The translations under genes and the position numbers were made by a program. Source: a virus. Taken from it: a DNA stretch of 64,000 nucleotides. The notes below the pieces were generated by a model. It saw only the letters and a list, made by a program, of their open reading frames with translations. It did not search any database and had not been told where the DNA came from. Location of the stretch: IMG/VR virus record IMGVR_UViG_3300025914_000009, positions 32,001 through 96,000 of that record; one strand, written 5' to 3'. Each line of letters starts with the position of its first letter. The first letter of the stretch is position 1. This document shows positions 1-64,000 of this stretch, one piece after another.

Positions 1-756
1 ACCTGTATAATCTTGACACTGTGCTACACTATTACTTCCTATAATCTTTATACTTCCAAATGCATTTCCATCTACTGAGATTATGAAGCTACCTGGTATG
101 AAACTAGCTGCAATGTTAGCAGTCTTGCTTCCCCCTGGGATTACTGGATAAGCTCCTGATACATACTGATTATTATTCGGTGGATAATTATCGTATTGTA
201 CTGCCAGAATAGCAGCTCCACCTGTAGATGCATTATTAGTTACAGTAACCTGTGGAGAAGCAGTAGTAGTTGTTGTAGTTGTAGTAGATGTTGTAGATGA
301 AGTACTCGTACTTGTTGTAGTACTAGTACTTGTAGAAGTACTCGTTGAAGTAGTTGTGGAAGTACTTGTACTTGTGGTTGTAGAGGTTGTAGTAGAAGTT
401 GTGGTGCTAGTTGTACTTGTTGTACTTGTAGTACTTGTAGAAGTAGTGGTTGTAAATGGCCCTACTTTCATTCTTCTTGCTATCTTAAACTCTCCACCAG
501 TTAATGCTTTCACCCTGGATACTATTGCAGGAAAACCATAGGGGCAATAGAAATCCTGGTTCCATCTAAGATTATTTAGAATCTCCTTATAATACAATAG
601 CTGCCTTACCCTTATATAAGGGAGGGGCTTTATGGTCATAAAGGCAGTATTTTGCCAAGCATTTTTTCCGTACTGAGCAAGAACTGCATCAATTGAGCAT
701 ATAGCATCTTCGAGATTATCACAATCTGTACAGGTCTTTAGAAGATAACTAAACAT
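1..756 (-). CDS. Probable virion protein with long Thr/Ser low-complexity tract (runs off the left edge)
   Basis: ATG at 756, MFSYLLKTCTDCDNLEDAICSID..., Thr/Ser tract at ~262-450; lies in the structural operon; absent from the ORF track because it is truncated. Confidence 0.75.
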   Translation of the reverse strand, partial: MFSYLLKTCTDCDNLEDAICSIDAVLAQYGKNAWQNTAFMTIKPLPYIRVRQLLYYKEILNNLRWNQDFYCPYGFPAIVSRVKALTGGEFKIARRMKVGPFTTTTSTSTTSTTSTTSTTTSTTTSTTTSTSTSTTTSTSTSTSTSTTTSTSTSSTTSTTTTTTTTASPQVTVTNNASTGGAAILAVQYDNYPPNNNQYVSGAYPVIPGGSKTANIAASFIPGSFIISVDGNAFGSIKIIGSNSVAQCQDYTG

Positions 757-890
757 TTAAGCAATAGTTTGTAAGCACTTTTTTGTTGCAATTTATCCCA
801 ACATTCTCTACAGTAACCATTTATGAGCTGGCAAGCAGCGGCATAAGTATTGCAGTCTGGGTTTTTGCATTTAGTTGATTGGCATCCCAT
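738..890 (-). CDS. Small Cys-rich hypothetical protein (50 aa)
   Basis: MGCQSTKCKNPDCNTYAAACQLINGYCRECWDK...; fills the gap between co-oriented genes. Confidence 0.55.
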   Translation of the reverse strand: MGCQSTKCKNPDCNTYAAACQLINGYCRECWDKLQQKSAYKLLLKCLVIF

Positions 891-901
891 AATCTTTGGT
901 T

Positions 902-1474
902 TTAGCACCAGAGGGTATTTGTAGTTCCTCTACATCTTCCTCTAATAAAGTTATCCAACATTGTATTTGCATCCTGGTACAGCTTCATGGCCAGGATATT
1001 ATTACATTGATTTGAAGCTGAAATAGCAGCTTGAATATAGAACCAGATTTCATCAAGAACTTTCATCTGCTCAATCTTTACATCTCTATTGCATTCTATC
1101 AGATCAGTCTTTAAAAAGGCTTTCCCGAACTTTTGCTCTATGCGAGTAGTTCTGAGAAAACTTTTCTCAATATTGAAGTCTATAGCAGGGCTTATAGATT
1201 GTTTGATTGTCCATATTCCGTCAGGGAGATCAGTAAGCATGCTTGGGTCAGTGACACAAGTCAAGTTGAGGTTATTTCCATTAAGGAAAAGAACTTCACT
1301 CTTGACAAAAGATACTGTTGCCTTAGGAAAGGAAGGAGGAGTAATCTCATATGTGGGATTAGTCACAACGAAATTACTTGGATAAAAGGAGACATCCGCA
1401 ACAGCCATTGTCAAAGTGTTGTGGGTATCTACTGTTGTGAAATCCAGTATTGGTGAAGTTTGTGGAATAGGCAT
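902..1474 (-). CDS. Hypothetical structural-module protein
   Basis: 190 aa ORF, start overlaps endolysin stop. Confidence 0.7.
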   Translation of the reverse strand: MPIPQTSPILDFTTVDTHNTLTMAVADVSFYPSNFVVTNPTYEITPPSFPKATVSFVKSEVLFLNGNNLNLTCVTDPSMLTDLPDGIWTIKQSISPAIDFNIEKSFLRTTRIEQKFGKAFLKTDLIECNRDVKIEQMKVLDEIWFYIQAAISASNQCNNILAMKLYQDANTMLDNFIRGRCRGTTNTLWC

Positions 1475-1986
1475 TAGACATTAACATATTTTGTTCCTGG
1501 AATGAAGTCTCCACTGTTATACTTTTGGAAGAGCTGCTGCCAGGTATTTCCGAATGTTTTCTGTAGGTGAGGATAATCTTTAATGGAAGACCACTTTCCT
1601 CCCCACTCCCAACCAGCTTGTTCAAATACTTTCACTACTTCCAGCCAGTCAGCTACACCATCTCTATCATTATCCTTTTTCATATCCCAGGAGGTCTCAT
1701 CATATACTCCATCTCCATTAGTATCATAAACTAAGCAAAAGTCAATAGCAAGTCCATAATTATGATAGCTGCTCCCCCCACGGGCATTTGTAACAATCTG
1801 TCCTGGTGTAGTTCTCCCTTGAGCATATAGGGCGTTCTGCTCATCTATTGTCCTTAGTCCCTGAGGGACTGCTATAGCAACGGTCTTAGGGAGTGGTGCT
1901 TCTGCTTTTTCGATTAGTGCTTTTACCTCATCTCTCACCTTTGGATGGAGTAGGGCTATCCTAGCTTCTGACTTAGTATGTCTCAT
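1474..1986 (-). CDS. M15-family L-Ala-D-Glu peptidase endolysin (CwlK/Ply500-like)
   Basis: Motifs GLRTIDEQNALYAQGRT, SYHNYGLAIDF, WEWGGKW, DYPHLQ. Confidence 0.92.
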   Translation of the reverse strand: MRHTKSEARIALLHPKVRDEVKALIEKAEAPLPKTVAIAVPQGLRTIDEQNALYAQGRTTPGQIVTNARGGSSYHNYGLAIDFCLVYDTNGDGVYDETSWDMKKDNDRDGVADWLEVVKVFEQAGWEWGGKWSSIKDYPHLQKTFGNTWQQLFQKYNSGDFIPGTKYVNV

Positions 1987-2002
1987 TGGTTATTTTTTAA
2001 AA

Positions 2003-2042
2003 TAAAAAAGGAGAGAGAGCCTTGAATTGCTCTGCTCTCCTT
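2003..2042 (-). terminator. Intrinsic terminator
   Basis: Minus strand AGGAGAGCAGAGC...GCTCTCTCTCCT followed by T-run. Confidence 0.65.
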
Positions 2043-2061
2043 AACTGCCAGGTTCAGATTA

Positions 2062-3219
2062 TTATGGTATTAGGGTTGTAGTAGAAGTGGTTGAAGTTGA
2101 AGTGGTTGAAGTTGTAGTAGTAGTAGTTGGATTAGTTCCACTCACATCAGTTGGTGCTCCAAGTGCTGCAGTAAGGGCAGTTTCGAATGTTCCACCAGTT
2201 CCTGTTGGGAAGGCTACAATTACTGTAGAATCCTGAGGAACTCCAGGGTTCCATGTATTCAGGTATTCATCATAAGGATAGTACTTGATGTAGTAAGTAT
2301 CATAGAACGTACCATCAGTTACATAGCTGGTAAACAGCTGATCCCAAGATGCATACTTGTATTGATGTTTGAACTGATTAACTTGGTAGCTCCATAAGTT
2401 CTTTTCAAGCTGCTTGATTTCTGCAGAAGATCCGGAAGGATAATCTGATCTTTGAACTACTGTAGATGTAGCTACTATATCACAGGCATTGCTTACAATG
2501 AAATCCTGAGTTGTGACAGGCCCTTTGATCACGAAAGCTCTGAACCAGAGTCTGTCGTATTCATAAGGATAAGCTTCGAAGTCACAAGGGTTTCCATAGA
2601 CTGTCAGAGGCTTTTCAGTTATATACAGCTGAGAGCTTGATCCTGTTCCAAATCTTGAGAAGGTCAGGAAGGTAGAAAGTGCAGGGTCTGCATTTCCTTT
2701 TGCAACAGCTGCATCCACAAAATTCTGCAGAGCAGTTCCTGTAACACTACTACAAGGGTTAGCACCACATGAGCAACATGGAGTATCTACCACGAATGAT
2801 CTTGTAAGACCATTGAAGAATCCAGTATCAATATAACTTGAGTGAAGTACGAAGGCAAAGGTGATCTGCTCACTGCATTCAAGAGCCCATGAGCTAACGG
2901 ATTGTACCTGTGTTGGCACGTTTGATACAGCAGTTATTTTGTACCACTCAATAACCTTGGTAGAAGTGATCTTATCAGATCTTTTACTTCCAAGTTGGTT
3001 ACCTACTGTACCAAATCCTACTGCATTATTTGAAGGTAATACTTCGATTCTACCTTGAGCAATGTAGAAGTACTTTGCTGCTGCTATATTACCAGAGGTG
3101 GCAATTGAATAGTCAGGACGAAAAAGCCCAATTTGACCTGGTGTAAGGTCTTGGGTAGATCCTGTGGAAGCCAGAGTTCCTGATGTGGCAACAAACAGCG
3201 TTGTTAATGAGAAATCCAT
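2062..3219 (-). CDS. Putative auxiliary capsid/structural protein with C-terminal Thr/Ser tail
   Basis: 385 aa; third gene downstream of MCP as in crAss-like capsid modules; ends TTTTTTSTTSTSTTSTTTLIP. Confidence 0.6.
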   Translation of the reverse strand: MDFSLTTLFVATSGTLASTGSTQDLTPGQIGLFRPDYSIATSGNIAAAKYFYIAQGRIEVLPSNNAVGFGTVGNQLGSKRSDKITSTKVIEWYKITAVSNVPTQVQSVSSWALECSEQITFAFVLHSSYIDTGFFNGLTRSFVVDTPCCSCGANPCSSVTGTALQNFVDAAVAKGNADPALSTFLTFSRFGTGSSSQLYITEKPLTVYGNPCDFEAYPYEYDRLWFRAFVIKGPVTTQDFIVSNACDIVATSTVVQRSDYPSGSSAEIKQLEKNLWSYQVNQFKHQYKYASWDQLFTSYVTDGTFYDTYYIKYYPYDEYLNTWNPGVPQDSTVIVAFPTGTGGTFETALTAALGAPTDVSGTNPTTTTTTSTTSTSTTSTTTLIP

Positions 3220-3240
3220 TTAGATATAGATTTTACGTGA

Positions 3241-3969
3241 TTATTCAGATGTTCTTATTCTTTCTTGGGTGTACTGGACTGCAGGATTATTTTCAGTATC
3301 CATTGCTAACTCCTGTACTGTAAGGTTAAGTAGTTCATCCTCAAGATATTCTGGCAGCTCACAGTCTACATGAGTAGAAGTAGTACCATCAAATTTTATA
3401 TATCCTGGGAAGTCTACCTTTTGGGGATATCTTATGTAGCTTACATAAATAGTCTTCGGAGTGAAGGTTCCATCTGTGTAGACACTTAAATTGAACTGGG
3501 CTATTGAAGAAAAGCTCTCTTCGTATTCAAAAGAGGGCCTATAGTTCGTGTTGATAAGCAGACTAATAACATCAGAATGCTTTACAAGATCCTTATTTAC
3601 GTATATGACCTTATCTTTACACGTCCCCTTGGAAGCTATAAAGTACGAGTCTATATAGAACATGTACTGGGGAGTAAGTAGTGTAAGATCAGCTGTCCAC
3701 TTATTCAGATCTGGATCAGTTAGAGTAAGGCTCAGAGGATGACTTCTCATGGGCTCTATTAAAACTTCAAGATCCTCATATCTCTTCTTGAAGCTATCTA
3801 ACCCGAGACCCGAAGGATTATTCGAGTCCATTTTTAGTTTAACCAGCTTGAGCTGGGCTTCATTCAGAGCGAGGATCTTGTTTTCTAAAGGTATAATCTG
3901 ATGTTCGAGAGCTGCTACCTTATTTAACTTAAGGTCTATCTTATATAACAGGCTCTCTACTGGGATCAT
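3241..3969 (-). CDS. Putative crAss-like ring/connector protein
   Basis: 242 aa, LNEAQ...YIRYPQKV...CELPEYLEDEL pattern and position downstream of MCP. Confidence 0.6.
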   Translation of the reverse strand: MIPVESLLYKIDLKLNKVAALEHQIIPLENKILALNEAQLKLVKLKMDSNNPSGLGLDSFKKRYEDLEVLIEPMRSHPLSLTLTDPDLNKWTADLTLLTPQYMFYIDSYFIASKGTCKDKVIYVNKDLVKHSDVISLLINTNYRPSFEYEESFSSIAQFNLSVYTDGTFTPKTIYVSYIRYPQKVDFPGYIKFDGTTSTHVDCELPEYLEDELLNLTVQELAMDTENNPAVQYTQERIRTSE

Positions 3970-4967
3970 ACTTCAGCAAGTTTTTTTACTTTTAACTTTT
4001 TCTCCAGTTCGAGTAAATCTTCCTGGTTTATTTCATCCATGAGGTGATCAATTAATTCTTGTTTATCTCTAAACACTTCCAGTTCTCCTTCATATACACG
4101 TCCACCTTTCTTCTCTTTGTAGATCTGGTGTTTGAAAGCTTGCTCTACTAAGTCTCTCACATATAAGGAGTCATCTTTCAGGTCTGCATATAAGCTGAAC
4201 ACTTTAACTGGATCTTTACCTTTGTGTACTCCATTGTCTACCTGGTTCTTTTTCAGGAAGTTATCTACAAGATTGTACACAGTTTCTTCTTTTGCACTAT
4301 CACCTACGGGCAGATCAAGTAGTCTTGCGACCTTCTTACGCTTTTCAAGAGACCAGCTATCAAACTTAATGATAGCATCATTAGCAGTCTTCTTTTTTCT
4401 GTACTGAAGAGCACTTTCAACATCCTCATCATTCACATAGTATTGTGTATCATGAGAATATTCTCCTCTCTCATAAGCAGCAAGTGAAGAGGCAATGCGT
4501 GGATCTGCAGCTAACCACAAATAAGTGATGTGCTGCCAGGGATCTTCCAGATTGAAGATGTTATCTCCATCTGCCAGCTTTACTGGTTCCACATGCGCTG
4601 TTCCTTTTTTAGATGTATAGTTGTAATACTCAGAAGTTGGTGACAGGTCAATTCCCGTAGCTTCTTCAAGCTTTTTTCTCAATGCTTTTACCTTCTCCTG
4701 CTCAAGCTTTCTAAGCTGAGGGTCTTCTATCTTGAGAATGTATTTAGCATGCTCATCTAGGCCATTTCTGTACTTCCCACTAAGTTCCTTAAATGGAAGC
4801 ATCATCTTGGTTGTACCAGGAGCTCTACTCATCCCTCTCTGTCTTAGAGATTTCTCCATAGTAGGGAATGCACCATCAAAGTCCTTCGGTATTACACTAA
4901 TCTTACCGATCTTACCCATAAGTAGTTGATTATTTGGTTTACTGTACCCCTGGTGGTCATGATCCAC
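3966..4967 (-). CDS. Capsid-module protein directly after MCP (true start probably the MGKIGK Met at ~4919)
   Basis: Long ORF; synteny with crAss-like capsid module. Confidence 0.6.
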   Translation of the reverse strand: MDHDHQGYSKPNNQLLMGKIGKISVIPKDFDGAFPTMEKSLRQRGMSRAPGTTKMMLPFKELSGKYRNGLDEHAKYILKIEDPQLRKLEQEKVKALRKKLEEATGIDLSPTSEYYNYTSKKGTAHVEPVKLADGDNIFNLEDPWQHITYLWLAADPRIASSLAAYERGEYSHDTQYYVNDEDVESALQYRKKKTANDAIIKFDSWSLEKRKKVARLLDLPVGDSAKEETVYNLVDNFLKKNQVDNGVHKGKDPVKVFSLYADLKDDSLYVRDLVEQAFKHQIYKEKKGGRVYEGELEVFRDKQELIDHLMDEINQEDLLELEKKLKVKKLAEV

Positions 4968-4990
4968 ATGCTTCTTAGGAAGGGGTATTT

Positions 4991-5032
4991 TGAAAAGAGG
5001 GCCCTGGAGGCGGGAAGTTTCAGGGCTCTCTT
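4991..5032 (-). terminator. Terminator after major capsid gene
   Basis: GAGAGCCCTG...CAGGGCCCTC hairpin followed by TTTT on minus strand. Confidence 0.6.
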
Positions 5033-5049
5033 CTCGGAAGGTTTCCTCA

Positions 5050-6594
5050 TTAGAACTGAGGAACTTCTTCTATAACGACGCAACGTGATAAATCTTCTAT
5101 AAAGACATCGTATCTATCATCCATGAAGATAGTATAACCATCAAACATGTTGGCAGCTGAGTGACCTTGTGATCTCATAGCTCCAAGGTGATGTCTACGC
5201 CCATCAATATATCCCCATGTCATTGAGGGTCTTCCCTTCATTCTTACTTCTCTGATATTGTTTCTCAGAGATCCATCTCCCTCAGGGGAAATGTCAAAGA
5301 CAAGGAATAATGGAGTTGATTTCTTATTCTGACCGAACTCAAGGTTAGATTGAGGTAAATCCAGTTCTTTTAAGTGAACCAGCTCAATTCTACCTGTTTC
5401 ACGAGTTACCATGCTTGAGAAGGCATAGTTTAGTGTTAGTTTCTGTTCAGCACCCTGAATGAATCTTGTATCAGCAATGATAGTAAGACCACTATTGAGA
5501 GCATCATCTTTCAGAGCTTGGTCGAATACATCGAACCCTGCTTCATTAGTGTATATCTTAACTCTTCTTTGTGCTACATCTACACGTCTGTAGAACAGAT
5601 CTCCAAACACAGCACGGAAGATATTAGTTGAGAACTCACCTCTGTTATACTGAACAAGGTTACCATTGTTTCTCATTCTGTAGTAAACTCCAGAAGATAC
5701 TTTCTTAACCTCTTGCTTAGAACCTCTTGTCTTCACGATACCTGGTTTACCCCAGATCATCTTTTGTACTTTCAGATCAAGCATTGCTTTTCTCATCCAG
5801 AACTCAATGAAAGGTTCCCATCTGATATCATGACGAGTAACTGGTTTCTCGTTTCTCTTACCATTGATGTACACCATCAGGTCAAGAGGCATACCATCTT
5901 TGTTCTTGAGCATACGATCATCTGCCCAACCAGTGATAGTATGTTTGTAACCTACAGCTGAACCTAAAGATTCATACATTGTGATCTTTTCAGCCATACG
6001 AGGAAGACCAGGAAGATCTTCATCGAACTCACCAATTGATTGATTTACAAGAGTAAACTCAATACCAGGTTCAAGGAATGTAGGATCAACGAACTCAACT
6101 TTAGGATTGCTCGATACAAGCGTGGCAGTGTAAAGGAATCCCATGTTGTAAGGCTGCGGATCTCTTATGATAGCAAATTGCTGACCATAGATCTTGTGTG
6201 GAGTGATGATCATATTCTGAGTGAACTCAGCTGAATCCATCACGAACTGGAACTCCTGACCATCAATACCTGGAGTGGTAAGATTCAGTGTGCTCGTAGG
6301 AACCTCGATGATCTTAGGGAATTTGTATGGTACTTCTACTTCCCATTGCCATGCATCAGAGTTGGTATCAATGTAGAACGGAGTAGACTTGTTGATCATG
6401 TCCAGGAAGTCATTGGCATACAATGAGCTCTGTGTATAAATGGAGATAATCTTCTTATCATAGTCCGCAGGATCTGTGGTATGGAAAGACTCCAGGTGAT
6501 TTGTGTCTGTGAGCTTACCAATAGCACGTTTGTCCATTGAAGCTACCCTGGCATAGGCAAAACCAGTAAAACCAGGTATTGTTTGTAAAGCCAT
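5050..6594 (-). CDS. Major capsid protein (crAss-like)
   Basis: 514 aa, follows acidic scaffold and portal; size and position typical of crAss-like MCP; followed by a terminator. Confidence 0.85.
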   Translation of the reverse strand: MALQTIPGFTGFAYARVASMDKRAIGKLTDTNHLESFHTTDPADYDKKIISIYTQSSLYANDFLDMINKSTPFYIDTNSDAWQWEVEVPYKFPKIIEVPTSTLNLTTPGIDGQEFQFVMDSAEFTQNMIITPHKIYGQQFAIIRDPQPYNMGFLYTATLVSSNPKVEFVDPTFLEPGIEFTLVNQSIGEFDEDLPGLPRMAEKITMYESLGSAVGYKHTITGWADDRMLKNKDGMPLDLMVYINGKRNEKPVTRHDIRWEPFIEFWMRKAMLDLKVQKMIWGKPGIVKTRGSKQEVKKVSSGVYYRMRNNGNLVQYNRGEFSTNIFRAVFGDLFYRRVDVAQRRVKIYTNEAGFDVFDQALKDDALNSGLTIIADTRFIQGAEQKLTLNYAFSSMVTRETGRIELVHLKELDLPQSNLEFGQNKKSTPLFLVFDISPEGDGSLRNNIREVRMKGRPSMTWGYIDGRRHHLGAMRSQGHSAANMFDGYTIFMDDRYDVFIEDLSRCVVIEEVPQF

Positions 6595-6620
6595 CTTTAC
6601 GCTATTATTTTGTTATAGGA

Positions 6621-7889
6621 TTATTGGGAAAACCAAGATTTGGGTTGAGCTTCTTCCTCTGTCTTCTTATTACCACCAGTTTTCATGGCAGTCTTCTTAA
6701 GACCTTTGAAGAGTTCATTACTTTCTTTAGATACTGCCTTTTTGGCTAATTTCGTAAGTTGAGGATCTTCTTTCAAAAGTTGCATAAGCATAGCTACTTT
6801 AACTCTAAGTTCGTGATTTTCAGGTCTCTTCAGATCCATTATATCCTTGTCAAAAGTTGTAAGTAGTTCCCCATCGGGGGTTTGGAATCTGTCCTGGGTG
6901 AGATAGGCATATGTATTCTCAGCGAACTTCTTATCTACAGGGATTCCATCAAAATCTTTATTTTTCATCTTATCAGAAAGGATTCTGCCAACATTGTTGA
7001 CATACTCAGTTTTGATCTGCTGCTTTCTGGTAATTTCTTCTTGCTTTCTGGCTGCGGCCTCTGTGATTTCCTTTTCCTCTTTGGCTACCAGGATCTTTTG
7101 AGCTTCTGTAGCTTCATCGAGTAAGTCATTATAATTCTTTAGCTGAGTAACTCTTTTCTCGATATATTCAGAAGATCTACCTTCTGATCTGTACAACTCT
7201 CTCACAATTCTTTCCTGATTACCTTCATCGGTAAGGTCAATTTCTTTGATACCTTCTACTTTAGTATAGCGGCTCAGATAGTCAACTGGGTTAATACCTT
7301 TTACAAAGACATTTTCAAACATGTCCTTATAATTATCGCCAAACCTTGCAAGGAACTTATCTATTACTTGGGAAGCTTGCTTTCTTGATTCGTACTGGAA
7401 TCTATCGAGCAGTTCTTCCGGAGTACCTACTTCTATACCCTCCTCATCTTCATCGAGATTAAAGATACCATGATTCACAAGCTCTTGAGCTATTGTGTTG
7501 AACATGTTCTCCTCACCCTCTTCAGTAGTAGCTTCTTCCTCTGTTTCCTTAGGGGAATCTTTGGGAGATTTGGCTGGAGGTTTAGTTCCTTCCTCTTCGG
7601 TTTCTTCTGATCTTTCTTCAAGAACATCATAGATATCCTTGTCTTTTATCTCAGGAGTTTCTTCCTCAGTTTCTTCTTCTTCTTCTATAACCTCTTCTTT
7701 CTTCTTTACAGGTGGTTGCTTCTTAACTGCCTTCTTAACAGATACCTCTTCTTCAGTTTCTGTTTTGGAAGGTATTACCTTTATATCTTCAGGATCAGAG
7801 CTAAGGAATGCTTCCCCAGCTTGGATCTCTTCTGTAGACATGATTCCAAAGTCACCTGCAGAGAAAGAAAATTGTTCTCTGTCCGCCAT
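6621..7889 (-). CDS. Putative scaffolding protein
   Basis: Highly acidic, coiled-coil-like 422 aa ORF between portal and MCP. Confidence 0.65.
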   Translation of the reverse strand: MADREQFSFSAGDFGIMSTEEIQAGEAFLSSDPEDIKVIPSKTETEEEVSVKKAVKKQPPVKKKEEVIEEEEETEEETPEIKDKDIYDVLEERSEETEEEGTKPPAKSPKDSPKETEEEATTEEGEENMFNTIAQELVNHGIFNLDEDEEGIEVGTPEELLDRFQYESRKQASQVIDKFLARFGDNYKDMFENVFVKGINPVDYLSRYTKVEGIKEIDLTDEGNQERIVRELYRSEGRSSEYIEKRVTQLKNYNDLLDEATEAQKILVAKEEKEITEAAARKQEEITRKQQIKTEYVNNVGRILSDKMKNKDFDGIPVDKKFAENTYAYLTQDRFQTPDGELLTTFDKDIMDLKRPENHELRVKVAMLMQLLKEDPQLTKLAKKAVSKESNELFKGLKKTAMKTGGNKKTEEEAQPKSWFSQ

Positions 7890-7922
7890 ATTTAGTTGAT
7901 TTTATTGGTTTTCAACAGGATG

Positions 7923-7953
7923 TAAAATTATGTGTATTTATATTACCAGCAAA
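7923..7953 (-). promoter_or_regulatory. Bacteroidota sigmaA-type promoter for scaffold/MCP
   Basis: TTTG-N19-TAATTTTA on minus strand. Confidence 0.55.
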
Positions 7954-7996
7954 GACTTTGCTCCTAAAAGGCTGATTAATATTGCTTAATATAGCA

Positions 7997-8329
7997 TTAG
8001 GATTCATCATCCGATTCGAAAGATTCACCTGTTTCATTATAGACAGGCCAGTCTCCCTCACATAGTCTCATTTCAACAACTGCTTTCTCCCATCTTTCAC
8101 AGAGTTCTTCAAAGGATTCAGCTACCAGGATCTTCTCTCCATCATACATCTGGACTATGCTCTTAGTAGAAGTATATCCAATTACCTTATATATTTCCCC
8201 TACCGGAAGGGCCATTGCTCTCCATACCCATTGTTTGGACTTAGCAATGATGCCCATATCCATTTCCTCCAGCTCCATGTCTTCCTCCGAGACAAGCTTT
8301 ACCTTGGCTTTCAGTTTTAATAGACTCAT
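7997..8329 (-). CDS. Hypothetical protein
   Basis: 110 aa ORF coupled to portal stop. Confidence 0.6.
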   Translation of the reverse strand: MSLLKLKAKVKLVSEEDMELEEMDMGIIAKSKQWVWRAMALPVGEIYKVIGYTSTKSIVQMYDGEKILVAESFEELCERWEKAVVEMRLCEGDWPVYNETGESFESDDES

Positions 8330-10917
8330 TATTTAGATTTTGATTTCTTTGCCTGGGCCTTCTTAGCCTTGATATCCATTCTCTTCATCTGGAGCTGAGC
8401 TTGGATTTTCTCCTTATCTAGCGCGATCTTTCTGAGCTCCATCGCAATATAATCATTCGACTCTTTGGCCTTCTGCTGGATTTGAGATAGTTTAAGTTGG
8501 TATTCCCTATCCTTACCAATGCTTTCTTGTGTAAGTCTATTAGCTTCTGCGATATCTTCATCTCCTGCATTTTCAATTGGGTTCATTGCACTTCTTTCTT
8601 TGGCTGCTGCTGCTATTAGAGCAATCTCCTTCTTATTAAGTCTATCCAGCTCATTTTGCCCGGCTTCAAATTCTTTATCTAATTGATCCTGGATGGCTGC
8701 CTGTTCCTGCTCATGCTGGAACATAGCTTGCTGCTGCTGTTGATCCTGTTGCTTAAGCTGTTGTTCTTGTTGCTGCATTGCTTCCATTTTCTCCTTTAAG
8801 GACTTGAATACTTGCTTCATTGTCCTGATAGAGTTGGTAGTATATAGTACAGATATTTCATATGGAGTAGCTCCATTCTGTAGCATTGGTTGAGCAAGCT
8901 GTCTGAGATCTTCAAAGGCTTTTTGATCCTGGGCTCTGGTAGTAACAAATACCTGTAGATCCCTAAGGGTGATGTCTTCAGAGTTAACTCTAATGAAGGC
9001 TTGTTCTCCTTCTGTATTGATATAGGAAATGGTTGACTCTGGTTTCTTTACTTCTATATGCTGAACTGCATCCAGAATAGCTTGATATACATCATTTAAT
9101 ACATACTCATGTTGTGCAAAGTATGGTTCTGTCTGAGCATAGGATTGAGATAAGGCAGTATTTGTACCTGTAGCAGTTTGAGTTGCAGCTACTCCACCTG
9201 TTCTTTCTCTGGTAATACCTACCAGTTCCCATGCTTCCTGTTTAAGCTGCATAGCCAGAGTGTATCTGCTTTGGATTTCAGCAGTCCTTGTCCAGTCTAT
9301 ATTCTTAAACATGTTGAAGTTAGATGGACTCTTCAGGTTTTCAGGAGAGTCATCTACTATAACAACCCCTCTTTTTCTGGCCTCCTGCTCCCAGATATCC
9401 AGTGCATCCTGAGCATCCCCATCCTTAGGGATAGGAATGTGCCTCATAGACATAAGGTACACATTACCAATTTCCTTCTCCAGCAGCTTATAGAGCTGGT
9501 TCATACATACATTGTACAGAATCTGATAAGGTTTTAGTAGGTCAATTAAGCTCTTAGCTTCATTTATGTTCTTGATCTCATGAACTACTCCAATAATAGG
9601 GCAGTAGTTCAGAAGTTCAAAGGGCTCCACATTATATACATCAGATCCAATCTTGTAGCCTTTATACCATTGGTTTATATAGTTCCACTCGATTGATACC
9701 TGGTTTGGTACTCTCTTATAAGACTCATCTACTAAAGTGGTCTGTTCTACTCCCTCTTCGTCCTTAAATATCAGTCTCCCCACTTTCTTTTTTGAGCACC
9801 AATAGGCTTGAACTACTACATACTTATTACCAAAAGTATTTACATTGGATGATAAGCCAAGAAAGTCATTAAGAGGATCCACGTTCTCTTTGAGCATTGA
9901 CTCAACCAGAAGTCTTTGTTGTACTATAAATGGGGAATAAGTATCATATTTGATTGATTCCCATCCACTTACGTTAGGATTCTCAAAGTTCGATTCCCTT
10001 GGGGAGAATAGAGAGAGTTCTCTTACACCTTTTCTTAAGTGATCAATCTCTTTCTTATCCAGATCAAATCTCTCAATAATCTCACTAAGCTCCATTACAT
10101 GCACTGTCCCTGCAGCAAAGGCATCTTTAAGATACTTCTTATCAGGAAGAGTCAAGAACCATACATTCTTTGGGTTTAGATTTTCTACTCCTACCCCCAG
10201 CTTTGAGTTAGTCTCATATATGTGATAGAACTCTCTTGAGCAGATTAAAAGATCTCTAAAGCAATCTTCTGAGATCTCCTTCATGTTCATCTGCATCTTC
10301 ATGGCTTCCAAAACATGATTTCCCCATTTCTCTGCAGTAGAAGTATAGTCAGTCAGATACTCTGATACCTTCTCCATTGTAAGTTGTTCCAGATCCTGAT
10401 CATTAGAAGGACTGCCTTGTCCTTGTACTCCTGACTGAACAGCAATCTTAGACTTAGCTTGTTCCATTATGAATTGCTGTAATATCTCAGTCTTGAATTG
10501 AAGCTCCTCATTTTTTGAATCATCATCAAAAGCCTTAACCCTAGCTACATCTGGTCTTCTTGTAAGCTCTCCTAACATGGTATTCATAGGAGGGTTTAAG
10601 ATAGGATAGTGCTTCACATAGTTAGGGAGTTCTACATCTCTTACTACTGTATCTGCAAAGGATCTAAGTTCAGGATCATCTGTATCATTAATATAGAAAT
10701 CCTGTGGTCTGAGAATCCCCTTTACCAGGTTATAGTTATTTACAAAGGTATCTTTACCTTTAATAAATTGAGAGTAGGCCACATTGGCAAAGTAGTCCAT
10801 ATTGGACTTTATCCAGTCATCTGTTCCTTTCTCTGCTTCTGGTACGAACTGATCAGGATAAATGTTCCACCTTGCCCAGTCAAGGTTCTGATCCTTTGAG
10901 TGAATGATTATAGGCAT
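8329..10917 (-). CDS. Portal protein
   Basis: 862 aa directly after terminase, Gln-rich coiled-coil C-terminus typical of podovirus/crAss portals. Confidence 0.85.
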   Translation of the reverse strand: MPIIIHSKDQNLDWARWNIYPDQFVPEAEKGTDDWIKSNMDYFANVAYSQFIKGKDTFVNNYNLVKGILRPQDFYINDTDDPELRSFADTVVRDVELPNYVKHYPILNPPMNTMLGELTRRPDVARVKAFDDDSKNEELQFKTEILQQFIMEQAKSKIAVQSGVQGQGSPSNDQDLEQLTMEKVSEYLTDYTSTAEKWGNHVLEAMKMQMNMKEISEDCFRDLLICSREFYHIYETNSKLGVGVENLNPKNVWFLTLPDKKYLKDAFAAGTVHVMELSEIIERFDLDKKEIDHLRKGVRELSLFSPRESNFENPNVSGWESIKYDTYSPFIVQQRLLVESMLKENVDPLNDFLGLSSNVNTFGNKYVVVQAYWCSKKKVGRLIFKDEEGVEQTTLVDESYKRVPNQVSIEWNYINQWYKGYKIGSDVYNVEPFELLNYCPIIGVVHEIKNINEAKSLIDLLKPYQILYNVCMNQLYKLLEKEIGNVYLMSMRHIPIPKDGDAQDALDIWEQEARKRGVVIVDDSPENLKSPSNFNMFKNIDWTRTAEIQSRYTLAMQLKQEAWELVGITRERTGGVAATQTATGTNTALSQSYAQTEPYFAQHEYVLNDVYQAILDAVQHIEVKKPESTISYINTEGEQAFIRVNSEDITLRDLQVFVTTRAQDQKAFEDLRQLAQPMLQNGATPYEISVLYTTNSIRTMKQVFKSLKEKMEAMQQQEQQLKQQDQQQQQAMFQHEQEQAAIQDQLDKEFEAGQNELDRLNKKEIALIAAAAKERSAMNPIENAGDEDIAEANRLTQESIGKDREYQLKLSQIQQKAKESNDYIAMELRKIALDKEKIQAQLQMKRMDIKAKKAQAKKSKSK

Positions 10918-10920
10918 CTG

Positions 10921-13017
10921 TTATATAAATAATTTTGATCTTCTTCTACCATTATTATATCTGATTGGAGAAGAGTTTGAGAAGTCGATTACTTTGTTTG
11001 TGCTTTTTTGTCCCTTGAAGTAAGCTTCAAATCTGGGATCTTTCTTTTCTGTGGATACTACGAACTGTGGATTAAGATGATCCGCCAGGGCAATGGCCAG
11101 CTCCGCAGCTACTATACGGTCATAGTTCCCTTCCTCTGAGTTGAAGTTAATAATTTCTTCCAAGAGCATAGGATCAAATACTCTGGTTACTCCCAGGGTC
11201 TCTATATTCTTCTCCTCTTCTCTGAAGATGACATCATCCAGATAAGATTTAAGTAGACCATCCAGGTGGTTCCTGATCCTATCACTCGATCTATGAATAC
11301 CATAATCCCTTCTAACTGAGGTATTTGGAACTATTTCTCTAAGCCAGCTCGGTTGAGGGGCCAGGTATCTTGCAGCTTCTCCTTTCTTGAGCATATAATC
11401 TATAAAGCTATACTCATCATTTTCACAAAGGGTATAGGCATTATAGTACTTAATGAGGAGTCTGGCAGTCTCATTCCACTTGTCTTTACTATCTGGCCTG
11501 GCTACATAAGAAGCTACAAATAGGTTTTGATATCTATCCGAGGCAATGTCATGTACCCTTTTAAAGATATACACTGCCCCAAGGGAGTCTGAATATTCAG
11601 ATCTACTCTGTCTATAAGGGTCAACTCCAGCTGTATAGAGTCCGAATGGTGGTTCATCATCTATTGGGAACTCCCAAATGACTGGAGGAGCATCAAGTGA
11701 AGTTGTGCTATCTGCAGGAAACTTGCTGATTGGTAGTTTATCACTGAACTTATGGCAAATCTTTTCTCCATCATGATATAAGTCTACCGGAGTACCAGTC
11801 TTCCCAAGGGCAGTAAGTCTATTCTTTTGAGCTTTAGCAGCTTCGATATTAAAGTCATTCTTTGTAAGAACCAGGAAGCTATCAGATGGAACCAGAGGCC
11901 AGAAGGCTTTGAACTTCAATACAGTCTTCTGATTACCAGATTTTATAGCTCTTGCATATTCTTTTTCCCACCACTCCCTAGCCTTCTCATAGTTGGTTAC
12001 CAGAATGGTAATTCTTTCTAAGTCAGGGTGTTGTATTCCCAAATAATCAGATAGCTTCATTGGATCCTTGTACTTGATCTTAGCCATTAAGGCATCAATG
12101 AATCTACCCATCTTTGTTCCTGGTATTTCAGGATTATCAAAGGGGAGTATGTTATAGGCTTCAGGGTGAAGGAACACTTCAGATGCCTCTTTACCTTTTT
12201 CCATATCACCCCCAGTGCCTGCTATCATAGCAAGACAGGAAGGTTTATCTTCTTTGGATGTACCAGACCACCAGGCACCTTCAGAGTCTTTGAAACAGGC
12301 AATGAAGTTTCTAATGGTACCAATTTCATCTATAAGATGGAAACCAGGTCTAGCTCCTACTGCTGCATCGCTCTTTGATCCTTCTTCAAAGTTTCTTATC
12401 TGTATAGATGATTGAGAAGATAAAGGAGATGTTATCCCTGTCTTCTTATCTTTCCAACCAGCCTTTATTTCTTTTTTCCAGTCATTAACAATCCTTTGCT
12501 TCTGCAGGATTGGATGTAGATTGATCAGACCATCTTCTACCTTATCAGTAGCAAGCTTGATATATGTACCATTACCTGCACTGATGATAGCTTCTGATTT
12601 GTCAAAGAGAGTGTACTGATAACCAGCTCTTGAGCCAGCCATGATAGATTTCCCGAAGTCACGAGATCCAACCAGGGCATAGAACTTACCTTTCTGTTCA
12701 CATTGAGTAAAGTCATCAGCTATTATCCACTCAATGTCCCTGAGATAGGGAGTATCAATAATTCTGATCTTCTTATTAAGTCTTTCATTTTCAATGTACA
12801 TGGCGATTTTCCAGTACACTGTGTGCCAATAGAGCCATCCAGAAATGTATACTTTCCCATCTGCCAGATAAAAGCCTTCCTTCATCCTACGCTTTTCTTC
12901 AGTCCAGTACTCCCTAAAGGTTTCCATAGCTGCTTCATCTGTAGGATCGTAAATAGGTTCTACCTGGTCGGGGAACCAAATGTTTTTAGTTTTCTGGGTA
13001 TACTTCTGGTCTATCAT
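10921..13017 (-). CDS. terL: Terminase large subunit
   Basis: Walker A-like GSRDFGKS, Walker B LIDEIG, GTGG coupling motif, nuclease GVDPY and YDRIVA. Confidence 0.92.
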   Translation of the reverse strand: MIDQKYTQKTKNIWFPDQVEPIYDPTDEAAMETFREYWTEEKRRMKEGFYLADGKVYISGWLYWHTVYWKIAMYIENERLNKKIRIIDTPYLRDIEWIIADDFTQCEQKGKFYALVGSRDFGKSIMAGSRAGYQYTLFDKSEAIISAGNGTYIKLATDKVEDGLINLHPILQKQRIVNDWKKEIKAGWKDKKTGITSPLSSQSSIQIRNFEEGSKSDAAVGARPGFHLIDEIGTIRNFIACFKDSEGAWWSGTSKEDKPSCLAMIAGTGGDMEKGKEASEVFLHPEAYNILPFDNPEIPGTKMGRFIDALMAKIKYKDPMKLSDYLGIQHPDLERITILVTNYEKAREWWEKEYARAIKSGNQKTVLKFKAFWPLVPSDSFLVLTKNDFNIEAAKAQKNRLTALGKTGTPVDLYHDGEKICHKFSDKLPISKFPADSTTSLDAPPVIWEFPIDDEPPFGLYTAGVDPYRQSRSEYSDSLGAVYIFKRVHDIASDRYQNLFVASYVARPDSKDKWNETARLLIKYYNAYTLCENDEYSFIDYMLKKGEAARYLAPQPSWLREIVPNTSVRRDYGIHRSSDRIRNHLDGLLKSYLDDVIFREEEKNIETLGVTRVFDPMLLEEIINFNSEEGNYDRIVAAELAIALADHLNPQFVVSTEKKDPRFEAYFKGQKSTNKVIDFSNSSPIRYNNGRRRSKLFI

Positions 13018-13313
13018 TATATTTCACCTTTCTCAATTGGAGAGAGCTCCTGATCTCCTCTAACTGAAGGAGACTTAGCTTCTTCTTTATCTCTGAGTTT
13101 ATCTATTGCTTCTACAATTAATATATAGTCTTTCAGAGTCTCTCTTATTGACTTTACCTGCTCTTCGATCTTGGATACTACTTTATCTCCCAGCATACGA
13201 TCTTTGAGCTTGTGTATAGGCTGATTACAATATTCGCGAATCTCTTTGGCTTTCTTCTCCAGCCACTCAAGCTCCATCCCTATATAGTTATTACTCGTCT
13301 TCTTAGTAGCCAT
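13017..13313 (-). CDS. Hypothetical protein, possible terminase small subunit
   Basis: 98 aa helical ORF translationally coupled to terL. Confidence 0.45.
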   Translation of the reverse strand: MATKKTSNNYIGMELEWLEKKAKEIREYCNQPIHKLKDRMLGDKVVSKIEEQVKSIRETLKDYILIVEAIDKLRDKEEAKSPSVRGDQELSPIEKGEI

Positions 13314-13584
13314 CTTCTTCCTCCTCTTCCTGAAATAGCTTATCCAGGTTTTGTCCCTCTTTAAGTACCCTATCTACCTCAGTATCTGAGACAATATTCA
13401 TTTCCATTTCAGCTCTGTATTTCTCCAAAGCAAACAGAAACTCTTTATCTGTCAGACCCCATATATCCCCATAGTCCCCCAGGGCAGTTGCGATATGCTG
13501 GCCCAGAGTATTATTAGGGTACTCTTTCTTCAGGCTCTCCAGGATATGGATGGCCTGATTATATGGTAATGCTTTCTTCGCCAT
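13303..13584 (-). CDS. Hypothetical protein
   Basis: 93 aa ORF in operon. Confidence 0.6.
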   Translation of the reverse strand: MAKKALPYNQAIHILESLKKEYPNNTLGQHIATALGDYGDIWGLTDKEFLFALEKYRAEMEMNIVSDTEVDRVLKEGQNLDKLFQEEEEEDGY

Positions 13585-13594
13585 ACTCTTTGTT

Positions 13595-13783
13595 TTATAC
13601 TATTGTCAGTCCCGATGCTTTAGCTGTAGATTCATTTACACTTGGCTCAAGTGCATCTACCAGCCTGTCAATATATCTGTTTACTTTGTACTTAATTTCT
13701 CCATCAATTCCTTCAGTTGCAACTAGTTGTGCAAAGAATCTGATTGACTCGACTATCTCGAATGAATTAATTGGTGCTCCCAT
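13595..13783 (-). CDS. Hypothetical protein
   Basis: 62 aa ORF in operon. Confidence 0.55.
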   Translation of the reverse strand: MGAPINSFEIVESIRFFAQLVATEGIDGEIKYKVNRYIDRLVDALEPSVNESTAKASGLTIV

Positions 13784-13803
13784 ATTTAGTTGTTTGGTTT
13801 TGT

Positions 13804-13992
13804 TTAGATTAATGTATATATGTTCTCATCTGTAAGCTCTGAGTCATCCTGCGGCCTTTCTACAGGGTCTAAGATAATTGTCTTGTTGTCAGTATCTACT
13901 ATAATATCTACAACATCATACTGCATTGACAATCTGGTAAGTACTACCATTAGATCTCTTATCTTAACATTACTTAGCCTGGCTACTTTCAT
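13804..13992 (-). CDS. Hypothetical protein
   Basis: 62 aa ORF in operon. Confidence 0.55.
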   Translation of the reverse strand: MKVARLSNVKIRDLMVVLTRLSMQYDVVDIIVDTDNKTIILDPVERPQDDSELTDENIYTLI

Positions 13993-14290
13993 CTTCCAGT
14001 TTTTTGATTATTTCTAACTCTTCTTCCTGAGTCATGTGAGCTTTCCATTTCCCCAAGGGGCATTCCTGAGATAGGGCTCTGGTCTTAAGATGTAGGTCAC
14101 AACCACATACTGTGCAGTGAAAATCTGGTCTGAAGGTCTTATAATTATTGATCTCTTTCTGAGCCTCAGAGTTTAGAAGGCAATGATTTCTGCATATATC
14201 CTCTCTCTGATTAGCCACATCTTCTATCTCCTTCTTAACGAAAATGGAGTTCCAGGTTCCTTCTAATATTCCTTTAAGACTTATTTTCAT
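13970..14290 (-). CDS. Zn-finger protein
   Basis: CRNHC...CTVCGC...CPLGKW. Confidence 0.65.
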   Translation of the reverse strand: MKISLKGILEGTWNSIFVKKEIEDVANQREDICRNHCLLNSEAQKEINNYKTFRPDFHCTVCGCDLHLKTRALSQECPLGKWKAHMTQEEELEIIKKLEDESSQAK

Positions 14291-14648
14291 ATCCTCCCTT
14301 TTTGGTTTTCATATAGGCAACTGTGGCCTTGAGCTTTTCCATCATGTTATTCCAAGTCTCCATATTCCTGATTTCCTCAGGTCTATCTTTAAGCTTAGCT
14401 TCCATATTGAAGATAAGTATTTCCAACTTCTGTATCTTCCTTCTAATCTTATTAGGAGAGGTCATGAACTTTCCAAATCCTGAGATCTCTACCTGTTCAT
14501 GATCTACCATTGCATCTCTTGCATCTTTAAACTGAAACATAATAACTTTCTCTACTATGTCTTCAGGAACTAAGGTCTTTATAGCAGTCCTTGTTATAAG
14601 AACACCTTTCAACTTGTCAGCATCTATACTACTCTGATTCTTTTGCAC
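14274..14648 (-). CDS. HU/IHF-like DNA-binding protein
   Basis: QVEISGFGKF signature. Confidence 0.75.
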   Translation of the reverse strand: MQKNQSSIDADKLKGVLITRTAIKTLVPEDIVEKVIMFQFKDARDAMVDHEQVEISGFGKFMTSPNKIRRKIQKLEILIFNMEAKLKDRPEEIRNMETWNNMMEKLKATVAYMKTKKGGYENKS

Positions 14649-14988
14649 TTCCTGCCAGGTTTATTTGTAACTGAATATCTTTTGAAAAGTCAAGAGCAAT
14701 CTTTGGATTCACTCTATATTTCATATCTATCTGTACAAGAAAGCCAGCCTTCACAAGTTCCTGCTTCATATTCTCCAGAGATGCAAGTGAGCTATTAAAC
14801 ATCTCAACAAACTCCTTTCTAGCCGCAGGGGATGTTATGCTCCCTCGGGCAGCTGTGAATGCCAGGAGGTATAGCTGCTTTTGTGGAAGTCTTACTTCAT
14901 TCAGAGCAAGCAGTACAGAATAATACTTTATTGCCTTTTCCACCTCAGTAGCTACCTCTCTTCGTATTTTCTGCACAATTACCTTCAT
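14629..14988 (-). CDS. Putative winged-helix DNA-binding protein
   Basis: LENMKQELVKAGFLVQ...YRVNP pattern. Confidence 0.55.
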   Translation of the reverse strand: MKVIVQKIRREVATEVEKAIKYYSVLLALNEVRLPQKQLYLLAFTAARGSITSPAARKEFVEMFNSSLASLENMKQELVKAGFLVQIDMKYRVNPKIALDFSKDIQLQINLAGSAKESE

Positions 14989-15098
14989 GTAGCTTGGTTT
15001 TCTTTTACAAAGTTATGGGCTTTTTTGGAAGTAATATATAACTCTTTGGGATGTAATGCTATAAAAAGCAAAAATCCTCCCAATATGAGAGGATCTTG

Positions 15099-15170
15099 AG
15101 GCAGATATCTGAATCGAACAGATGTATAGGGCTTTTGCAGAACCCGACCTTTCCACTTGGCTAATCTGCC
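15099..15170 (-). tRNA. tRNA-Cys(GCA)
   Basis: Cloverleaf, loop CT-GCA-AA, TTCGA T-loop. Confidence 0.9.
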
Positions 15171-15173
15171 TTA

Positions 15174-15249
15174 TGCACGTATCGGGGGAATCGAACCCAG
15201 TCCTCCTACAGTTTTGGAGACTGCTTGGCCACCATGGCCTGACACGTGT
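15174..15249 (-). tRNA. tRNA-Trp(CCA)
   Basis: Loop CT-CCA-AA. Confidence 0.85.
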
Positions 15250-15253
15250 GTAG

Positions 15254-15324
15254 ACTACCCTGCAAGATTCGAACTTGCGTTCTAACATCCGTAGTGTTGA
15301 GTCCTTCCACTGAACGAAGGGTAG
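15254..15324 (-). tRNA. tRNA-Arg(ACG)
   Basis: Loop CT-ACG-GA. Confidence 0.9.
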
Positions 15325-15327
15325 TGG

Positions 15328-15398
15328 GGTGGAGTGCAGAGTCGAACTGCCTTACCTGGTTCACAGCCAAGTCCATTCACCGAATTGGTATCTCCACA
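15328..15398 (-). tRNA. tRNA-His(GTG)
   Basis: Loop CT-GTG-AA; ends approximate. Confidence 0.85.
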
Positions 15399-15399
15399 G

Positions 15400-15471
15400 A
15401 TGCCCCTGGAGGAATCGAACCTACCATCATGAGATCCAAAAGCTCACGCCCTTCCATTGTGCTAAGGGGCA
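15400..15471 (-). tRNA. tRNA-Gln(TTG)
   Basis: Loop TT-TTG-GA with a 31:39 mismatch. Confidence 0.8.
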
Positions 15472-15482
15472 TTAAAAAAATG

Positions 15483-15554
15483 TGGTACAGAGTGGACTTG
15501 AACCACCAACGCCCAGCTCTTCAGGCTGGCGCTCTACATTGGAGCTACTGCACC
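15483..15554 (-). tRNA. tRNA-Phe(GAA)
   Basis: CCAGC CT-GAA-GA GCTGG. Confidence 0.92.
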
Positions 15555-15559
15555 ATATG

Positions 15560-15631
15560 AGCCTGAGCAGGAACTCGAATCCTGTTCTGATGCTTACAAG
15601 GCAACTGCACCACCATCAGTGCTTCTCAGGC
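15560..15631 (-). tRNA. tRNA-Thr(TGT)
   Basis: Loop CT-TGT-AA. Confidence 0.88.
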
Positions 15632-15636
15632 TTATG

Positions 15637-15712
15637 TTGGGTGAATAGGATTCGAACCTACGCTTTCAGCCTCCCAAAGGCTGCCGGAAAAACCTGGCTT
15701 CCGTACCACCCA
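15637..15712 (-). tRNA. tRNA-Pro(TGG)
   Basis: CAGCC TT-TGG-GA GGCTG. Confidence 0.9.
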
Positions 15713-15715
15713 ATA

Positions 15716-15752
15716 TAAAAGAAAAACCCCCAGTCTTGGTAGAAAGGGGGTT
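15716..15752 (-). terminator. Attenuator terminator of tRNA operon A
   Basis: AACCCCC...GGGGGTT followed by TTTCTTTT between leader ORF and first tRNA. Confidence 0.8.
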
Positions 15753-15773
15753 GACATGCAAGAGCTTTATATC

Positions 15774-15848
15774 CTATACATACATGACAACTCCCTTCCC
15801 TGGTTGAGGGCAGAAGGTAAACCACGTATGACGAAATACTTTATTCAT
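15774..15848 (-). CDS. Leader peptide A (MNKVFRHTWFTFCPQPGKGVVMYV)
   Basis: 24 aa ORF just after promoter; codons 5-16 use only F,R,H,T,W,C,P,Q, the downstream tRNA set. Confidence 0.85.
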   Translation of the reverse strand: MNKVFRHTWFTFCPQPGKGVVMYV

Positions 15849-15852
15849 AATG

Positions 15853-15884
15853 CAAATATATGGTGAATATTTTAATCCACCAAA
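15853..15884 (-). promoter_or_regulatory. Bacteroidota sigmaA promoter, tRNA operon A
   Basis: TTTG-N20-TATATTTG. Confidence 0.85.
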
Positions 15885-15890
15885 AAAAAG

Positions 15891-15975
15891 TTGCACAGGT
15901 CAGATTCGAACTGACAAAGGCTAAAGCCCCGAGTTTTACAGACTCAGAAGGATCTCCCACTCCTGTCGCAGTGCA
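15891..15975 (-). tRNA. tRNA-Tyr(GTA)
   Basis: Loop CT-GTA-AA, long variable arm. Confidence 0.85.
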
Positions 15976-15980
15976 ATGTA

Positions 15981-16065
15981 AGAGGAGAGCAGTGGCCCTG
16001 ATCCACATCCCCGAGGGAACAGTCAGCTTAGCAGGCTGCTCCTACATCGTGTAGGTTTACTCTCC
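15981..16065 (-). tRNA. tRNA-Ser(GCT)
   Basis: Loop CT-GCT-AA, long variable arm, atypical T-loop. Confidence 0.8.
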
Positions 16066-16072
16066 TTATAAG

Positions 16073-16165
16073 AGGAAGGCTGAGGACTCGAACCCCACTC
16101 CTGCTCATCGCCGAGCCCTAGTTTTCAAGACTAGTCGCCGCTCCTGTGCAGCTGCATAACCTTCC
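16073..16165 (-). tRNA. tRNA-Ser(TGA)
   Basis: CTAGT CT-TGA-AA ACTAG, long variable arm. Confidence 0.88.
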
Positions 16166-16171
16166 TTATAG

Positions 16172-16245
16172 TATCCCTGGTAGGACTTGAACCTACAGAA
16201 CTCAGATTTTAAGTCTGATATGGTTACCTATTACATCACAGGGAT
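16172..16245 (-). tRNA. tRNA-Leu(TAA), short variable arm
   Basis: TCAGA CT-TAA-AA TCTGA. Confidence 0.85.
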
Positions 16246-16250
16246 AAGTG

Positions 16251-16323
16251 TACCGAGGATGGGATTCGAACCCACACTTTTCAGTTCCTAAGACTGTTGC
16301 CTCTCCCGTTGGGCTACCAAGGT
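16251..16323 (-). tRNA. tRNA-Leu(TAG), short variable arm
   Basis: Loop CT-TAG-GA. Confidence 0.85.
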
Positions 16324-16327
16324 ATGT

Positions 16328-16363
16328 AAAACAAAAAACCCAGCTGTAGAAACAGACTGGGCT
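16328..16363 (-). terminator. Attenuator terminator of tRNA operon B
   Basis: GCCCAGTCTGTTTCTACAGCTGGGTTTTTTG on minus strand. Confidence 0.8.
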
Positions 16364-16385
16364 AAAAAATAAAGTCTAATGAACT

Positions 16386-16454
16386 TTACATACTATACCC
16401 AGCCTGTCTGTGTAACAGGAGTGAACTGGAATAGTATGATAGAAGATTGAACAT
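16386..16454 (-). CDS. Leader peptide B (MFNLLSYYSSSLLLHRQAGYSM)
   Basis: 22 aa ORF just after promoter; codons 4-14 are only Leu/Ser/Tyr, the downstream tRNA set. Confidence 0.85.
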   Translation of the reverse strand: MFNLLSYYSSSLLLHRQAGYSM

Positions 16455-16458
16455 GATG

Positions 16459-16490
16459 CAAATGTAATAACTCTTTTTGAATTTTCCAAA
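16459..16490 (-). promoter_or_regulatory. Bacteroidota sigmaA promoter, tRNA operon B
   Basis: TTTG-N20-TACATTTG. Confidence 0.85.
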
Positions 16491-16499
16491 TAATTCTAG

Positions 16500-16573
16500 T
16501 GGAGCTAAAGAGAATCGAACTCTTCTCAGGCTCCTTGCAAGGGAGCTTCGCCAGCCTTGGAACATGTAACCCC
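16500..16573 (-). tRNA. tRNA-Ala(TGC)
   Basis: GCTCC CT-TGC-AA GGAGC; G3:U70 present. Confidence 0.9.
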
Positions 16574-16679
16574 TAAATCTGAAGCATAACCTTTCTACCT
16601 TCTCTGTAAACAGCTTTATTACAGTTATGAAATTGTATACCAGTAGATTGTACATGCTCCAGAGGTTCTTTCAAACCAG

Positions 16680-16752
16680 TTGCCTGAGGTGGGATCGAAC
16701 CACCAGCCTTCTTCGTATCAGGAAGTTGCTCAGACCATTGAGCTACCAGGCA
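16680..16752 (-). tRNA. tRNA-Ile(GAT)
   Basis: Loop CT-GAT-AC. Confidence 0.88.
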
Positions 16753-16844
16753 ATTTGATATAGGGGAAGAGGTGGTTCTTACACAGCCCACCTTCAGAAG
16801 TGTGCTTCTTCCAGGTTTTCACCCTCCCCCACTATATCTTCTAG

Positions 16845-16918
16845 TTGTCCCTAAGGGAGTTGAACCCTTGATCTTCTCATTATGAGTGAGCTGCTCTGAC
16901 CACCTGAGCTAAGGGACG
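16845..16918 (-). tRNA. tRNA with CAT anticodon, probably Ile2 (lysidine type)
   Basis: Loop CT-CAT-AA; body CCCTTAGCTCAG..GGTCAGAGCAG resembles bacterial Ile2; leader C contains an ATA codon. Confidence 0.75.
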
Positions 16919-16925
16919 ATTTGAG

Positions 16926-16998
16926 CCGAGAGTGGGGGATTCGAACCCCAACCTTCACCTTGACAGGGTGATACTGCAGCCATTACACCACACCCTCG
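16926..16998 (-). tRNA. tRNA-Asp(GTC)
   Basis: TCACC CT-GTC-AA GGTGA; ends approximate. Confidence 0.85.
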
Positions 16999-17087
16999 GA
17001 TTAGCCACATGCCGGACAATTACTTGACTGCTGTTAGAAACCAGCTGGTTTCCATCTTTTTTGTCCGCATGTAGCTTTAATTATTTG

Positions 17088-17161
17088 TACTCCCAGTGGG
17101 AATTGAACCCTACATTTTTACCTTGAAAGGGTAATGTCCTTACCATTTAGACGATGGGAGC
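17088..17161 (-). tRNA. tRNA-Glu(TTC)
   Basis: TTACC CT-TTC-AA GGTAA. Confidence 0.9.
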
Positions 17162-17182
17162 ATAGCTCCTCACCCTCCTTTA

Positions 17183-17395
17183 TTACATTAGCCATCTTAT
17201 CAATAGTTTAGCCTCCATTACTGGAAGAAATTTCGCATCCTGTATGTCCCCCAGGGGAATGGAGAAATTAATGATTCCATCAATAGAACCTGTCCAAAGG
17301 TTAGTCATGTACAGCATCCTTTCTTTATCCACATACAAAAGCTCAGCCTTTGGATTTTTCTTATACAACTCCTTTTTAATTTCATTTAGTTCCAT
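17183..17395 (-). CDS. Hypothetical protein inside tRNA operon C
   Basis: MELNEIKKELYK...; start taken just after tRNA-Gly. Confidence 0.65.
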   Translation of the reverse strand: MELNEIKKELYKKNPKAELLYVDKERMLYMTNLWTGSIDGIINFSIPLGDIQDAKFLPVMEAKLLIRWLM

Positions 17396-17396
17396 G

Positions 17397-17467
17397 AGCA
17401 CCAACAGGGAGTCGAACCCTGCTCTCAGGCTTGGAAGGCTAGTGCATTACCGAAATGCTTCTGGTGC
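17397..17467 (-). tRNA. tRNA-Gly(TCC)
   Basis: Loop CT-TCC-AA. Confidence 0.85.
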
Positions 17468-17518
17468 ATAGAGGGGGACAGGTTATTTAATCCTTTAAGG
17501 GACTCCCCCAGACCCTGG

Positions 17519-17593
17519 TTGCGGGAGAGGGAATCGAACCCTCGTAGTTCAGCTTATGAGACTGAGCTGGCACCATCTCCAGTCTACCCCGCA
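17519..17593 (-). tRNA. tRNA-Met(CAT)
   Basis: TCAGT CT-CAT-AA GCTGA; fMet-like acceptor TGCGGGG but no triple G-C anticodon stem. Confidence 0.8.
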
Positions 17594-17841
17594 ATCTTTA
17601 ATTGTTTCTTTTCCTCCTCTGTCAAATCATAATCCTCTTTTACCAAAGTCAAAATTAAGTTAAGTTCCTCAGCAAATCTAATTCTTCCTCTAAAGACTAT
17701 TTCATCAAACCTCTTATTTCTGATAGACACTATACTAAAATCATGAGAGTCATTTTTTAATATAGTTATCTGATAAGAATCATCATGAAACTGCCATGGC
17801 AACCTCTGCTCGAAACCTAGTTCTAACAAGTGCTCTTTCAT
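17584..17841 (-). CDS. Hypothetical protein inside tRNA operon C
   Basis: 85 aa ORF between tRNA-Asn and tRNA-Met. Confidence 0.6.
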   Translation of the reverse strand: MKEHLLELGFEQRLPWQFHDDSYQITILKNDSHDFSIVSIRNKRFDEIVFRGRIRFAEELNLILTLVKEDYDLTEEEKKQLKIAG

Positions 17842-17842
17842 G

Positions 17843-17915
17843 AGGACAGTTTAGGGATCGAACCTAAGACCTAAGAGTTAACAGCTCTTTGCTACTGCCA
17901 CTGAGCTAACTGTCC
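17843..17915 (-). tRNA. tRNA-Asn(GTT)
   Basis: AAGAG CT-GTT-AA CTCTT. Confidence 0.9.
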
Positions 17916-17959
17916 ATTTCCAGTTTTGTACTCCACGCAGATACTGGTAAACTGACCTG

Positions 17960-18031
17960 AGGACTTACAAGGAATCCAACCTTGATAGCTTGCTTAGAAG
18001 GCAAGAGCTCTATGCATTGAGCTATAAGTCC
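17960..18031 (-). tRNA. tRNA-Arg(TCT)
   Basis: CTTGC CT-TCT-AA GCAAG. Confidence 0.88.
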
Positions 18032-18034
18032 ATG

Positions 18035-18107
18035 TTGTCCCACTTAGAATCGAACTAAGGTCGCTAGTTTGTAAGACTAGAGCACTCAACCACTGTGCTA
18101 TAGGACA
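18035..18107 (-). tRNA. tRNA-Val(TAC)
   Basis: CTAGT CT-TAC-AA ACTAG. Confidence 0.9.
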
Positions 18108-18113
18108 ATCTTG

Positions 18114-18185
18114 TTCCCCTGGAAGGGCTCGAACCTTCAACCTTCTCCTTAAGAGGGAGTAGCTCTACCATTAAGCTACAGAGGA
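18114..18185 (-). tRNA. tRNA-Lys(CTT)
   Basis: Loop CT-CTT-AA. Confidence 0.88.
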
Positions 18186-18197
18186 ATTTTATCTCTG

Positions 18198-18268
18198 TAC
18201 CCCCACCAAGGATCGAACTTGGTTCCACTGGTTAAAAGCCAGTTACTTCACCATAAAGCTTTGAGGGT
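18198..18268 (-). tRNA. tRNA-Lys(TTT)
   Basis: ACTGG CT-TTT-AA CCAGT. Confidence 0.88.
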
Positions 18269-18274
18269 AATTGT

Positions 18275-18312
18275 AAACAAAAATCCCCAGAGCTTATGGG
18301 CTCCAGGGACTC
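18275..18312 (-). terminator. Attenuator terminator of tRNA operon C
   Basis: GAGTCCCTGGAGC-CCATAA-GCTCTGGGGA-TTTTTG. Confidence 0.8.
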
Positions 18313-18334
18313 TTGTTTGCTGTTTATAAACCTG

Positions 18335-18415
18335 TTAATTAGCAGACAGTGGAATCCCTGGAGCAGATTTCTCTGCACCTCTTACAATCCCATTATCCAC
18401 TATTGAGTAAAACAT
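18335..18415 (-). CDS. Leader peptide C (MFYSIVDNGIVRGAEKSAPGIPLSAN)
   Basis: 26 aa ORF after promoter; codons 5-16 use only I,V,D,N,G,R(AGA),A,E,K, the downstream tRNA set. Confidence 0.85.
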   Translation of the reverse strand: MFYSIVDNGIVRGAEKSAPGIPLSAN

Positions 18416-18438
18416 TGTTTGCTTTTTTAAGATTTTAG

Positions 18439-18470
18439 CAAATATAATACCACTTTTTGACATGGCCAAA
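18439..18470 (-). promoter_or_regulatory. Bacteroidota sigmaA promoter, tRNA operon C
   Basis: TTTG-N20-TATATTTG. Confidence 0.85.
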
Positions 18471-18478
18471 TAATTCCA

Positions 18479-18898
18479 CTACTTTTTTTCTCCTAGCTCC
18501 CCTGGGGAAGATAGCTGATTAGAGTCACAAATTATACCCAGGACTGGCTGACCTATCTTCCCTGAACTCTGCCTCTTCTCCATAAACTCATCCAGCTTAG
18601 CTTCAAACTTCTTCCTTGGCCAGGTACACACAAACTCTCCATACATATCACTGACCACAATAGTCAGATCAAATCCTCCTTCAGCTACCTCCTCTACCTT
18701 CCTCTCTCTGGAAAATCCATCATGCCACATAAGCTTATGAAGATCTCTGGCAGGTATCCTAACCCAACCAGTAATCCAATCTATTGGCACAGGCTCCTCA
18801 GTAGTATCTTTATCTTCCTGTTCCATAGCCTTCTTAACAGAGAATCCATCATATATCTTCATAGGAAAGCTAAAGAACTCTTCAGTGAATTTACCCAT
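18479..18898 (-). CDS. Hypothetical protein
   Basis: 139 aa ORF with its own promoter. Confidence 0.7.
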   Translation of the reverse strand: MGKFTEEFFSFPMKIYDGFSVKKAMEQEDKDTTEEPVPIDWITGWVRIPARDLHKLMWHDGFSRERKVEEVAEGGFDLTIVVSDMYGEFVCTWPRKKFEAKLDEFMEKRQSSGKIGQPVLGIICDSNQLSSPGELGEKK

Positions 18899-18913
18899 AC
18901 TTTATATTTTATT

Positions 18914-18945
18914 CAAAGGTAATACGTTATAGTGGAATTTCCAAA
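18914..18945 (-). promoter_or_regulatory. Bacteroidota sigmaA promoter
   Basis: TTTG-N20-TACCTTTG. Confidence 0.8.
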
Positions 18946-19771
18946 TGGTGAATAAGTGAGAGAGACCTGTCAGTACTTATAGTACTTGCCCCTGGGAGTA
19001 CTTGGAAGTTAATAGATTTGAGCCCCCTACTAACGGTAGGTATCAGAAAAACTCGGGGTTTTGTCTCATAGGCTTTTTATATAACCTATTGATATATAAT
19101 TACTTAATCCCAATATCTTCGGTTAACCATGTTTTAAAACTTATGTATATCTATGAGTATGATGGTGACACCATCCCTTGACCCCTTGGCAAAATCGTCG
19201 TGCTGGGGGTATCCCCCCATGACCCCTTGGGGAAAGTGCGATTCAGATTATGTCACATCGCCTTGAAAATCAAGGATTTATGTTTTAAGGAGTCGAACCA
19301 AAGCCAGAGGTTGGGAACCAGTAGTACCAATACAGCGTGAGGAAAGCTCCTTATACATATATATAATGGTATAACCCTAAAACCCCATCAACATGGTACT
19401 AACAGCAGTCATAACAACAGCTTTAATAGTCTCTGCATTCATTTGGAACCACAAGATGAACAGAGCTAAGTGATTGATACACAATGAATTGGGACGGTCA
19501 GAGAGAGTTTGAGTACACTTTACAACTCATAACTCTCTCATTTTCTATTACTTAGTTAACCTGATGAGGAATAGTATACATTATGGCATTTATTACACCA
19601 CTACATATATGTTATCTACTATATTCCCTTAGGGAGGATATAGATAACCTTTTAGAGCTCAATATTAAAATGGTCTTCAAGCAGGGCTAAAATACTGTGA
19701 ATACTACAGAAAACAGTAGTTAGTTGACCTATTTTCGAATTAAATTTCTTCAACAATAAAACATCAAGACA

Positions 19772-20326
19772 ATGGCAGACACAAACACACAAACAACTGA
19801 ACAAGTTGCACAGCCAATGCAACAGGAGCCATCAGCTTTAGAAAGAGCTAAAATGGCTGACACAAGACAAGTTATTACTTTGGATGCTGAAGCAGCTTAT
19901 GATGAGCTTGAGCTATTTGGCACACAACCCGGTGAGTACAGAGAAGATTCACCAGTACAGGGTGAATACTGGAGATTTAAATTCAGAGGAGCAATTTGCA
20001 CTGTATCTCCTGAGTTTAAAGAGGCTTACGACAGTGGTAATCTGTTGAGCATTACAGCATCACCAACAGTATTTACAGTAACTAAAGCTGATCCTAACAA
20101 TGCTGGCAAGAAAATGGAGCAGGTTGGGTATGGTTACAGCCTGAGTTACAGCGATTTAGCCAAGAAACAGAAGGCACAAAAGGCTAAATTAGCTGCTAAA
20201 GAACTGGGCCTGAAAGCACAGGTACAGGAGCTTAAGATGGAGAAGAAGCTGGAGGCAATCAAAGCAGCTGATTTCAAAGTAGTGCTCACTGAAGATGAGA
20301 TGCAGGAGCTAATGGGAGCAATCTAA
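19772..20326 (+). CDS. Hypothetical protein (first long gene of plus arm)
   Basis: 184 aa ORF, A-rich leader, followed by terminator. Confidence 0.75.
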   Translation: MADTNTQTTEQVAQPMQQEPSALERAKMADTRQVITLDAEAAYDELELFGTQPGEYREDSPVQGEYWRFKFRGAICTVSPEFKEAYDSGNLLSITASPTVFTVTKADPNNAGKKMEQVGYGYSLSYSDLAKKQKAQKAKLAAKELGLKAQVQELKMEKKLEAIKAADFKVVLTEDEMQELMGAI

Positions 20327-20368
20327 TTTACATGGAAGAACACAAGGGATAAACTGATGATTCTAACT

Positions 20369-20400
20369 GGTCGGGGAGCTAAGGCTCTCCGATCTTTTTA
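20369..20400 (+). terminator. Intrinsic terminator
   Basis: GGTCGGGGAGC-TAAG-GCTCTCCGATC-TTTTT. Confidence 0.7.
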
Positions 20401-20659
20401 ATTAACTGAAAATCAAGAGTAATGAAGAAAATAGTCATAAAACAGTATAGCAAGAAGCCTTGTGGATCAACAATAGGAGCATTTGAGTATCATTATGGAG
20501 TCAACTATAATGGTAGCTACAACTACTCTATTGTCACAACAGCTGAATCTATAATGTATATGATTGAGGCTTTAAGAAAAGGTAATGAGGTAGAGTTTAT
20601 AGAAGCTAAAGAGCAGTAATGCTCTTTTTTCCAGCAGTACCACATAACTGTTTGATATT

Positions 20660-20755
20660 CAGCAGATTTCATCAACTTAAACCGTTCTTTTTACATCCAT
20701 TTAGCCCCAAAGCACAAAACGTTCTTTTATTAACCATTTAACCCAAGCACAAACA
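20660..20755 (+). repeat. Imperfect direct repeat (two ~38 bp copies)
   Basis: AACCGTTCTTTTTACATCCATTTAGCCCCAAAGCACAAA / AACGTTCTTTTATTAACCATTTAACCCAAGCACAAA upstream of ORF 20757. Confidence 0.6.
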
Positions 20756-20756
20756 T

Positions 20757-21140
20757 ATGTCATTTCAGATACATGACCTTAAGGGAAGGGCAATACCTAT
20801 AATTGAGCTGGAAAGGGAAGTCTGTGAGTTCTGGAATGTAAAGGAAGATGCAAGGTATTATGCTCATCCTGATATGCTATCACACTACACTAATAGCTGG
20901 TTTGATACTATTGGCTGGGCAATACGCTATCCTGAGAACTATATTAAAGGTTGGAATGATGTCAGATGTACATTATGGACAATACAAGCCAAAAGCCTCT
21001 ATGAGCATTTGTACGACAATGAGAACATGCAAACTCATATAGAGAGAATACAGGTCTTTCTAAAGCCTTATTATGATCTCATAGATCATTGGGAGTCAAA
21101 GGGTTATATTCCAGTAAAGATTGATGATAAAACTACGTAA
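20757..21140 (+). CDS. Hypothetical protein
   Basis: 127 aa ORF. Confidence 0.7.
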   Translation: MSFQIHDLKGRAIPIIELEREVCEFWNVKEDARYYAHPDMLSHYTNSWFDTIGWAIRYPENYIKGWNDVRCTLWTIQAKSLYEHLYDNENMQTHIERIQVFLKPYYDLIDHWESKGYIPVKIDDKTT

Positions 21141-21616
21141 TATGAAGCGTAACCTTATGGAATTAGGCTTTGTAATAGTGTTTTCCATAGTATACTGGTT
21201 ATGCGATAAAATGGAAAGGAGAAAATAATGTCAGATCAGAAAGATATAAGTAATGATCCTCTCACAGTGCTCATAGGACTTATCTTTAGGATACTATGGG
21301 CACTATTTATCCTTGCATGGTTAATTAAGGAGTGCAACTAAATACTACATAATATGCTAAGCGAACAAGATTTGATTAAGATGAGATTCCTCACGCTCCC
21401 CGGAGGATATCCAAGACTATCTATTCAATGCAATACGGTATTAGCTATTTACAGATCAACACTAATAGCAGCCCTGAGGGAATACCCTAGAAAAAGCAAA
21501 GAAAATGCTGCCAGAGCTAAGCTATTGCTATATTATTGCCTAAACTGATCCTTTGAAAGGCTTGTACCTTGTGAAAAAGTAAAACACATTGTTAACTCAT
21601 TAAATCCCCTAGAGCA

Positions 21617-22057
21617 ATGACTTACGATGATTTCGAAGAACTACCAGAAGAATTTCTCCAATCAGAGGCAGAACTGAGGAGAGAAAACAAAAGGCTTCTC
21701 AGGCTAATGAAGAAAGCTGAGAAGTGGCACGATAAGGAAATAGATGGATTAAGAGGCCAAATAAGAGAGCTTTTAGAAAAGAACATGGATTTAACCGAAA
21801 CCTGCAATCTGTTTGCCAGAGGTATTGACAGATTAAAGGATGAAAAGCACATTATTACAGAATCACACCACTGGACAAGAAAAGGAGCCAGAGGGCTAAA
21901 AGAAAGAATTGGAGATTTTACAAATGATGGTAAAAGGATAGTCACAATAGTACCAATGTTTACAGATCCCCAAGGGCATACAACTGAAGCTCTGATAGTA
22001 ACTGAGCATATAGAGAAAACCAAACCTAAACCAACAAAACTCTTTAATGACATATGA
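21617..22057 (+). CDS. Hypothetical coiled-coil protein
   Basis: 146 aa ORF. Confidence 0.7.
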   Translation: MTYDDFEELPEEFLQSEAELRRENKRLLRLMKKAEKWHDKEIDGLRGQIRELLEKNMDLTETCNLFARGIDRLKDEKHIITESHHWTRKGARGLKERIGDFTNDGKRIVTIVPMFTDPQGHTTEALIVTEHIEKTKPKPTKLFNDI

Positions 22058-22425
22058 CAAAGCAGACTAAAATACTGGCAGCTGCCATATTCATATTATT
22101 AATTATGACAATAGTAGCTGCTTATTTCGCCAAAAAGTCCATAGAGGGCAAGCAAAAGGAATCACAATTCCATCTCAGTGAGGGAACGAGCTTACTGAAT
22201 TTTAATAATAAGACAGTAAGACTTATCTATGTTGATAATTCAAAAGTCCTCACAATATATTTCACAGACAATAGTGTATTCAAAGTGGCTATTGGAGAAA
22301 GAGGGCTGGAATGGATCATAGTAGAAAATCAGATAATTAGAATAAATAAACATAAAAACCCTCAACAATGTTCAGAAAACTATTTGACAGGCTTACAGGG
22401 CATGTACCTGCAACCAGACAAGTAA
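22054..22425 (+). CDS. Hypothetical membrane-anchored protein
   Basis: N-terminal hydrophobic helix; ATGA overlap with upstream gene. Confidence 0.65.
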   Translation: MTKQTKILAAAIFILLIMTIVAAYFAKKSIEGKQKESQFHLSEGTSLLNFNNKTVRLIYVDNSKVLTIYFTDNSVFKVAIGERGLEWIIVENQIIRINKHKNPQQCSENYLTGLQGMYLQPDK

Positions 22426-22766
22426 TGACAACACACCGGTCACAAGGATATGTACTGGCAGCCAGAATGAGAACTGAAGAAGTTAAGCATGATGAAAAGG
22501 TTCTTGCTGATATAGACTGCGTGAGAATAACCAGTTTATCAGCTGTAGTGGGTGAAATTACCTTCTGTCCTGTATTAAGTATAAAAGTAAAGGAGATAGT
22601 GGAACAGGGAGATGGAAAAGAAATAGTTTCACACGAGCCTGTGGTAAAAGGAGGTCTTTTGGCACCTAAACAAGATGGCACATATAGGCTTAAAAATGTA
22701 CTACTTAAATCCAACGGAGTATTGAGTATCGAAGCTACACCTGCTACAAAATGGCAAAAAGCTTAA
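22368..22766 (+). CDS. Hypothetical protein
   Basis: 132 aa ORF. Confidence 0.6.
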   Translation: MFRKLFDRLTGHVPATRQVMTTHRSQGYVLAARMRTEEVKHDEKVLADIDCVRITSLSAVVGEITFCPVLSIKVKEIVEQGDGKEIVSHEPVVKGGLLAPKQDGTYRLKNVLLKSNGVLSIEATPATKWQKA

Positions 22767-23576
22767 ACGAGCAACCAAACAGCTATGTCCGAAGCAGACT
22801 ACCGCAAAATAGACCTGTAGCGACTAATTGAATCGCAAATGCAGACGAGAATTCTTAACATGGGCCCAATGTAAACCTCGCTCAAAAAGCAGGATAACAG
22901 ATTGGCAAAATGTTATAATTCCAAGTGTCTTGAGTGGTAGTTTGTTAGGACGTATTACAAAAGAAATTAATGTACCATTCCCAGAGGTATAACCAAACCT
23001 CCTAAATGAAAGGATCATTTAGCTTCCCAAGGGTGGGCTAAAGTAATTGGAAGACTACAATCTTCGCACAGACAATTACTTGAAGGGTACAGAGGGATTT
23101 CTGAGTGTTTATTTTTTCCATTCCTCTAGTGGCCCTACTATTGCTCAAGGGGGTAGGGTCACTTTTTCTCTGCTATCAAATCACAACAATATGAAGCAGA
23201 CACATTTTATTAGCAAAGAAGAGATCTTCACCATTGAGTTATCAGCATCCCTGCAGTATTGGCTAATAGTGCTAATGATGGACAAAGGGATATGGTATGC
23301 AAAATCCTTTACTGCTGACCAGAAAGGAATACATGGTGATTTTTACGACGAGAGATTTTAAACCACATATTATGGGATTAATTTTGTTCTTATCTATTCT
23401 CGTTGGACTTGTACTATTCAAGAAATGGCTTGATAAGATCTCCAAATGGTAAAATATTTTAAGGGTATCAGAGACCACTCGTTAAAAACCTGGGTAGCCT
23501 GATTTGTCTTAGGTAAGTCTGCCGACCTCCCTCTAGTTGAAGAGGGCTACCCTTTTTCTGAGGAAAATTATATAAA

Positions 23577-23912
23577 ATGAGAATAACAAGAACTAACCAA
23601 GTCACAGGTAGAACACACCAGTTGGATCTTGCAATAACTAAACATGACCTGTTAAAATGGATATGTGGAGAGCTTATCTTATCCCCGGGGGATGGAGAAT
23701 TTCTGACCTCTGGGATGCTTAGCCATGAGCTTGACAGCATAATTGCAGAATGGGAAATAGCAGAATATGCCCTTGAAGAAGAAGAAATTGAAGGTATAAT
23801 ACTATTAGACCCTGAGCAAGTTGAAGAGGTATTAAAACTTATTGCAGCATATAAGCCTGAAAGGCCCGTAAGAGTCTACAAATGTCTCTCATGTGACGAG
23901 AGATTAGTTTAG
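23577..23912 (+). CDS. Hypothetical protein
   Basis: 111 aa ORF. Confidence 0.6.
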   Translation: MRITRTNQVTGRTHQLDLAITKHDLLKWICGELILSPGDGEFLTSGMLSHELDSIIAEWEIAEYALEEEEIEGIILLDPEQVEEVLKLIAAYKPERPVRVYKCLSCDERLV

Positions 23913-23960
23913 GGTTTGGATCATCTACTGTCCAGGTGTTTCTACACCTGGTTCTAAATT

Positions 23961-24124
23961 ATTTCAGAGTGATCCTCTGAGAAACGCCAGTCCCTTTTTA
24001 GCCTTAGGGGGAAGTAGAGCTTAGTCAGAGGCTGATTTTGCTCACTTTGTGGGATTACACTCAACCCCTGAGGGGCTGGCAATGAACGCTTTACCAGTCA
24101 TCAGCATTCTGAGTCACTTGAAAT
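23961..24124 (+). ncRNA. Candidate rod-shaped ncRNA
   Basis: Terminal pairing ATTTCAGAGTGA/TCACTTGAAAT and inner GCCAGTCCCT/AGGGGCTGGC; intergenic. Confidence 0.45.
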
Positions 24125-24206
24125 TAAAGGGTTAGGAGGCACAGATGAAAGGGGTACTATTTATCCTGGATGACTGGTATTTTTAAACATTAACAATTTA
24201 AACTCC

Positions 24207-24509
24207 ATGAGTTCACTTACTAAAAGGAATCTCAAGAAGAAGATTACAAAAATGTCTATCAATGAGGTCATATCACTTATAGACATAGGAATTGCTAATG
24301 GAGCAATAGATGCTAAAGATGAAGATCTCGTAGAGTTAGCCTTTTTAGCTCAGCATCAGCATGAAAGGGCTGGAACTAAGTTTGCTGGTATGATAAATGA
24401 GGGCAGGATAGCACTTTTCTTCAATGCCCTTGATACTACTGTTCCCTTAGGGACAATAGTGGAAACAATACAAGTTGAGGGTATGCTGGTATGCAAAAAG
24501 ATTAAGTAG
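24207..24509 (+). CDS. Hypothetical protein
   Basis: 100 aa ORF. Confidence 0.65.
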   Translation: MSSLTKRNLKKKITKMSINEVISLIDIGIANGAIDAKDEDLVELAFLAQHQHERAGTKFAGMINEGRIALFFNALDTTVPLGTIVETIQVEGMLVCKKIK

Positions 24510-25052
24510 GCGCTTTTTCATAATTGAAAAGAGTACCTCCCGATATATCTATATCTTGGGAGCTTTTAAGATATTATCACTATGAATAAAGCCAAATAGG
24601 AAAAGGCACAATCTGATTTCCTATGAAAGCAAAGCCCCTAAGGCCGATTTGCTGATATCCTGTCATCTTTATAAGAGACAGAGATTTCAAGCTGTACCCC
24701 TGAAACCCACAGGGGGGAGGAGAGTTCCTCTCCCTTCTTATTTTAATAATATGGAAATAGTAGCATTTGACAAACTAGAACTAACTGCCAGTGAGATATA
24801 CTATGGCCTAGTGAAGGTGAATGAAGATGGAGACTATTACTATTATACCGAACCATGGAAGGAGAAGATATATGTCTGGTTACCACCACATGTAATCAGG
24901 GCTCACAATACAGGAAATCTGCGAACTTTAACTCTATTTGAGCACGAAGTAGGCCCATGGACTGTTCGTGAGTTTAGTATATATCTGGAGGAGACTTCAT
25001 ATATGCGCAAACAGAAACTACTAAAATTAACGAAACGAAAAAAACAAACTTT

Positions 25053-25172
25053 ATGAAGGTCAGAAAAACGATGGTAGCAATCCTAATTCTGGTGCTTGGT
25101 ATGATGGTGATCTCTTGTTCATCTTCTCGTAGGGGCTGTTATGCCACTCAGAAGTATGTCGGTTATCACTAA
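25053..25172 (+). CDS. Small putative lipoprotein (39 aa)
   Basis: MKVRKTMVAILILVLGMMVISC-SSSRRGCYATQKYVGYH; signal peptide and lipobox-like Cys. Confidence 0.55.
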   Translation: MKVRKTMVAILILVLGMMVISCSSSRRGCYATQKYVGYH

Positions 25173-25520
25173 AATTGAACATGGGTAGTTTTCTGCCCAT
25201 GTTTCCAACTTCTTTCACTGAAAAACAGTATTCACTATAATAGGATAATCAGTGATCTCATGTAAAAATTTCTCGAACAACAATTAAGCTCAAGGGGGAG
25301 GAATGAATACTGTCCTGCCCCTTTTTATATTATTGAAAATCCCTAAATATGAACTATAGTAGAAGATACCAGAAAAGAGCACATACTCAGGGCCTAATAA
25401 CAGGACTCATAATATTTGTGATGTTCTTTCTGGCAATTTTCGGACGATTTTTATGGTAGAACCCCTCAAACGGCTACCATGAACTAGGGAGGAGAATAAA
25501 TCTCTCCTCTCTTTCCATTA

Positions 25521-25629
25521 TGTCCCTTAACTCAACGGTAGAGTATTCCGATAGCTGCAAGGGTAATTATTAACTTTTAACCCTTTTTCAGTGAATCAGA
25601 AAGTACCTGTTCGATTCAGGTAGGGACAG
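25521..25629 (+). ncRNA. tRNA-like RNA with enlarged anticodon arm
   Basis: Acceptor TGTCCCT/AGGGACA, D arm, T arm ACCTG-TTCGATT-CAGGT; ~55 nt structured insert instead of the anticodon loop. Confidence 0.75.
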
Positions 25630-26579
25630 CTGTACAGCTTTAAGTATCAATGCTCTATAGGTGATCTACATGGAGAGATCACTAAATAGACAGTGTGCAA
25701 TAGTCTGAAACAGAGACTGCATAAGTGCTGGTAGTGGATAAGAAATACGCCACATTTAGAACATTGATACAGCTGTTGTATTGGTCAGCAAGGTACACCC
25801 TGAGAACGGATGTATCTTGTTTTGTTATGTCTGTCAAGTTGTTTTTTCATAGGATGTACCGCACAGCTGAAGTACAGAAGCTTGATCTGTATGGAGGCTG
25901 TGCATTTTTATTTCGAGTTACTAATACCTAGATATATGAGGCACAATGCTTACAGCTACCAACCGCAACTAAAAGTGGATTGCTACCACGTTGCCCAAGC
26001 CCCTAAGCTGTTCGTGAAAAGGGTAGAATTGCTTGAACTTATGAAAATGTGGTCACCTCATCACCCAAATGAAACCCTGTCCAAAGATGATGCTTACTAC
26101 GTAGAGTGTCAGGAAAGAGGGTTCGTTGACTGGAAAACTGCAAAAGTCTATACTTCCAAGCTACTGATCGGTAGAAACAATGTATTTGTTATTAAGATCC
26201 GTAAGCACTAAATCTGTAATGTAACAGTACAATTTTCTCATCTCAAGAAGAATCGTAGTACCAACTACGGTTTAATTGAGAACAGTTCCCCTTGTTCTCA
26301 GGGGGAACTTAAATTAAAAAAGGAGGTATGTATGATTCAGTTGACAGAAGGGGTTTATCTCTGGTTATCACCATGGAAGGTTGAGAGAATCGACCTAGAG
26401 GTATTGGAAGAGCCAGAAGATATGTTCTTTCTCAATTAAGCTTTCTCTCATCCCCTAAGGGAATAGATGTACACTATTCCTTGAAGGGAGATTATAGTTC
26501 GAACTATTTGGTTAACAATGAAATGTAGCGTGTTTTTATTTGTTAACATGCTAAACCTGGTTCTCTTGTAGCGGCTTAT

Positions 26580-27131
26580 ATGGCAGGAATAGTGAAAGTT
26601 CACCGACATGGTGACACATTTGCCACAATGAACCCAGCAACTGGGGAGTGGCAGGAAATGGTGAATGTAGTCTTCGTTGAAGAGGGAAGACAAGGTGTAA
26701 ATCGCACATTGTCAGACACTTCAGATTATCTAAGCCAAATGATGGGTGAAGATGTGGGTCTAAAGAACACAAGGACTCATACTCAGCCTGTTAAGAAAGA
26801 GGCAATAGATAAAGGTCTCTTCCCTGTAGGATTTGAAATGCCTGGTTATATCAATCGTGAGATGTATTCCACACCTCAGATGGCAAACCAGCAGGATAAA
26901 ATCCCAAGGGTAGTAGATGGGAAGATTACATACTTTAAGACAAGCATCGAGGCAACGCCTAAAGATGATGCAGATTACAGGATAGCAGTAGCCAATGTGG
27001 ATATTGTACCTCAGGAGTTGATAACTCAGGCAGCACAAAACCTGAGAGCAACTCAGGTGCGTACAATCCACAGAGCCCCAAATCCTGTCCTACAGAGCAC
27101 TAATGCTCCATTAAGACAGGAACAGGTATAG
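26580..27131 (+). CDS. Hypothetical protein
   Basis: 183 aa ORF followed by terminator-like hairpin. Confidence 0.75.
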   Translation: MAGIVKVHRHGDTFATMNPATGEWQEMVNVVFVEEGRQGVNRTLSDTSDYLSQMMGEDVGLKNTRTHTQPVKKEAIDKGLFPVGFEMPGYINREMYSTPQMANQQDKIPRVVDGKITYFKTSIEATPKDDADYRIAVANVDIVPQELITQAAQNLRATQVRTIHRAPNPVLQSTNAPLRQEQV

Positions 27132-27238
27132 AGATGTCAATTATTAGTATATCTCAAAAGCGGAAAGGAGTTTCTACTCCTTTCTTTTAGTGTTATGTTT
27201 TTAATGGGTGGGGAGGGACTAACAATCCCTCCTTTTTT

Positions 27239-27345
27239 CGTTTCTTAGCACAAGGGTAGTGTATTACTTCTCTGGGCCGTTTTTCTATAAGAGTAGTAAA
27301 TTGGAGTGAGAAGTAAGGGTGAGAGTTCGACCCTCTCAGAAACGG
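27239..27345 (+). ncRNA. tRNA-like RNA with enlarged anticodon arm
   Basis: Acceptor CGTTTCT/AGAAACG, D arm, 9 bp stem TTACTTCTC/GAGAAGTAA enclosing ~35 nt, T arm GAGAG-TTCGACC-CTCTC. Confidence 0.75.
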
Positions 27346-27414
27346 CGGATCTGTTTTAAAAGGTTATCAAAGAGTATATTTTGCGACGGCCCCTGTTTCT
27401 ACAGTGGGCCTCTT

Positions 27415-27477
27415 CTTATTACACTGGCTAGTGTATTCCTTAAGGGATAGTAAGGTTCGAATCCTTACATAATAGCG
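27415..27477 (+). ncRNA. Degenerate miniature tRNA-like element
   Basis: T arm GTAAGG-TTCGAAT-CCTTAC, small D-like and shrunken anticodon-like hairpins. Confidence 0.45.
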
Positions 27478-27590
27478 ACTTCACGAAGTGACCTTTGGTT
27501 GGGGCACAGAAGTCAATCACTATTGTTAAAAATGTCCTTACAGGACAGGGAACCATTCGAGAGGAGTTTCTACTCCTCTCACTCTTTTTT

Positions 27591-27663
27591 GGGTGTGTAG
27601 CTCAATGGATAGAGTGTCTGACTTCGGATCAGAAAGTTAAGGGTTCGAATCCCTTCATGCCCA
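27591..27663 (+). tRNA. tRNA-Arg(TCG)
   Basis: Canonical cloverleaf, TCTGA CT-TCG-GA TCAGA. Confidence 0.92.
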
Positions 27664-27855
27664 CAGGTTTTATGGCTAATGGTGTTTGATTAGTATTGCA
27701 AGAATTTAGCAATAATCAGTACTATTAAACGCGCCCTGAGTTTCTACTTGGGGCTCTTTTTTATTAACAAACTTAGTTTTTTTTTTAGAGCATATAATCG
27801 TTAGAGCCCTCTTGTGTCTACAGGAGGGCATTTTTAACCAAAAAAACCAAAAATT

Positions 27856-28563
27856 ATGACTAAGGTATATACCCCTGAAGGGAGCCTGCAGTTGAATCAC
27901 CAGCCTATATGGCAGGATGATACAGTCATTCCAGAGAAATACTACAAAAACCCTCAAAGCAGGCTGATAAAAAAGAGGGAAAAAGAAAGAGAGAAAGCAT
28001 CCTTCGAAAGGAAGTTTCAATTAACGGGATTAAAGGAAAGTACATGTCCTACACATGGAGTTCTTCCCATAAATAGATTTGGTGTTTTAGTAAGAAAAGG
28101 CAGGGCCTACGTAGATAAGCAATGTATAAAGTGTAAAAGTGCAAAACGACGAAAGATATCTACTAAAAGGAGGTCTACTGACCATAACATGAAGGAAAGA
28201 CAGAAAGAAGCAGTAAAGTTCCTTGCTGACTGGTATATAGATAGACTTTTAGTATGCTCCGGAATAAAGAAGGATCAAATAACTCCTGAAATGAGAGCAA
28301 GAAAAAGAATGGACTTAGAAGAGAAAAGGGAAAGGATAAAAAACCCGGGGGAAGTAAAGTATAAGACGAAAAAAAGCAGGAGGGGGAGAATGAAACTCTC
28401 TAAGTGGTATATAGATTCCATAATAAGGAATAGGAAATCATATAAAGGTGAAGAGATAACTGAGAAGATGAGAGAGAAAGTGAGAAATGAAATATATAAC
28501 AAAAGGCAGTCAGATGATAAAAGGTTCAGAGGAGTGAAACAAAGATTACAACAGGAAACTTAA
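27856..28563 (+). CDS. Basic nucleic-acid-binding protein with Zn-finger
   Basis: CPTHG...CIKC; internal repeat WYIDRLL/WYIDSII; K/R-rich. Confidence 0.6.
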   Translation: MTKVYTPEGSLQLNHQPIWQDDTVIPEKYYKNPQSRLIKKREKEREKASFERKFQLTGLKESTCPTHGVLPINRFGVLVRKGRAYVDKQCIKCKSAKRRKISTKRRSTDHNMKERQKEAVKFLADWYIDRLLVCSGIKKDQITPEMRARKRMDLEEKRERIKNPGEVKYKTKKSRRGRMKLSKWYIDSIIRNRKSYKGEEITEKMREKVRNEIYNKRQSDDKRFRGVKQRLQQET

Positions 28564-28657
28564 CAAATATAAAATGCAACTCAGGCCGTTTTTTTATAAT
28601 TCAGACCAGTAGGAGGGGTTTCTACCCCTCTTTTCATTTCATCATCAATCACCTAAT

Positions 28658-29491
28658 ATGAGATACAGAGCAAAAAATGATACAATTCTTGAGCATGAAG
28701 GAAAAGAAACCCTTACTGCCAAAGGGGACAAAGTATATGTCCAGCAATACAATGACAGATGGAAAGTTTTTAGTTTCTACAGCAGAAACATAGTTGTTTG
28801 TTGCACTAAAGATGAACTCATGGAATGGTTCTGTCCAGAAGATGAGTTCCAGAAACCCCCAAGGGAGAATAAATTTAGGGGTAGGTCATTTGGGAACAAA
28901 CTAATGACAGCTTTAATGCTAATAGCTCCTCTCATCACCACAGCTCAGATGAGTCCTGTAAAATGGAGTTATAATGCTGTAAGAGTAGACTCCAACTACT
29001 TTGAATTCCATCTAAGAGCTGATATCTATAGAGGATGGTGGATATATGAACCTAATAGACAAGAAGCATGTCCATATTCACCAATAGTTACCTTTGAGAG
29101 ATCCCCCCTTATGAAGCCTATAGAAAAACTATGCGTAATAGAATATGCCTATTATGCTGACAATGAAGAAATTGAGGGTGTAAATCCTCCACTGTGTCCT
29201 GTACCACAATATAAAACCAGTGTAATTTTTGTACAATTATTTAAAATGCCCATAAACAGGCTAGGGACTGTAAAAGGACAGATTATCTACCAGGCATTAG
29301 GAAGATATGTAATAGAACCTCCTATAACTGAGCAGTTTAGTATTAATGTAGGAGATGATTCAAACCTCGTGAGAACCAATTGTACTGCCGGTATTGCTAC
29401 TATTTACCCCAAGAGGACTATGAGAAAAGTACTCTGGTGGATAAGACATCCATTTGGCCCATCTTATATCAGCAAAAAAATTGTACCATAA
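28658..29491 (+). CDS. Protein containing DsbD N-terminal-like domain
   Basis: TAQMSPVKWSY...FHLRADIYRGWWIY resembles Bacteroidota DsbD-N; internal signal-like segment MTALMLIAPLITTAQ. Confidence 0.6.
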   Translation: MRYRAKNDTILEHEGKETLTAKGDKVYVQQYNDRWKVFSFYSRNIVVCCTKDELMEWFCPEDEFQKPPRENKFRGRSFGNKLMTALMLIAPLITTAQMSPVKWSYNAVRVDSNYFEFHLRADIYRGWWIYEPNRQEACPYSPIVTFERSPLMKPIEKLCVIEYAYYADNEEIEGVNPPLCPVPQYKTSVIFVQLFKMPINRLGTVKGQIIYQALGRYVIEPPITEQFSINVGDDSNLVRTNCTAGIATIYPKRTMRKVLWWIRHPFGPSYISKKIVP

Positions 29492-29881
29492 CTCTAGGGG
29501 AGCGAGAGGAGGGAATTGTTCATCCTTCAAAGGGTTAGCCCTCTATCACAAACTCCCCTATTCTTTAAATTATGAAACAAAAAAGAAAACAACGCGAAGA
29601 GCCCCTATTTTGGGGTATCGTAGGAATATTACTAGCATTTTATATGATATATCAAACATATAATATGCGTTAAAGATTGTCTGCACTTGATGTTGAAAAA
29701 TCCAAGTACCAGGGAATGATGTTCCCACAGCTCTGTGGAAGCTTAAGAGGGGGAAGGCAGACAAGAGTATAGACTTGTCCGTCTGATAGTCCAGTTACAT
29801 AAAAAGTGTTGTTCTGGTTGACATAACTATCAGGCTTTGTGCATCTCAACCATGGTTTGGTCTTAAGTGCACAGCCAATAG

Positions 29882-30301
29882 GTGTCTTCTCCCTTTTTAT
29901 TCAGTCATTTATTAAATCAACATAAAATGAAGAAAAAAGACCAAACCAAAGAAGCAAGTGAGGGAATATCAATAATTGAGGTTCCCTTTACAGCACGAGA
30001 AAAGAAAGCTTTGGGTAAAATCCTCGAAACCCCTCACTGGGGAAGGAGGAAACTGAAGGACGAATTTATTGCCGACAATGGTAGGCTATCTGAAGAAGTA
30101 GATGCCTACATTATGGCTAATGGGAAGCGTAAGAGAGTTAATGAAGCAGTAAGTGATTCTGGATCAGCGAATGATCCTATAGGCTCTAAGGAGAATAAAA
30201 AGCTGAGTGAGCCTGTAAAAGCACCTACCTCTGAGCTCAGAATGCAAATCAAAGGTCTCAGAATAGAAGGTGATATTCTGGTTATTGAGCTCAATAAGTA
30301 G
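29882..30301 (+). CDS. Hypothetical protein (start probably MKKKDQ ~29927)
   Basis: ORF. Confidence 0.6.
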   Translation: MSSPFLFSHLLNQHKMKKKDQTKEASEGISIIEVPFTAREKKALGKILETPHWGRRKLKDEFIADNGRLSEEVDAYIMANGKRKRVNEAVSDSGSANDPIGSKENKKLSEPVKAPTSELRMQIKGLRIEGDILVIELNK

Positions 30302-31342
30302 TTTTAACTAATTCGGATCAGGAGTAGGACAAACTCCAGAGAGGGGGGCATTGATAATACCAACTTTGTCCACCTCTCAATTCATTTCTGATTAGTAGCA
30401 ACGATCAGAACCATCGGCAGAGCTGATGATATGGGCAAGAAACAAGCTAAACTGATCCAAAATAGAGTACCTCTATAGAGCAGATACACTTGAGGATCTA
30501 ACTTCTGTATTTCTTCCCATATAAAGCCACACACCACATATTCAAAGTAGTGGGGCCAAAGATATTTAATTTTTCTACAGTAAGGGACGTCTGAAACGTC
30601 GATTTAACCAAGAAAGGAGGGGTGTTTCTACACTCCTCTTCTTATTTAACTAAAAACATTAATACATGAAAAAGGAAAGATTTTTTAATATTGTTCATTG
30701 GGCATCATTCTGCTCTGTGGGACTTTTTGTGTGCTGGGCAATGATTATCTACTTCAGCCACTGGGATGAAGTTATGACTTCTAAAACACAGTTCATGTTG
30801 CAATGGAAGCCATTACTAGGCATATTCTTAAGCTTCGCATGTCAAATTGCTAGTAGTATACTATTAAACAGGGAAAAATGAAACTAGAATTCCCTCTTAC
30901 TGTAGCATACAATAAAGAAGACAAAAAGATTGGATGTGTCCTTTTGCAACCAGCAATGGGCGCCACACTTCCCTCAGGGGTAGTATCAAGCCTATTCGAT
31001 ACAGACAGTTGGGAATTAAGTCCTGTTAAATTAAAGCTGTATACCCTTCATAATCAAGAGCAGTTTGATCTCATGGTTAAAATCACTAAAGAAGCCAGAA
31101 AATCATGAACAATCATTTGGAAGAAGTATGTCAAATGGGCCAAGGGGCTAAATGTTGTAAATTCTTAACATTAGGCCCTGAGGGGTTTGCTTGCGCAAAA
31201 ACTGATCCAGCTTTGTATGCCGGGATTATTGCTACATGGCACCTTAGTCCACATGTTGCTCAAGGAGACAACTGTGAAGGAGCCCAAGGCTCTGTTTTAA
31301 ACAAAAAAAGATAGTCTATTAATTCACATAAAATACACGAAA

Positions 31343-31975
31343 ATGGAAACAAACCAAGCAACACTTGCAGACCTTGCTAAGTATGACATCTATGTAGTAG
31401 CAGACCGTTCAGGTTCAATGGGAAACACAGACATGCCAAATGGCAGAAGTCGTTGGAAAGCTGCTGAAGAAGGCACTATCGCAGTAGCTTCTAAAGCAAT
31501 CCAGTATGATCAGGATGGTATTACTGTAGGCATATTTGGTGGAAACACTATCAAACTTATTGATAATGTGAAGGATACTGCTGCAATCCAGAAAATCTTC
31601 ACAGAAAATGAGCCTGCTGCCGGCACTCCCACTGATCAGATGTTAAATCAGGTATTTGACAGGTACTTTGCTGCCAAAGCTGCAGGTAACAATCCTAAAC
31701 CAATCTTACTGGCAGTAATTACCGACGGTGAGCCTAATGACAGAGGTGCTACTAAAAAGGCTATTGTTGAAGCTACCAAAAAGATGGACAAAGATGAGGA
31801 AATTGCTATCTCTTTCCTGCAGATAGGAAATGATCCTTCTGCCGCCAGCTTTCTGGCTGAATTGGATGATGAACTGGTAGACAAAATGGGTGCTAAGTTC
31901 GACATTGTTGATACAAAGAAACTGGAAGATGTTGAAAACATCACAGAGACTCTGCTCGCAGCAATAAATGATTAG
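31343..31975 (+). CDS. vWA domain protein
   Basis: MIDAS DRSGSM, GTPT, ITDGEP. Confidence 0.88.
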   Translation: METNQATLADLAKYDIYVVADRSGSMGNTDMPNGRSRWKAAEEGTIAVASKAIQYDQDGITVGIFGGNTIKLIDNVKDTAAIQKIFTENEPAAGTPTDQMLNQVFDRYFAAKAAGNNPKPILLAVITDGEPNDRGATKKAIVEATKKMDKDEEIAISFLQIGNDPSAASFLAELDDELVDKMGAKFDIVDTKKLEDVENITETLLAAIND

Positions 31976-32716
31976 TGATTCTTCCAAGCAGGTTAAGGAT
32001 GAATAATTCTTAACTTTATCTCCTGCTCCCTGAGGGAAATGGGAGAGCTTAAGTCATTGAAGCTCATATACAACAATATCCCCATAGCTTACCAGAGCCA
32101 TTCCTGAAAGGAGATAAGGATCAAAATGCATACGAAGTTCACGTACTCCGTGGTATGCTAATACTTCACTTATTCTCTTGCTGGTACAAGAGACAGGAGA
32201 TTATTTTCTAACACTAAAAATCATTTATTATGGGATCTTTCTTATTTGGAGCAGTATGTGGTTTAGTTGTAGGAATGGTATTTGGCCACGGTATATGGAC
32301 ATGGATAAAAACCATAGCTGATAAAAATCAAACCAAAACTCCATAGTCATGGCACTCTTAACTGGACTAATTCTCCTATTTGGTGCTGTTATAGGTTTTG
32401 TAGTAGCTTGGCATTGGCAAAGGGCAAAGTACGAGAAGGTTTTAAAGGTTTTAGGTAGTCAGATGCATGCTAGTAGCAATAGCACACCGTCTTAAGATAT
32501 ATGGCTAAGCACAAGAATTACAGCGAAGAAGCAGTTGTAAGTCAACTGAATCAGAAGTCAGACATTCTGATCCCTAAGGATACTAAGAAGATCCTCATGC
32601 TCTTTGGTAGTCAATCCAGAGGAGATGTGGGTATCAAATCCCGTGGGAAGATAGACTTCTTACATAAGTACCATGGATATGTACGTCTGTGGGTAACCTC
32701 ATTTAAAAACTAAGTC

Positions 32717-33139
32717 ATGATCGACCACACAGCTATTTTAAGCGGAGCTTTATTCGATTACAATGATTGGGTAGTGAAGCAAACCAATGTTTCTGTGGTT
32801 CCTGCTGAACTGAGAGGTATATTCTATAATAAGTTGATAACAAGACTTAAGGATGGATATGACTCAATTGACCTCAGAGCAGCAATTAAGCCCGATCATC
32901 TTGTTATATCCTTTACTTCCCGTGGGTACATTGCAAGCCTTTCTTTTGTTAATGAAAGACATGCTTATACAGCTTCCCTCAGGAATCAAATCTTGGATGG
33001 TCTTGAAAAGGCTCTAGTTGAAATAGATGTAACCAGTTTTCAGGACAAGTTTTCTTATGAGCTAAGTAAAGTGATTTTGGAAGCAAAAAAATGTTTCAAT
33101 TATGGAAGACAACAAACCCCAAGGGGAGGATCAGAGTAA
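32717..33139 (+). CDS. Hypothetical protein
   Basis: 140 aa ORF. Confidence 0.65.
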   Translation: MIDHTAILSGALFDYNDWVVKQTNVSVVPAELRGIFYNKLITRLKDGYDSIDLRAAIKPDHLVISFTSRGYIASLSFVNERHAYTASLRNQILDGLEKALVEIDVTSFQDKFSYELSKVILEAKKCFNYGRQQTPRGGSE

Positions 33140-33539
33140 AGAGGCTAAAAAGGTAGACGAAAGATACCAGAAGGGTCTCAGAACTCTCACTGCCTTAATG
33201 GGAGGGCCTGATTGGGCAAAAGCAACAAAACTATCTAAGGCAGAAATGCCTGAGGTTCTTGCAAGAATTATCCAGAAGAAGAAAGAAGCTCTCATGGTAA
33301 CCTTCGAACAAAGCTATGAGAAGATTGTAGAGAGAAAAAAGCATCTGGACAAAACTATTGCTGACAAGGAAAGAGAACTGCAGAAGATCATTACTGAAGA
33401 AAAGAAAGTCTTCAACAAGGAAGTAGATGTCCTTAGAACCCTCTTTACTAAAATTGATGAAATTGAAAAAGAGTATTTCGCAGATTTGATGAGCGGAGAT
33501 ACTGAGTCAGAAGATTATACTGAACCTTCTAAAGAGTAG
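33102..33539 (+). CDS. Hypothetical coiled-coil protein
   Basis: 145 aa ORF. Confidence 0.65.
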   Translation: MEDNKPQGEDQSKEAKKVDERYQKGLRTLTALMGGPDWAKATKLSKAEMPEVLARIIQKKKEALMVTFEQSYEKIVERKKHLDKTIADKERELQKIITEEKKVFNKEVDVLRTLFTKIDEIEKEYFADLMSGDTESEDYTEPSKE

Positions 33540-33542
33540 CCT

Positions 33543-33809
33543 ATGCAACAAGGTAGCTTAATAATGCTGGCCAAACCTCTAACAAAGAAGGACTATGAGT
33601 TGGCCAGAAAACTTGGCACCCCAATGCCTGCAAAGGATGTATTTTATACCATTTCGAGAGGGCCATTTTTGATCTATTGTCATATACAGAAAAAAAGTAC
33701 TTTGACAATTCAAATTGAAGAATTGGGAACAGGTTTTTACGATCCATCGTTCTTTATTGAGGTACAGGCACCTATGAAAATTGATCTAAATGAGATTTTA
33801 GTCATCTAA
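33543..33809 (+). CDS. Small paralogous-family protein 1
   Basis: MQQGSL...FIEVQAP; similar to 33821 and 35625 ORFs. Confidence 0.65.
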   Translation: MQQGSLIMLAKPLTKKDYELARKLGTPMPAKDVFYTISRGPFLIYCHIQKKSTLTIQIEELGTGFYDPSFFIEVQAPMKIDLNEILVI

Positions 33810-33820
33810 AACCATTTCGT

Positions 33821-34093
33821 ATGAAAAAGGGAAGTATCGTCGAACTAAAGGAAGACTTCTATTCAGGTACAGAAGAAATGCTACTACTCTCTACTATGGG
33901 CTACCCTCTATTACTACATCATACTCCTTATGTACTCAGTAATGATCCTATTGAATACACTTGTGGAAGCTGTGGAAAAATCCATGTAGCAATAGAATTA
34001 GAGGAATTTCCCGAACTAGCCTTCAATGGAGAACATTTTGAAGAAGTACTTGCACCCCAAGAGGTAGAACTTGCAGCATTATTAGATACTTAA
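33821..34093 (+). CDS. Small paralogous-family protein 2
   Basis: MKKGSIV...FEEVLAP. Confidence 0.65.
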   Translation: MKKGSIVELKEDFYSGTEEMLLLSTMGYPLLLHHTPYVLSNDPIEYTCGSCGKIHVAIELEEFPELAFNGEHFEEVLAPQEVELAALLDT

Positions 34094-34185
34094 ACACATT
34101 GACTCCAGGTACTATAGTCAAGTTAAGTGCAGAACACGGCGTAGAGCCAGTGTAATGCTGGTTCTACGTCTTTTAAAAGTGAGTT

Positions 34186-34734
34186 ATGGAATCATCCGAT
34201 AAAGTAAAGGCGATTTATAATGTTACTGATACCCATATATATGGGTTCTTTAACGAATATAGGTACTTGTCCAACTTTCATTTACATTCGATTGAATATG
34301 AAGGGATTCTGTATCCTTCGAATGAAAATGCTTACCAAGCAGCCAAGATTGACTATCAAGGGCATATGCAGCAAAAGTATCAAAGGATGAAGTTTGCTGA
34401 ATTAACTCCAAGTCAAGCTAAAAGTGCTGGCCGCTCAGTGTCCTTAAGGGAAGACTGGTTACAAAAGATACCAAATGATCAGATAGTATTTGATACATCT
34501 GGAGTCTTGATAGAGCAGGTAAGAGACAAGATAATGTATGACCTAAATGAAATCAAATTCTCCAATCCTCATCTCAGGAACCTTCTTCTGTCAACGGAGG
34601 ATAAGTATCTTGAGGAAACCAATTGGTGGAGAGATGACTATTGGGGAGTACATAACGGTAAAGGTCTAAACAAACTTGGCAGAATCCTGATGAAGATCAG
34701 AGATGAAGCTAAAGCTAAAAAGGAGGCAGCATGA
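34186..34734 (+). CDS. NADAR (YbiA-like) hydrolase
   Basis: YLSNF, ENAYQAAK, EETNWWRDDYWG, GLNKLGRILMKIR. Confidence 0.9.
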   Translation: MESSDKVKAIYNVTDTHIYGFFNEYRYLSNFHLHSIEYEGILYPSNENAYQAAKIDYQGHMQQKYQRMKFAELTPSQAKSAGRSVSLREDWLQKIPNDQIVFDTSGVLIEQVRDKIMYDLNEIKFSNPHLRNLLLSTEDKYLEETNWWRDDYWGVHNGKGLNKLGRILMKIRDEAKAKKEAA

Positions 34735-35051
34735 AAACTTTAACAGATGTCAGGAATTTCTTAAATGAGATTCCTGATGAAAAATGGTGCATGAACAGCT
34801 TTGAAAATGCACAGGGTCAAAGATGTGCTTTAGGGCATATAAACCATGCACTTTGTGGAAATGCTGTACCATCCTTGCAGGATTGCAGTGAAGGGACATA
34901 TGGGCCTTCAATCTCACTCCTTCCTTCTGCAAGCTTTGCGCTGACAGTCGTAAAAGCCAATAATGGTCATTACACCTCAGCTAAAGGGAATACTCCGAGA
35001 GAAAGAGTAGTTAACCTCATTGATGAAGAACTAAAGAAGAAGAATACATGA
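34731..35051 (+). CDS. Hypothetical protein, paralog of 42916
   Basis: IPDEKWC...RCALGH...TPRERV. Confidence 0.65.
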   Translation: MKTLTDVRNFLNEIPDEKWCMNSFENAQGQRCALGHINHALCGNAVPSLQDCSEGTYGPSISLLPSASFALTVVKANNGHYTSAKGNTPRERVVNLIDEELKKKNT

Positions 35052-35623
35052 GTCTAAAATTCACCCGGTCAAAGACCGAAGAGCATTATTTTACTTCTGA
35101 TTATCACTGGGGTCATACTAATGTCTTGAAATACGATGGTAGACCATTCGAAAGTATCGAAAATCATGACAAATATATTGTGGAATGCCACAACAGAGTT
35201 GTCAGACCAACAGACCATTTATGGTTCTTAGGTGACCTATCCCTTGGGGATCTAAAGGAGGCTGAACTCATGCTCAGAGATATGAATGGGATTAAGCACT
35301 TCATCAAAGGCAACCATGATCATAATGAGACTATTGATATATACAAGAGATGTGGTATATATCATGGTGAACAGATCACCATTGTCATTGATGGGCAGAA
35401 GATCATTCTTAACCATTGCAGGATGTATGTATGGCCAAACTCCCATCATGGATCTTGGAATGTACATGGGCATTCACATGGTACTCTTGACAATGCCCCC
35501 TGGGGGAAGAGTATGGACGTGTGCATCGCCATAAGGCATTATTACCCAATATCATACCCAGGGATAGGCACTATTATGACCACCAAAGACATTTTGATAA
35601 CTGATCACAGGAGAAAAGAGTAA
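35048..35623 (+). CDS. Calcineurin-like metallophosphoesterase
   Basis: SDYHWGH, LGD, GNHD, HGHSH. Confidence 0.92.
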   Translation: MSLKFTRSKTEEHYFTSDYHWGHTNVLKYDGRPFESIENHDKYIVECHNRVVRPTDHLWFLGDLSLGDLKEAELMLRDMNGIKHFIKGNHDHNETIDIYKRCGIYHGEQITIVIDGQKIILNHCRMYVWPNSHHGSWNVHGHSHGTLDNAPWGKSMDVCIAIRHYYPISYPGIGTIMTTKDILITDHRRKE

Positions 35624-35624
35624 C

Positions 35625-35903
35625 TTGTTAAAAATCAGTGTTATGCAAAAAGGATCTTTAGTAAAATATATAGGCGGCCAATGTGAATTTGGCAAGCTTG
35701 TATACCCTCTCTCTAAAGAAGAGGTATATACAATATCTGGTATATATCTCGGTCTCTTCTTAGGTCAAGCTAAGGGAGCAGTGACTTTAGAAGAAGCTGA
35801 TGGTTATGGATTCATAATGAATATGTTTGAAGAGATTCAACCACCTATAACTTCTGAAGAAATTTTGGAAGCCGTAGAAGAAAATGTAGTTTTACAAGAT
35901 TAA
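35625..35903 (+). CDS. Small paralogous-family protein 3
   Basis: MQKGSLV...FEEIQPP. Confidence 0.65.
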   Translation: MLKISVMQKGSLVKYIGGQCEFGKLVYPLSKEEVYTISGIYLGLFLGQAKGAVTLEEADGYGFIMNMFEEIQPPITSEEILEAVEENVVLQD

Positions 35904-35906
35904 ATT

Positions 35907-36482
35907 CTATCTGTAGAATCTGGACATATCCCTTTGTTTGGGAGATGACTGATAAGTACAAGATTCTCCATGATAGGTAAATGTGTAGCCTTTTGCAGAT
36001 TTCCCTTTACCTGCAAGGATTCTATGAATAGTTGCTATGTGAAGAGAAAGTGCTTTGGCACAAGTCTTCATAGTTGGAAAAGTGGCAAAGAGAGACAAAT
36101 CATGAATAAGATAAACATCAACTGACTTTACTCTTTTATGATGAGCTTCTCTGATCTTTTCGGCAGTTTTCTGAGAGCACTGAAAGTTTTCACCATTTGG
36201 TTCATAAATGTTGTAACCATATTCAGGAAGGTGAGAATTATGTTGTGAAATATAATAGACTTCTCTGGCTATCCTGTTCTCAAAAGTGCATTCTTCAAGT
36301 ACATAGAAAGAAAATTTGTCTTTTCCATACTTGTTATAAGAACTTTGAAGATGGATAGAAAAATGGGTACCTTTACTCAACTGACGAAAATGTGAATACT
36401 TTCTAGTCTTTGGAGATTTTGTAGAACCTATATAAACCTTATTGTTAACCAGGTTCTTTATTGCATATATGTAAGCTTTCAT
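35907..36482 (-). mobile_element. Free-standing GIY-YIG homing endonuclease
   Basis: YIYAIKNLVNNKVYIGST, C-terminal NUMOD1/HTH-like segment; inverted relative to neighbours. Confidence 0.9.
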
Positions 36483-36486
36483 AACA

Positions 36487-36518
36487 TGAAGTTACACATT
36501 TGACAGCAAAAAACCAAA
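36487..36518 (-). promoter_or_regulatory. Bacteroidota-type promoter for the GIY-YIG gene
   Basis: TTTG-N20-TAACTTCA just upstream of the ATG. Confidence 0.55.
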
Positions 36519-36530
36519 TATTTCGACAAG

Positions 36531-38237
36531 ATGTTTGACAGCAAAAAGACACAGTTATTCTCCATGCCGGAGAAGAAGAAAACGACATCTGACTCACCAT
36601 TTGTGCAAGCAGGTCTCAAAAAGAAAGCTCAAGTCCTATCAGGAAATGGAGCTATCAAGTATTCTACAACAGGGAATGCTTTTGTAGACCAGTTTGGTAA
36701 GATGGGAGAGTACAAAAAGCCCAGATCTTTCTCTGATATAGAAAAAGATTGCGAAGCTCTATGGGCAATTGATCCTTTGAGGGCAATCAAGATGAGCTTT
36801 TACATACGTACAATTACCAGACCTACCGACTTATTAGGAAAAACTACTTCCATTACCCAGAGGGGTGCTGAGCTTAAGCATGAGGGTATAATGAGGCTTA
36901 TATGGTTGGCTACTAAAGATCAGCAAGCTTTCATAAAGAATCTATGGGTTCTTCCAGTCCTCGGATCATGGAAAGATATTATTACAATGCTTCAGTATGA
37001 TCTTGTATATCATGGATGGGGAGGTAGAGTTTTACCATGGGTAAGATTTGGTGATCTACTATTATCTGCCCTTGGGGATAAGAATACTTGTGAACTGGTA
37101 AAGAAATACATACCTAGTATCAAGACCAATTCAAAATGTACTACTGTAGAAGCACAGGCTGATACCATGATTGCCAAATGGCTTTGCGGACTTCTATATC
37201 CTGAATATGTAGATAGTCCTGATGAGGTGCATGGTAAGTTTCATAAAAAGTACAGGAAGATGAAAACCTCAGGTACTGCTCATGAATGGCAAAAGCTTAT
37301 TTCTCAGAAGAAATTCGATAGAATAGACTTTGGTAAGATTCATGGGCGTGCTTTATCACTCCTTGTAAGGAGTAAATTCCTGAAGCGTCAAGGCTTACAG
37401 GATAAATATGCGGCATGGGTTAAGAAGCCTACTACAGAGGTTAAATACACAGGATATGTCCATGAGCTGTTCTCAGAACTCTTCCGAGGAAGTATGAGTG
37501 CAAAATACCCAACCTTGGCAAGTGTTCCAGAACATATGAGAGATACTATCAACAAACAGTTTGTGACCCTGGTTAACAAAGGTAAATCAGAGGATCATAC
37601 CACCTCTCTGATTGTTGTTAGAGATACCTCAGGCTCAATGATGTCCACAGCTACGGGCACTAACATGTCTTCCTATGGAATCTCAAAGGCATTAGGGTTA
37701 TACTTTGCAGAGTTCTTGGAGGGCCCATTTGCAAACTCTTGGATAGAATTTAACAGCGGAGCCAAGATGCACCAATGGACAGGTAAGACCCCGATTGAAA
37801 AATGGTTCAATGACACAAGTTCTGTTGTGGGAGGTACTGATTTTCAATCAGTTGTGAAATTATTCTGCCAAATAAAGGCTCAGGGAGTTCCTGAATCTCA
37901 ATTCCCCTCAGGGATTCTATGTATTTCGGATGGTGAGTTCAATCCTGCCATGGCAAGCAAGACCAATGTAGAAAGCATGCTACTTACTCTAAGAAATGCT
38001 GGTTTCAGTGAGGATTATGTAAGTAACTTTGTTATTGTCTTCTGGAACATACCTAATCAGTATTATGGAGCCATGTCTAGAACAAAGTTCGAAACATATG
38101 GAAGTATCTCAAATGTATTCTACTTTGGGAGTTATTCAGCCTCTATAGTAGCCTTCTTAACATCCAAAATTCGAACAGCTGCAGAGCTGGTAGATGTAGC
38201 TCTTGATCAGGAAGTATTAAACTTAGTAAAGCTTTAG
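36531..38237 (+). CDS. Ro60/TROVE-like helical protein with C-terminal vWA domain (DUF2828-like)
   Basis: N-terminal SGNGAIKYSTTGNAFVDQF, GSWKD, vWA DTSGSM, GGTDF, ISDGEF; 568 aa, similar in size and layout to Ro60. Confidence 0.75.
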   Translation: MFDSKKTQLFSMPEKKKTTSDSPFVQAGLKKKAQVLSGNGAIKYSTTGNAFVDQFGKMGEYKKPRSFSDIEKDCEALWAIDPLRAIKMSFYIRTITRPTDLLGKTTSITQRGAELKHEGIMRLIWLATKDQQAFIKNLWVLPVLGSWKDIITMLQYDLVYHGWGGRVLPWVRFGDLLLSALGDKNTCELVKKYIPSIKTNSKCTTVEAQADTMIAKWLCGLLYPEYVDSPDEVHGKFHKKYRKMKTSGTAHEWQKLISQKKFDRIDFGKIHGRALSLLVRSKFLKRQGLQDKYAAWVKKPTTEVKYTGYVHELFSELFRGSMSAKYPTLASVPEHMRDTINKQFVTLVNKGKSEDHTTSLIVVRDTSGSMMSTATGTNMSSYGISKALGLYFAEFLEGPFANSWIEFNSGAKMHQWTGKTPIEKWFNDTSSVVGGTDFQSVVKLFCQIKAQGVPESQFPSGILCISDGEFNPAMASKTNVESMLLTLRNAGFSEDYVSNFVIVFWNIPNQYYGAMSRTKFETYGSISNVFYFGSYSASIVAFLTSKIRTAAELVDVALDQEVLNLVKL

Positions 38238-38328
38238 GGGCAGCTACAGCAAACACTATATTATACAGATTAATGCTGAACAAAATCCTGAGTGTTCTGA
38301 AGTTTCCCAGACAGGTGAATGCTGTCCC
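38237..38328 (+). ncRNA. ACAGCAAA cassette 0
   Basis: Stem GGGGCAGC/GCTGTCCC, ACAGCAAA at 38246; starts at the stop codon of the Ro-like gene. Confidence 0.7.
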
Positions 38329-38393
38329 GTATACTCTCTAAAAGCCTTTGGGTGAATGGATGGATTAAAAGGATTTAGAGGCAGGGGTGAAAA

Positions 38394-39008
38394 TTGAGAT
38401 CCCCTGTCTCTTTTTTTAAATTCTATATTATGAAGCTATCTGAAAAGGGTAAAGATATCATTGAGGTCTTCATATTTAACATGAAATGGATCTTGCTTGC
38501 TTTCCTTATCAAATTAGGATGGGATCTTATGGTTCTAGCCTATTTTGTATACAGTCAGCCTGAACTCACTCAAGCCCAGCTGATGCATTTCATTGAGGAT
38601 GTGGATATTACAATGATTGCAATCCTTATAAAGATGATGATAGCAGGTGGTTATAACTCTTCTATATCCAAGAAACATGATTTTGATTCAGAGAATATTA
38701 GTAGTGGGCAGTTAAAGATTAAGATGGGTACATCTATCATAGGTATCTCTTCTGTTCATATGCTAAAAGTATTCATGGAGTCAGAGAATTTGACTGTGGA
38801 AGAAATATGGAAGAAAACTATTGTCCACTGTGCTTTTATTGTTGGAGGACTAGCACTATCTTTGATTGATTATTTACACTGTAAAACAGAATCTCATGAG
38901 ACAATACCTACTTCTGGCTCTTTGCCTCATGTTAATAACATGGGGATGTCTGGAGAACACTCATTTCCACAGATACAAGAAAGCAAAGGTTTACACGGAG
39001 AGAAATGA
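38394..39008 (+). CDS. UPF0114/YqhA-like membrane protein
   Basis: DVDITMIAILIKMMIAGGYNSSISK and LKIKMGTSIIGISSVHMLKVF; several TM helices; start probably ~38430. Confidence 0.75.
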   Translation: MRSPVSFFKFYIMKLSEKGKDIIEVFIFNMKWILLAFLIKLGWDLMVLAYFVYSQPELTQAQLMHFIEDVDITMIAILIKMMIAGGYNSSISKKHDFDSENISSGQLKIKMGTSIIGISSVHMLKVFMESENLTVEEIWKKTIVHCAFIVGGLALSLIDYLHCKTESHETIPTSGSLPHVNNMGMSGEHSFPQIQESKGLHGEK

Positions 39009-39324
39009 TGATGGATCAGTCTTTCTTTACTATTACATATTAGCTACCTCCAATAACTATGGAGGGTCAAGCTATTATTATTACTCCAGTAGGACTGCTG
39101 TTACTACATTCTCCCCTGCGGGCTGGTCAAACTCATCAATTGACCCAGTGAGCAAATTTGAAAACCTCAAGGAGGAGGATAAGGAGGTTGATGTTGATCT
39201 TGATGAAGAAGTTAATGGAGATATGATGGAAGAGATGCAAGACGATCCTGATATTTCAGAGGTAGGAGATGACTCAGCAGGTGATTCCTCTGGAGATTCA
39301 TCAGGGGATGGTTCAGGTGACTAA
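38866..39324 (+). CDS. Exported/lipoprotein-like protein with acidic tail
   Basis: MRQYLLLALCLMLITWGC signal; D/S/G-rich C-terminus. Confidence 0.55.
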   Translation: MIIYTVKQNLMRQYLLLALCLMLITWGCLENTHFHRYKKAKVYTERNDDGSVFLYYYILATSNNYGGSSYYYYSSRTAVTTFSPAGWSNSSIDPVSKFENLKEEDKEVDVDLDEEVNGDMMEEMQDDPDISEVGDDSAGDSSGDSSGDGSGD

Positions 39325-39330
39325 TTTCAA

Positions 39331-40200
39331 AAGGGCACATACAGCAAACATTATAACAATTCACCTACATTTGAATTAAAAGTGTGCCCTGTTAAGGTCT
39401 GCAACAGCAAATATATCCTTGTGGCACTGGGGGTCAGTGGTGGAAATCCACTCTGTGGGGAAACCCAAAGTAGCTTAGTACTTAGAGCACCAGTTGGAGA
39501 AAAAATGCAGACCTGTTAAGATACCTAACAGCAAACAATTTGATCCTCTTGTGGATTAGTAGCTTAATTGGTAAAGCGCCCAATTGATAATTGGGAGATC
39601 CTAGTTCAATTCTAGGCTTTAAAGAGGTATCTGATAAGGGTTCTTACAGCAAATATTAGCAAATGGAAACCTTTGGTCGGAGGTTCAAATCCTCCCCTCC
39701 CAACCAGATTTGGTGTCACCCTAAGGTGTTCAGGACAGCCAAATCTGGTGACTAATCAACCTGACCATATCTGGTTGGGAGGTAGCTCAGTCTGGTTAGA
39801 GCAGAGGATGCAACAAAAGAACCCTGATAAGGAGACTTACAGCAAAACAACTCAACTTTCAACCGTTTATTTGAAATAGAGAGTCTCCTGATAAAGTGCC
39901 ACACAGCAAATATTAATTCTTTTTCAACAAAGACCGCCCCTGGATGGGAGGAAGCTAAAGAGGTTCGATTCCTCAGGCACTTGATAAGGTGAGCAGCAGC
40001 ATTTAACTAAATAATGGCCCTAAGGTTGGGAAAACTGAAACAGTCATACCGATACTCTCATAGGTTAATACGAAAAGAGTAGTGTCAAAGGCCCCAAGGG
40101 GTACTGGCGGCTATACAAAGAATATGCTCATCTGATAAGGTCACATACAGCAAAAAGCTAAAAGCAATCATCTTGTAAATGATAAAAACTGTGACCTGAT
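39331..40200 (+). ncRNA. Tandem array of 8 stem-closed ACAGCAAA RNA cassettes (Y-RNA-like)
   Basis: Each unit: 7-9 bp closing stem, ACAGCAAA (39341, 39404, 39528, 39646, 39839, 39903, variant 39996, 40147), variable payload, complementary strand, linker G(A/T)TA. Confidence 0.85.
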
Positions 40201-40354
40201 AAGTAGAGTCTGAAAACCTAAAACATTAATTACGTACCCCCACTACAGGTTGGACTATTTCTATTATCCTACGCCAAGTTCATTGACATATGGTTGGTGA
40301 ATTATCTCCTGTTTGATTTGATAGTAGTGGTGGTATGTCTAAAACCACATTAAC

Positions 40355-40732
40355 ATGACCCCTGAACAGGTAAGAGATCTATGTATCAATATAGACATGA
40401 AATGTCTTGGTAATGATTCGTTCTACCTAAGGATAGAAAGGGATAATGAGCAACCTGTCGATGGGAGAGTCTTTATTCAGGTTAATTACAGTGCTCCTTG
40501 CATAAAGACTGGTGAGTTGAGACAATGGAGTGGTAGAAAGTGGTATCTTTCCAGACACATGACTCAAGATGAAGTGATTAAGACAGCATTTGCTGCTTTC
40601 AAGGCTGCAGTAGAACATGAGATTCTGGAAGGGTTTAGCGTAGGGGGAAAATTACTATTCAATCCTCATGTTGACTTTACAGAATTATTATCTATCTCCC
40701 AGAGGGAGGTAAAAAGAACAGAACAAACTTAA
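40355..40732 (+). CDS. Phage hypothetical protein
   Basis: GRKWYLSRHMT...EHEILEGF. Confidence 0.75.
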   Translation: MTPEQVRDLCINIDMKCLGNDSFYLRIERDNEQPVDGRVFIQVNYSAPCIKTGELRQWSGRKWYLSRHMTQDEVIKTAFAAFKAAVEHEILEGFSVGGKLLFNPHVDFTELLSISQREVKRTEQT

Positions 40733-40742
40733 AGATTTACTT

Positions 40743-41234
40743 ATGAAGCCGATGGTTATTACAGAAGACTTGGCAACAATTGGAATGAGAGTAATGAGAG
40801 GCCCTAGCTGGGCGTGAGGGGATCAGGATGGAGGGATAGGCGGTAAAGGAACCATTACTAAATTACTACAAAATGGTTGGGTAATGGTAAAGTGGGATAA
40901 TAGCACCTCTGATGCTCTATATAGAGTAGGACATGGTGGTGATTATGATCTTGTGATGTATGATCCCTTTACTAGCACTGGGATTAATCTCGCAAACCCT
41001 TATTCCAAAAGAGTTAGCCAAGCAAACCAAGCTCTACAAAGCTTGTCGGAAAGTATTAAGAAAACCACTTCTTTAACAGAAAAATCAAATACAAAACATG
41101 GAAACACAAACACAGGATCAGGCAGCAACAGACCAAACCCCATTAAAGTACGCCGCCCTATTAGCACAATCGAAGGATCAAAAAGACGAAGCAGAGCGCC
41201 AATTAAATGTGGAAGAGGCTCAGCAAGATCTTGA
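40743..41234 (+). pseudogene. MIB/HERC2-domain gene interrupted by in-frame TGA (pseudogene or readthrough)
   Basis: IGMRVMRGPSWA*GDQDGG...WVMVKWD...YRVGHGGDYDL; TGA at 40815 where Trp is conserved. Confidence 0.7.
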
Positions 41235-41406
41235 TTCCGCGATCCTTAACCAGAAAAGATCCATTTCTGGAGCAACAAGAAGGCTGCAGGAAATTAAGGG
41301 AAGGTTCCCTCTGGACATTGATGCAATCATTGATGCACAGACAGAACTGAGAGATCTGCAATTAGGTCTTACTGACTTAAATGCCCTGAAAGTAGAGTTA
41401 TTCTAA
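41098..41406 (+). CDS. Hypothetical coiled-coil protein
   Basis: 102 aa ORF. Confidence 0.65.
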   Translation: METQTQDQAATDQTPLKYAALLAQSKDQKDEAERQLNVEEAQQDLDSAILNQKRSISGATRRLQEIKGRFPLDIDAIIDAQTELRDLQLGLTDLNALKVELF

Positions 41407-41894
41407 GGTACACTATGTACTATTTTCTGGGAAGGAGAGCACACTTACTCTTTCCCAGTTTTTTTTGTAAAGAAGGGATATGAGAGCAGCTAATATTCAA
41501 CAGGGCCCCGAGGGAGAGAATGGAGGATGCTTAACATTGATTATCATTATCTTAATCATGATCCTTCTAAAAATATGTATTGGAAGATAGTTATGAAACA
41601 GGGTTAATTTTGAAGTCAACAAAAGGCTTAAACCACAAAATCCCTGAATATGGTAAAAGGAAGAAGATACAGGCTGGTTTATTCCAATAGGCCCCCTTTT
41701 GACACTAGACCATATGGTCTATATGTCTATACCAATAACTTCGAAGGTCTGGTAAGAGTGATATGCAGAACTGAGATTGAAGAGGCCCGAAAAAGAGTGA
41801 AGGCGAACAAAAGAGGAACCTTTTACAAGTATACTCCATCAAAAGAGTATATGCGTGCATTAAATAAATTTCATAGTCATTAAAATTCAGACTC

Positions 41895-42686
41895 ATGTTA
41901 AAGTTAAACAAGTTACTGGCACTAGTAGAGTCCTCTACTCCTGTATTCAGAAAACTTATTGCAGAATACAAACTCTTTTTCGAAAAGAAACAAGGTGAAT
42001 TTCAAGGTGTTCGAAAGACTTACACCCCAAGGGAAGGTACAAAGGATGAGCCTTCTATGCGACAGTTTAAACAAGTTGTTACTACTATTCAGGAGAAGCT
42101 CAAATATATGGAACAAAACTCCTTTGAGCACCTAAATAATGTTATGTCTGTAGAAGCTACAAATGCTTCAGGTGCAGCAAAGGCAGAATTGGTAGTAAAT
42201 GGTATCAGCTTTGGAAAGCTATCTACGCTAGAGCTTATGAAGCTTAAGTCTATTCTCGAAAAGGAGGGACTGGAAGCTATGTATGCAACTATACCTGTAA
42301 GAAGTGATGCTGAGATATGGAACCCTACTATTGATCCTCTCTATCAAAATAGAGAGATCATGGAAACTCCAATGCAGACAGGTGTTAGTAAGAGTATTGA
42401 GAAAGAGGAGTATATTCTGGCAGATCCCAATCTAAAGAATATGGCAGACACTTCAAGATATACTCCGGTGAAATCTGTGAAGAATACTATTGTTGATTTG
42501 GGAGATTATACACTGCAACACTTCTCAGGGGAATCTACTCATAAGTATAGAGCCAGCATACTTAAGAAAAGAAGTGATTTACTGGAAGCTATCAATGGTG
42601 CTATCAAAGAGGCTAATGATGTACCTGTAGTTCAATCAGAATTCAGTGCTTTCAAGTTATTTGATTATCTTCACGGCGAAGATTAA
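41895..42686 (+). CDS. Conserved 263 aa helical protein
   Basis: KLN...GVRKTYTP...FSG...EAN...FDYL; resembles, from memory only, a family found near TROVE/Y-RNA loci. Confidence 0.7.
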   Translation: MLKLNKLLALVESSTPVFRKLIAEYKLFFEKKQGEFQGVRKTYTPREGTKDEPSMRQFKQVVTTIQEKLKYMEQNSFEHLNNVMSVEATNASGAAKAELVVNGISFGKLSTLELMKLKSILEKEGLEAMYATIPVRSDAEIWNPTIDPLYQNREIMETPMQTGVSKSIEKEEYILADPNLKNMADTSRYTPVKSVKNTIVDLGDYTLQHFSGESTHKYRASILKKRSDLLEAINGAIKEANDVPVVQSEFSAFKLFDYLHGED

Positions 42687-42915
42687 ATTCTCTTTTATGC
42701 CTAAATCTAAAAGGTTAAGACCTTCCAGTACCCCTGGGAGGCAAAAGAACTCCAACTGTCAGAAAAGTGTTGCTAAAAACTTTGTAACTTTGGACACCAA
42801 AGGGTTTAAAAAAGAACCCAATTTGTGGCTTCAAGGATGCATAGAGATTAGCAATATGAAGGGTAACTACCCTACGCAGGAGGTAATACAATCACGTAAC
42901 TAAAAACATTGTGAG

Positions 42916-43389
42916 ATGGATGTACAATATTTTATAGATAAGTTTGGGGCTATTCCTGAAGAACAATGGACAACTGAGTGCTATCAAGATAACCAAAACA
43001 GGAGATGTGCTCTTGGTCACTGCTCTCCAAATGTTATGAGTAAGTATAAAGATGAACGAGTGGAGAGCTTTGTTGAGATAGCAGAGAGTCAAGAGGAAGA
43101 AGGCAGAGTGCTTTTGCAGTTATTTTGGGATCATGAGCTCTGTGTTCCACCAGTGAATGATGGATACGAGATAAGGTACACACAAGGTACCCCAAAGCAA
43201 AGAATCCTAGCTGCCCTAAGGGATATACAGAAGAAGGAACAGATGAAGACTGCTTCTATAATTCCTCTTTGCTCAGAGTGTGGCAAACCTATCACAGAAT
43301 GTGATTGTGAAGAAGAGATTGACGAGGAAGAAGATTGGGGCGCAGGAGCTGCAGAAGAGGTAGATCATATAGTACTAGAAGTTATTTAA
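42916..43389 (+). CDS. Hypothetical protein, paralog of 34731 with CxxC/acidic tail
   Basis: IPEEQW...RCALGHC...TPKQRI. Confidence 0.65.
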   Translation: MDVQYFIDKFGAIPEEQWTTECYQDNQNRRCALGHCSPNVMSKYKDERVESFVEIAESQEEEGRVLLQLFWDHELCVPPVNDGYEIRYTQGTPKQRILAALRDIQKKEQMKTASIIPLCSECGKPITECDCEEEIDEEEDWGAGAAEEVDHIVLEVI

Positions 43390-43400
43390 ATATTTGACCT

Positions 43401-43471
43401 AGACTTAGACTTAGACTTAAGCTCAAATCAGTCCCCAGACGATTTAGACTTAGACTTGTGTCAAAAGACTT
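43401..43471 (+). repeat. AGACTT hexamer repeats (6 copies)
   Basis: 3 tandem at 43401, 2 tandem at 43446, 1 at 43466. Confidence 0.8.
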
Positions 43472-43490
43472 AGGTTCAGAACAACAAAAT

Positions 43491-43925
43491 AAGATGTCAG
43501 GTAGTTAATTAAATCCATAGGTCGCAGGTTTGAATCCTGTCTCCGCCTCTGTTCCGTAGCATTTTTTGTTTAAACGGCTGGTGTTTCTACATTAGCCTCA
43601 TTTTAAACCAAATACTCATCATATGGCAGGAAAAGCTGGTGGTAAAGGTGGCAGAAAGATCGGAAGAAACAAGCGTAGAAATGAAAGAAAAGGTAGTCCA
43701 ATCTCCCTTTTTGTTAGAGGAAAGATCACTGCGCACAAGTATTGGGAATTAACTGGGTTGTCTTCTCGTATTAAGCAGAGAGAAGCTGCCTAAAGTATCT
43801 ATTGTCCAATAATAGACAAGTCCAGAGAACTGAGTTTCTACTCCCTTCTCTGGCATTCAAGGCGGAGTAGTTCAGTTGACAGAACAATGGAATAATATTA
43901 GCTTAAGGCTACTTGAAAACATCTT
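43491..43925 (+). ncRNA. Split, circularly permuted tRNA-like RNA enclosing a small ORF
   Basis: 3' half (TCCAT, T arm, CTCCGCC) at 43514-43547; 5' half (GGCGGAG, D arm, ATGGA) at 43861-43891; outer stem AAGATGT-CAGGTAG/CTACTTG-ACATCTT. Confidence 0.7.
43623..43793 (+). CDS. Small basic G/K/R-rich protein (56 aa)
   Basis: MAGKAGGKGGRKIGRNKRR...KQREAA. Confidence 0.6.
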   Translation: MAGKAGGKGGRKIGRNKRRNERKGSPISLFVRGKITAHKYWELTGLSSRIKQREAA

Positions 43926-43952
43926 GACAGTGAAAAACTGTATTAATTACAG

Positions 43953-43991
43953 GGAGGGCGGATAGGATAGATTCCCCCCTCCCCTTTTTTT
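43953..43991 (+). terminator. Intrinsic terminator
   Basis: GGGAGGG...CCCTCCC followed by T-run. Confidence 0.7.
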
Positions 43992-44008
43992 CTTCTTATC
44001 TATCACAA

Positions 44009-44102
44009 GGCGAAGTATGCAAATTGGTAAAGCAGTCCTCGTTGAGAGGATGGGACTAAATTCTGGGTAATGTCCATGGTAGTTCGAATCTATCCCTCGC
44101 CA
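44009..44102 (+). ncRNA. Leu-type tRNA-like RNA with non-canonical anticodon loop
   Basis: Acceptor GGCGAAG/CCTCGCC, D loop AAATTGGTAAA, long variable arm, loop CGTTGAG lacks U33. Confidence 0.6.
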
Positions 44103-44115
44103 CTAAAATTCTTTT

Positions 44116-44349
44116 ATGAAAAGACTTCTTTATTTATGTATCATTCTCCTATCCTTTGGGGGATGTGGTGAGAAAAAGCCTATAAAGGGTGATTGGATCT
44201 GGGTTCATATTGATACAGATCTTAGTGAATTCAATGGTAAAATCATCTCACAAATGATTCCCGGAGATGGAGATCAGATAACTATTGTTTTTACTGACAC
44301 AACTAGAGTTACTCTTAAAGCCTGCTCTAATCTTAAACTCTACAAGTAA
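44116..44349 (+). CDS. Putative lipoprotein
   Basis: MKRLLYLCIILLSFGGC lipobox-like signal. Confidence 0.6.
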   Translation: MKRLLYLCIILLSFGGCGEKKPIKGDWIWVHIDTDLSEFNGKIISQMIPGDGDQITIVFTDTTRVTLKACSNLKLYK

Positions 44350-44846
44350 TGAAACCATATTTTGCTAAATATCTTCCTATAGAAGGAGAAATAAAAGAAG
44401 GGGATATAGTACTTATAAAGGGAATATTACAGTTCTACTTTGTTGATCGGGTGAAAGAAACCCCTAGTGAAAAGTATAAGCTCTTCCTCTGTGGTAGAGA
44501 TATACAAATAGGAGACTATATTCATGGTTTGAGAGAAGGAGGATGGGATACTGAACATCAGGGAATTGCTTTGGAACAGGACAGAGGTTACTTTTTTATA
44601 GAAGGTATTATCGAAGGGGGGTTGCGCAAATTCAGACTTAGACAATGTTTCAAAGTAATAGGAGAAATATCTCCTGAAGCCAAAGTACAGGAAGGAGATG
44701 AGTTTGATTATGGAGAAGTATTAATAAGCTATTGTTGTGAGAAAGGAGATGAGTGTGATAAGCATTTTGGAGAGCAATTATGTTCAGCACCCCATGAAAT
44801 ACTAAATCTTATTAAGATTAAGTGTCCTTGGGGTCATTTTCATTAA
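44349..44846 (+). CDS. Hypothetical protein
   Basis: 165 aa ORF. Confidence 0.65.
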   Translation: MKPYFAKYLPIEGEIKEGDIVLIKGILQFYFVDRVKETPSEKYKLFLCGRDIQIGDYIHGLREGGWDTEHQGIALEQDRGYFFIEGIIEGGLRKFRLRQCFKVIGEISPEAKVQEGDEFDYGEVLISYCCEKGDECDKHFGEQLCSAPHEILNLIKIKCPWGHFH

Positions 44847-45289
44847 AAATTCATGCAATGAAGACGTATAAAGGCTTGATTCTCAAGCGTTCAGATATCC
44901 CAGACAATGGGATATTTGTTTTTGGGGCCAATACTGAAGGTAGGCATAGCAAGGGAGCTGCTTTGGTGGCTTATAGGCACTTTGATGCAGAGTATCGTAA
45001 TCCTCAAGGCCCCCAGGGAAGATCATATGCAATAATTACCAAAGACTTACGTAAAAAGGTTCATCCTTCTATTCCAAGGTTCTATATAGAGTCAGAGATT
45101 AGAGCTTTGTATAAATTTGCAGAGCGCCATACTCATCTGGAGTTCTATATAGCTTATGGTACTGGAAAGAATTTGAATGCTTATTCCCCTCAGGAAATGG
45201 CAGACATGTTCTCCAAATTCCCTATTCCTGAGAATGTAGTATTCAATGAGGAGTTCTCCAAATTGTTAACATTAAAAACTGCAGCATGA
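44822..45289 (+). CDS. Macrodomain-like phage protein (IFVFGxN family)
   Basis: IFVFGANTEGRHSKGAA...QGRSYAI; start probably ~44858. Confidence 0.65.
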   Translation: MSLGSFSLKIHAMKTYKGLILKRSDIPDNGIFVFGANTEGRHSKGAALVAYRHFDAEYRNPQGPQGRSYAIITKDLRKKVHPSIPRFYIESEIRALYKFAERHTHLEFYIAYGTGKNLNAYSPQEMADMFSKFPIPENVVFNEEFSKLLTLKTAA

Positions 45290-46163
45290 GTGAAGAGATA
45301 AAGCCTGGTTGGCAAACCGCATTGTTCCTTATTTTCTTTGTATTATTGCAGTTGTTAGCTTTGCTCCCTATTTACTTAATTTTAAAAAGCTTACAATGAG
45401 TGAACAACAAGAGAAAAAGACCACCCTTGGGGATCCTATGTATGTAGAGTCTCTAATGACCCCTGATGAGTGGTCAAGGAGAAGGAGGGAATACCCATCT
45501 ACTAGCCACTTTCATTACCATGAGGTTAATAGATTGAAAACCAACTCATTCAAGTGGAGATTTGGTATGGGTGAACGCCTTAGCCCTACTGAGATTGGTA
45601 ATATCAACATGAATCTTGATTATTTACGTAAAAAATTCAAAGTATGATAACACTTAACGTAGTATTAATAATGCTACTATGGTTAATATTAGGACTTTTC
45701 ATCTGCCATAAAGCCAATTGGTTCAAACATTTTGGTAATGGTTATGATCCAGAGCCAGCTGCTTGTATATTTGCAGTATTATGTGCTCCAGTTGTATTCA
45801 TAGTAAACTTTATAAACCGATTCTTCATCCAAAAATGGCACTAATGAGAAAGAACAAAAAGCACCTTAGGTTTTATAATAGATGTATAGAAGGACGTGAC
45901 ATGTGGAAGTTTACTAAGGAGGGTGGTATAAGTCCTCTTTATGGATTATGTCATGCAGTAGATTTAGGTCTGATTGATGAACAGACATTTGATCGTTTTC
46001 ACCCAACTGAGGATGATATTAAGTGGCTCAACTGGGAGGGTTATAGCACAGCATTTTGGGGATTAGGTAAAGAAGATGCTGAGATAATGGAATTTACTCC
46101 TTTAAGACAAACAATTGTACTTTTCATGGCTGCTATAAAAGGGGAGCTATAAAAACACAACTT

Positions 46164-46589
46164 ATGAATCCAGAAATCAAAAAAAAGTGGCTAGAAGCTC
46201 TTAAAAGTGGTAGATATAAAAGGGTAAAGGGACAGCTAAAACACAGAGAAGGAGAGACTGTTAAACACTGTTGTCTTGGTGTCCTTTGTGAGCTTCATCA
46301 TGAAATGACTGGTGAAGGAAATTGGGATAATAATAGCATGGAAGGATATTTCTCAAAAACTAACTCTATTGATAATAGTGCTCTTGTTCTCCCTGCGATA
46401 GTGAGAGATTGGGCAGGGTTAGATAGTCAAAATGCCCTTTTCGTACTAGATGATGATGAACTCAGGGAAAAGGCAAGGAAGATGTCAAATGATTATATTC
46501 TGACAGAGGCTAGTCTTACTGAAATAAATGATCTGTCTGAAGAAAAAGACTTCTCTGATGTGATTCCTTTCATAGAAAAACTATTCTAA
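46164..46589 (+). CDS. Phage hypothetical protein
   Basis: WLEALKSGRY...GQL...CCLGVLCE. Confidence 0.7.
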   Translation: MNPEIKKKWLEALKSGRYKRVKGQLKHREGETVKHCCLGVLCELHHEMTGEGNWDNNSMEGYFSKTNSIDNSALVLPAIVRDWAGLDSQNALFVLDDDELREKARKMSNDYILTEASLTEINDLSEEKDFSDVIPFIEKLF

Positions 46590-46590
46590 T

Positions 46591-47157
46591 ATGTATACAA
46601 ATCATACAGGGGGAGCCAAAGGAGCAGATGCAACATGGAAGGAGCTAGGAAAACCCCATGGGGTGAATACGATAGACTGGAGACCTCATCATGTGGCCAG
46701 AATAGCTCTTGGGGATGAAAAGTATAATCAAATGATTGAGGCAGTAAAGTCAGCAGCTGAGGTACTTAAGAGACCATGGCAGTTTCCTGGAGACACACTT
46801 GTTCACAGAAACTATCTTCAGCCCCTTAATGCTCAGGCCATCTATGCAGTTTCTTATATCATAGCCCCAGGGGAAATAGACTTCAAAGGCTTTGAGAACA
46901 AGACTGGTAAGGAGATAGTAGCTGGAGGTACTGGTTGGGCTGTAGAAATGGCTATTCAGATGAAGAAGCCTGTGTATGTCTATGATATGAGTACTGATCA
47001 TTGGTATAAATGGGATAGTGCATTTGGTAGATTCTTTGAGCTTCCTGAAGCTCCTACTCTTACAACAATCTTTGCTGGTATAGGATCAAGATTTCTAACC
47101 CCTAAGGGGTATTCTGCAATTGATGATGTATACAAAAAAACTTTCAAGTATGAATGA
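46591..47157 (+). CDS. SLOG-superfamily (DprA/Smf-like) protein
   Basis: HTGGAKGAD, GGTGWAVEMA, FAGIGSR. Confidence 0.7.
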   Translation: MYTNHTGGAKGADATWKELGKPHGVNTIDWRPHHVARIALGDEKYNQMIEAVKSAAEVLKRPWQFPGDTLVHRNYLQPLNAQAIYAVSYIIAPGEIDFKGFENKTGKEIVAGGTGWAVEMAIQMKKPVYVYDMSTDHWYKWDSAFGRFFELPEAPTLTTIFAGIGSRFLTPKGYSAIDDVYKKTFKYE

Positions 47158-47364
47158 AATATTTCTGATTCAGCGGATTTGGATAGATTCTCTTGAAAAT
47201 CAATCAAGCAATGCAGTAGGATATGAACCTATAGGATGGTTGCCCACTGAAAAAGAAGCTCAGGATTTTGTTTCCAAAGGTAGGATGTTCACTCGTGCAG
47301 ATTGCTGGGCCATAGGTTATGTAGAGAAAGAGATGCCTCAATTCACCTATAAAAAGCTAACAAA

Positions 47365-48162
47365 GTGTACTACGTAATACAAGAAAACCTGTTCAGAGAA
47401 TATGGTTTCAAAGCACTCATAAGTCATTTAAATAAAATGAGAGAGAGAAAGGGAGAAGGTTGTGAACCAATCTATGATCCTGAACCTAATCATGAAATAG
47501 TTAAGTATATTCCCTTCTCTGAACACCTAGAGGTTAAAACCTCAAGAAAAGATGTATTCTTCTTTGGATCCACTAATGCTGGGCTAGTAGCCAGGAAGAA
47601 GTATGACTGGACTCCAGGTCATTTTATCAATGAGAACTTTACTATGGAGAAATACCTACCTGCCTTTGGAGAACACATGCTAAATTCTGATGGGAAGATT
47701 ATAGCAACTGACACTATTTTTACTGAGCCAGAGCATTTCTTTTGTAGACCCTTGGGGGATGGGAAAGAGTTCACAGGCCAATTATTTAATATAAAGCAAT
47801 GGTATGATTATGTATGGGATAATACCGATCTTTTAGAAAAGTGCCCAAATGTGCTTGTAGCTTCTCCAAAAACTACCCAACAGGAAATCAGGTGCTGGAT
47901 GATTGATGGTGAACCAGTTACCATCAGTCAGTACAAAATAGGTTCTCGTGGTAACTACTTAAATATGGATCACAATGATGAAGCTATTATCTTTGCTCGT
48001 AAAATGGCTAAGATCTTCCAACCTGCCAGGGCTTTCTGCCTTGATATATGCCTCTATAATGATGAGTACTACATCGTGGAGTTGGGGTGTATTAACCACT
48101 GTGGCTTTTACGATGCTAATATGGGTAAACTTATTGATGCGCTTGAAAAAATGAAATTCTGA
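47365..48162 (+). CDS. ATP-grasp domain protein
   Basis: FFCRP...KEFTG, EIRCW, FCLD, IVELGCINHCGFY. Confidence 0.75.
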   Translation: MYYVIQENLFREYGFKALISHLNKMRERKGEGCEPIYDPEPNHEIVKYIPFSEHLEVKTSRKDVFFFGSTNAGLVARKKYDWTPGHFINENFTMEKYLPAFGEHMLNSDGKIIATDTIFTEPEHFFCRPLGDGKEFTGQLFNIKQWYDYVWDNTDLLEKCPNVLVASPKTTQQEIRCWMIDGEPVTISQYKIGSRGNYLNMDHNDEAIIFARKMAKIFQPARAFCLDICLYNDEYYIVELGCINHCGFYDANMGKLIDALEKMKF

Positions 48163-48371
48163 TGAAAACAAAAAACTCCTATCTTGTTGAATATAAGATA
48201 GATAATGGTACACTTAGAAAAGAGGCTATAGATGTTGAGATAGAGGATGATATGTCAGCAGTCGATATAATGACATGTTTACAGAGAAAACTACACTATC
48301 AACCCGGAAATGTTTATATTTCACAAGTGTCATTACTTGCTTCTTTTCCAATTAACAAATAAAAATTATGT

Positions 48372-48788
48372 ATGACAGGAATTATAATCGGGAGATTTCA
48401 AGTACCTTTCCTCCATCCAGGGCACCTTCACCTGATCGCAACCTCAATAAGGGAATGCGATGAGACAATCATTTTGCTGGGTACCCCGGCTCCAACTGTT
48501 GAGTCTATAAATGATGAAAGAAATCCTTATGGACTCCCTTCCAGAATAAGGATGCTTCAACAGATCTTTCCTCAAGTGAAGATCCAAGTTTTATATGATT
48601 CCCCTACTGATGAGTTTTGGTCAATGGATGTGGATCATATAGCATCCAAGTATAAAAATCCAATCCTTTATCACTCCAGGGACAGCTTCAAAAATCACTA
48701 TGTGGGGAAGATTCCCCTAAAGGAAGTAGAAGAGGTGCCTGGGTTTTCGGGCACCAAACTAAGACAGCATGGAAGTATTCAAAGTTAA
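48372..48788 (+). CDS. NMN adenylyltransferase-like nucleotidyltransferase (NadM/NadR type)
   Basis: GRFQVPFLHPGH (HxGH), RNP, SGTKLR. Confidence 0.8.
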   Translation: MTGIIIGRFQVPFLHPGHLHLIATSIRECDETIILLGTPAPTVESINDERNPYGLPSRIRMLQQIFPQVKIQVLYDSPTDEFWSMDVDHIASKYKNPILYHSRDSFKNHYVGKIPLKEVEEVPGFSGTKLRQHGSIQS

Positions 48789-48834
48789 AGTACAGATAAA
48801 GTAGTTAGTGTTAAGGTTTGACAGCGAAATGGAA

Positions 48835-48935
48835 AGTCAGATAGCTCAGTTGGTTAGAGTACCTGCTAGGGCTTGATCGAAAGATCAACGAAGCTGCCGC
48901 ACAGGAGGTCAGGAGTTCGAATCTCCCTCTGACTT
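48835..48935 (+). ncRNA. tRNA-like RNA with enlarged anticodon arm capped by GAAA
   Basis: Acceptor AGTCAGA/TCTGACT, D arm GCTC-AGTTGGTTA-GAGT, insert TTGATC-GAAA-GATCAA, T arm with TTCGAAT. Confidence 0.75.
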
Positions 48936-49195
48936 CATGAAAAGAAGAAAGAAAGCTAGAGGTCTAAGGTACAAGTTAGATTACATAGCCTTCTGGAAAA
49001 CTAAAGGGATATATGGGCAAACTAGAATAGATCGCATGAGAGAAAGAAAAAGAAGAAGATTTGAAAAGTGGTTTGAAAGGAAGAAGCAGAGAAAATATGG
49101 CCCTTGGTGGCAGAATGGAAGAATGGTACAGTGGTGCGAATATCCAGAAGGTTCAATATGTGATTATCCTTGCAATGGTGATTGCTAGGATTGAT

Positions 49196-49253
49196 AGGGG
49201 GATAGCTCAGTGGTAGAGCATTCTTGTCGGAAGTTCGATTCTTCCTCCCCCTA
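49196..49253 (+). ncRNA. tRNA-like RNA with no anticodon arm
   Basis: AGGGGGA-TA-GCTC-AGTGGTA-GAGC-ATTCTTGTC-GGAAG-TTCGATT-CTTCC-TCCCCCT-A; ends 2 nt before the polB ATG. Confidence 0.8.
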
Positions 49254-49255
49254 CA

Positions 49256-51268
49256 ATGGATGTAGAAATCTATGATATAGAATGTTTAGCAGGAATGTTC
49301 CTGTATTGTGGGTTTAATCCCACAACTGAAACATGGGTAGAATTTGAGATTTCGGAGTACAGAAATGATCTTTTTGCGCTCTCAAAGCATCTACAGTCCC
49401 TAAGGGGTGTGTATGGCATATCCTATAATGGATTAAGCTATGATTGTCAGGTGCTGCAGTTTATTATGGATAATCATCAGAGATGGATTGACTATGATAA
49501 TATTAGAACCTTGAACATTATTAAAAAGTTCTCCAACAAGATTATTGACGATCAGAAGTATGATCTGTTTCCTCCCTATAGAGAAGAGGATATAGACAAT
49601 ACTCAGATAGATCTGCTAAAGATCCACCACTTCGACAATGAGAATAAGAGAACATCTTTGAAATGGCTAGAGTTCTCTATGGACTTCTACAACGTGGAAG
49701 AGATGCCTTATCATCACACTCAGGAGAAATTCACTCCTGATGAGATACAGGAGATTAAGGATTATTGTAGAAATGACGTAGAGGCTACTTATGAATTTTG
49801 GAAGTACACCATTGGGGAAATTGAACATGACGAGTATAAAGGCAAGAACAAAGTACAGGACAGGCTTGATCTGATTGAGGAGATGAAATTTCCTACCAAA
49901 GCTCTCTCATGGAGTGACGTTAAGATTGGTGATGAGATTAACAAGAAAGTGTATTGTGAGCTTACTAGCTTGACTACCAGACAGTTGTATGATCTTAAAA
50001 AGAAAAGGAAACCTACGAAGAGGTTCAATTATGGAGATTGTATACCAGATTATGTTACCTTTAGAACTAAACCCTTTCAGGAGTTCTTTGAGAAGATGAA
50101 AAAGGTGAGGGTAAATCTGGCTAAAAAAGAGGAATACCCTTTCAGTATCAATGGGTTACATCTGCTCATTGCTAAAGGAGGAATCCATTCCAGCGAAAAG
50201 AATAGGATAGTAATACCCAAATGGAATGAGATTCTGATGGATGCAGATATTGGTTCTCAATACCCCTGGTCTATCATTAAGAGAAAGTTATTTCCTTCCC
50301 ATTTGAGCACAGCATGGCTGGTAGGCTATGAGAGTACTTTTAAAAAGAGGATCAGCTATAAGAAGCTGGCTCAGAACCCAGACATTCCTAAGAGGGATAA
50401 AAGGAAATATAAAGGGCTCAGTGAGATGCTAAAGTTAGCCCTAAATGGAGGAGGTTTTGGTAAGACTAATGAGAAGAACTCATGGCAGTACGATCCTTTC
50501 GTGCAATTTAGCTGTACCATAGGTAATCAGTTTGAGATCCTAATGCTTATTGAAGATCTGCTAATAGCTGGTATTCAGACTATTAGTGCTAATACTGATG
50601 GTATAGTATGTTTATTTGACAAGAGTTTGGAAGAGACTTACTATAATACCTGCTACGCATGGGAAAAGAAGGTAGGAAACAATGAACAGGGTAAGCTGGA
50701 GTATACTCAGTACAGTAAAATGATTCAGGCTACTGTGAATGACTATCTGGCTATAAAGCTTGATGGAGAGGTGAAGAAGAAAGGTGACTTCCTTACCAGT
50801 TTTCCGGTAGAGAAGAATAAGAGTAGAAAGATTATCAATCTCGCACTGGAGAAGTGGTTTGTTAATGGTATTAGAGCAGGCATTACTATCAGACAGCATT
50901 TAAATATCTTTGATTTCTGTATAGGAGTAAAGGCTTCTAAACAATTCCATTATGAAACTATTGATAAAGAGGGGCAGAAAGAAGTGTTTGACAGAATGAT
51001 AAGGTATTATGTGTCTACAGATGGAAAGAAGCTACTAAAGATCAAGAATGAGAACTCAGAAGCTGATGGTAATGATGTAACACAATGTGAAGCAGGAGAG
51101 TGGAAGTGTACAGTGATAAACAAGGTAGATACCAATAAGCCTATAGCAGAGTATAATATCAACTATGATTATTATATAAACAAGGCTGAAGAGCGTATCT
51201 ATGCAATTGAAAAAGGAAGGAAAAGAAAAGGTGGAAGACCAGATCCTAACCAAACAACATTATTTTGA
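49256..51268 (+). CDS. Family B DNA polymerase
   Basis: Exo YDIE, YNGLSYD, YCRNDV; polymerase DIGSQYP, KLALNGGGFGK, NTDG. Confidence 0.9.
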   Translation: MDVEIYDIECLAGMFLYCGFNPTTETWVEFEISEYRNDLFALSKHLQSLRGVYGISYNGLSYDCQVLQFIMDNHQRWIDYDNIRTLNIIKKFSNKIIDDQKYDLFPPYREEDIDNTQIDLLKIHHFDNENKRTSLKWLEFSMDFYNVEEMPYHHTQEKFTPDEIQEIKDYCRNDVEATYEFWKYTIGEIEHDEYKGKNKVQDRLDLIEEMKFPTKALSWSDVKIGDEINKKVYCELTSLTTRQLYDLKKKRKPTKRFNYGDCIPDYVTFRTKPFQEFFEKMKKVRVNLAKKEEYPFSINGLHLLIAKGGIHSSEKNRIVIPKWNEILMDADIGSQYPWSIIKRKLFPSHLSTAWLVGYESTFKKRISYKKLAQNPDIPKRDKRKYKGLSEMLKLALNGGGFGKTNEKNSWQYDPFVQFSCTIGNQFEILMLIEDLLIAGIQTISANTDGIVCLFDKSLEETYYNTCYAWEKKVGNNEQGKLEYTQYSKMIQATVNDYLAIKLDGEVKKKGDFLTSFPVEKNKSRKIINLALEKWFVNGIRAGITIRQHLNIFDFCIGVKASKQFHYETIDKEGQKEVFDRMIRYYVSTDGKKLLKIKNENSEADGNDVTQCEAGEWKCTVINKVDTNKPIAEYNINYDYYINKAEERIYAIEKGRKRKGGRPDPNQTTLF

Positions 51269-51291
51269 TAACAAAGAAGTGGAGGTTTTAA

Positions 51292-51645
51292 ATGAAAGAG
51301 TTTAGGTTTTACACAAAAGGGGAAGGACATGAGCAAACCTGGTGGATTGATCTATGTGCATACATTGCCCAAGGGGGTAACCCAGCTGATTTACAAATGG
51401 TAGCAGGGGCTGATGATTTTCTTGATATATTGAGCGGAGAAAACATGGAAGATGAAGTAAAACTCCAGATCTCTGAACAGAAACAAAAAGGGTTCTATGA
51501 GCTCAAACGATGTGATGAGATACCTACTGTGTCTGGTAGGTACTATTTTGATGACATGTCAGACAATCTTATGTGGTTATGTCCAGTTATTATGTGGATA
51601 TTTGAAGGAAGGTATCCAGAAACTATTTACTATAAACCAATCTGA
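51292..51645 (+). CDS. Conserved hypothetical protein
   Basis: MVAGADDFLD...WLCPV...YPETIY. Confidence 0.7.
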   Translation: MKEFRFYTKGEGHEQTWWIDLCAYIAQGGNPADLQMVAGADDFLDILSGENMEDEVKLQISEQKQKGFYELKRCDEIPTVSGRYYFDDMSDNLMWLCPVIMWIFEGRYPETIYYKPI

Positions 51646-52273
51646 TATGAAGCCTCCATTCTATTCCTCGAAAGCATTTGTGAATTTACCAGGTTGTAAT
51701 TCCGATGCTTCGATTTTCTCCCAAATTGTCTTTTATTCAGATGATAGCTCAGGTTATGATGCTACTCTAAAGTTAAGAGACTGCGGGAACTCTATTCACT
51801 TCGCTGTTGGGTTAAACGATGAAGGGGATAGATCATATGAGAACAGCTTATTCAAAGTAGAAGCTCTTATTAAGGAGTTGGTAGCTTTCAGGGATGCTCT
51901 GGTTCAGGCTAAGAGCATTTATGATGAAAGAGCAAAGGTAGAAGAACTTGAGAGACAGCAATATATGAGTAAAAATGAAAATCATGAAATGGATCCAAGG
52001 CATAGCCATCCTCCTGATATCAGCAGTGTTAATTATTCCACTGATAATTCTGTTAGAGGATTGGAGGACTTACAGGCAGCAGTCAATGTTGTACCAAATC
52101 TTTAGTGATAATGAAGACTACAACACAGATAGTAGACGAAGAGTTTGAGTATCTTAGAGACAAAGCATATTTGGAAGCTGAGAAATATGAAAGAGAAACC
52201 AGACTTATGCAGGAGATCTTCGAAGTGGAGCACGCAAGAGTGGTATTAGGAAAAGTGAGAAAAACTCGCAAAA

Positions 52274-52945
52274 ATGTCCAATATGCAACAGTCTCAACAA
52301 GAGCAAAACGCCCAAGGTTTATCCGTGTTCAATCTTACCATAGAAGGATTCAGGCAGCTACAGACTTATGGAATAGATCTAAACCATCTATTCATACTGG
52401 AATGCCTTTCTGAAGGCACTGATGTAGAAAAGCACATGAGTTCTTCTAAGGTAGCAGCATGGAAACAAAATTTGTATAGGAAAAGCCTCATAACTGAAAA
52501 AGGAGAGGTTACTGTCTTAGGTAAAGAATTACTTGTAGCATTATCTTCTGCCAGACCCCCGGGGGAAGTAGTGAGGAAGATTAGGAAGGAGGTAGATGAG
52601 TTATTCGAGTTGTGGTGGAAAGCTTATCCTCCTACTGATATGTTTGAATACAAAGGTAGATCATTCAGTGGCTCAAGGGGTTTGAGGCAGAAAAAGGAGG
52701 ACTGTAAGAAGAAATTCAATGAGATCTTACTTGAGGGAGAGCATAGTGCTGAAGATCTTATAAGAGCTTTAGAGAGGGAAATCACTTTGAAAAAGGAGCA
52801 ATCTGTGAAAGACAATGAGAATAAGATGAAGTATATGCAGAATAGTGCAACATATCTTAACCAAAGAACATATGAGAATTTTATGTACCCTAAGGAAGGT
52901 TTTGTGATTGCTAAAATCACATCACCTGGAGCAGTGGACATCTAA
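52274..52945 (+). CDS. Putative replication-associated protein
   Basis: FELWWKAYPP...YMQNSATYLNQ resembles replication-initiator C-termini. Confidence 0.55.
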   Translation: MSNMQQSQQEQNAQGLSVFNLTIEGFRQLQTYGIDLNHLFILECLSEGTDVEKHMSSSKVAAWKQNLYRKSLITEKGEVTVLGKELLVALSSARPPGEVVRKIRKEVDELFELWWKAYPPTDMFEYKGRSFSGSRGLRQKKEDCKKKFNEILLEGEHSAEDLIRALEREITLKKEQSVKDNENKMKYMQNSATYLNQRTYENFMYPKEGFVIAKITSPGAVDI

Positions 52946-53099
52946 ACTCAGCTGAAAAAGGGATAATAGTAAGCATACCAACCCAGTATCCCTGCGAGAG
53001 TATAGGCTCAACACCCCGGAGGACTGCTTATACTGAAATATTCCTCTCGTAAATGAGAGGTCACAGTCCTGCCTGCTGTAGGTTGGTTTTTAACTAATT

Positions 53100-53261
53100 A
53101 AGATCTAAGGAGGATCGGATATCAACACTAAGATCACACCTGTCCCACGCTCCAATGGCTTAGTAGGAGAAGAGTCATTGCCCTGCAAGTTACGTTCAGA
53201 CTACTAGCTTGAGGCACGGATCAGGCTCAACCCTTTGAGATATCCCACCTCCTTAGGTCTT
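53100..53261 (+). ncRNA. Candidate rod-shaped ncRNA (~160 nt)
   Basis: AAGATCTAAGGAGG/CCTCCTTAGGTCTT and GGATATC/GATATCC terminal stems. Confidence 0.5.
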
Positions 53262-53405
53262 TAAATTTTGACCTATGAAAGGATTAGTTTTTATCTTAAT
53301 GTTACTATTTTGCGCGGTAACATTTCTTCCATTACTAGCCTTAATCATAGATGGATGTAGTTATGGGGAAGACAGTCTTATTTATAAAATGTATAAACAA
53401 ATCTA

Positions 53406-54089
53406 ATGAGTAATCTTGTCATCATTGTCCCTTCAAGAGGAAGACCTAGCTTGATGAAAAGGTTTCTGGATAGCTGGAAACTGACAACTCAGGGGAAATC
53501 TACCATAAGAATAGGGTTAGATGCTAATGACCCTAATCTAATGGATTACATTAAATCTGAACGAAATGTCTATAAGACAGTGTTTACCAGCCAATTAGAG
53601 TTAAATCAAAAGAATAATTTGCTAGCAATGAGTGAGATAGAAGATGGTGCTAATATAGTAGGTTTGTTGAGTGATGATTTTATATTCCATACACTGGGAT
53701 GGGAAGATAAGATCATTGAATGGCAGGATCAGAATAAGGGAATATGTTATGGAAATGACCTTTTACAGGGGGCTGCTTTACCAACAGCACCTTTTATTCA
53801 TGAAGATATTATTCTCCCTCTGGGGTATACAGCTCCTCCCATTCTAAAGCATTATTATATTGATAACTACTGGCTTGAGTTAGGTTTACGTCTTGAGAAG
53901 ATCAAATATCTTCCAGATATTGTAATAGAACATAGTCACTGGAGCAACAAAAAAGCAATTAAAGATCTAACTTACAGCCAGTCAGAGGCCCTAATGGGTG
54001 AAGATAAGAAAGCTTGGGATCACTACAGAGAAACTAAATTATCTAATGACGTACAAAAAATACAATTATGGCACAAAAAACTAAAGTAG
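53406..54089 (+). CDS. GT-A fold (family 2-like) glycosyltransferase
   Basis: IIVPSRGRP, SDD, HYYIDN, EHSH. Confidence 0.8.
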   Translation: MSNLVIIVPSRGRPSLMKRFLDSWKLTTQGKSTIRIGLDANDPNLMDYIKSERNVYKTVFTSQLELNQKNNLLAMSEIEDGANIVGLLSDDFIFHTLGWEDKIIEWQDQNKGICYGNDLLQGAALPTAPFIHEDIILPLGYTAPPILKHYYIDNYWLELGLRLEKIKYLPDIVIEHSHWSNKKAIKDLTYSQSEALMGEDKKAWDHYRETKLSNDVQKIQLWHKKLK

Positions 54090-54271
54090 AAGTGAAAGCA
54101 GGTTACAGCACTTGCACTCTATTATTTATCACTTTCCTGGTTCTCAAATTATGTGGAGTAATCAACTGGTCTTGGTGGTGGATAACTGCACCAATATGGG
54201 GGCCTCTTGCAATCATTGCTCTGCTAATGCTTATTGGACTTATTGGTATGATAGTTACAAAGAAAATCTAA
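54068..54271 (+). CDS. Small membrane protein
   Basis: FLVLKLCGVINWSWWWITAPIW. Confidence 0.7.
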   Translation: MAQKTKVEVKAGYSTCTLLFITFLVLKLCGVINWSWWWITAPIWGPLAIIALLMLIGLIGMIVTKKI

Positions 54272-54444
54272 TATGACAAATCTCGAAAAAGCAACCAGAG
54301 CTACTATCCTGCAGTTTGCTCTTGATAATATAGGGGCTACAGAGCTAAATCCTGTCAAGCAGGCAAGAGATCTGGGAGAGGCCCTCGAAGTAGAAATGGA
54401 TGATGGAGTAAAGAAGATAGTAACAATCAATGTAACAGATTCAG

Positions 54445-55527
54445 ATGAGTGATTTTGATGACTTAGCAGGAGAAGTTCAGAGTGGCATGGATGGTGCCAA
54501 TGCTGGTGTACCAATGGGGTTTCAGAGGCTGAACAATCACATAAGTATCAGAAAATCAACTAAGTATTTAATAGGAGGCTACACTGGTAGTGGCAAAACT
54601 GCTCTACTGGATGATGCCTTTGTGTTAAATCCACTAGATTGGTACATTAGGAATTATAGTACTACGAGAATAAGACTGAAGTTAGTTTACTTTTCTATGG
54701 AGAGAAGAAAGAACTTCAAGTTGGCTAAGTGGATTTCCAGAAAGATATTCATGGATCATGGAGTACTTATTCCTGTGACCAGGTTAATGGGTTGGTGCCC
54801 AAGGGATCAGAGGCTAACTCCTGATGAGCATGATCTGTTCCTAATGCACAGAGAGTATATTGAGGCTCTTATGGAAGTGATTATCATGATGGATTACCCA
54901 GAGAATCCCACAGGGATAAGGAAGTACATGAGGGAATTATATCTGAGGCACGGTAGGGAGGAACAGGTTACAGAGCATAAAAGGATATATATACCAAATG
55001 ATCCTAATTTGATTATCATGAAGATCAAAGATCACTCTGGTCTGATAAAGAAAGAGAGTGGTCTTGCTACTAAAAAAGATGTGATAGATAAAGCATCTGA
55101 AGATGATCGAATGGAAAGGGATTATTATGGGGGTTCTATAGTAGAGGTTTCTCAGTTCAATAGAGATATCTCAAGTCCCCTAAGGCTCAAATCAGGTGAT
55201 GTAGAGCCAATGCTTGAGGATTTTAAGGACACTGGAGCTACTCAGGAGGATTCAGATGTGGTTTTATCACTATTTGATCCTATGAGATATAAGGTTCCAG
55301 ACCCCTCAGGGTATGATCTATCCTTACTCCGCTCCAGAGATGGAATGAAGATGTATAGATCCTTAAAAATCCTGAAGAATTCCTATGGCTCAGATGATAT
55401 TAGGATAGGTCTTGCATTCCAACCTGTTGTAGGCATGTTTAAGGAAATGCCAAAGATAGGAGATATGACTCCAGAAGTCTATGAAACTATTTTGAACAAT
55501 ACGTTCTTTTTACCAGAAAACAGATAA
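54445..55527 (+). CDS. DnaB-like replicative helicase
   Basis: GGYTGSGKT, YFSME, SQFNR, EDFKDTG, ILKN. Confidence 0.88.
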   Translation: MSDFDDLAGEVQSGMDGANAGVPMGFQRLNNHISIRKSTKYLIGGYTGSGKTALLDDAFVLNPLDWYIRNYSTTRIRLKLVYFSMERRKNFKLAKWISRKIFMDHGVLIPVTRLMGWCPRDQRLTPDEHDLFLMHREYIEALMEVIIMMDYPENPTGIRKYMRELYLRHGREEQVTEHKRIYIPNDPNLIIMKIKDHSGLIKKESGLATKKDVIDKASEDDRMERDYYGGSIVEVSQFNRDISSPLRLKSGDVEPMLEDFKDTGATQEDSDVVLSLFDPMRYKVPDPSGYDLSLLRSRDGMKMYRSLKILKNSYGSDDIRIGLAFQPVVGMFKEMPKIGDMTPEVYETILNNTFFLPENR

Positions 55528-55528
55528 T

Positions 55529-56377
55529 ATGATTAAAACCATCAATTTGAACACAGGAGAGGGATATACTAAAACCGTATTCCCTGATTCTCAGCCTCAT
55601 ATTCACGTAGATGTAGCTTTGGAAGAGTACCTGGCCAGAGTAATAGTGTCTCTGGACTCCCCAGCAAAACTTCTTGAGCTATGTATGATATCTAGTGCTT
55701 TAGATCATCATAAGACTATCTCAAAGAGTGAGCTCCACATTACCTACTTATTGGGTGCCAGATCTGATAGAAATCATGATCTTCCCTTAGGGAGCAGCTT
55801 TGGTCTGAAAGTGATAGCAGATATCATTAATTCCCTTGAGTTCTTGGATGTATATCTCTATGATCCTCATTCAGATGTAGCCCCTGCTTTAATCAAAGGT
55901 TCAATTGTGGTTAATAATAGGGAGCTGGTGGAGGCTTATGATAAAAAGGATACAATTCTTATTGTTCCTGATGCAGGTGCTTCCAAAAAGGCACACAAAT
56001 ATGCTGAGTGGAATCCAAATATTAAAGAATCCATACAGTGTATAAAGCATAGAGACCTTTCTAATGGTAAAATAACTCTTGAAGTTCTTAACCCTGCAAC
56101 ATGTGCTGGGAGGCATTGTGTGATTATTGATGATATCTGTGATGGGGGTGGAACTTTCATTGCTATTGCTAAGCAGCTTAGAGATCAGGGATGGAATCCT
56201 CTTTCTATGACTCTCATAGTTACTCATGGGATTTTCTCCAAAGGATTTGAGCCACTGGAAGAGTATTTTGATGAGATAATATGCTCAGACTCACTAGGAG
56301 TATGGATACATACAGGTAAAGTCAAAATAAAACAAATAGCTTATGACCCAGACAAATATGGAATTAATGCAGGATGA
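55529..56377 (+). CDS. PRPP synthetase-like protein (Prs/Adps)
   Basis: FPDSQ, YLLGARSDR, DPHS, PDAGA, IIDDICDGGGTF, THGIFS. Confidence 0.9.
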   Translation: MIKTINLNTGEGYTKTVFPDSQPHIHVDVALEEYLARVIVSLDSPAKLLELCMISSALDHHKTISKSELHITYLLGARSDRNHDLPLGSSFGLKVIADIINSLEFLDVYLYDPHSDVAPALIKGSIVVNNRELVEAYDKKDTILIVPDAGASKKAHKYAEWNPNIKESIQCIKHRDLSNGKITLEVLNPATCAGRHCVIIDDICDGGGTFIAIAKQLRDQGWNPLSMTLIVTHGIFSKGFEPLEEYFDEIICSDSLGVWIHTGKVKIKQIAYDPDKYGINAG

Positions 56378-56786
56378 ATATCTAAGACCTGGGGCCTCTT
56401 ATAGCAGACTCATAATGGAATATTACAAGCACAAGAGCCTCTGTGTAGGTTTTGACTTTGATGGTACTGTTCATGATTATCATAATAATGGATCTACCTA
56501 TCATCTTGTAATTCAATTACTAAGGGATTTAAAGGAAATAGGTTGCACTATTATCTGCTGGACTGCTTACAAGGATCATGCTTATATAATGAGATTCCTT
56601 GAAGACAACAATATTCCTTTTGATGGAATAAATACAGATGGCATCAAACTCCCCTGGGAAAGCAGGAAACCATTCTTCAGTGCTCTTCTGGATGACAGGG
56701 CTGGTCTCATCCAGGTATATAATGACCTAAAAGACCTTGTGACAACAGTAAAAAGAGAAAAAAATGATAGACCAGAATGTGGTTGA
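56343..56786 (+). CDS. HAD-like phosphatase
   Basis: FDFDGT, CWTA, LLDDRAG. Confidence 0.8.
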   Translation: MTQTNMELMQDEYLRPGASYSRLIMEYYKHKSLCVGFDFDGTVHDYHNNGSTYHLVIQLLRDLKEIGCTIICWTAYKDHAYIMRFLEDNNIPFDGINTDGIKLPWESRKPFFSALLDDRAGLIQVYNDLKDLVTTVKREKNDRPECG

Positions 56787-57054
56787 TTACATGGTTGCTA
56801 ACAATGGCAACTATAACTACCGTAAAGCAGCAGAAGAGTTAATGGAACTAGCTTTAGTCTTAATACAGACAAGTAACAAGAAAATCTCAGGTGCTCCTGA
56901 TGAACAAGAGATTATAGACGAGATAGGAGATGTGGAGATCAGGATGGAAGTATTAAGAAGGCTATTTCCAAAGGACAAAATTGAGAAAAGGATCGAGTTT
57001 AAGATGGATAAATTCCGAGGTTACATAACAACTAAAAAGTATTCTAAATTTTAA
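56764..57054 (+). CDS. MazG-like nucleotide pyrophosphohydrolase
   Basis: EELMEL...DEIGDV. Confidence 0.7.
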   Translation: MIDQNVVDYMVANNGNYNYRKAAEELMELALVLIQTSNKKISGAPDEQEIIDEIGDVEIRMEVLRRLFPKDKIEKRIEFKMDKFRGYITTKKYSKF

Positions 57055-57056
57055 TT

Positions 57057-57551
57057 ATGAAAGTAGTACAGGCACCACAAAGAGCAGACTGGTACATACC
57101 AGTCAGTATATTTTTGGCAGGATCAATTGAGATGGGACTAGCATCAGGATGGCAGGAAGAGGCAATTGAGTTATTTGAGAAATTCATTCCAAAGAAGCTG
57201 AACAATAAGTATCAGATTCTCAATCCCCGAAGGGATGACTGGGACAATAGTTGGGATAACTCTTTTGAAGATCCAACATTTAGTCAGCAGGTAAACTGGG
57301 AGCTCAGAGGTCTTGAGAAGGCTGATATGAGACTCTTCTATTTTGATCCAGGAACAATCTCTCCCATCAGCCTACTTGAGTTAGGTAGATATGGATTCAG
57401 TGGAACGGTTGTAGTATGCCCTGAGGGGTATGAAAGGAAGGGAAATGTAGATATCTTCTGTGACAGAATGAGCATTATGCAAAAGGATACGCTTGAAGAA
57501 GCAGCAAAGTACATAATTAAACAAACTAAAAGCAGGGCAAGTTATGGGTAA
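57057..57551 (+). CDS. Nucleoside 2-deoxyribosyltransferase-like protein
   Basis: IFLAGSIEMG, NPRR, QVNWE, SPISLLELG. Confidence 0.85.
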   Translation: MKVVQAPQRADWYIPVSIFLAGSIEMGLASGWQEEAIELFEKFIPKKLNNKYQILNPRRDDWDNSWDNSFEDPTFSQQVNWELRGLEKADMRLFYFDPGTISPISLLELGRYGFSGTVVVCPEGYERKGNVDIFCDRMSIMQKDTLEEAAKYIIKQTKSRASYG

Positions 57552-57843
57552 AACAGAAATCACACCTGGAGCCAAACTTAAATGTATTTTCTCACAGAAG
57601 CTTCCTGGAAAAGAGTATGCTCCTGCATTGAAACAAGATCAAGAGTATGAATGTAAGAGTATCCATCTGGACTCTAAAGGTAATCCTCACATTGATGTGG
57701 GTCTGCCTTTGGAGCTAAATTATGTAAAAAGTTATGCTACGGGAGAGGAACTTCCTGGTACAACTCATTGGTGTCACCCGAACAGGTTTGTTGTAACTGA
57801 GCAACCTGCTCACAAATATGCTGATGGAGGTCAGTATTTTTAG
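57544..57843 (+). CDS. Hypothetical protein
   Basis: 99 aa ORF. Confidence 0.65.
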   Translation: MGKTEITPGAKLKCIFSQKLPGKEYAPALKQDQEYECKSIHLDSKGNPHIDVGLPLELNYVKSYATGEELPGTTHWCHPNRFVVTEQPAHKYADGGQYF

Positions 57844-57845
57844 TT

Positions 57846-59411
57846 ATGAAAATCAATCCACTGAATCTGATAGATTTCTATAAGGCTGATCACAGGAGAC
57901 AATATCCTAAGGATACTACTCTTGTTTTCTCCAATTTTACTCCACGGAAGAGCAGAATCCCTGGTGTTGATCATGTAGTATTCTTTGGTTTACAATACTT
58001 TATCAAAGAATATCTGATCAAACAGTGGAATGAAAACTTCTTCCAAAAACCACTAGATGATGTTGTTAAGTCTTTCAACCGTCGCAAGGATAGTTCACTT
58101 GGGCCCAATTCCATTGGTAGTGATCATATTGTTGCTCTTCATGAACTGGGGTATCTCCCTTTACAAATTATGGCTCTACCTGAAGGCTCGAAAGTCCCAA
58201 TCAGAGTACCCCCTCTTATAATGTGGAATACCAGACCTGAGTTCTTCTGGTTGGTAAACTATCTAGAAACCTGTATGTCAGCCTCTTTATGGCAAGGTTC
58301 TACCTCTGCTACACTGGCTGCTGAATATAGGAAATTGCTCAATAGCTGGGCTCTTAAGACTGGTAGCCCTAAACAGATCAATGAGTTTGTGCAGTGGCAA
58401 GGCCATGACTTCTCCTTTAGAGGCATGAGCAGTATTGAATCTGCAGCAATCTCAGGAGCAGGACATCTTTTATCTTTCACAGGTACTGATACTGTCCCAG
58501 CCATAGATTTCCTTGAAGAGTACTACAATGCAGATGCAGATAGTGAGCTCATAGGTGGTTCTGTACCAGCAACCGAGCACTCTGTAATGTGTATGGGTAT
58601 GCAGGGAGGCGAGTTTGAGACATTTAAGAGACTTATTACTGAAATATACCCCTCAGGGATAGTGAGTATAGTCTCCGACACATGGGATCTCTGGACAGTT
58701 CTAACTGATTATTTACCAAGGCTTAAGGATGTAATTCTGGCAAGAGAAGGTAAGGTGGTTATCAGACCTGATTCAGGTGATCCTGTGGATATTATCTGTG
58801 GACTTCCTCCAGATTCAGCCAGTCTCCTAGGGAATGGTAAATGGCTACATACATACAAAGGTGGTGTAAAAGAGGGGAGTCCTCAACAGAAAGGTGTAAT
58901 AGAACTCCTCTGGGACATCTTCGGAGGTAAAATCAATGAAAATGGATACAAAGAGCTTGACTCTCATATTGGCGCTATCTATGGGGATTCCATTAATTTG
59001 GATCGGGCTAACTCAATTTGTCAAAGATTGGAAGCTAAGGGCTTTGCTTCAACTAATATTGTTCTGGGTATCGGTAGTTATACTTATCAGTATAATACTC
59101 GTGATACACAAGGCTGGGCTATGAAAGCTACCTATGGGGAGCTTCTCCCAACACCTTATCATAATGTCCCTGTAGAAAGAGAGATCTTTAAGGATCCAAT
59201 AACTGATGATGGAACTAAGAAGTCTGCTAAAGGTCTTATAGCTGTATATAAAGTATATGATGATCCAGAGTCAGATAATTATAGCTATCACATGACTGAT
59301 CAGGCTACTTGGGATATGGTAAAAAATTGTGCTCTTAAGCCAGTCTTTATAGACGGAAAACTGATGATAGATGATAGTCTTGCTAATATTCGGGCAAGAG
59401 TAGCAATGTAA
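57846..59411 (+). CDS. Nicotinamide phosphoribosyltransferase-like protein (NAMPT/Namat)
   Basis: DFYKADH, HDFSFRG, PATEHSVMC, SIVSDTWD, IRPDSGDP, YGDSI, KKSAKG. Confidence 0.93.
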   Translation: MKINPLNLIDFYKADHRRQYPKDTTLVFSNFTPRKSRIPGVDHVVFFGLQYFIKEYLIKQWNENFFQKPLDDVVKSFNRRKDSSLGPNSIGSDHIVALHELGYLPLQIMALPEGSKVPIRVPPLIMWNTRPEFFWLVNYLETCMSASLWQGSTSATLAAEYRKLLNSWALKTGSPKQINEFVQWQGHDFSFRGMSSIESAAISGAGHLLSFTGTDTVPAIDFLEEYYNADADSELIGGSVPATEHSVMCMGMQGGEFETFKRLITEIYPSGIVSIVSDTWDLWTVLTDYLPRLKDVILAREGKVVIRPDSGDPVDIICGLPPDSASLLGNGKWLHTYKGGVKEGSPQQKGVIELLWDIFGGKINENGYKELDSHIGAIYGDSINLDRANSICQRLEAKGFASTNIVLGIGSYTYQYNTRDTQGWAMKATYGELLPTPYHNVPVEREIFKDPITDDGTKKSAKGLIAVYKVYDDPESDNYSYHMTDQATWDMVKNCALKPVFIDGKLMIDDSLANIRARVAM

Positions 59412-59440
59412 TCTATTAGTTAAAATTAAATTTTAATCAC

Positions 59441-60286
59441 ATGTTCAAATTACTAAGAAGAGTAGCTAACCCAATAGTAGCTATTACTAAATCTGACGCT
59501 GCGATAGTTCGTGAAATTCACGATGATTTTGAAACAGCTTCTCAGAAAGCCTTAAATGAGGCTAAAAAGATCCTTGAGAGTTTGAATAATGCAGATGCTA
59601 AAGCTCAGGTAGATGCTTTAAAATCTGCAGGGTTTAATAATGTCCCTATAGTAAAGCAATGGCACGCAGAGGACTTGAAAAGGGCTGAGGCTGAGAAGAG
59701 AATTGCTGCTGTGGAAAAATATGCCATAAAATATCCTGGTCAGAAGTTCATCTTTATAGATCAGGTTAAGGCTATTTGCCAAAAGTACGGTCTTCTATGT
59801 GTTCCTGCATATAAATACAAAGGAGATGTTCCTCAAAAGAACATCTTGGAAATCAGCAAGTTCAAGGCTCTTCCAGAAGATACTTATCTGGAACAAACTA
59901 ATCGCTTTAGTGACAGAGTAGAGTTCGACTTTACTAAGAGGCACAACTTTGTTGATAGCAAACAAGCTCAAAAGATGAGAGATGATGTCAACCGTAGAAA
60001 CTCTTATCTACTGAATGACCAGAGCTTATGGCCTACTGGAACGGCTTTGCCTAGCTACCCTTCCTATACCTCTATGCCAACATTCACCTCAGTCCCATTA
60101 TTTATCTGTGCCCCTAAGGGAGATTTGATAGTGGATGATAATGACAAAGTGCACAATGGGGTCTTTATGAGTAGGGAGATCAAAGATCCTATTGTCCTGC
60201 ACTATGTGGGTGATGGTTTCCTGATTGTCTCTAAATGGGGCCCTGAGGCTGAAGATAAAGATCTCGTGAATGAAAATATGAACTAA
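59441..60286 (+). CDS. Hypothetical protein
   Basis: 281 aa ORF ending DPIVLHYVGDGFLIVSKWG. Confidence 0.7.
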   Translation: MFKLLRRVANPIVAITKSDAAIVREIHDDFETASQKALNEAKKILESLNNADAKAQVDALKSAGFNNVPIVKQWHAEDLKRAEAEKRIAAVEKYAIKYPGQKFIFIDQVKAICQKYGLLCVPAYKYKGDVPQKNILEISKFKALPEDTYLEQTNRFSDRVEFDFTKRHNFVDSKQAQKMRDDVNRRNSYLLNDQSLWPTGTALPSYPSYTSMPTFTSVPLFICAPKGDLIVDDNDKVHNGVFMSREIKDPIVLHYVGDGFLIVSKWGPEAEDKDLVNENMN

Positions 60287-60690
60287 TGGGACTATTGGAA
60301 GCTCAGATAAAAGCTGCCTTGGCTATTCAAAGGACTGAGGCAGCTCTTTCAGAAGCAAGAGGTAATCTAGCTACGCATTTCCCTGCTGAAAGTAGAGAAC
60401 ATATGGATGCCTTTCTTGCCTATATAGATTCTCTAATCAGTATTTCCATATCCCTAGGGAGGGTAAAAGAACTTCACGAAAACTGCCTAAAAGATGACCA
60501 AAGAAACACGCAAAAAGAGGGCTGAAATCCTCGAAAAGATTAGGAAATCTGAGGAAAAAGAGGTAAATTTGATACCTTTTTCACCTCAATCTTCTAACCA
60601 ATTCTTTCTGGGTTTCAAACTTAATAGTGACAAGGTAAATCAAATGTGGAGATGGGATACCCTCGAAGATGTTAAATTGTAAATTCATAT

Positions 60691-61386
60691 ATGGCTAACA
60701 AAACTATCAGAGATTATCACAAGATTTGCTTGGTAAGCCCCCCAGGGAAGGGTAAGACTTTCAGCTTTAGGAACATGAGTGAATCTACTACAGGATTTGT
60801 GAATGCTGAGAATAAACCTTTGCCTATTGAGAGAACTTTCAAACACTATGCAAAGCCAAAGAAGTTTGCAGGAGCTTTAAAAGCTATTGAGGATTATGCA
60901 AAGAATCCAGAAATAGACTGCATAGTAGTAGATAGCATGTCTGAAATATTTAACATGTTACTTGAAGAGATGAGAGTTAACTTTAGGGGATTTGATGTAT
61001 GGGATAATTATAATAGAGGTATTAGTAAACTTATGAACTTGGTCAAATCTGTGGAAAAGGAAATGTTCCTCACTGCTCACTATGAAGTGATAAACATTGA
61101 GGGAGAACCTGAGAAAAGGATTAAGACTAAAGGTAAAGAGTGGGAAGGCATGATCGAGAAAGAGTTTACCATTGTCCTGTATGCTGATAGTAAGTTTGAA
61201 AATGATAAACCAAAGTACTTCTTCAAACTGGCTGCTGAAGGTACAAGCGCTAAGTGCCCTCCAGGGGTGTTTGGTACTGATGTGTTCAAAATACCTAATG
61301 ATAGCAATGAAGTTCTGAAGAAAGTAGTCGAATTTGCAAAGAAGTCTGAGAGACAAGTAACTGATACAGAAGCTTTATTTAATTAA
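60691..61386 (+). CDS. AAA-family ATPase (Sak4/AAA_24-like)
   Basis: SPPGKGKT, IVVDS, TAH. Confidence 0.8.
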   Translation: MANKTIRDYHKICLVSPPGKGKTFSFRNMSESTTGFVNAENKPLPIERTFKHYAKPKKFAGALKAIEDYAKNPEIDCIVVDSMSEIFNMLLEEMRVNFRGFDVWDNYNRGISKLMNLVKSVEKEMFLTAHYEVINIEGEPEKRIKTKGKEWEGMIEKEFTIVLYADSKFENDKPKYFFKLAAEGTSAKCPPGVFGTDVFKIPNDSNEVLKKVVEFAKKSERQVTDTEALFN

Positions 61387-61399
61387 TAAAAAGTAATAT

Positions 61400-62233
61400 A
61401 TGAGTAAGATCTTCGAAAAACTTTTAGAAGACTTCAAGAAAGCTAATTTGGCTGCTAAGGAAAAACTGGCAGCCAAATATGGCTTTTCTAGCACTAGTGA
61501 ATATCTTAAATATCTGGAATCCCAGATTGCTGTAGATACAGCACTAGTTGAGGTGAAGACTACTACACCTAAAACAAAAAAGAAAACCAAGGTAGTAGAA
61601 CGTATCACCGTACATAATGTACATATCCTTGATGCCTCAGGGAGTATGTCAGGCCCCAAGTTTAATGCAGCCCTCACAGGTATAAATAAGGAAGTAGAAG
61701 AGATGAGAAAGGATAACTCTACTGACGTTACCCAAACTGTGGTACATTTCTCCGATCCTTATGATATCCAGACAGCTTTCTGGAAGACTCCTCTAGGGAA
61801 AGTAGGAACCTTTCATGCTGTGACAAGGGGTTCTACTGCACTCCTGCAGACTGTAGGTGAAACACTTACAAAGCTTCTCTCCGAGGCTAATGGTAAGGAT
61901 AAAGTTCTAGTGAAGATCTTCACAGATGGTCAGGAGAACTCTACAGCAATGAACTCGCCATGGAGAAGCACTAAAGCAGTAGCAGATCTCATCAAAGAAT
62001 GCGAGGCTAAAGGTTTCACTATTACCTTTGTTGGTACAGAGGAAGATGTAGCTTACGTCATAAGACTATTATCTGTTGACAAAACCAATACCCTTTCTCA
62101 TAAAAACACTGCAGAAAGCATTGGTGCTACTTATATGATGTCTACTGTGGCAACTGCTAAGTTCAGAAGTTCTGCTTCTCGCGGGGAAGATGTGAGCCGT
62201 GGATTCTATAGTAAGGAAACTGGTACATTATAA
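61400..62233 (+). CDS. vWA domain protein
   Basis: LDASGSM, GSTAL, FTDGQEN. Confidence 0.85.
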   Translation: MSKIFEKLLEDFKKANLAAKEKLAAKYGFSSTSEYLKYLESQIAVDTALVEVKTTTPKTKKKTKVVERITVHNVHILDASGSMSGPKFNAALTGINKEVEEMRKDNSTDVTQTVVHFSDPYDIQTAFWKTPLGKVGTFHAVTRGSTALLQTVGETLTKLLSEANGKDKVLVKIFTDGQENSTAMNSPWRSTKAVADLIKECEAKGFTITFVGTEEDVAYVIRLLSVDKTNTLSHKNTAESIGATYMMSTVATAKFRSSASRGEDVSRGFYSKETGTL

Positions 62234-62244
62234 ACTACACACAT

Positions 62245-62808
62245 ATGACAAAATTCAGAGATCTAAAAGTTGGTGAGAAACTGAGCGAAACTCAGTACTA
62301 TTCAGTGGTTAAGATTGTGGGAGATAAGGTACAATTGAAAGCAGACAATGGAGAGGATATAGTTCTTAATAAAGGCTATGTAGAAAATCTCCTGACTTCC
62401 TCAACTCAGTTCGAAAGAGAGGAAGCCATAACTAAAACAGACGCAGCAGCCCTATTTCTGGCTTCCCCAGGGGTTGTTATGACTGTTAATTTTAACACTC
62501 AGGTTAAGGAAAAAGATGCCATCGAGCAATTAAGAGACATCTATCCTAACAAAGGTGGGAAAATGACCAGTGAGGCAGATTATACAAAGAAAGTAAAAGA
62601 GATCATCTCTTCTGTAATCACTGGTAAAGAGAGAACAATGGTAGGAAGACACTATGGTTCTCAGAATGAGTTTGGAAGAGTTAGCTTCATTGATATGGAA
62701 GTTGATAAAGATCCTTCCAAACCTGACTATGATTCCAGAACAAGACAGGTTGACCCCCGCACAATTAACTGGATGATCATAAGAAGTGTTAAGTATAAAA
62801 TAAAGTAA
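62245..62808 (+). CDS. Hypothetical protein
   Basis: 187 aa ORF. Confidence 0.7.
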   Translation: MTKFRDLKVGEKLSETQYYSVVKIVGDKVQLKADNGEDIVLNKGYVENLLTSSTQFEREEAITKTDAAALFLASPGVVMTVNFNTQVKEKDAIEQLRDIYPNKGGKMTSEADYTKKVKEIISSVITGKERTMVGRHYGSQNEFGRVSFIDMEVDKDPSKPDYDSRTRQVDPRTINWMIIRSVKYKIK

Positions 62809-62812
62809 GCAT

Positions 62813-63670
62813 ATGAGTATCAAAGGTAAAGCAAGAGAGCAAAAGGAGTTTGTAAAGAAAACTGGGTTCTTTGAAGGAGAAGTGATAGCTATTAATCCTG
62901 ACAGGGAAAAGCTGGAGAAGATTCTCAGTACAACACTGGAAAAAGATCCAGAATATTTAGGTAAGGAAGATAAAGATGGGAGAGAAATTGTGAAATTAAA
63001 CATTGTGGCATGGATCAGGGATGTGAAAACAGGAGAACTTCGGAGTATCAGATTCTTTTTGAAAGATGTGGAGAAGGAAAATAAGGATAAGACCAAAAAG
63101 CAGTATATCAATGATGTTGGTATGACTACTTGGGCAGATGATCCCAAGAATCTTGCTGATTGGTTTACATCCAGGTCATATAGAGTGGCCCATGAAGGTG
63201 AAGAGGAATTATATAACTTTGCTATTACCTGGCTGAATAAGCTTGATACCAGAGATGCTGAGACAGTTTTAGCATTTGACTGGACTAAACTGATGAGAGG
63301 AAATGTCAAGGAGATCGCAGACCAGATAAATGGTGAATATAGTGGTACAATATGCTGCCTGGTGACTATGAGGACTGTCGATAAGGAAGGTGCACCAATG
63401 GAGTATGAACAAGTGTATAATAAAGAGTTCCTGCCTGGTTATGCTATGAAGCAGATCAGATTGAGGAAGATTGATAATAGCTTCATAGAAGGAGCTAGAG
63501 GAACTGAGAAGAAGAAAAGAACCAAACTGCAGAAGTTTGTTCTAAACATTGTTGACCCTCAGTATGGAATAAAAGATCATTTTACACTTGGAGAACTAAC
63601 TCCATATGATTCTACTAAGAATATTACATCTGGAAATTCAGTGATCGCTGAAGACGATACAAGCTATTAG
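62813..63670 (+). CDS. Replication-module protein (possible ssDNA-binding protein)
   Basis: 285 aa, acidic C-terminus EDDTSY, upstream of primase. Confidence 0.55.
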   Translation: MSIKGKAREQKEFVKKTGFFEGEVIAINPDREKLEKILSTTLEKDPEYLGKEDKDGREIVKLNIVAWIRDVKTGELRSIRFFLKDVEKENKDKTKKQYINDVGMTTWADDPKNLADWFTSRSYRVAHEGEEELYNFAITWLNKLDTRDAETVLAFDWTKLMRGNVKEIADQINGEYSGTICCLVTMRTVDKEGAPMEYEQVYNKEFLPGYAMKQIRLRKIDNSFIEGARGTEKKKRTKLQKFVLNIVDPQYGIKDHFTLGELTPYDSTKNITSGNSVIAEDDTSY

Positions 63671-63741
63671 TTCATGATTCGGTTTTTTTTTCATTTTGAC
63701 CCTGCTATTCCTAGCGGGGTTTTTCTTTTTAACTTTGTATC

Positions 63742-64000
63742 ATGATAAAAGGAGCTAAAAGAGTAGACCTCTCTATTGATACTATCCTTGAGAAGGTGAG
63801 TGAGTATGAGATATACAGATACTATATTGGTCATGATTTTGTGCTAGGAAAGACATTCTGTTCCCCTTTTAGGAAGGAGAGCGATCCTAGCTTCTCTGTA
63901 ATAGTTTCTAAATCAGGGAGATTGCATCATCTTGATTATGGAGACTCTACAAAGAGGGGGGATTGTGTAGATCTTGTTAGGCAAATGTATATGGGTATTA
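63742..64000 (+). CDS. DNA primase, N-terminal part (runs off right edge)
   Basis: MIKG...EYEIYRYY...FCSPFRKESDPSFSV...DYG...GDCVDLV Zn-binding-like domain. Confidence 0.75.
   Translation, partial: MIKGAKRVDLSIDTILEKVSEYEIYRYYIGHDFVLGKTFCSPFRKESDPSFSVIVSKSGRLHHLDYGDSTKRGDCVDLVRQMYMGI

Follow-up and report, generated by a model that had tools for sequence, protein, structure and literature searches.

The window analysed here, a 64-kb stretch of DNA, belongs to the 124,983-bp genome of a large crAss-like phage from soil (G000), which is syntenic with the Leptolyngbya phage Lbo-JY46 and encodes its own RecA, DnaB-like helicase and DNA polymerase. G000 and its relative G001 are circular permutations of each other, and the genome ends differ between the assemblies. 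The G000 genome has a GC content of 0.39 and a CpG value of 0.24, avoids GAATTC, GGATCC, GGTACC and GCTAGC, and contains not a single copy of HIP1 (GCGATCGC) or CGATCG. A motif search for the palindrome CCCYNRGGG gave 49 matches in the window at 46 distinct places (Table 1), three of which are overlapping pairs (17248/9, 35497/8 and 52556/7). The initial annotation had put the number at about 45, or roughly one copy per 1.4 kb. This agrees with the search, which recovered all 13 of the example positions cited there, and with a measured mean spacing of about 1.3-1.4 kb in G000 and G001, where extreme gaps, short or long, are few.

Table 1. CCCYNRGGG sites in the window, located by motif search (window coordinates)
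Site	Position	Context
CCCTGAGGG	1859..1867	
CCCTCAGGG	5279..5287	in major head protein gene
CCCTAAGGG	8961..8969	in portal gene
CCCTTGGGG	9996..10004	portal gene; peptide SPRE has CTCCGAG in G004/G415
CCCCAAGGG	11577..11585	large terminase gene; peptide SLGA; G001, G002 centres differ
CCCCCAGGG	13476..13484	
CCCCAAGGG	14051..14059	
CCCCGAGGG	16009..16017	tRNA cluster region
CCCTAAGGG	16849..16857	within tRNA-Met gene 16844-16918
CCCCCAGGGG (two overlapping sites)	17248..17257	
CCCCTGGGG	18499..18507	
CCCTTGGGG	19224..19232	between arms
CCCTTAGGG	19626..19634	between arms
CCCTGAGGG	21472..21480	
CCCCAAGGG	21968..21976	
CCCCGGGGG	23683..23691	
CCCTGAGGG	24066..24074	
CCCTTAGGG	24444..24452	
CCCTAAGGG	26453..26461	
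CCCCAAGGG	28857..28865	
CCCTCAGGG	30971..30979	
CCCTGAGGG	31176..31184	
CCCTGAGGG	32028..32036	
CCCCAAGGG	33117..33125	
CCCTTGGGG	35241..35249	
CCCCTGGGGG (two overlapping sites)	35497..35506	
CCCTTGGGG	37069..37077	
CCCTCAGGG	37905..37913	
CCCCAAGGG	40092..40100	
CCCCGAGGG	41506..41514	
CCCCAAGGG	42025..42033	
CCCTAAGGG	43214..43222	
CCCCCAGGG	45010..45018	
CCCTTGGGG	45424..45432	
CCCCAGGGG	46865..46873	
CCCTAAGGG	47100..47108	
CCCTTGGGG	47749..47757	
CCCTAAGGG	49398..49406	in DNA polymerase gene
CCCCCGGGGG (two overlapping sites)	52556..52565	
CCCTCAGGG	55303..55311	
CCCTTAGGG	55784..55792	
CCCTGAGGG	57419..57427	
CCCTCAGGG	58650..58658	in NAMPT-like gene
CCCTAAGGG	60112..60120	
CCCCCAGGG	60739..60747	
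CCCCAGGGG	62465..62473	

The motif is strongly over-represented. In 100 dinucleotide-preserving shuffles of the window it occurred 2.80 times on average (sd 1.51, maximum 7), and none of the shuffles reached 49. The earlier expectation of fewer than one copy is valid for the mononucleotide null only, where the base counts give about 0.9; under the dinucleotide shuffle it is too low. The whole genome holds 98 copies. A synonymous-codon shuffle, a control proposed with the initial annotation, left 22.1 +/- 2.6 of these (maximum 31; n=300; 141 mechanically called ORFs, ATG starts only, greedy non-overlap), and the excess stands. Sixteen of the roughly 22 surviving sites are intergenic and immovable by this shuffle, whereas of the movable coding sites about 6 remain against 82 observed. 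The enrichment in G000 amounts to about 17-30 times.

Only the CCC/GGG orientation, the spacing and the centre class are enriched, and single-base variants are near background. CCC-N3-GGG occurs 69 times in the window and the inverse GGG-N3-CCC 8 times. In the whole genome the former is found 139 times against 12.2 expected from triplet counts (z ~36), the strongest signal among all triplet pairs with gaps of 0-5, whereas the inverse stays at background (16 against 12.2). The spacer had been described as almost always Y-N-R; YNR is indeed the majority centre in the window (49 of 69, 71%), but with RNR (10), YNY (7) and RNY (3) also present this wording was somewhat overstated. Measured against one and the same inflated null, variants with one base changed in an arm reach 0-2.3 times the shuffle mean, RNY centres 1.2 times and the intact motif 4.4 times. 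The commonest one-offs are C-to-T changes (TCC 1.85, CCT 2.29 and CTC 0.91 times the shuffle), and half-motifs are barely enriched. The degeneracy is symmetric, with Y at 4, R at 6, Y at -1 and R at +1; the fuller form of the motif is Y-CCC-Y-N-R-GGG-R.

As the initial annotation had stated, the sites lie in coding and non-coding DNA on both arms. The 98 sites are distributed over frames 0, 1 and 2 as 21, 34 and 27, with 16 intergenic or partly intergenic. Their density is 0.66-0.70 per kb in each module on both arms and uniform over gene sizes; no preferred position within genes was found in G000, and the sites are not placed at gene ends. Many sites encode Pro/Leu-Arg/Gly peptides, as would be expected if the excess simply followed from codon usage, base composition or the protein sequences. 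This reading is refuted by the few movable sites left after the synonymous shuffle and by relatives which encode the same peptides with motif-free codons. The use of all three frames and the intergenic sites also speak against it, as does the codon CCC: proline is rarely encoded by it (172 of 1511), yet 27 of these 172 lie within sites. The terminase peptide SLGA, for example, is encoded by TCCCTTGGGGCA in G000, TCCCTGGGGGCA in G001 and TCCCTAGGGGCA in G002, and without the motif by TCATTAGGTGCT in G004 and TCCTTGGGAGCT in G003. Codon choice writes the motif at conserved peptides.

Two close relatives hold the same motif density as G000 (site totals: G001 104, G002 23). In the alignment of G000 with G001 (97 kb, ~75% identity) the two genomes have 43 sites in common, while 31 occur in G001 only and 24 in G000 only. 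Thus 58-64% of the sites are kept in place, compared with 18.7% of 91,591 control 9-mers of the same shape and 15.5% of 232 SSSNNNSSS non-motif 9-mers. In 22 of the 43 shared sites the centre has changed but is still YNR. Among 52 terminase-related loci the motif is enriched in only 3, all at >=83% identity; relatives with a terminase identity <=63% have no excess, and the count is 0-1 in G003, G004 and G410-G414. The best reading is that CCCYNRGGG is lineage-specific and held by selection. Three (near-)complete relatives showed no iterated palindrome of any kind, and the function is therefore dispensable in the clade.

The sister lineage (G004/G415; GC 0.43, CpG 0.67) has replaced CCCYNRGGG by another 9-bp palindrome of the same build, TCTC-N-GAGA. 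Copies of the 9-bp palindrome TCTCNGAGA number 33 in G004, where 1.4 are expected, and 46 in G415, where the reversed control is found once, and CTCNGAG is found 70 times against 7 for GAGNCTC. Four of the 37 alignable G000 sites overlie CTCNGAG in the orthologous G415 codons, with a control rate of 0.89%. The different palindromes in G000 and its sister phage point to a genome-wide DNA-reading system in these viruses.

The sites are more evenly spaced than chance. The spacing analysis, also proposed at the outset, gave a coefficient of variation (CV) of 0.735 in G000 against 0.98 +/- 0.10 for random sites (P 0.0014), with one gap below 150 bp where 9.3 are expected. In G001 the CV is 0.70, and none of 5000 random sets was as low; for the CTCNGAG-type palindrome it is 0.71 in G004 and 0.68 in G415. 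Lost and gained sites showed no sign of compensating each other locally (P 0.16-0.47), and therefore only the spacing distribution itself argues for stabilising selection on spacing.

The motif is thus kept at about one copy per 1.3 kb throughout the genome, evenly spaced, written by synonymous codons and retained in position between diverged relatives while its centre drifts. The initial annotation had suggested an iterated site for a DNA-binding, packaging, recombination or modification protein. A DNA-level site read by a binder or modifier is favoured because of the specificity, the frame independence, the positional conservation with a drifting centre, the even spacing and the sister palindrome; packaging and recombination have no specific support, since the ends of alignment blocks do not coincide with sites. 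We consider it about an even chance that selection maintains CCCYNRGGG, in a way comparable to HIP1, as the lineage-specific target of a dimeric protein which recognises this sequence and acts on the whole phage DNA. The half-sites CCCY and RGGG would be read on double-stranded DNA by a homodimer, either a binder or an enzyme, e.g. for modification or nicking, which could be phage-encoded or supplied by the host. Such a reader would need a site within roughly 1 kb of every point of the phage DNA, and the sites might serve as a genome-wide mark for protection, repair-strand choice or compaction. Its specificity would have shifted between the lineages.

Pfam-type searches of G000 gave no reader protein. 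The match of the HU/IHF-like ORF at 14274-14648 to PF00216 does not reach the curated cut-off (E 7.7e-4), and its matches to IHF chains are weak (E 0.02-0.2). For the ORF at 14629-14988, earlier called wHTH, Pfam gave no family at E<=0.01 and the PDB no chain at E<=1. Homologues of the latter occur in all five tested relatives without CCCYNRGGG excess (G003, G004, G410, G412, G413), those of the former in G003, G004 and partly G410, with none in G412 or G413. Both ORFs thus have homologues in motif-free relatives, so their presence fails to explain the lineage-specific motif. PF00145, PF01555, PF02086 and PF02583 had no matches in the six frames of the G000 genome, a Pfam scan of 92 early and middle ORFs turned up no DNA methyltransferase or Vsr family, and no recognisable CsoR-type gene was found in G000. 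One SAM-methyltransferase-like gene is common to both palindrome-bearing lineages and missing from three palindrome-free genomes. It resembles a cation-dependent O-methyltransferase more than an enzyme that methylates DNA, and homologues occur in 76 scanned phage loci without such a palindrome.

An unlikely alternative is a neutral molecular drive, in which sequence-specific mismatch repair in short patches, either of the Vsr/Dcm type or methylation-dependent as Elhai 2015 (PMC4390886) proposed for HIP1, converts near-cognates to the palindrome, so that sites accumulate and persist without function in the phage. Gain and loss are frequent (55 lineage-specific against 43 shared sites) with the total still at ~100 per genome, no local compensatory turnover was seen, and the density of ~0.8 per kb is near the 1-2 per kb which the same paper gives for HIP sequences. 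Restoring decayed sites could also yield conservation above background. Yet C-to-T one-offs, which Vsr-type repair is expected to remove, are the commonest ones, and drive predicts Poisson or clustered spacing, whereas four contigs are under-dispersed (CV 0.68-0.74). Moreover, the searches of G000 gave no DNA methyltransferase family, cytosine-specific or otherwise, and a drive residing in the host should load the host genome too. None of 401 sampled genomes of Bacteroidota, the only phylum sampled, has such a motif density; those with the highest counts simply have a GC content of 63-69%. This absence of host-scale enrichment also weighs against a host signal for a translocating enzyme, like Chi for RecBCD/AddAB, which we regard as rather improbable. 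Here the palindrome would stop degradation or load RecA in both directions and shield the phage DNA, whether linear or permuted, against degradation entering at either end, and the other palindrome in the sister lineage would point to another host. G000 and G004/G415 differ in composition, as phages of different hosts would be expected to. Density and even spacing suit such a coverage function, a signal acting both ways suits a genome with differing ends, and the phage has its own RecA. However, known Chi sequences are asymmetric and orientation-biased, the symmetric degeneracy of the motif is what a dimer bound to duplex DNA typically shows, and the sites are unlinked to the ends of recombination blocks.

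It is very unlikely that the motif serves lagging-strand priming or the initiation of another step of replication, with the phage primase-helicase starting Okazaki fragments at a template word that the palindrome presents on both strands. Bacterial and phage Okazaki fragment sizes include the 1.3-1.4 kb of the mean spacing, and the phage has its own helicase and polymerase. But known primases recognise a word of three to five bases on a single strand, for which a palindrome is unnecessary; separate sites per strand would do equally well, yet half-motifs are barely enriched, and relatives with homologous replication genes have no such motif. Close to refuted is a hairpin, formed in RNA or in single-stranded DNA, that would signal processing, pausing or termination. 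The motif can pair with itself, and in a few copies the flanks are complementary too (e.g. 1854-1872, dG -4.7 kcal/mol), but with a dG of -0.2 kcal/mol for the bare motif hairpin formation is negligible. At the flanking positions 1 to 6, complementarity does not depart from chance (20-31 of 98 sites, with 25.7 expected), no stem other than CCC/GGG covaries among all triplet pairs, and gene ends are not preferred.

The preferred reading, a site for a dimeric protein, invites comparison with known systems. Interrupted palindromes of the CCTNAGG type are Type II restriction-modification sites. Like these, CCCYNRGGG is a palindrome of 7-9 bp whose centre is degenerate and which has Y/R positions, as targets of homodimeric enzymes typically do, and specificity varies between close lineages. 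Unlike CCCYNRGGG with its 17- to 30-fold enrichment, however, such sites are normally avoided by phages, and no methyltransferase or nuclease partner was found in G000. Chi and the uptake sequences (USS/DUS) share the genome-wide distribution, as short words at about one per 1-5 kb, coding DNA included, which are read by a machine travelling along or taking up DNA. For uptake sequences, even spacing has been reported as well. They are asymmetric features of host chromosomes, whereas CCCYNRGGG is palindromic and unenriched in the sampled Bacteroidota. The CsoR family reads palindromes of a C-tract, a short spacer and a G-tract, e.g. the operators ATACCCCnnnGGGGTAT and TATACCCnnnnnGGGTATA (PMC5057107), which demonstrates that proteins can target sites of this kind specifically. 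CsoR boxes are single promoter operators with ATA/TAT flanks, in contrast to ~100 dispersed copies with Y/R flanks, and G000 has no CsoR-family gene.

HIP1 and the alternate cyanobacterial palindromes come closest. HIP1 belongs to bacterial chromosomes and CCCYNRGGG to a phage genome; the latter also has an odd length, a degenerate centre and no GATC/CGATCG core, and no cognate DNA methyltransferase was found in G000. In the examined half of the genome of Lbo-JY46, a related cyanophage, neither HIP1 nor CCCYNRGGG was present. Like the palindromes described in PMC4390886 and by Xu, Lawrence and Durand 2018 (PMC5861425), CCCYNRGGG is a short GC-rich palindrome which is over-represented tens-fold at about one per kb, lies inside and between genes in all frames, and is conserved beyond background among related genomes, and other lineages use other palindromes.

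The initial annotation had claimed that the palindrome CCCYNRGGG is over-represented across the window, and the count bears this out: 49 matches at 46 places were found, including all coordinates that it had named. Dinucleotide shuffles of the window gave 2.8 +/- 1.5 matches and at most 7, an enrichment of about 17-fold; over a codon-preserving null it was more than 10-fold. The whole genome (G000) contains 98 matches per 125 kb, i. e. 0.78 per kb, and every 10-kb bin is occupied (3 to 12 per bin). Since the sub-words of a degenerate motif absorb the signal, maximal-order Markov word statistics were uninformative and dyad statistics were used instead. Among all triplet pairs with gaps of 0-5, CCC-N3-GGG showed the strongest excess (139 vs. 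12.2 expected genome-wide). The inverse GGG-N3-CCC was present 16 times in the genome, and a seeming excess at gaps 2 and 4 resulted from longer C or G runs in the same 9-bp frame. Of the 139 dyads, 98 had a YNR centre, 37 a half-correct one (YNY or RNR) and 4 an RNY centre. Position -1 carried a pyrimidine in 78% of the half-sites (T 45%, C 33%), likewise in the close relative G001, which makes Y-CCC-Y-N-R-GGG-R the full word. An extended repeat was rejected, since outside the 9-mer conservation is confined to Y at -1 and R at +1. CCCYNRGGG reads identically on the complementary strand and has 6-8 G/C among its nine positions. Single-base arm variants reached 0 to 2.3 times the shuffle mean; under that equally inflated null the motif stood at 4.4 times, and position 2 was least tolerant of change (0.5, 0.91, 0).

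The excess also withstood a codon-preserving shuffle. Synonymous codons were shuffled inside each of 141 mechanically called ORFs (86% of the genome); in 300 shuffles 22.1 +/- 2.6 sites remained, with a maximum of 31, as against 98 observed. Of the approximately 22 sites left, 16 are intergenic and immovable by the shuffle, so that 82 observed coding sites stand against about 6 movable ones. Frames 0, 1 and 2 hold 21, 34 and 27 sites, and the two sense-strand forms of each centre occur with similar frequency. Proline is seldom encoded by CCC (172 of 1511 codons); sites account for 27 of these 172. Density was alike in the structural, early/middle and right arms (0.66-0.70 per kb) and independent of gene length and of position within the gene. 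A coding explanation was thus rejected on the synonymous shuffle and on the occurrence of sites in all frames and between genes. A hairpin explanation was rejected as well: the bare 9-mer has a negligible fold as DNA (dG -0.2 kcal/mol), the flanks at positions 1-6 are no more complementary than by chance (20-31 of 98 vs. 25.7 expected), and no further stem sequence was enriched among all triplet pairs at gaps 0-5. One copy of the motif lies inside a tRNA-Met gene (16849-16857).

Spacing analysis agreed with the iterated site that had been postulated. The 91 merged sites of G000 had a coefficient of variation (CV) of 0.735 vs. 0.98 +/- 0.10 for random placement (P 0.0014), and a single gap was shorter than 150 bp where 9.3 were expected. 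In G001 the CV was 0.70, a value as low being reached in 0 of 5000 random sets. This relative came from a terminase search of IMG/VR, together with G002 and two more distant contigs (G003, G004). G001 is complete, 126 kb long and collinear, with a terminase 86% identical and DNA about 75% identical over 97 kb. It carries 104 sites and G002 (37 kb) 23, the reversed control being 0 in both; G003 and G004 have one site each. When G000 and G001 were aligned, 43 sites were common, 31 were confined to G001 and 24 to G000, i. e. 58-64% were kept, compared with 18.7% of same-shape 9-mers (n=91,591) and 15.5% of GC-armed non-motif 9-mers (n=232); the counts in a second mapping were 45/27/30. The centre has changed within YNR at 22 of the 43 shared sites. 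At conserved peptides (SLGA in the terminase, SPEG in the major head protein, SPRE in the portal) the motif is spelled out by codon choice in the genomes that bear it, and the same residues are encoded otherwise in the remaining genomes. Lost sites were not compensated locally by gained ones beyond a trend (5 vs. 3.0 within 200 bp, P 0.16), and sites were not associated with the ends of G000/G001 alignment blocks (7 vs. 10.8 within 100 bp). The data show a real, sharply defined, lineage-specific iterated palindrome at the level of DNA that is selected for its presence and for roughly even coverage.

Among 52 terminase-related loci from a profile search, the excess was restricted to the three at 83% identity or above (L001, L002, L099). 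Five larger relatives, two of them complete (G410-G414), have 0-1 CCCYNRGGG sites, and in the complete or near-complete G410, G412 and G413 neither an excess of this motif nor another iterated palindrome was found. A different word with the same behaviour is iterated in the sister phage G004 (terminase 63% identical). CTCNGAG occurs 56 times in its 52 kb vs. 4 for GAGNCTC, and TCTCNGAGA 33 times vs. 1.4 expected, with 2-3 copies in other genomes and a spacing CV of 0.71. The 73.8-kb contig G415, which shares 39.7 kb of identical sequence with G004 and continues beyond it, has 46 copies of TCTCNGAGA (reversed control 1), 70 of CTCNGAG and a CV of 0.68. The CCCYNRGGG and TCTC-N-GAGA words have the same build, four pyrimidines-N-four purines with C at position 2. 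CTCNGAG is found in the orthologous G415 codons at 4 of 37 alignable G000 sites, the control rate being 0.89%; the portal peptide SPRE, for example, is spelled TCCCCAAGGGAA in G000 and TCTCCGAGAGAG in G004. These coinciding sites may reflect shared Leu-Arg/Pro-Arg opportunities or old sites in which the word has changed.

The centre of (T)CTCNGAG(A) is strand-biased in G004 (scanned loci L144-L146) and G415 (L176-L179), unlike the balanced centres of the G000 motif: the G004 contig strand has 37 CTCTGAG vs. 11 CTCAGAG, and the sense strand of the structural genes 19 CTCAGAG vs. 3 CTCTGAG. In G003 (L147-L150), which is without a GC-rich palindrome, TATTAATA occurs 45 times vs. 10.9 expected and is possibly a promoter-like word.

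Composition was recorded alongside. CpG is extremely depleted: the CG odds ratio is 0.24 in G000, G001 and L002, 0.21 in L003 and 0.02 in L101, and most of the 52 related loci (L003 and L097-L129 among the CpG-poor ones) have values under 0.55, L004 standing at 0.67. As L003 is CpG-poor yet free of the motif, CpG depletion is separable from the palindrome. GAATTC occurs 8 times in G000 vs. 53 times in G001 and GGATCC 15 vs. 37 times; GGTACC (6 vs. 10) and GCTAGC (1 vs. 1) are rare in both, and CTAG stands at 0.42 of expectation in G000. The differences in avoidance suggest that the two phages are under different restriction pressures despite the same iterated palindrome.

The single virus record that contains the window, as its bases 32001-96000, is 124,983 bp long and has a GC content of 39%, and its assignable landmarks are listed in the table. 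At the DNA level no close relative of the window was found in the phage collection searched. Logan contigs from rhizosphere and soil placed the whole stretch in two rhizosphere metagenome assemblies alone, which are possibly its source, and no RNA run was among the sequencing runs listed as carrying it. The portal matches those of crAss-like phages at 24-26% identity, the best match being that of Leptolyngbya phage Lbo-JY46 (30%), a 125-kb cyanophage that is organized alike after the terminase gene. Both phages carry the tRNAs His-Gln-Phe-Thr-Pro ... Leu-Leu ... Ile-Met-Asp ... Gly-Met-Asn-Arg in matching order, and this common order ties the uncultured soil phage group to the cultured cyanophage.

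Landmark features of the phage (window coordinates, except for g132, which is placed on the whole genome G000)
Feature	Position	Strand	Basis or remark
Major head protein	5050-6594	minus	PHROG match
Portal	8329-10917	minus	PHROG match
Large terminase	10921-13017	minus	PHROG match
tRNA genes (23 in window)	15098-18268 (cluster of 21); 27591; 44009		
DNA polymerase	49256-51268		PHROG match
NAMPT-like enzyme	57846-59411		PHROG match
g132, PF13578 methyltransferase-like	G000 112331-113059	minus	matches PHROGs labelled DNA methyltransferase

Genes of nucleotide, NAD and anti-defence type are dense at 56343-59411 and nearby, and in L007 (genome 96001-116000). Besides NAMPT-like, PRPP-synthetase-like and cytidylyltransferase-like ORFs, which could serve NAD salvage as in phage NAD reconstitution, this set includes a MazZ-like dGTP diphosphohydrolase N-domain, a nucleoside 2-deoxyribosyltransferase-like protein, ThiF, cREC_REC, an Acb2/Tad1 hairpin domain, NADAR, R2K ATP-grasp and a Ro/TROVE-like vWA protein. 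Whether the phage DNA contains a modified base is a question prompted by the MazZ-like, deoxyribosyltransferase-like and O-methyltransferase-like genes.

Among the bacterial genomes scanned, none with a comparable density of sites came to light. RecA of the phage shares about 50% identity with its counterparts in many bacteria, chiefly Chitinophagaceae and Bacteroidales; since this level extends to many phyla, it is not decisive as a pointer to the host. The five genomes with the best RecA matches showed no motif enrichment. Among 401 evenly sampled Bacteroidota genomes none came near the phage density (maximum 407 sites in 5.9 Mb) and most were close to the reversed control, while the five with the highest counts or ratios had a GC content of 63-69% or were unenriched. 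In the half of Lbo-JY46 that was examined, HIP1, the highly iterated palindrome of cyanobacteria, was absent and no iterated palindrome was found.

The search for a protein that recognizes the motif, comprising Pfam scans of the phage, six-frame family searches and a subtractive comparison, identified no such reader. Six-frame searches detected no cytosine-5, N6/N4 or Dam-type methyltransferase (PF00145, PF01555, PF02086) and no CsoR-family protein (PF02583), and no DNA methyltransferase, Vsr or restriction family emerged when 92 ORFs of the early and middle regions and further individual ORFs were scanned against Pfam. The subtractive comparison left 51 ORFs limited to G000 and G001, six of which also occur in G415, i. 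e. in each of the two lineages that bear a palindrome, without being detected in G410, G412 or G413. Of the candidates, g137 is probably a membrane protein, going by its sequence; g113 (241 aa) gave an unusable structure model (pLDDT 37.7) and no lead in an Atlas search; the remaining ORFs of the six are tiny or partial and had no Pfam match. For g132, the one methyltransferase-like ORF of the phage, sequence motifs and a source name point to a YrrM/COMT-type O-methyltransferase rather than a DNA methyltransferase, and a PDB sequence search returned no matches. Its homologues occur in many related contigs of about 125 kb and in 80 other phage loci, 76 of which were scanned: none had such a palindrome, and three were flagged for longer repeats. 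With homologues this widespread in the absence of the palindrome, g132 is not supported as the reader. Three unrelated IMG/VR phage loci with the O-methyltransferase-like gene show other strong dyads, namely GTTC-N5-GAAC in L241 (24 vs. 1.4 expected), GATC-N5-GATC in L232 (40 vs. 0.35) and GTAC-N5-GTAC in L246 (8 vs. 0.39), which are probably longer repeat units, because equally strong non-palindromic dyads accompany them.

The initial annotation had named two neighboring proteins for binding tests. The HU/IHF-like ORF (14274-14648, minus) is weakly assignable only; homologues were found in G003, G004 and partly G410, and none in G412 and G413. It evolves much faster than its neighbors, with 61% identity to G001 and 30% to G004, the flanking ORFs having 84-90% and 40-60%. 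The ORF at 14629-14988, proposed as a winged-helix protein, was not assignable and had no matches in a PDB sequence search, and it has homologues in all five tested relatives without CCCYNRGGG.

From symmetry, spacing and word switch we infer a homodimeric reader of shifting specificity that serves a coverage process. The half-sites, symmetric both in sequence and in degeneracy, would fit a homodimeric protein on duplex DNA. A density of one site per 1.3 kb, short and long gaps being trimmed, would suit a process that needs to reach every part of the genome, and the switch of the word between sister lineages would fit a reader with evolving specificity, as in restriction-modification enzymes or repressor-operator pairs. 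Several results count against this reading: the searches turned up no reader, lost sites were not compensated locally, sites are not tied to recombination block ends, and three related complete or near-complete genomes are free of the motif. A possible, though rather doubtful, extension is a 'self barcode': a lineage-specific palindrome of 9-11 bp, placed about every kilobase by codon choice and read by a cognate phage protein, could distinguish the phage's own DNA from that of host or competitor for protection, selective replication, transcription or packaging. Between lineages the reader would change jointly with its word (CCCY-N-RGGG to TCTC-N-GAGA), in some cases at the same codons. The main rival is a neutral repair drive, which would produce the motif without any such use. 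It is weakened by the even spacing and also by the C-to-T one-off variants, which are abundant rather than depleted, no Vsr-type signature being seen. A Chi-like signal of the host is possible too. Chi, which is recognized by RecBCD/AddAB and enriched in the host chromosome, is asymmetric and orientation-biased, whereas the phage motif is palindromic with balanced sense-strand centres. Among the 401 sampled Bacteroidota genomes, enrichment of the motif was seen in none. A priming signal is likewise possible.

Were the reader encoded by the phage, reader and motif would make up a genome-wide cis/trans system of a kind new to viruses; with a host-encoded reader, the motif would be a strong signal for linking an uncultured phage group to its host. 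The long-standing HIP1 puzzle becomes approachable in a 125-kb system of about 140 genes, in which sites can be recoded and the reader sought by pull-down. The literature search turned up no phage in which a motif of this kind has been described, which is no proof of absence as most subscription journals lay outside its coverage.

Several known systems resemble the motif in part. Like DNA uptake sequences, it occurs about once per kilobase, evenly spaced and in coding DNA; those, however, are asymmetric 9-12-mers of a competent host's genome, whereas the phage motif is a palindrome, and enrichment was seen in none of the 401 Bacteroidota and five RecA-match genomes. Like a restriction-modification target, it is an interrupted palindrome fit for a homodimeric enzyme, with half-sites Y-CCC-Y and R-GGG-R. 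Phage genomes are known for avoiding short palindromes, and such targets are avoided in exposed phages, whereas this motif is enriched while other 6-bp palindromes are avoided here. REP-like elements and terminators differ in that the phage sites have no stable stem-loop, have flanks at chance and lie inside ORFs in 82 of 98 cases. A CsoR box is a C-tract/G-tract palindrome that serves as operator, with ATA/TAT flanks, at a promoter and goes with a CsoR gene, whereas the phage copies are dispersed, carry Y/R flanks only and come without PF02583. HIP1 itself belongs to cyanobacterial chromosomes and not to a phage record, and both GCGATCGC and CGATCG are present 0 times here; being in a phage, without a GATC core and with no methyltransferase identified, the motif is not a strict member of the HIP class. 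Elhai 2015 (PMC4390886) associates that class with a DNA methyltransferase that has the corresponding specificity and is encoded in the genome concerned, and describes different palindromes in different lineages; the same order of abundance, site conservation and no gene-level function are described in PMC5861425. The phage motif is likewise a short GC-rich palindromic oligomer, over-represented at least 15-fold at about one copy per kilobase, located within and between ORFs with no peptide or RNA motif to explain it, and kept between relatives above background (58-64% vs. 15.5-18.7%). The HIP class of cyanobacteria is therefore the closest described phenomenon.

What the first reader, a model, noticed from the sequence alone, without database searches (positions are those of the whole stretch)
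15099..18470. Three phage tRNA operons, each gated by a codon-matched leader-peptide attenuator
Seen: 25 tRNAs fall into three groups. Each group is preceded by a Bacteroidota promoter, a 22-26 codon ORF, and a GC hairpin plus U-tract. In each leader an 11-12 codon block (codons ~4-16) uses only the amino acids of that operon's tRNAs, and isoacceptors match too: CGT in leader A with Arg(ACG), AGA in leader C with Arg(TCT). The 3' part of each leader is complementary to the 5' arm of its terminator. Established: this is the trp/his-type attenuator layout. Inference: ribosome stalling on any depleted, uncharged or cleaved tRNA would switch on the operon that resupplies it, giving a sensor of the whole tRNA pool and possibly a counter to anticodon-nuclease defences. 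I know of no description of this for tRNA operons.
Basis: partly seen in the sequence, partly recalled or inferred. Interest (0 to 1): 0.97.

Follow-up and report, generated by a model that had tools for sequence, protein, structure and literature searches.

The report
Codon-sensing switches gating phage tRNA operons
This phage places a tiny test gene, written in the amino acids of the tRNAs that follow it, and a switchable stop signal in front of each block of its tRNA genes, so it probably makes tRNAs only when ribosomes run short of them, a control I found no paper describing for tRNA genes.

Summary
On the minus strand, 25 tRNA genes for all 20 amino acids form three units. Each has a TTTG/TAnnTTTG promoter, a leader ORF of 26, 22 or 24 codons, and a hairpin plus U-tract.

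- **Leader blocks:** IVDNGIVRGAEK, LLSYYSSSLLL and FRHTWFTFCPQP use only, and nearly all of, the amino acids of the tRNAs downstream. None of 300,000 random partitions of the amino acids did as well.
- **RNA structure:** the leaders fold as classical four-region attenuators. The leader-1 antiterminator has compensatory changes in 8 of 13 pairs.
I found 38 such units in 16 related phage contigs, including the cultured Leptolyngbya phage Lbo-JY46.
  - tRNA-Cys in operon 1: Cys codons appear in leader 1.
  - tRNA-Asp/Asn in operon 3, and tRNA-Arg(ACG) in operon 1: the leader codons follow.
  - One lineage has a two-operon partition with matching leaders.
- **Exceptions exist:** Lys(CUU), Leu(CAA), and one deletion variant.

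There are no expression data, so stall-induced readthrough and the anti-defence role are inferred. My paper searches found no description of this control for tRNA genes. This scan's notes report the same kind of system in other phages.

The parts
18439..18470 (-). Promoter-like box of unit 1 (TTTG-N20-TATATTTG); 23 nt to the ATG
18335..18415 (-). Leader ORF 1, 26 codons + stop (MFYSIVDNGIVRGAEKSAPGIPLSAN)
18368..18403 (-). Sensor block 1, codons 5-16 (IVDNGIVRGAEK); also strand '1' of the 1:2 hairpin
18352..18364 (-). Region 2 of unit 1: 13 nt inside the ORF that pair with the terminator's 5' arm (antiterminator)
   Evidence: 8 of 13 pairs with compensatory changes
18275..18312 (-). Regions 3 and 4 of unit 1: terminator hairpin (-16.1 kcal/mol) and U-tract
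16499..18268 (-). Operon 1: tRNAs Lys ttt, Lys ctt, Val tac, Arg tct, Asn gtt, Met cat, Gly tcc, Glu ttc, Asp gtc, Met or Ile2 cat, Ile gat, Ala tgc. Two small ORFs are embedded (17584-17841, 17183-17395).
16459..16490 (-). Promoter-like box of unit 2 (TTTG-N20-TACATTTG); 4 nt to the ATG, so the mRNA is probably leaderless
   Evidence: box position -12 to -5 from PMC9723704 passage
16386..16454 (-). Leader ORF 2, 22 codons + stop (MFNLLSYYSSSLLLHRQAGYSM). Sensor block is codons 4-14 (16413-16445). Region 2 lies at about 16396-16411.
16331..16364 (-). Terminator 2 (-12.3 kcal/mol) and U-tract
15890..16323 (-). Operon 2: tRNAs Leu tag, Leu taa, Ser tga, Ser gct, Tyr gta (all the long-variable-arm tRNAs)
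15853..15884 (-). Promoter-like box of unit 3 (TTTG-N20-TATATTTG); 4 nt to the ATG
15774..15848 (-). Leader ORF 3, 24 codons + stop (MNKVFRHTWFTFCPQPGKGVVMYV). Sensor block is codons 5-16 (15801-15836). Region 2 lies at about 15781-15795.
15719..15760 (-). Region 3, terminator 3 (-13.5 kcal/mol) and U-tract
15098..15712 (-). Operon 3: tRNAs Pro tgg, Thr tgt, Phe gaa, Gln ttg, His gtg, Arg acg, Trp cca, Cys gca
15063..15095 (-). Hairpin plus U-tract that closes the array
   Evidence: read

Best explanation
Each unit is a ribosome-mediated (leader-peptide) transcription attenuator in front of a tRNA operon.

**Proposed mechanism.**
1. Transcription starts at the unit's promoter. In units 2 and 3 it starts at, or within a few bases of, the AUG.
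2. A ribosome translates the 22-26-codon leader while RNA polymerase moves towards a hairpin plus U-tract about 50 nt beyond the stop codon.
3. Codons about 4-16 sample, once to three times each, the amino acids (and for Arg the codon family) of the tRNAs encoded downstream.
4. If all are decoded quickly, the ribosome runs onto the leader's 3' part (region 2). The terminator (3:4) then forms and the operon stays off.
5. If any sampled codon is decoded slowly, the ribosome stalls on the block. The block is also strand 1 of a 1:2 hairpin, so region 2 is left free to pair with the terminator's 5' arm. Polymerase then reads into the tRNA genes.

The result would be demand-driven negative feedback on the supply of exactly those tRNAs.

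**Shown:** the parts, their conservation, the alternative pairings with co-variation, and the co-evolution of leader composition with operon content.

**Inferred:** translation of the ORFs, the direction of the switch, and what depletes the tRNAs in nature (codon-usage demand, host shut-off or tRNA-cleaving defences).
For: **(1) Anatomy in the window.**
- Promoter boxes, ORFs, terminators.
- Whole leaders fold better than 200 dinucleotide shuffles: z = -4.6, -5.7 and -2.4, with 0, 0 and 1 shuffles as good.

**(2) Fit of leader to operon.**
- Runs of 12, 11 and 12 codons with full coverage of the operon's amino acids.
- 0 of 300,000 random partitions match, in each of the 5 phages tested.

**(3) Family.**
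- 38 leader units in 16 phage contigs, with TerL identity to the window from 86% down to 33%.
- Terminators were found in 38 of 38 units, at -8.1 to -21.2 kcal/mol. The stop-to-U-tract distance is 44-63 nt in 37 of 38.

**(4) Composition, not sequence, is kept.**
- Leader 2 reads LLSYYSSSLLL, LSYSSLYLL, LSYYSSLLSLLS, SYYSSLSLLS and YLLSYLSSLSY in different phages.

**(5) Co-variation.**
- tRNA-Cys in operon 1 (Lbo-JY46, L103): leader 1 has 6 and 4 Cys codons, and leader 3 has 0 and 1. In the 7 phages whose leader 1 was seen and whose tRNA-Cys is not in operon 1, leader 1 has 0 Cys. The 7 leaders 3 that precede a tRNA-Cys have 1-6 Cys codons.
- L104 has no tRNA-Cys in operon 3 and no Cys in leader 3.
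- L106 has tRNA-Asp/Asn in operon 3 and tRNA-Arg(acg) in operon 1. Its leader 3 is MINNWHNTFNNFTPDQQD..., with 6 Asn, 3 Asp and no Arg. Its leader 1 has no Asp or Asn but carries both AGA and CGC.
- L085 has two operons, P Q H R L L S Y E and A D N W T R M K I M F V G C. Their leaders contain ..LSLHSSRPYQQLSLL.. and ..NNWFNIIDTAFATRNCGKVGI...
- Its relative L081 lacks tRNA-Ile and tRNA-Val in that operon, and its leader has no Ile or Val.
- Each of 5 phages' leaders fits its own partition best: summed runs of 35-40 against 23-34 for differing partitions.
- Over all units, the amino acid is present in codons 2-20 of the leader in 241 of 246 operon-tRNA cases, against 164 of 457 cases without such a tRNA. 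This is not corrected for kinship.
- Matched runs have a median of 12 (n=37). Mismatched runs within the same phage have a median of 2 (n=60).

**(6) Antiterminator of unit 1.**
- 13 pairs, 113 of 117 cells paired, 8 pairs with changes on both sides.
- 0 of 500 shuffles reach this. Sliding the partner by 1-3 columns gives at most 60% paired.
- The changes alter the peptide there (SAPG, SALG, GSGF), as expected for an RNA constraint rather than a peptide constraint.

**(7) Stall model.**
- With a ribosome's A site at codons 2 to about 14-16, the nascent RNA pairs the terminator's 5' arm upstream. With the ribosome further 3', it does not.

**(8) tRNA level rather than amino-acid level.**
- The Arg codon family follows the Arg isoacceptor in the operon: AGR only in 10 of 10 leaders before tRNA-Arg(tct) alone, and CGN in the leaders before tRNA-Arg(acg).

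**(9) Precedents.**
- Leader-peptide attenuation is reported for amino-acid operons of a flavobacterium, and the TAnnTTTG box sits at -12 to -5 (PMC9723704, passages).
- Leaderless short ORFs act as attenuators in mycobacteria (10.1101/834739, start of abstract in the listing).
Against: **No data on transcripts, 3' ends or ribosome occupancy.**

**Mismatches between leader and operon.**
- tRNA-Lys(ctt) (5 of 5 phages examined) and tRNA-Leu(caa) (2 of 2) have no cognate codon in their leader.
- tRNA-Glu at the end of the first operon of L081/L085 has no Glu codon in that leader's block.
- G002 has lost the Val, Arg(tct) and Asn tRNAs from operon 1, yet keeps a leader identical to G001's.
- Leader 2 of Lbo-JY46, L046 and L109 keeps Tyr codons although no tRNA-Tyr was detected downstream. 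Detection of these odd tRNAs is imperfect.
- Leader of L107 has a Ser and a Thr codon inside its block without matching tRNAs.

**Geometry and sensitivity.**
- Each amino acid is sampled only 1-3 times, unlike the tandem runs of classical leaders, so sensitivity is unknown.
- In my footprint model the last 2-4 block codons lie too close to region 2 to allow the antiterminator.
- The match between block end and permissive window is loose: r = 0.30, with 29 of 37 within 2 codons.
- In leader 1 the stop codon lies 5 or more codons beyond region 2, unlike trpL.

**Promoter, polymerase and host.**
- 12 of 38 units have no strict TAnnTTTG box within 75 nt. Those units must be read from upstream, and how their ORFs would be initiated is open.
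- The polymerase that reads these promoters and the host are unknown.
Confidence: 0.8

Rival explanations
1. Same parts, opposite logic. Translation of the leader is needed to open the 1:2 hairpin, so the operon is ON while translation runs well and OFF when ribosomes are absent or stalled. This would be feed-forward coupling of tRNA synthesis to translation activity.
For: The 1:2 hairpin plus terminator is the minimum-free-energy state of the untranslated leader. A leader with no ribosome on it would therefore terminate, and a ribosome passing over strand 1 transiently frees region 2.
Against: This does not explain why the block must sample exactly the operon's own amino acids, or why it follows tRNA gains and losses. 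Any codons would open the hairpin. In the stall scan, the antiterminator is lost once the ribosome reaches the 3' part.
Confidence: 0.08
2. The leaders sense amino-acid starvation of the host (uncharged tRNA in general), as classical attenuators do. They would tie phage tRNA output to nutrient state rather than to the amount of tRNA.
For: Ribosome stalling cannot tell a missing tRNA from an uncharged one. The mechanism is the same as in amino-acid operons (PMC1183508, start of abstract in the listing).
Against: - Making more tRNA does not relieve amino-acid starvation.
- The Arg codon family in each leader follows the Arg isoacceptor gene downstream. Both families appear in L106 leader 1, where both genes lie in operon 1. 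That fits a tRNA-level match, not an amino-acid-level match.
Confidence: 0.08
3. The short ORFs are independent small genes with their own terminators, encoding peptides that act by themselves. The tRNAs would then be transcribed by leak-through or from other promoters, and the match to the tRNAs would be a by-product.
For: Each has its own promoter-like box and terminator. Leader peptides acting in trans are known in another bacterium (abstract starts in the listing).
Against: - Peptide sequence is not conserved, only composition.
- The 3' part changes its amino acids so as to keep RNA pairing.
- No promoter-like box lies between terminator and first tRNA in the window.
- A by-product would not track five or more rearrangements.
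Confidence: 0.03
4. Chance or compositional artefact: purine-first against pyrimidine-first codons forced by the RNA hairpins.
For: In the window's partition, operon 1 holds amino acids with A/G-starting codons. Operon 3 holds mostly C/U-starting ones (genetic code).
Against: - 0 of 300,000 partitions did as well.
- 1 to 4 of 725 window ORFs reach such runs, the real leaders included.
- L106 and L085 leaders mix A- and C/U-starting codons exactly as their operons do.
Confidence: 0.01

Closest known systems
Multivalent leader-peptide transcription attenuators of enterobacterial amino-acid operons (thr leader sampling Thr and Ile; ilv leaders sampling Ile, Val and Leu). These details are recalled. 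The general mechanism is as stated in the start of the abstract of PMC1183508 (listing).
   Same: - A short translated leader with regulatory codons.
- A terminator hairpin plus U-tract.
- Mutually exclusive 1:2, 2:3 and 3:4 pairings.
- More than one amino acid sampled.
   Different: - The regulated genes are tRNA genes, not biosynthetic enzymes.
- 3 to 13 different amino acids are sampled, mostly once to three times each, instead of tandem runs.
- Together the leaders cover the whole code.
- Two of the three leaders are probably leaderless mRNAs.
- No Rfam leader family matches at E <= 1.
Leaderless polycysteine short ORFs acting as cysteine-responsive attenuators in mycobacteria (10.1101/834739; only the start of the abstract was seen)
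   Same: The sensor ORF starts at the 5' end of the transcript, and its codon content sets the expression of downstream genes.
   Different: One amino acid is sensed, and cysteine-metabolism genes are regulated. It is a bacterial system, not a phage one. I did not read its mechanism.
T-box riboswitches (recalled)
   Same: They sense the state of a specific tRNA and switch a terminator/antiterminator pair.
   Different: A T-box binds the uncharged tRNA directly, without a ribosome, and controls synthetase and amino-acid genes. No T-box match was found in the region at E <= 1, and here an ORF is conserved.
Inducible long tRNA array (trn operon) of Anabaena PCC 7120, silent until translation is impaired (PMC8421152) and repressed by the protein TrcR (PMC10272220). 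Abstract starts and passages were seen.
   Same: An extra tRNA gene array switched on when translation runs badly. Homing-endonuclease genes lie inside the arrays.
   Different: Control there is by a DNA-binding repressor. The words 'attenuat' and 'leader' occur 0 times in the main text of either paper. It has a single operon and is not codon-resolved.
The same kind of unit noted by this scan in other phages (notes e1-371813, e1-5618024, e1-5714076, e1-5785563, e1-6071400, e1-5496268). These are AI notes, not publications.
   Same: A promoter, a short ORF written in the amino acids of the downstream tRNAs, and a terminator in front of phage tRNA blocks.
   Different: They lie on other genomes. 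No look-alike stretch of this locus is on record in the scan. I did not re-examine those loci.

Membership tests
Ribosome-mediated (leader-peptide) transcription attenuators | A short ORF with a start codon lies between the promoter and the first regulated gene, and is kept in relatives | tested here: met
   38 units in 16 phage contigs, ORFs of 20-36 codons. One uses GTG.
Ribosome-mediated (leader-peptide) transcription attenuators | Regulatory codons in the ORF are cognate to what the operon supplies | tested here: met
   Blocks are confined to the operon's amino acids and follow rearrangements. What is supplied here is tRNA, not an amino acid.
Ribosome-mediated (leader-peptide) transcription attenuators | An intrinsic terminator lies between the ORF and the first regulated gene | tested here: met
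   38 of 38 units, -8.1 to -21.2 kcal/mol with a U-tract
Ribosome-mediated (leader-peptide) transcription attenuators | An antiterminator pairing excludes the terminator | tested here: met
   - Unit 1: 13 pairs, 8 with compensatory changes, 0 of 500 shuffles.
- Unit 2: 36 of 40 cells paired, 2 pairs compensatory, 54 of 500 shuffles as high.
- Unit 3: per-sequence folds only.
Ribosome-mediated (leader-peptide) transcription attenuators | A 1:2 hairpin sequesters the antiterminator strand when no ribosome stalls | tested here: met
   Present in the minimum-free-energy folds. ORF-only z-scores are -3.4, -4.0 and -2.0.
Ribosome-mediated (leader-peptide) transcription attenuators | Readthrough rises when the cognate charged tRNA is scarce | not testable with these tools
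   This needs Term-seq, reporters or in-vitro coupled transcription-translation.
Ribosome-mediated (leader-peptide) transcription attenuators | The regulated genes encode amino-acid biosynthesis, transport or aminoacyl-tRNA synthetase functions | tested here: not met
   Downstream are tRNA genes and two small ORFs without family hits. This is why I file it as a new variant.
Rfam leader families (His, Trp, Thr, Leu and other leaders) | A match to a curated covariance model | tested here: not met
   cmscan of 14500-19000 on both strands at E <= 1 gave only tRNA-like and plastid-model hits.
T-box riboswitch | A specifier loop and T-box sequence that bind tRNA, matched by the Rfam model | tested here: not met
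   No match at E <= 1
TrcR-repressed tRNA L-array (Anabaena type) | A TrcR-type repressor gene and its operator at the array's promoter | not tested
   I did not search for a TrcR relative or operator.

The most novel reading that the evidence does not exclude
The leaders together form a phage-borne, codon-resolved gauge of the infected cell's whole decoding capacity. It would work as an OR-gate: slow decoding at any one of 8-13 codon classes opens the operon that carries the matching tRNA. This would keep phage translation running under codon-usage mismatch or host shut-off, and in particular when host defences cut tRNAs (anticodon nucleases). The genetic code would be split into two or three sensor-and-supply modules that co-evolve.
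Probability: 0.3. Interest if true: 0.95.

Novelty: new variant of a known kind. Interest (0 to 1): 0.9.

Why it matters
**Regulation of tRNA genes.** From recall, tRNA genes are thought to be controlled at promoters (growth rate, stringent response) or, in one cyanobacterial array, by a repressor (PMC10272220). A ribosome-read sensor that reports on the tRNA pool and feeds back on tRNA transcription would be a new regulatory principle for tRNA genes. It would also be the broadest multivalent attenuator known.

**Function of phage tRNA arrays.** It bears on a long-standing question: what phage tRNA arrays are for, and when they are used. It also offers a testable link to tRNA-targeting defence systems.

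**Strength of the comparative signal.** Leader composition follows tRNA gene moves across at least five lineages. That is the kind of evidence that usually precedes experimental proof.

**A cultured member.** A cultured member (Leptolyngbya phage Lbo-JY46, PP438436.1) makes bench tests possible.

**Practical uses.**
- The leaders give a sequence rule for finding the boundaries and regulation of tRNA operons in metagenomic phages.
- They offer a compact natural part for building sensors of codon-specific translation speed.

Tried and rejected
**Comparative searches that gave little**
- **GenBank phages by DNA:** 438 records, all tRNA-sized hits and none covering 80% of the query. The best hit, crAss-like cr111_1 (L001), has a 27-tRNA array but no matching leader in my crude scan (best run 3).
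- **tRNA-Ala pattern:** this led to two unrelated phages, G004 and G005. Their arrays show no leader units, so I used them as negative controls. One 8-codon run in G004 looks like chance.
- **Leader-1 motif scans:** 6 of 10 viral hits were copies of one unrelated sequence. 8 of 16 metagenome hits carried no leader unit (7 had no tRNA on the matched strand).
- **TerL relatives:**
  - L004 and L005 (59-63% identity): ARAGORN called no tRNA in them at default settings. The relaxed scan gave 3 minus-strand calls in L004 and 2 tRNA-Gln calls in L005. The Rfam tRNA model matched 3 places in L004's record and none in L005's.
  - Most of the 72 loci have few or no tRNAs in the 10 kb fetched. I did not search their whole records.
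- **Genome-contig scan:** one locus in a MAG, giving no host clue.
- **G002's other tRNAs:** Thr(cgt), a tca-anticodon tRNA and one odd call. There is no Leu/Ser/Tyr operon there.

**Expression data**
- **The look-up of sequencing runs:** no RNA holder was listed.

**Weak or unfinished analyses**
- A strict 'unique maximum' within-phage assignment gave only 146 of 196 (71.8 expected), because ties count as failures.
- The correlation of block end with the permissive window is weak: r = 0.30, with two outliers caused by a mis-called tRNA and a noisy fold.
- The alignment of unit 3 is too gappy in the spacer to count antiterminator pairs.
- The careful TerL tree did not finish. Only the quick tree was seen, and L064 was not in it.
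- The script stopped with an error after part of unit 2. It was completed.

**Literature**
- Searches listed no paper on leader-peptide or attenuator control of tRNA genes. I saw listings only (titles and starts of abstracts).
- I read passages of PMC9723704, PMC8421152 and PMC10272220.
- 'Lbo-JY46' occurs in 0 papers of the library.
- Supplements were not consulted.

Full report
**What is in the window**

The window is part of a 124,983-bp virus record. Its large terminase (10921-13017, minus) and portal gene (8329-10917, minus) match phage families.

Upstream of them, on the same strand, lie 25 tRNA genes between 15098 and 18268.
- ARAGORN at default settings.
- Four more appear at a relaxed threshold: Trp cca, Ser gct, Ser tga and Ala tgc. 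All four have default-level counterparts in relatives.
- Rfam's tRNA model reaches its cut-off for 20 of the 25.

Read in the direction of transcription, the array is cut into three units. Each unit begins with TTTG-N20-TAnnTTTG. Only 4 such motifs occur in 64 kb, against 1.86 expected, and 3 of them are these. An ATG ORF of 26, 22 or 24 codons follows. A GC hairpin with a U-tract lies 47-51 nt after the stop. A last hairpin plus U-tract closes the array at 15063-15095.

**The match**

| Unit | tRNAs in the operon | Block in the leader |
|---|---|---|
| 1 | Lys, Lys, Val, Arg(tct), Asn, Met, Gly, Glu, Asp, Met/Ile2, Ile, Ala | IVDNGIVRGAEK |
| 2 | Leu, Leu, Ser, Ser, Tyr | LLSYYSSSLLL |
| 3 | Pro, Thr, Phe, Gln, His, Arg(acg), Trp, Cys | FRHTWFTFCPQP |

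- Each block uses only its operon's amino acids and contains all of them. Met is the start codon.
- Cross-wise runs against the other operons' sets are 1-6.
- Of 725 ATG ORFs of 15-45 codons in the window, 4, 1 and 1 reach such runs, the leaders themselves included.
- None of 300,000 random partitions of the amino acids into sets of the same sizes did as well, in any of five phages.
- Arg is AGA before tRNA-Arg(tct) and CGT before tRNA-Arg(acg).
- Of all anticodon species examined in five phages, only Lys(ctt) and Leu(caa) lack a cognate codon in their leader.

**RNA structure**

Whole leaders fold more stably than shuffles, with z = -4.6, -5.7 and -2.4.
- The minimum-free-energy fold is a long hairpin inside the ORF, in which the sensor block pairs with the ORF's 3' part, followed by the terminator.
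- When the terminator's 3' arm is left out, the ORF's 3' part pairs with the terminator's 5' arm instead.

This is the 1:2, 2:3, 3:4 scheme of classical attenuators.

In an alignment of nine unit-1 leaders, RNAalifold picks the 2:3 helix as the consensus.
- It has 13 pairs, and 8 of them show changes on both sides.
- 113 of 117 cells are paired, and 0 of 500 column shuffles reach this.
- At most 60% of cells pair when the partner is slid by 1-3 columns.
- The peptide encoded there changes (SAPG, SALG, GSGF) while pairing is kept.

For unit 2 the same helix is 90% paired, with two compensatory pairs. That is not beyond shuffles (54 of 500).

I also ran a simple footprint model, masking the RNA up to 10 nt beyond the A-site codon. 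It predicts that the antiterminator forms when a ribosome sits at codons 2 to about 14-16, and not further 3'. The block thus lies where a stall would open the operon, although its last 2-4 codons fall outside that window.

**Translation start**

In a flavobacterium the sigma-A box TAnnTTTG lies at -12 to -5, and 5.5% of its mRNAs are leaderless (PMC9723704, passages).

Of the 38 units, 26 have a strict box within 75 nt upstream:
- 11 have a 4-nt spacer to the start codon, which puts the start codon at +1;
- 5 have 6-7 nt;
- 10 have 15-31 nt (mostly leader 1).

The remaining 12 have no strict box. Some have near-consensus boxes, and some directly follow a tRNA or an ORF.

**Relatives**

I found further units by four routes:
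- a terminase search;
- a leader-1 motif scan of viral and metagenome contigs;
- a tRNA pattern;
- a tblastn against GenBank phages.

In all there are 38 units in 16 phage contigs, plus near-identical copies in G002, L049, L051, L053, L058/L061, L086 and L108. Terminase identity to the window runs from 86% to 33%.

The closest named phage is Leptolyngbya phage Lbo-JY46. It shares 35% terminase identity and the same gene order, and its record names L. boryana as host. crAss-like phages follow at about 27%.

All 38 units have a terminator. Operon order differs between phages: 1-2-3 in the window and L002, and 3-1-2 in G001, G003 and L046. Homing-endonuclease genes are inserted in some arrays.

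Peptide sequence is not kept, but composition is. Leader 2, for example, reads LLSYYSSSLLL, LSYSSLYLL, LSYYSSLLSLLS, SYYSSLSLLS, YYSLSLLSSL or YLLSYLSSLSY. Where tRNA genes have moved, the leaders have followed.
- **(a) Cys.** In Lbo-JY46 and L103, tRNA-Cys lies in operon 1.
  - Their leader 1 has 6 and 4 Cys codons, and their leader 3 has 0 and 1.
  - In the 7 phages whose leader 1 was seen and whose tRNA-Cys is not in operon 1, leader 1 has no Cys.
  - The 7 leaders 3 that precede a tRNA-Cys have 1-6 Cys codons.
- **(b) No Cys.** L104 has no tRNA-Cys in operon 3 and no Cys in leader 3.
- **(c) Asp, Asn and Arg in L106.** The Asp and Asn tRNAs lie in operon 3, and tRNA-Arg(acg) lies in operon 1.
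  - Leader 3 reads MINNWHNTFNNFTPDQQD... and has no Arg.
  - Leader 1 reads ..VIIAGRGAERIVK.., has no Asp or Asn, and carries both an AGA and a CGC codon.
- **(d) A two-operon partition in L085/L086.**
  - P Q H R L L S Y E follows ..LSLHSSRPYQQLSLL..
  - A D N W T R M K I M F V G C follows ..NNWFNIIDTAFATRNCGKVGI...
- **(e) Ile and Val.** The relative L081 lacks the Ile and Val tRNAs in that operon, and its leader has no Ile or Val.

Summary figures:
- Each of five phages' leaders fits its own partition best.
- The amino acid is present in codons 2-20 of the leader in 241 of 246 cases where the operon has its tRNA, against 164 of 457 where it has not. This Fisher test is not corrected for kinship.
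- A quick terminase tree places the leader-gated arrays in at least five separate lineages (the careful search did not finish).

**What speaks against a perfect rule**
- G002 has lost three tRNAs from operon 1 without any change in its leader.
- tRNA-Glu of L081/L085 is not sampled by the preceding leader.
- Tyr codons persist in leader 2 of three phages in which I detected no tRNA-Tyr.
- L107 has two off-set codons inside its block.
- Lys(ctt) and Leu(caa) are not sampled.

Some of these may be detection failures. Several tRNAs of this clade escape default detection.

**Reading**

The best explanation is ribosome-mediated attenuation that senses how fast the codons served by the downstream tRNAs are decoded, and so sets the transcription of those tRNA genes. 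I put this at about 0.8.
- The parts, their alternative pairings and their co-evolution are shown.
- Translation, the direction of the switch and the natural trigger are inferred.
- That the Arg codon family follows the Arg isoacceptor favours tRNA-level sensing over amino-acid-level sensing.
- A role against tRNA-cleaving defences is possible but has no evidence here.

**Known relatives and novelty**
- No Rfam leader family or T-box matches the region at E <= 1.
- Seven literature searches listed no account of leader-peptide control of tRNA genes.
- The nearest in print is the translation-stress-induced tRNA array of Anabaena. It is controlled by the repressor TrcR, and neither paper mentions a leader or attenuation.
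- This scan's own notes report the same kind of unit in several other phages. Those are unpublished AI notes, and I did not re-test them.
- I file it as a new variant of a known kind: a classical attenuator mechanism with a new class of regulated genes and a new sensing logic.

Noticed in passing
window 17584-17841 (-) and 17183-17395 (-): Two small ORFs (85 and about 70 codons) sit between tRNAs inside operon 1 and start 1-2 nt after a tRNA end. Both are kept in L002. Neither has a PHROG family hit.
   Followed up: partly
window about 16574-16678, 16753-16843, 16999-17086 (-): Spacers of 80-100 nt between tRNAs of operon 1 have no Rfam match at E <= 1. Most other spacers are under 15 nt.
   Followed up: no
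L007 about 5790-5838 (-); L041 oriented 1611-1673: A Gly/Cys/Lys-rich short ORF lies just upstream of the leader-3 promoter in G001 and G003. Its GGCGC stretch resembles the tail of leader 1 in Lbo-JY46 and L103.
   Followed up: no
L046 5439-5510; L134 (G002): Suppressor-type tRNAs occur in relatives. An anticodon-cta tRNA with its own promoter-like box lies beside the array. An anticodon-tca tRNA is in G002. These hint at stop-codon recoding in parts of the clade.
   Followed up: no
L007 (G001), 5480-5600 (-) and elsewhere in the array: HNH-type endonuclease genes are inserted in the tRNA arrays. Right after terminator 3, what looks like the 5' half of a tRNA is followed by such an insert.
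   Followed up: no
L062 9073-9146 (PP438436.1 123072-123145): The record's second 'tRNA-Cys' (ARAGORN anticodon aca) aligns with the window's tRNA-Val(tac). It can be drawn with a 5-bp anticodon stem, C33 and anticodon UAC, so it is probably a tRNA-Val.
   Followed up: partly
L062 (Lbo-JY46) leaders; window 18470, 16490, 15884: Boxes of the Bacteroidota sigma-A type (TTTG / TAnnTTTG) also head the leaders of a phage whose record names a cyanobacterial host. The host or the polymerase that reads these boxes is therefore open.
   Followed up: no
window 15098-18268: In this partition, operon 2 holds exactly the long-variable-arm tRNAs (Leu, Ser, Tyr). Operon 1 holds amino acids whose codons start with A or G. 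Operon 3 holds those starting with C or U, plus Thr (plus the genetic code). Other lineages break this pattern.
   Followed up: partly
window 27591-27664 (+) and 44009-44103 (+): A tRNA-Arg(tcg) and a 95-nt call of tRNA-Gln(ttg) lie outside the three operons, on the other strand.
   Followed up: no

Follow-up and report, generated by a model that had tools for sequence, protein, structure and literature searches.

A predicted leader-peptide attenuator ahead of a phage tRNA operon

A tRNA array with three leader cassettes

We analyzed 64,000 nt of a virus genome (IMG/VR record IMGVR_UViG_3300025914_000009), referred to here as the window. Its minus strand carries three blocks of tRNA genes, each behind a short cassette (Table 1). 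Cassette B, the subject of this study, consists of a promoter-like motif, a 22-codon ORF, an intrinsic terminator and a T-run (16328-16490), followed by five tRNA genes, with no space for a second promoter. These genes are the Leu, Leu, Ser, Ser and Tyr tRNAs that the preliminary description had placed behind the leader; the two Ser genes are called only at lowered ARAGORN thresholds, and both are found at the equivalent position in relatives at the 90% threshold.

Table 1. Positions of the predicted features of the tRNA array in the window
Feature	Position	Strand	Basis
Promoter-like motif TTTG-N20-TAnnTTTG, cassette B	16459..16490	(-)	Motif scan
Leader ORF B	16386..16454	(-)	ORF listing, 22 codons plus stop, start and stop codons present
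Regulatory run LLSYYSSSLLL, 11 codons	16413..16445	(-)	Codon-to-block map
Hairpin 1:2 of the naked leader, nt 17-66	16389..16438	(-)	MFE and centroid structure
Region 2, antiterminator strand in the ORF, nt 47-59	16396..16408	(-)	Complementary to terminator 5' arm
Region 3, terminator 5' arm AGCCCAGUCUGU	16352..16363	(-)	Partner is region 2 or region 4
Terminator loop, 3' arm (region 4, ACAGCUGGG) and T-run UUUUUUGUUUU	16328..16351	(-)	Predicted fold
tRNA block B	15890..16323	(-)	ARAGORN
tRNA-Leu(tag)	16250-16323	(-)	ARAGORN defaults
tRNA-Leu(taa)	16171-16245	(-)	ARAGORN defaults
tRNA-Ser(tga)	16072-16165	(-)	ARAGORN, 90% threshold only; Rfam 33.1 bits on the tRNA-Sec model
tRNA-Ser(gct)	15982-16065	(-)	ARAGORN, 80% threshold only; no Rfam match
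tRNA-Tyr(gta)	15890-15975	(-)	ARAGORN defaults
Cassette A: motif 15853-15884, ORF 15848..15774 (MNKVFRHTWFTFCPQPGKGVVMYV, then stop), terminator, T-run	15713..15884	(-)	Motif, ORF and fold scans
Block A: Pro, Thr, Phe, Gln, His, Arg(acg), Trp, Cys tRNAs	15098..15712	(-)	ARAGORN
tRNA-Trp, block A	15175-15247	(-)	90% threshold
Terminator-like site closing the array	15097-15071	(-)	Terminator scan
Cassette C: motif 18439-18470, ORF 18415..18335 (MFYSIVDNGIVRGAEKSAPGIPLSAN, then stop), terminator, T-run	18269..18470	(-)	Motif, ORF and fold scans
Block C: Lys, Lys, Val, Arg(tct), Asn, Met, Gly, Glu, Asp, Met, Ile, Ala tRNAs	16499..18268	(-)	ARAGORN
tRNA-Ala, block C	16499-16573	(-)	90% threshold

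Leader ORF B (16454..16386 in the direction of reading) would encode MFNLLSYYSSSLLLHRQAGYSM. Its codons 4-14 read CTT CTA TCA TAC TAT TCC AGT TCA CTC CTG TTA, and all 11 of 11 are cognate to the amino acids of the five downstream tRNAs. Read on the minus strand, the run agrees with the codon tally given earlier for this leader: it samples five of the six Leu codons, both Tyr codons and, with TCA used twice, three of the six Ser codons. It is the sole Leu/Ser/Tyr run of 11 or more codons among the 127,996 six-frame codon positions of the whole window, against an expectation of 0.043.

The same region holds many short ORFs, 93 of at least 20 aa overlapping 14000-19500. With short ORFs this plentiful, leader B could be a chance ORF beside an ordinary terminator; yet only about 0.04 runs are expected per window and the single run seen sits just where it was predicted, while the pattern occurs threefold in this genome and again in relatives. 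We regard this explanation as extremely improbable and rejected it on the run count and on the permutation tests of leader-block assignment and terminator arms described below.

The codon spread had also been taken to mean that the leader monitors isoacceptor tRNAs and not only amino acids. That argument does not hold: 10 of the 11 codons are distinct, a spread that is not significant given the phage codon usage (P = 0.065 in the window and 0.27 in relatives), and all five isoacceptor classes would be sampled by chance 64% of the time in the window (0.64) and with a probability of 0.49 in relatives. The codon spread of leader B alone gives no significant support for isoacceptor sensing. Codon-level matching itself does stand, through the Arg codon families of other leaders (see below).

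Cassettes A and C precede the remaining 20 tRNAs of the array. The cassettes follow one another in the order C, B, A, and their leaders, unlike one another in composition, divide the amino acids among themselves according to tRNA block and jointly name all 20 of them. No other stretch of 12 or more codons in the window draws solely on the 8-residue set of the leader A run, FRHTWFTFCPQP, and the runs of leaders A and B each lie directly upstream of a block with exactly the matching tRNAs. Two small ORFs (85 aa and 73 aa) sit among the tRNAs of block C. Because the T-runs of A and B end 4-5 nt before the first tRNA, neither block appears to have a promoter of its own past the terminator, and the 13 tRNAs of these two blocks would therefore be expressible by read-through only.

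The promoter-like motif TTTG-N20-TAnnTTTG has four matches on both strands of the 64-kb window (1.56 expected), three of them directly before leaders A, B and C. It may resemble the Bacteroidota promoter consensus, but it also stands ahead of the leaders in a phage whose recorded host is a cyanobacterium, so any assignment of polymerase and host is tentative. It precedes only 7 of 16 leaders in relatives and is therefore no defining part of the cassette. In cassette B, the motif ends 4 nt upstream of the leader ATG, suggesting that the transcript is leaderless or nearly so. We infer that translation starts on such a leaderless or 4-nt-leader mRNA, as an attenuator would require.

A predicted RNA switch in cassette B

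Folding of the naked leader B RNA predicts hairpin 1:2, whose 5' strand lies within the regulatory codons and whose 3' strand carries region 2, together with the 3:4 terminator; pairing of regions 2 and 3 is mutually exclusive with the terminator. The 127-nt leader has a fold z-score of -5.89, equaled by 0/200 shuffles. Terminator B is predicted as a local hairpin of -12.3 kcal/mol followed by U6GU4, a T-run that stops 4 nt short of the first tRNA, with a bulged stem that accounts for its being missed by a simple consensus scan. The preliminary description had reported that leader and terminator pair over 11 bp with G-U, and we recovered this duplex, ACAGGCUGGGU with GCCCAGUCUGU, as 11 pairs of which two are G-U. 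The 2:3 duplex reaches -20.0 kcal/mol, as good in 0/1000 dinucleotide shuffles of the ORF; for leaders C and A, duplexes as good arose in 1/1000 and 3/1000 shuffles, respectively.

The layout of the leader would place a ribosome in position to choose between these structures. The regulatory run spans nt 10-42 and the stop codon nt 67-69, with the end of region 2 lying 8 nt upstream of the stop. When the footprint of a ribosome is masked in the fold model, the probability of the terminator falls to 0.0-0.1 for an A site on codons 4-13; it is 0.9-1.0 for an A site on codons 1-2 or anywhere between codon 15 and the stop, and likewise when no ribosome is present. This outcome is the same for three footprint sizes.

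Leaders and tRNA blocks in related phages

The same design is found in related phages. We scored 27 cassettes from the window, from the contig L004 (TerL 86% identical), from L022, from the cultured Leptolyngbya phage Lbo-JY46, and from eight further IMG/VR relatives with TerL proteins 34-83% identical (L052, L055, L070, L074, L092, L094, L096 and L097). In the Lbo-JY46 record (PP438436.1), the three leaders carry no gene annotation; they map to the minus strand at approximately 119128-119193 (A), 119842-119922 (B) and 123364-123474 (C). The eight further IMG/VR relatives come from 72 TerL loci, 13 of which have at least five tRNAs on the TerL strand; we analyzed 12 loci, namely 10 of those 13 plus L056 and L057. 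L075 and L099 were left out as apparent duplicates of L074 and L098, judged by tRNA order only, and L093 as identical to the L004 contig; a further 57 TerL loci, with 0-3 tRNAs near TerL, lay outside the analysis. No terminator-preceded tRNA block was found in L069, L056 or L057, and L098, with a run below the cut-off of 5, is excluded from the 27-cassette counts.

Other searches reached fewer relatives. A 25-nt tRNA-Leu pattern matched the L004 contig only, and a 17-nt pattern gave 36 loci in metagenome contigs, one of them a relative (L022) and the other 35 chance matches or an unrelated tRNA (L015). Ten relatives of the 85-aa ORF inside block C share 56-91% identity with it, and an alignment-based scan with these relatives matched the L004 contig only; for the 139-aa ORF upstream of cassette C, IMG/VR contains no relative. 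The TerL relatives L006 and L007 lack a tRNA array, as do their records. A 24-tRNA array is also present in the crAss-like phage cr111_1, where no such leaders were seen by eye.

Across the relatives, leader ORFs are 21-36 codons long, with 9-23 in-frame codons confined to the amino-acid set of the block behind them, and the order of run, region 2, stop, terminator and tRNA is found in 26 of the 27 cassettes. B-type runs (LSYSSLYLL, LLLSYYSSLSLL, YYSLSLLSSL, LSYSSLYYLS and YLLSYLSSLSY) keep their composition and not their order. Such ORFs might instead encode functional micro-peptides, for example hydrophobic Leu/Ser/Tyr ones, that lie before tRNAs incidentally: small phage peptides exist, and the ORF length is conserved. 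What is conserved, however, is composition and not peptide sequence, and the leader compositions split the 20 amino acids by block and shift with tRNA content. We rejected this very unlikely explanation on both grounds, the unconserved sequence and a composition that tracks the tRNA block.

Where a tRNA has moved between blocks, the leader codons have moved with it. The Cys tRNA and Cys codons are both in A (window, L004, L052 and L055) or both in C (Lbo-JY46 and L092). L096 has its Asp and Asn tRNAs, plus matching codons, in A and not in C; in the same genome Arg(acg) is in block C, leader C has AGA plus CGC, and leader A is without Arg. L070 and L074 have a different, two-block partition, which both leaders follow. 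The match extends to codon families: Arg codons are CGN where the block has tRNA-Arg(acg) and AGR where it has tRNA-Arg(tct) in 17 of 18 cases, and in L070, where a block has Leu(tag) alone, the Leu codons of its leader are all CTN. The Arg families and the L070 Leu codons support matching at the codon level over matching at the amino-acid level.

Some leader codons have no called counterpart. Leader B of Lbo-JY46 has two Tyr and two AGT codons, with no Tyr or Ser(gct) tRNA found in the record, and its leader C has two Val codons with no Val tRNA called. Leader 1 of both L070 and L074 has Ser codons without a called Ser tRNA, and leader A of L092 carries one AGG without a called cognate tRNA in its block.

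To score the correspondence we applied a rule independent of the amino-acid set, taking the longest ORF and its codons 4-16. The true leader-to-block assignment was top-scoring among all within-genome permutations in 9/9 genomes. For L094 B and L096 B the rule settled on a different ORF, and for L052 C it yielded no ATG leader; a GTG-started leader with the run IIVDNIGRANEK was identified there post hoc. For pairing, the leader's own terminator arm ranked first for 14 of the 27 leader ORFs (leader B being rank 1 of 27) and among the top three for 21, with 0/20000 permutations as good.

Modeled switching varies more. An equilibrium switch model over the 27 cassettes gave a clear switch in 11, a partial one in 8, none in 7 (among them B of L004 and B of L052) and an anomalous result in 1, L096 B, whose terminator is not predicted to form even when the ribosome is left out. 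In a truncated-transcript model, 8 of the 27 cassettes behaved as a switch. The absence of a ribosome-dependent switch in these seven cassettes and of a terminator in an eighth (L096 B) would fit an element working as RNA only, in which the leader ORF is untranslated, the codon run is a by-product, and the function is that of a leaky terminator holding tRNA output at a fixed low level, a processing site or a small RNA; so would the lack of a Shine-Dalgarno-type signal on an mRNA predicted to be leaderless. Such an element leaves unexplained why codons are block-restricted in every genome despite drift in order and nucleotides, and why the frame, the position of the stop relative to region 2 (26/27) and the codon families are kept. 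The deletion within leader A at 15835 in a related contig (run X3) is likewise 3 nt long and in-frame. We consider the RNA-only explanation quite improbable.

A proposed attenuator of tRNA genes

We put at roughly 80% the probability that cassette B controls a tRNA operon by ribosome-mediated (leader-peptide) attenuation of transcription. The earlier proposal of a leader-peptide attenuator gauging the tRNAs behind it found support in every in silico test run: the unique run, the mutually exclusive pairings, a terminator opened by stalling in the model, the two sister cassettes and the clade-wide co-variation. The phage probably makes its Leu, Ser and Tyr tRNAs only when those codons are read slowly. 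RNA polymerase would start at, or a few nucleotides before, the AUG, and a ribosome would translate the leader during transcription. If Leu, Ser or Tyr aminoacyl-tRNA is scarce, the ribosome would stall in codons 4-13 and melt hairpin 1:2, freeing region 2 to capture region 3 and block the terminator; the polymerase would then enter the tRNA-Leu, Leu, Ser, Ser and Tyr genes, and RNase P would cut off the leader. When decoding is rapid, the ribosome would run on to the stop codon, 8 nt beyond region 2, and cover region 2, so that the 3:4 hairpin forms and transcription stops 4-5 nt ahead of the first tRNA. Without translation, hairpin 1:2 would form, leading to termination as well. The outcome would be negative feedback on tRNA supply, block by block.

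The phage would likely use such a switch to produce its tRNAs as needed, once the host pool has been drained or cleaved or suits phage codon usage poorly. Two points stand against the attenuator reading: the same codons are also read by host tRNAs, and a shortage of amino acids would stall the ribosome too, for which extra tRNA is no remedy. The same attenuator hardware might indeed have amino-acid starvation, that is tRNA charging, as its signal, coupling tRNA transcription to host nutrition. Classical leader-peptide attenuators all report charging, a stalled ribosome cannot distinguish a missing from an uncharged tRNA, and the predicted leader structures are compatible with either signal. 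A starvation response would nonetheless be futile, because more tRNA gives no relief from an amino-acid shortage, and the block-specific codon match (17 of 18 Arg cases, the tRNA relocations) is predicted by feedback on the products of the block itself and unneeded for a general sensor. We therefore consider starvation an unlikely signal.

The layout of the cassettes resembles that of amino-acid operon attenuators (trp, his, leu and phe), with an ORF of regulatory codons, 1:2, 2:3 and 3:4 hairpins and a terminator before the first gene. In both, the stop codon is set so that a terminating ribosome masks region 2, and, as in the multivalent thr and ilvGMEDA leaders, several amino acids are read by one leader. 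In those operons the targets are biosynthetic enzymes, whereas here they are tRNA genes, closing the loop on tRNA supply; the cassettes further differ in naming 3 to 13 amino acids per leader, in being phage-borne and in their probably leaderless transcript. To our knowledge, described leader-peptide attenuators all control amino-acid biosynthesis or aminoacyl-tRNA synthetase genes. The genes that would be regulated here are tRNAs only, plus the two small ORFs in block C; with tRNA genes as targets, cassette B would therefore be a variant of leader-peptide attenuators and not a member of a described family.

At the sequence level, no Rfam leader family (Trp, His, Leu, Thr or Phe) matched at E<=1 between 14000 and 20000 of the window, and at the Lbo-JY46 leader sites Rfam leader matches are sub-threshold only (23-25 bits vs gathering scores of 49-55). 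T-box riboswitches bind uncharged tRNA directly, through the specifier codon and the T-box sequence, without translation. They share with the cassettes a choice between terminator and antiterminator set by the state of a specific tRNA, and differ in this direct binding, the sensor here being a translated codon run. A T-box or a described Rfam leader family was rejected, with no match at E<=1 in the 14000-20000 interval.

Closer in target are leaders of aminoacyl-tRNA synthetase genes. In pheST, the pheM leader directs ribosome-mediated attenuation of the synthetase genes. A leader-peptide attenuator of hisS is likewise described (PMC2965389). Both apply ribosome-mediated attenuation to translation machinery that serves the very amino acid read by the leader; they differ in targeting a synthetase and reading a single amino acid, whereas the cassettes here would control the tRNAs themselves, in blocks. 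The Anabaena PCC 7120 trn operon is reported to be a 26-gene tRNA array induced under translational stress (PMC10272220). It is similarly an accessory array kept off and turned on when translation is impaired, and differs in being controlled by a protein repressor, TrcR, acting at the promoter. In a 2021 paper on this operon, the words "attenuat", "leader peptide" and "terminator" have 0 occurrences (PMC8421152). In mycobacteria, leaderless polycysteine short ORFs are reported to act as Cys-responsive attenuators (bioRxiv 10.1101/834739). They too are leaderless short ORFs with a codon run governing a downstream operon, and they differ in reading one amino acid and in having protein-coding targets. 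The literature searched, with subscription journals largely outside it, describes no leader peptide controlling tRNA genes and includes no paper on Lbo-JY46.

Why and when phages use the tRNA genes they carry is a long-standing question. More tentatively, at somewhat short of even odds, the three serial cassettes may form a decoding gauge for 20 amino acids that detects which tRNA class is being lost and re-supplies that block, at the isoacceptor level. Such loss could come, for example, from defense anticodon nucleases or phage-induced host shut-off, and the Arg CGN and AGR families would be sensed separately. If true, the gauge would be a regulated counter-defense and translation-autonomy module common to a clade of ~120-kb phages.

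If the attenuator reading is true, textbook attenuation would reach a new target class and leaders listing up to 13 amino acids, and the cassettes would offer compact, programmable codon-specific sensors for synthetic biology. Since the design is present in the cultured phage Lbo-JY46 (PP438436.1), the idea is directly testable. For phage biology, tRNA arrays would be modules that respond to demand through an inbuilt gauge of decoding speed and not constitutive supplements, the text of each leader would tell which tRNAs the phage treats as one functional unit, and there would be a mechanistic tie between phage tRNAs and tRNA-depleting host defenses.

Leader B and its terminator

Cassette B lies in an array of tRNA genes carried by a 124,983-bp virus record of IMG/VR, and consists of a promoter-like motif, a short leader ORF, a small hairpin and a terminator (see table). 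The leader codons, re-read, are exactly as the preliminary description gave them (LLSYYSSSLLL), and so is the 11-bp pairing, including two G-U pairs, between the leader and the terminator arm. This 11-codon Leu/Ser/Tyr run is the only one that long in the six frames of the window (127,996 codon positions), where six-frame composition predicts 0.043. The spread of synonymous codons had also been taken to suggest that the leader monitors isoacceptor tRNAs; taken alone, that argument does not reach significance. The leader B RNA is far more structured than its shuffles (minimum free energy -38.3 kcal/mol, z -5.89), and the ORF pairs with the 5' arm of the terminator at -20.0 kcal/mol, a value reached by 0/1000 dinucleotide shuffles of the ORF. 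The leader is in frame with a longer, probably spurious ORF of 89 codons, which begins in the spacer ahead of tRNA-Ala and extends across the tRNA gene and the promoter motif.

Features of the tRNA array, its cassettes and their counterparts in Leptolyngbya phage Lbo-JY46
Feature	Position	Strand	Description
Large terminase, portal and major head genes	5050-13017	minus	
tRNA array	15098-18268	minus	25 tRNA genes, upstream of the terminase, portal and head genes on the same strand
Cassette B	16328-16490	minus	Between tRNA-Ala and tRNA-Leu(tag)
TTTG-N20-TAnnTTTG motif, cassette B	16490-16459	minus	Followed by four bases before the ORF
Leader ORF B	16454-16386	minus	MFNLLSYYSSSLLLHRQAGYSM, then stop
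Small hairpin, cassette B		minus	After ORF B, before the terminator
Terminator B		minus	Bulged G+C-rich hairpin, then UUUUUUGUUUU; ends 4 nt before tRNA-Leu(tag)
89-codon ORF	16386-16655	minus	Probably spurious
tRNA-Leu genes (two)	16171-16323	minus	
tRNA-Ser(gct)	15982-16065	minus	
Leader A	15848-15774	minus	MNKVFRHTWFTFCPQPGKGVVMYV; before Pro, Thr, Phe, Gln, His, Arg(acg), Trp, Cys
Leader C	18415-18335	minus	MFYSIVDNGIVRGAEKSAPGIPLSAN; before Lys, Lys, Val, Arg(tct), Asn, Met, Gly, Glu, Asp, Met, Ile, Ala
Block C protein gene	17584-17841	minus	85 aa
Block C protein gene	17183-17404	minus	73 aa
Fourth motif copy	18914-18945	minus	Ahead of the 139-aa ORF
139-aa ORF	18898..18479		
Hairpin and T-run	27540-27664	plus	Ends 2 nt before an isolated tRNA-Arg(tcg)
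Lbo-JY46 leader ORFs	2629-2694, 3343-3423, 6865-6975	minus	Positions in L049 (PP438436.1 116500-125312)
Lbo-JY46 leader			MKITRQHTQFWFPTGTGLGML; before Pro, Thr, Phe, Gln, His, Arg, Trp
Lbo-JY46 leader			MKNFNTYYSLSLSLSQ...; before Leu, Leu, Ser
Lbo-JY46 leader			MINSIDIRNIDIVCAEGVNKC...; before Lys, Cys, Cys, Arg, Asn, Met, Gly, Glu, Asp, Met, Ile, Ala

The naked leader is predicted to fold into a long hairpin whose 5' strand, nt 17-29, falls among the regulatory codons and whose 3' strand, nt 53-66, holds region 2, the antiterminator strand inside the ORF; the terminator follows at nt 92-118. Region 2 (nt 47-59) can alternatively pair with the 5' arm of the terminator, and the stop codon occupies nt 67-69. 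We modelled the ribosome as ~31 nt held unpaired and shifted codon by codon, with a result for leader B that was stable over three footprint sizes. The modelled probability of the terminator helix was 0.9 both without a ribosome and with the A site on codons 1-2, 0.0-0.1 on codons 4-13, 0.6 on codon 14 and 1.0 from codon 15 through the stop, so that the stall positions predicted to open the terminator coincide with the Leu/Ser/Tyr run. A ribosome stalling on this run would open terminator B. Since the T-runs of blocks B and A end 4-5 nt before the first tRNA, leaving no room for a promoter, both blocks would be transcribed only by terminator read-through. We infer that translation initiates on a leaderless or 4-nt-leader transcript.

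The array and its sister cassettes

At default settings ARAGORN called 21 of the 25 tRNAs; lowering the threshold to 90% of its default added Ala(tgc), Ser(tga) and Trp(cca), and lowering it to 80% added Ser(gct). Rfam supported 20 array genes as tRNA, with weak matches for three more; its tRNA model did not match Ser(gct), whose D and T loops are unusual. Ser(gct) is called at the equivalent array position in five related loci (L052, L092, L094, L096 and L098). Block B continues after the cassette with Leu(tag), Leu(taa), Ser(tga), Ser(gct) and Tyr(gta). A long variable arm (class II) is the norm for bacterial tRNA-Leu; both Leu genes here are only 74-75 nt and lack such an arm, which is present in Tyr (86 nt) and both Ser genes (94 and 84 nt).

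The design of cassette B occurs twice more in the array, as cassettes A and C. Leader A contains 12 consecutive codons drawn from exactly the eight amino acids of its block, a run found nowhere else in the window, and all 20 amino acids are partitioned among the runs of the three leaders. Arg alone appears in two of them: leader A uses CGT, matching tRNA acg, and leader C uses AGA, matching tRNA tct. In one related contig (soil run X3), leader A is shortened by an in-frame 3-nt deletion at 15835. Block C also holds two small protein genes between its tRNAs, which would be co-transcribed with them under attenuator C; the 85-aa product has 10 relatives (56-91% identity) and showed no Pfam domain and no PHROG match.

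The window has just four copies of the TTTG-N20-TAnnTTTG motif, all within 3.1 kb on one strand: before each of the three leaders and ahead of a 139-aa ORF that has no relatives in IMG/VR. The motif appears to resemble the Bacteroidota promoter consensus, yet it also lies ahead of the leaders in a phage whose recorded host is a cyanobacterium, and 9 of 16 leaders in relatives lack it. Elsewhere in the window, a hairpin with a T-run precedes an isolated tRNA-Arg(tcg), with tRNA-like fragments further upstream. The short ORF before this tRNA (MSLQDREPFERSFYSSHSFLGV) has AGG and not CGR codons, and so does not fit the codon-matched pattern.

Leaders and tRNA blocks in related phages

All three cassettes are present in a relative with 86% identical TerL (L004), and B and A in a 1.8-kb metagenome contig (L022); the B leaders of both read LSYSSLYLL, keeping the composition seen in the window with changed order and length. 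The nearest cultured phage by TerL, Leptolyngbya phage Lbo-JY46 (34.8% identity), has the same tRNA order and three leaders, none annotated as a gene. Rfam Thr, His and Phe leader families match at these sites below threshold (23-25 bits). At a position held by Val(tac) in relatives, Lbo-JY46 has a tRNA called as Cys (anticodon ACA). A TerL-profile scan of IMG/VR yielded 72 loci, 13 with arrays. A blind pipeline took as block start any tRNA after a gap with a hairpin and T-run, and as leader an ATG ORF of 10-50 codons whose end lies no more than 80 nt upstream of that hairpin; of the 12 loci it was applied to, 9 yielded leaders.

Leader codons track block content as the tRNAs differ among these genomes. 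Cys tRNA and Cys codons share cassette A in the window, L004, L052 and L055, and share cassette C in Lbo-JY46 and L092. In L096, Asp and Asn tRNAs are in block A, leader A reads NNWHNTFNNFTPDQQD, and D and N are gone from leader C (VIIAGRGAERIVK); Arg(acg) sits beside Arg(tct) in block C, AGA and CGC both occur in leader C, and leader A is free of Arg. L070 and L074 partition their tRNAs very differently (Pro-Gln-His-Arg-Leu-Tyr-Glu / Ala-Asp-Asn-Trp-Thr-Arg-...-Cys), with leaders ...HsYRPQQLLQ... and MMMNNWFNIIDTAFATRNCGKVGI; of the tRNAs in L074, those for Met, Lys, Ile and Val are missing from L070, as are the corresponding residues from its run.

Under a set-independent rule (longest ORF, codons 4-16, tRNA sets ignored), the true leader-to-block pairing scored highest among within-genome permutations in 9/9 genomes, which, being related, are not nine independent trials. 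Of 18 Arg cases, 17 use the codon family of the block Arg anticodon, and the one mismatch is an AGG in L092 A, which has no called block tRNA; Leu codons match block tRNAs in 34/34 cases and Ser codons in 25/29. Cognate tRNAs were likewise not called in the block for the Tyr and AGT codons of Lbo-JY46 B, the Val codons of Lbo-JY46 C and the Ser codons of leader 1 in L070 and L074. Some of these may be atypical tRNAs that were missed, as Ser(gct) in the window required the 80% threshold.

When each leader ORF was compared with 27 terminator arms, its own arm ranked first in 14 of 27 cases and in the top three in 21 (0/20000 permutations as good), and the order run, region 2, stop, terminator, tRNA is kept in 26/27 cassettes. 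The equilibrium switch model gave a mixed picture over these 27: a clear switch was predicted in 11, a partial one in eight and none in seven, including the B cassettes of L004 and L052, with one anomalous case (L096 B). Eight of the 27 passed a co-transcriptional proxy.

Comparison with known attenuators

Cassette B has the structural features of leader-peptide attenuators, and its predicted logic is that of trp and his attenuation, in which a stall in the run opens the terminator. As far as sequence can tell, it would work like the classical systems, above all the multivalent thr and ilvGMEDA leaders. The cassettes differ from these in the genes controlled, which are tRNA genes, and in that one leader lists 3-13 amino acids. 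They also resemble the attenuators of pheST and hisS (hisS: PMC2965389), which control genes of the translation apparatus. In the window, Rfam gave no leader-family match and no T-box match for the cassettes, and our full-text literature search turned up no account of tRNA genes under leader-peptide control. Among published tRNA arrays with conditional expression, the nearest is the Anabaena trn operon, which is under the protein repressor TrcR (PMC10272220); PMC8421152 makes no mention of attenuation.

Taken together, pairing, fold modelling, the sister cassettes and co-variation in relatives support the earlier reading of leader B as an attenuator, and suggest that cassette B belongs to the ribosome-mediated kind, applied to tRNA genes. 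This reading is testable in a cultured phage, Lbo-JY46.
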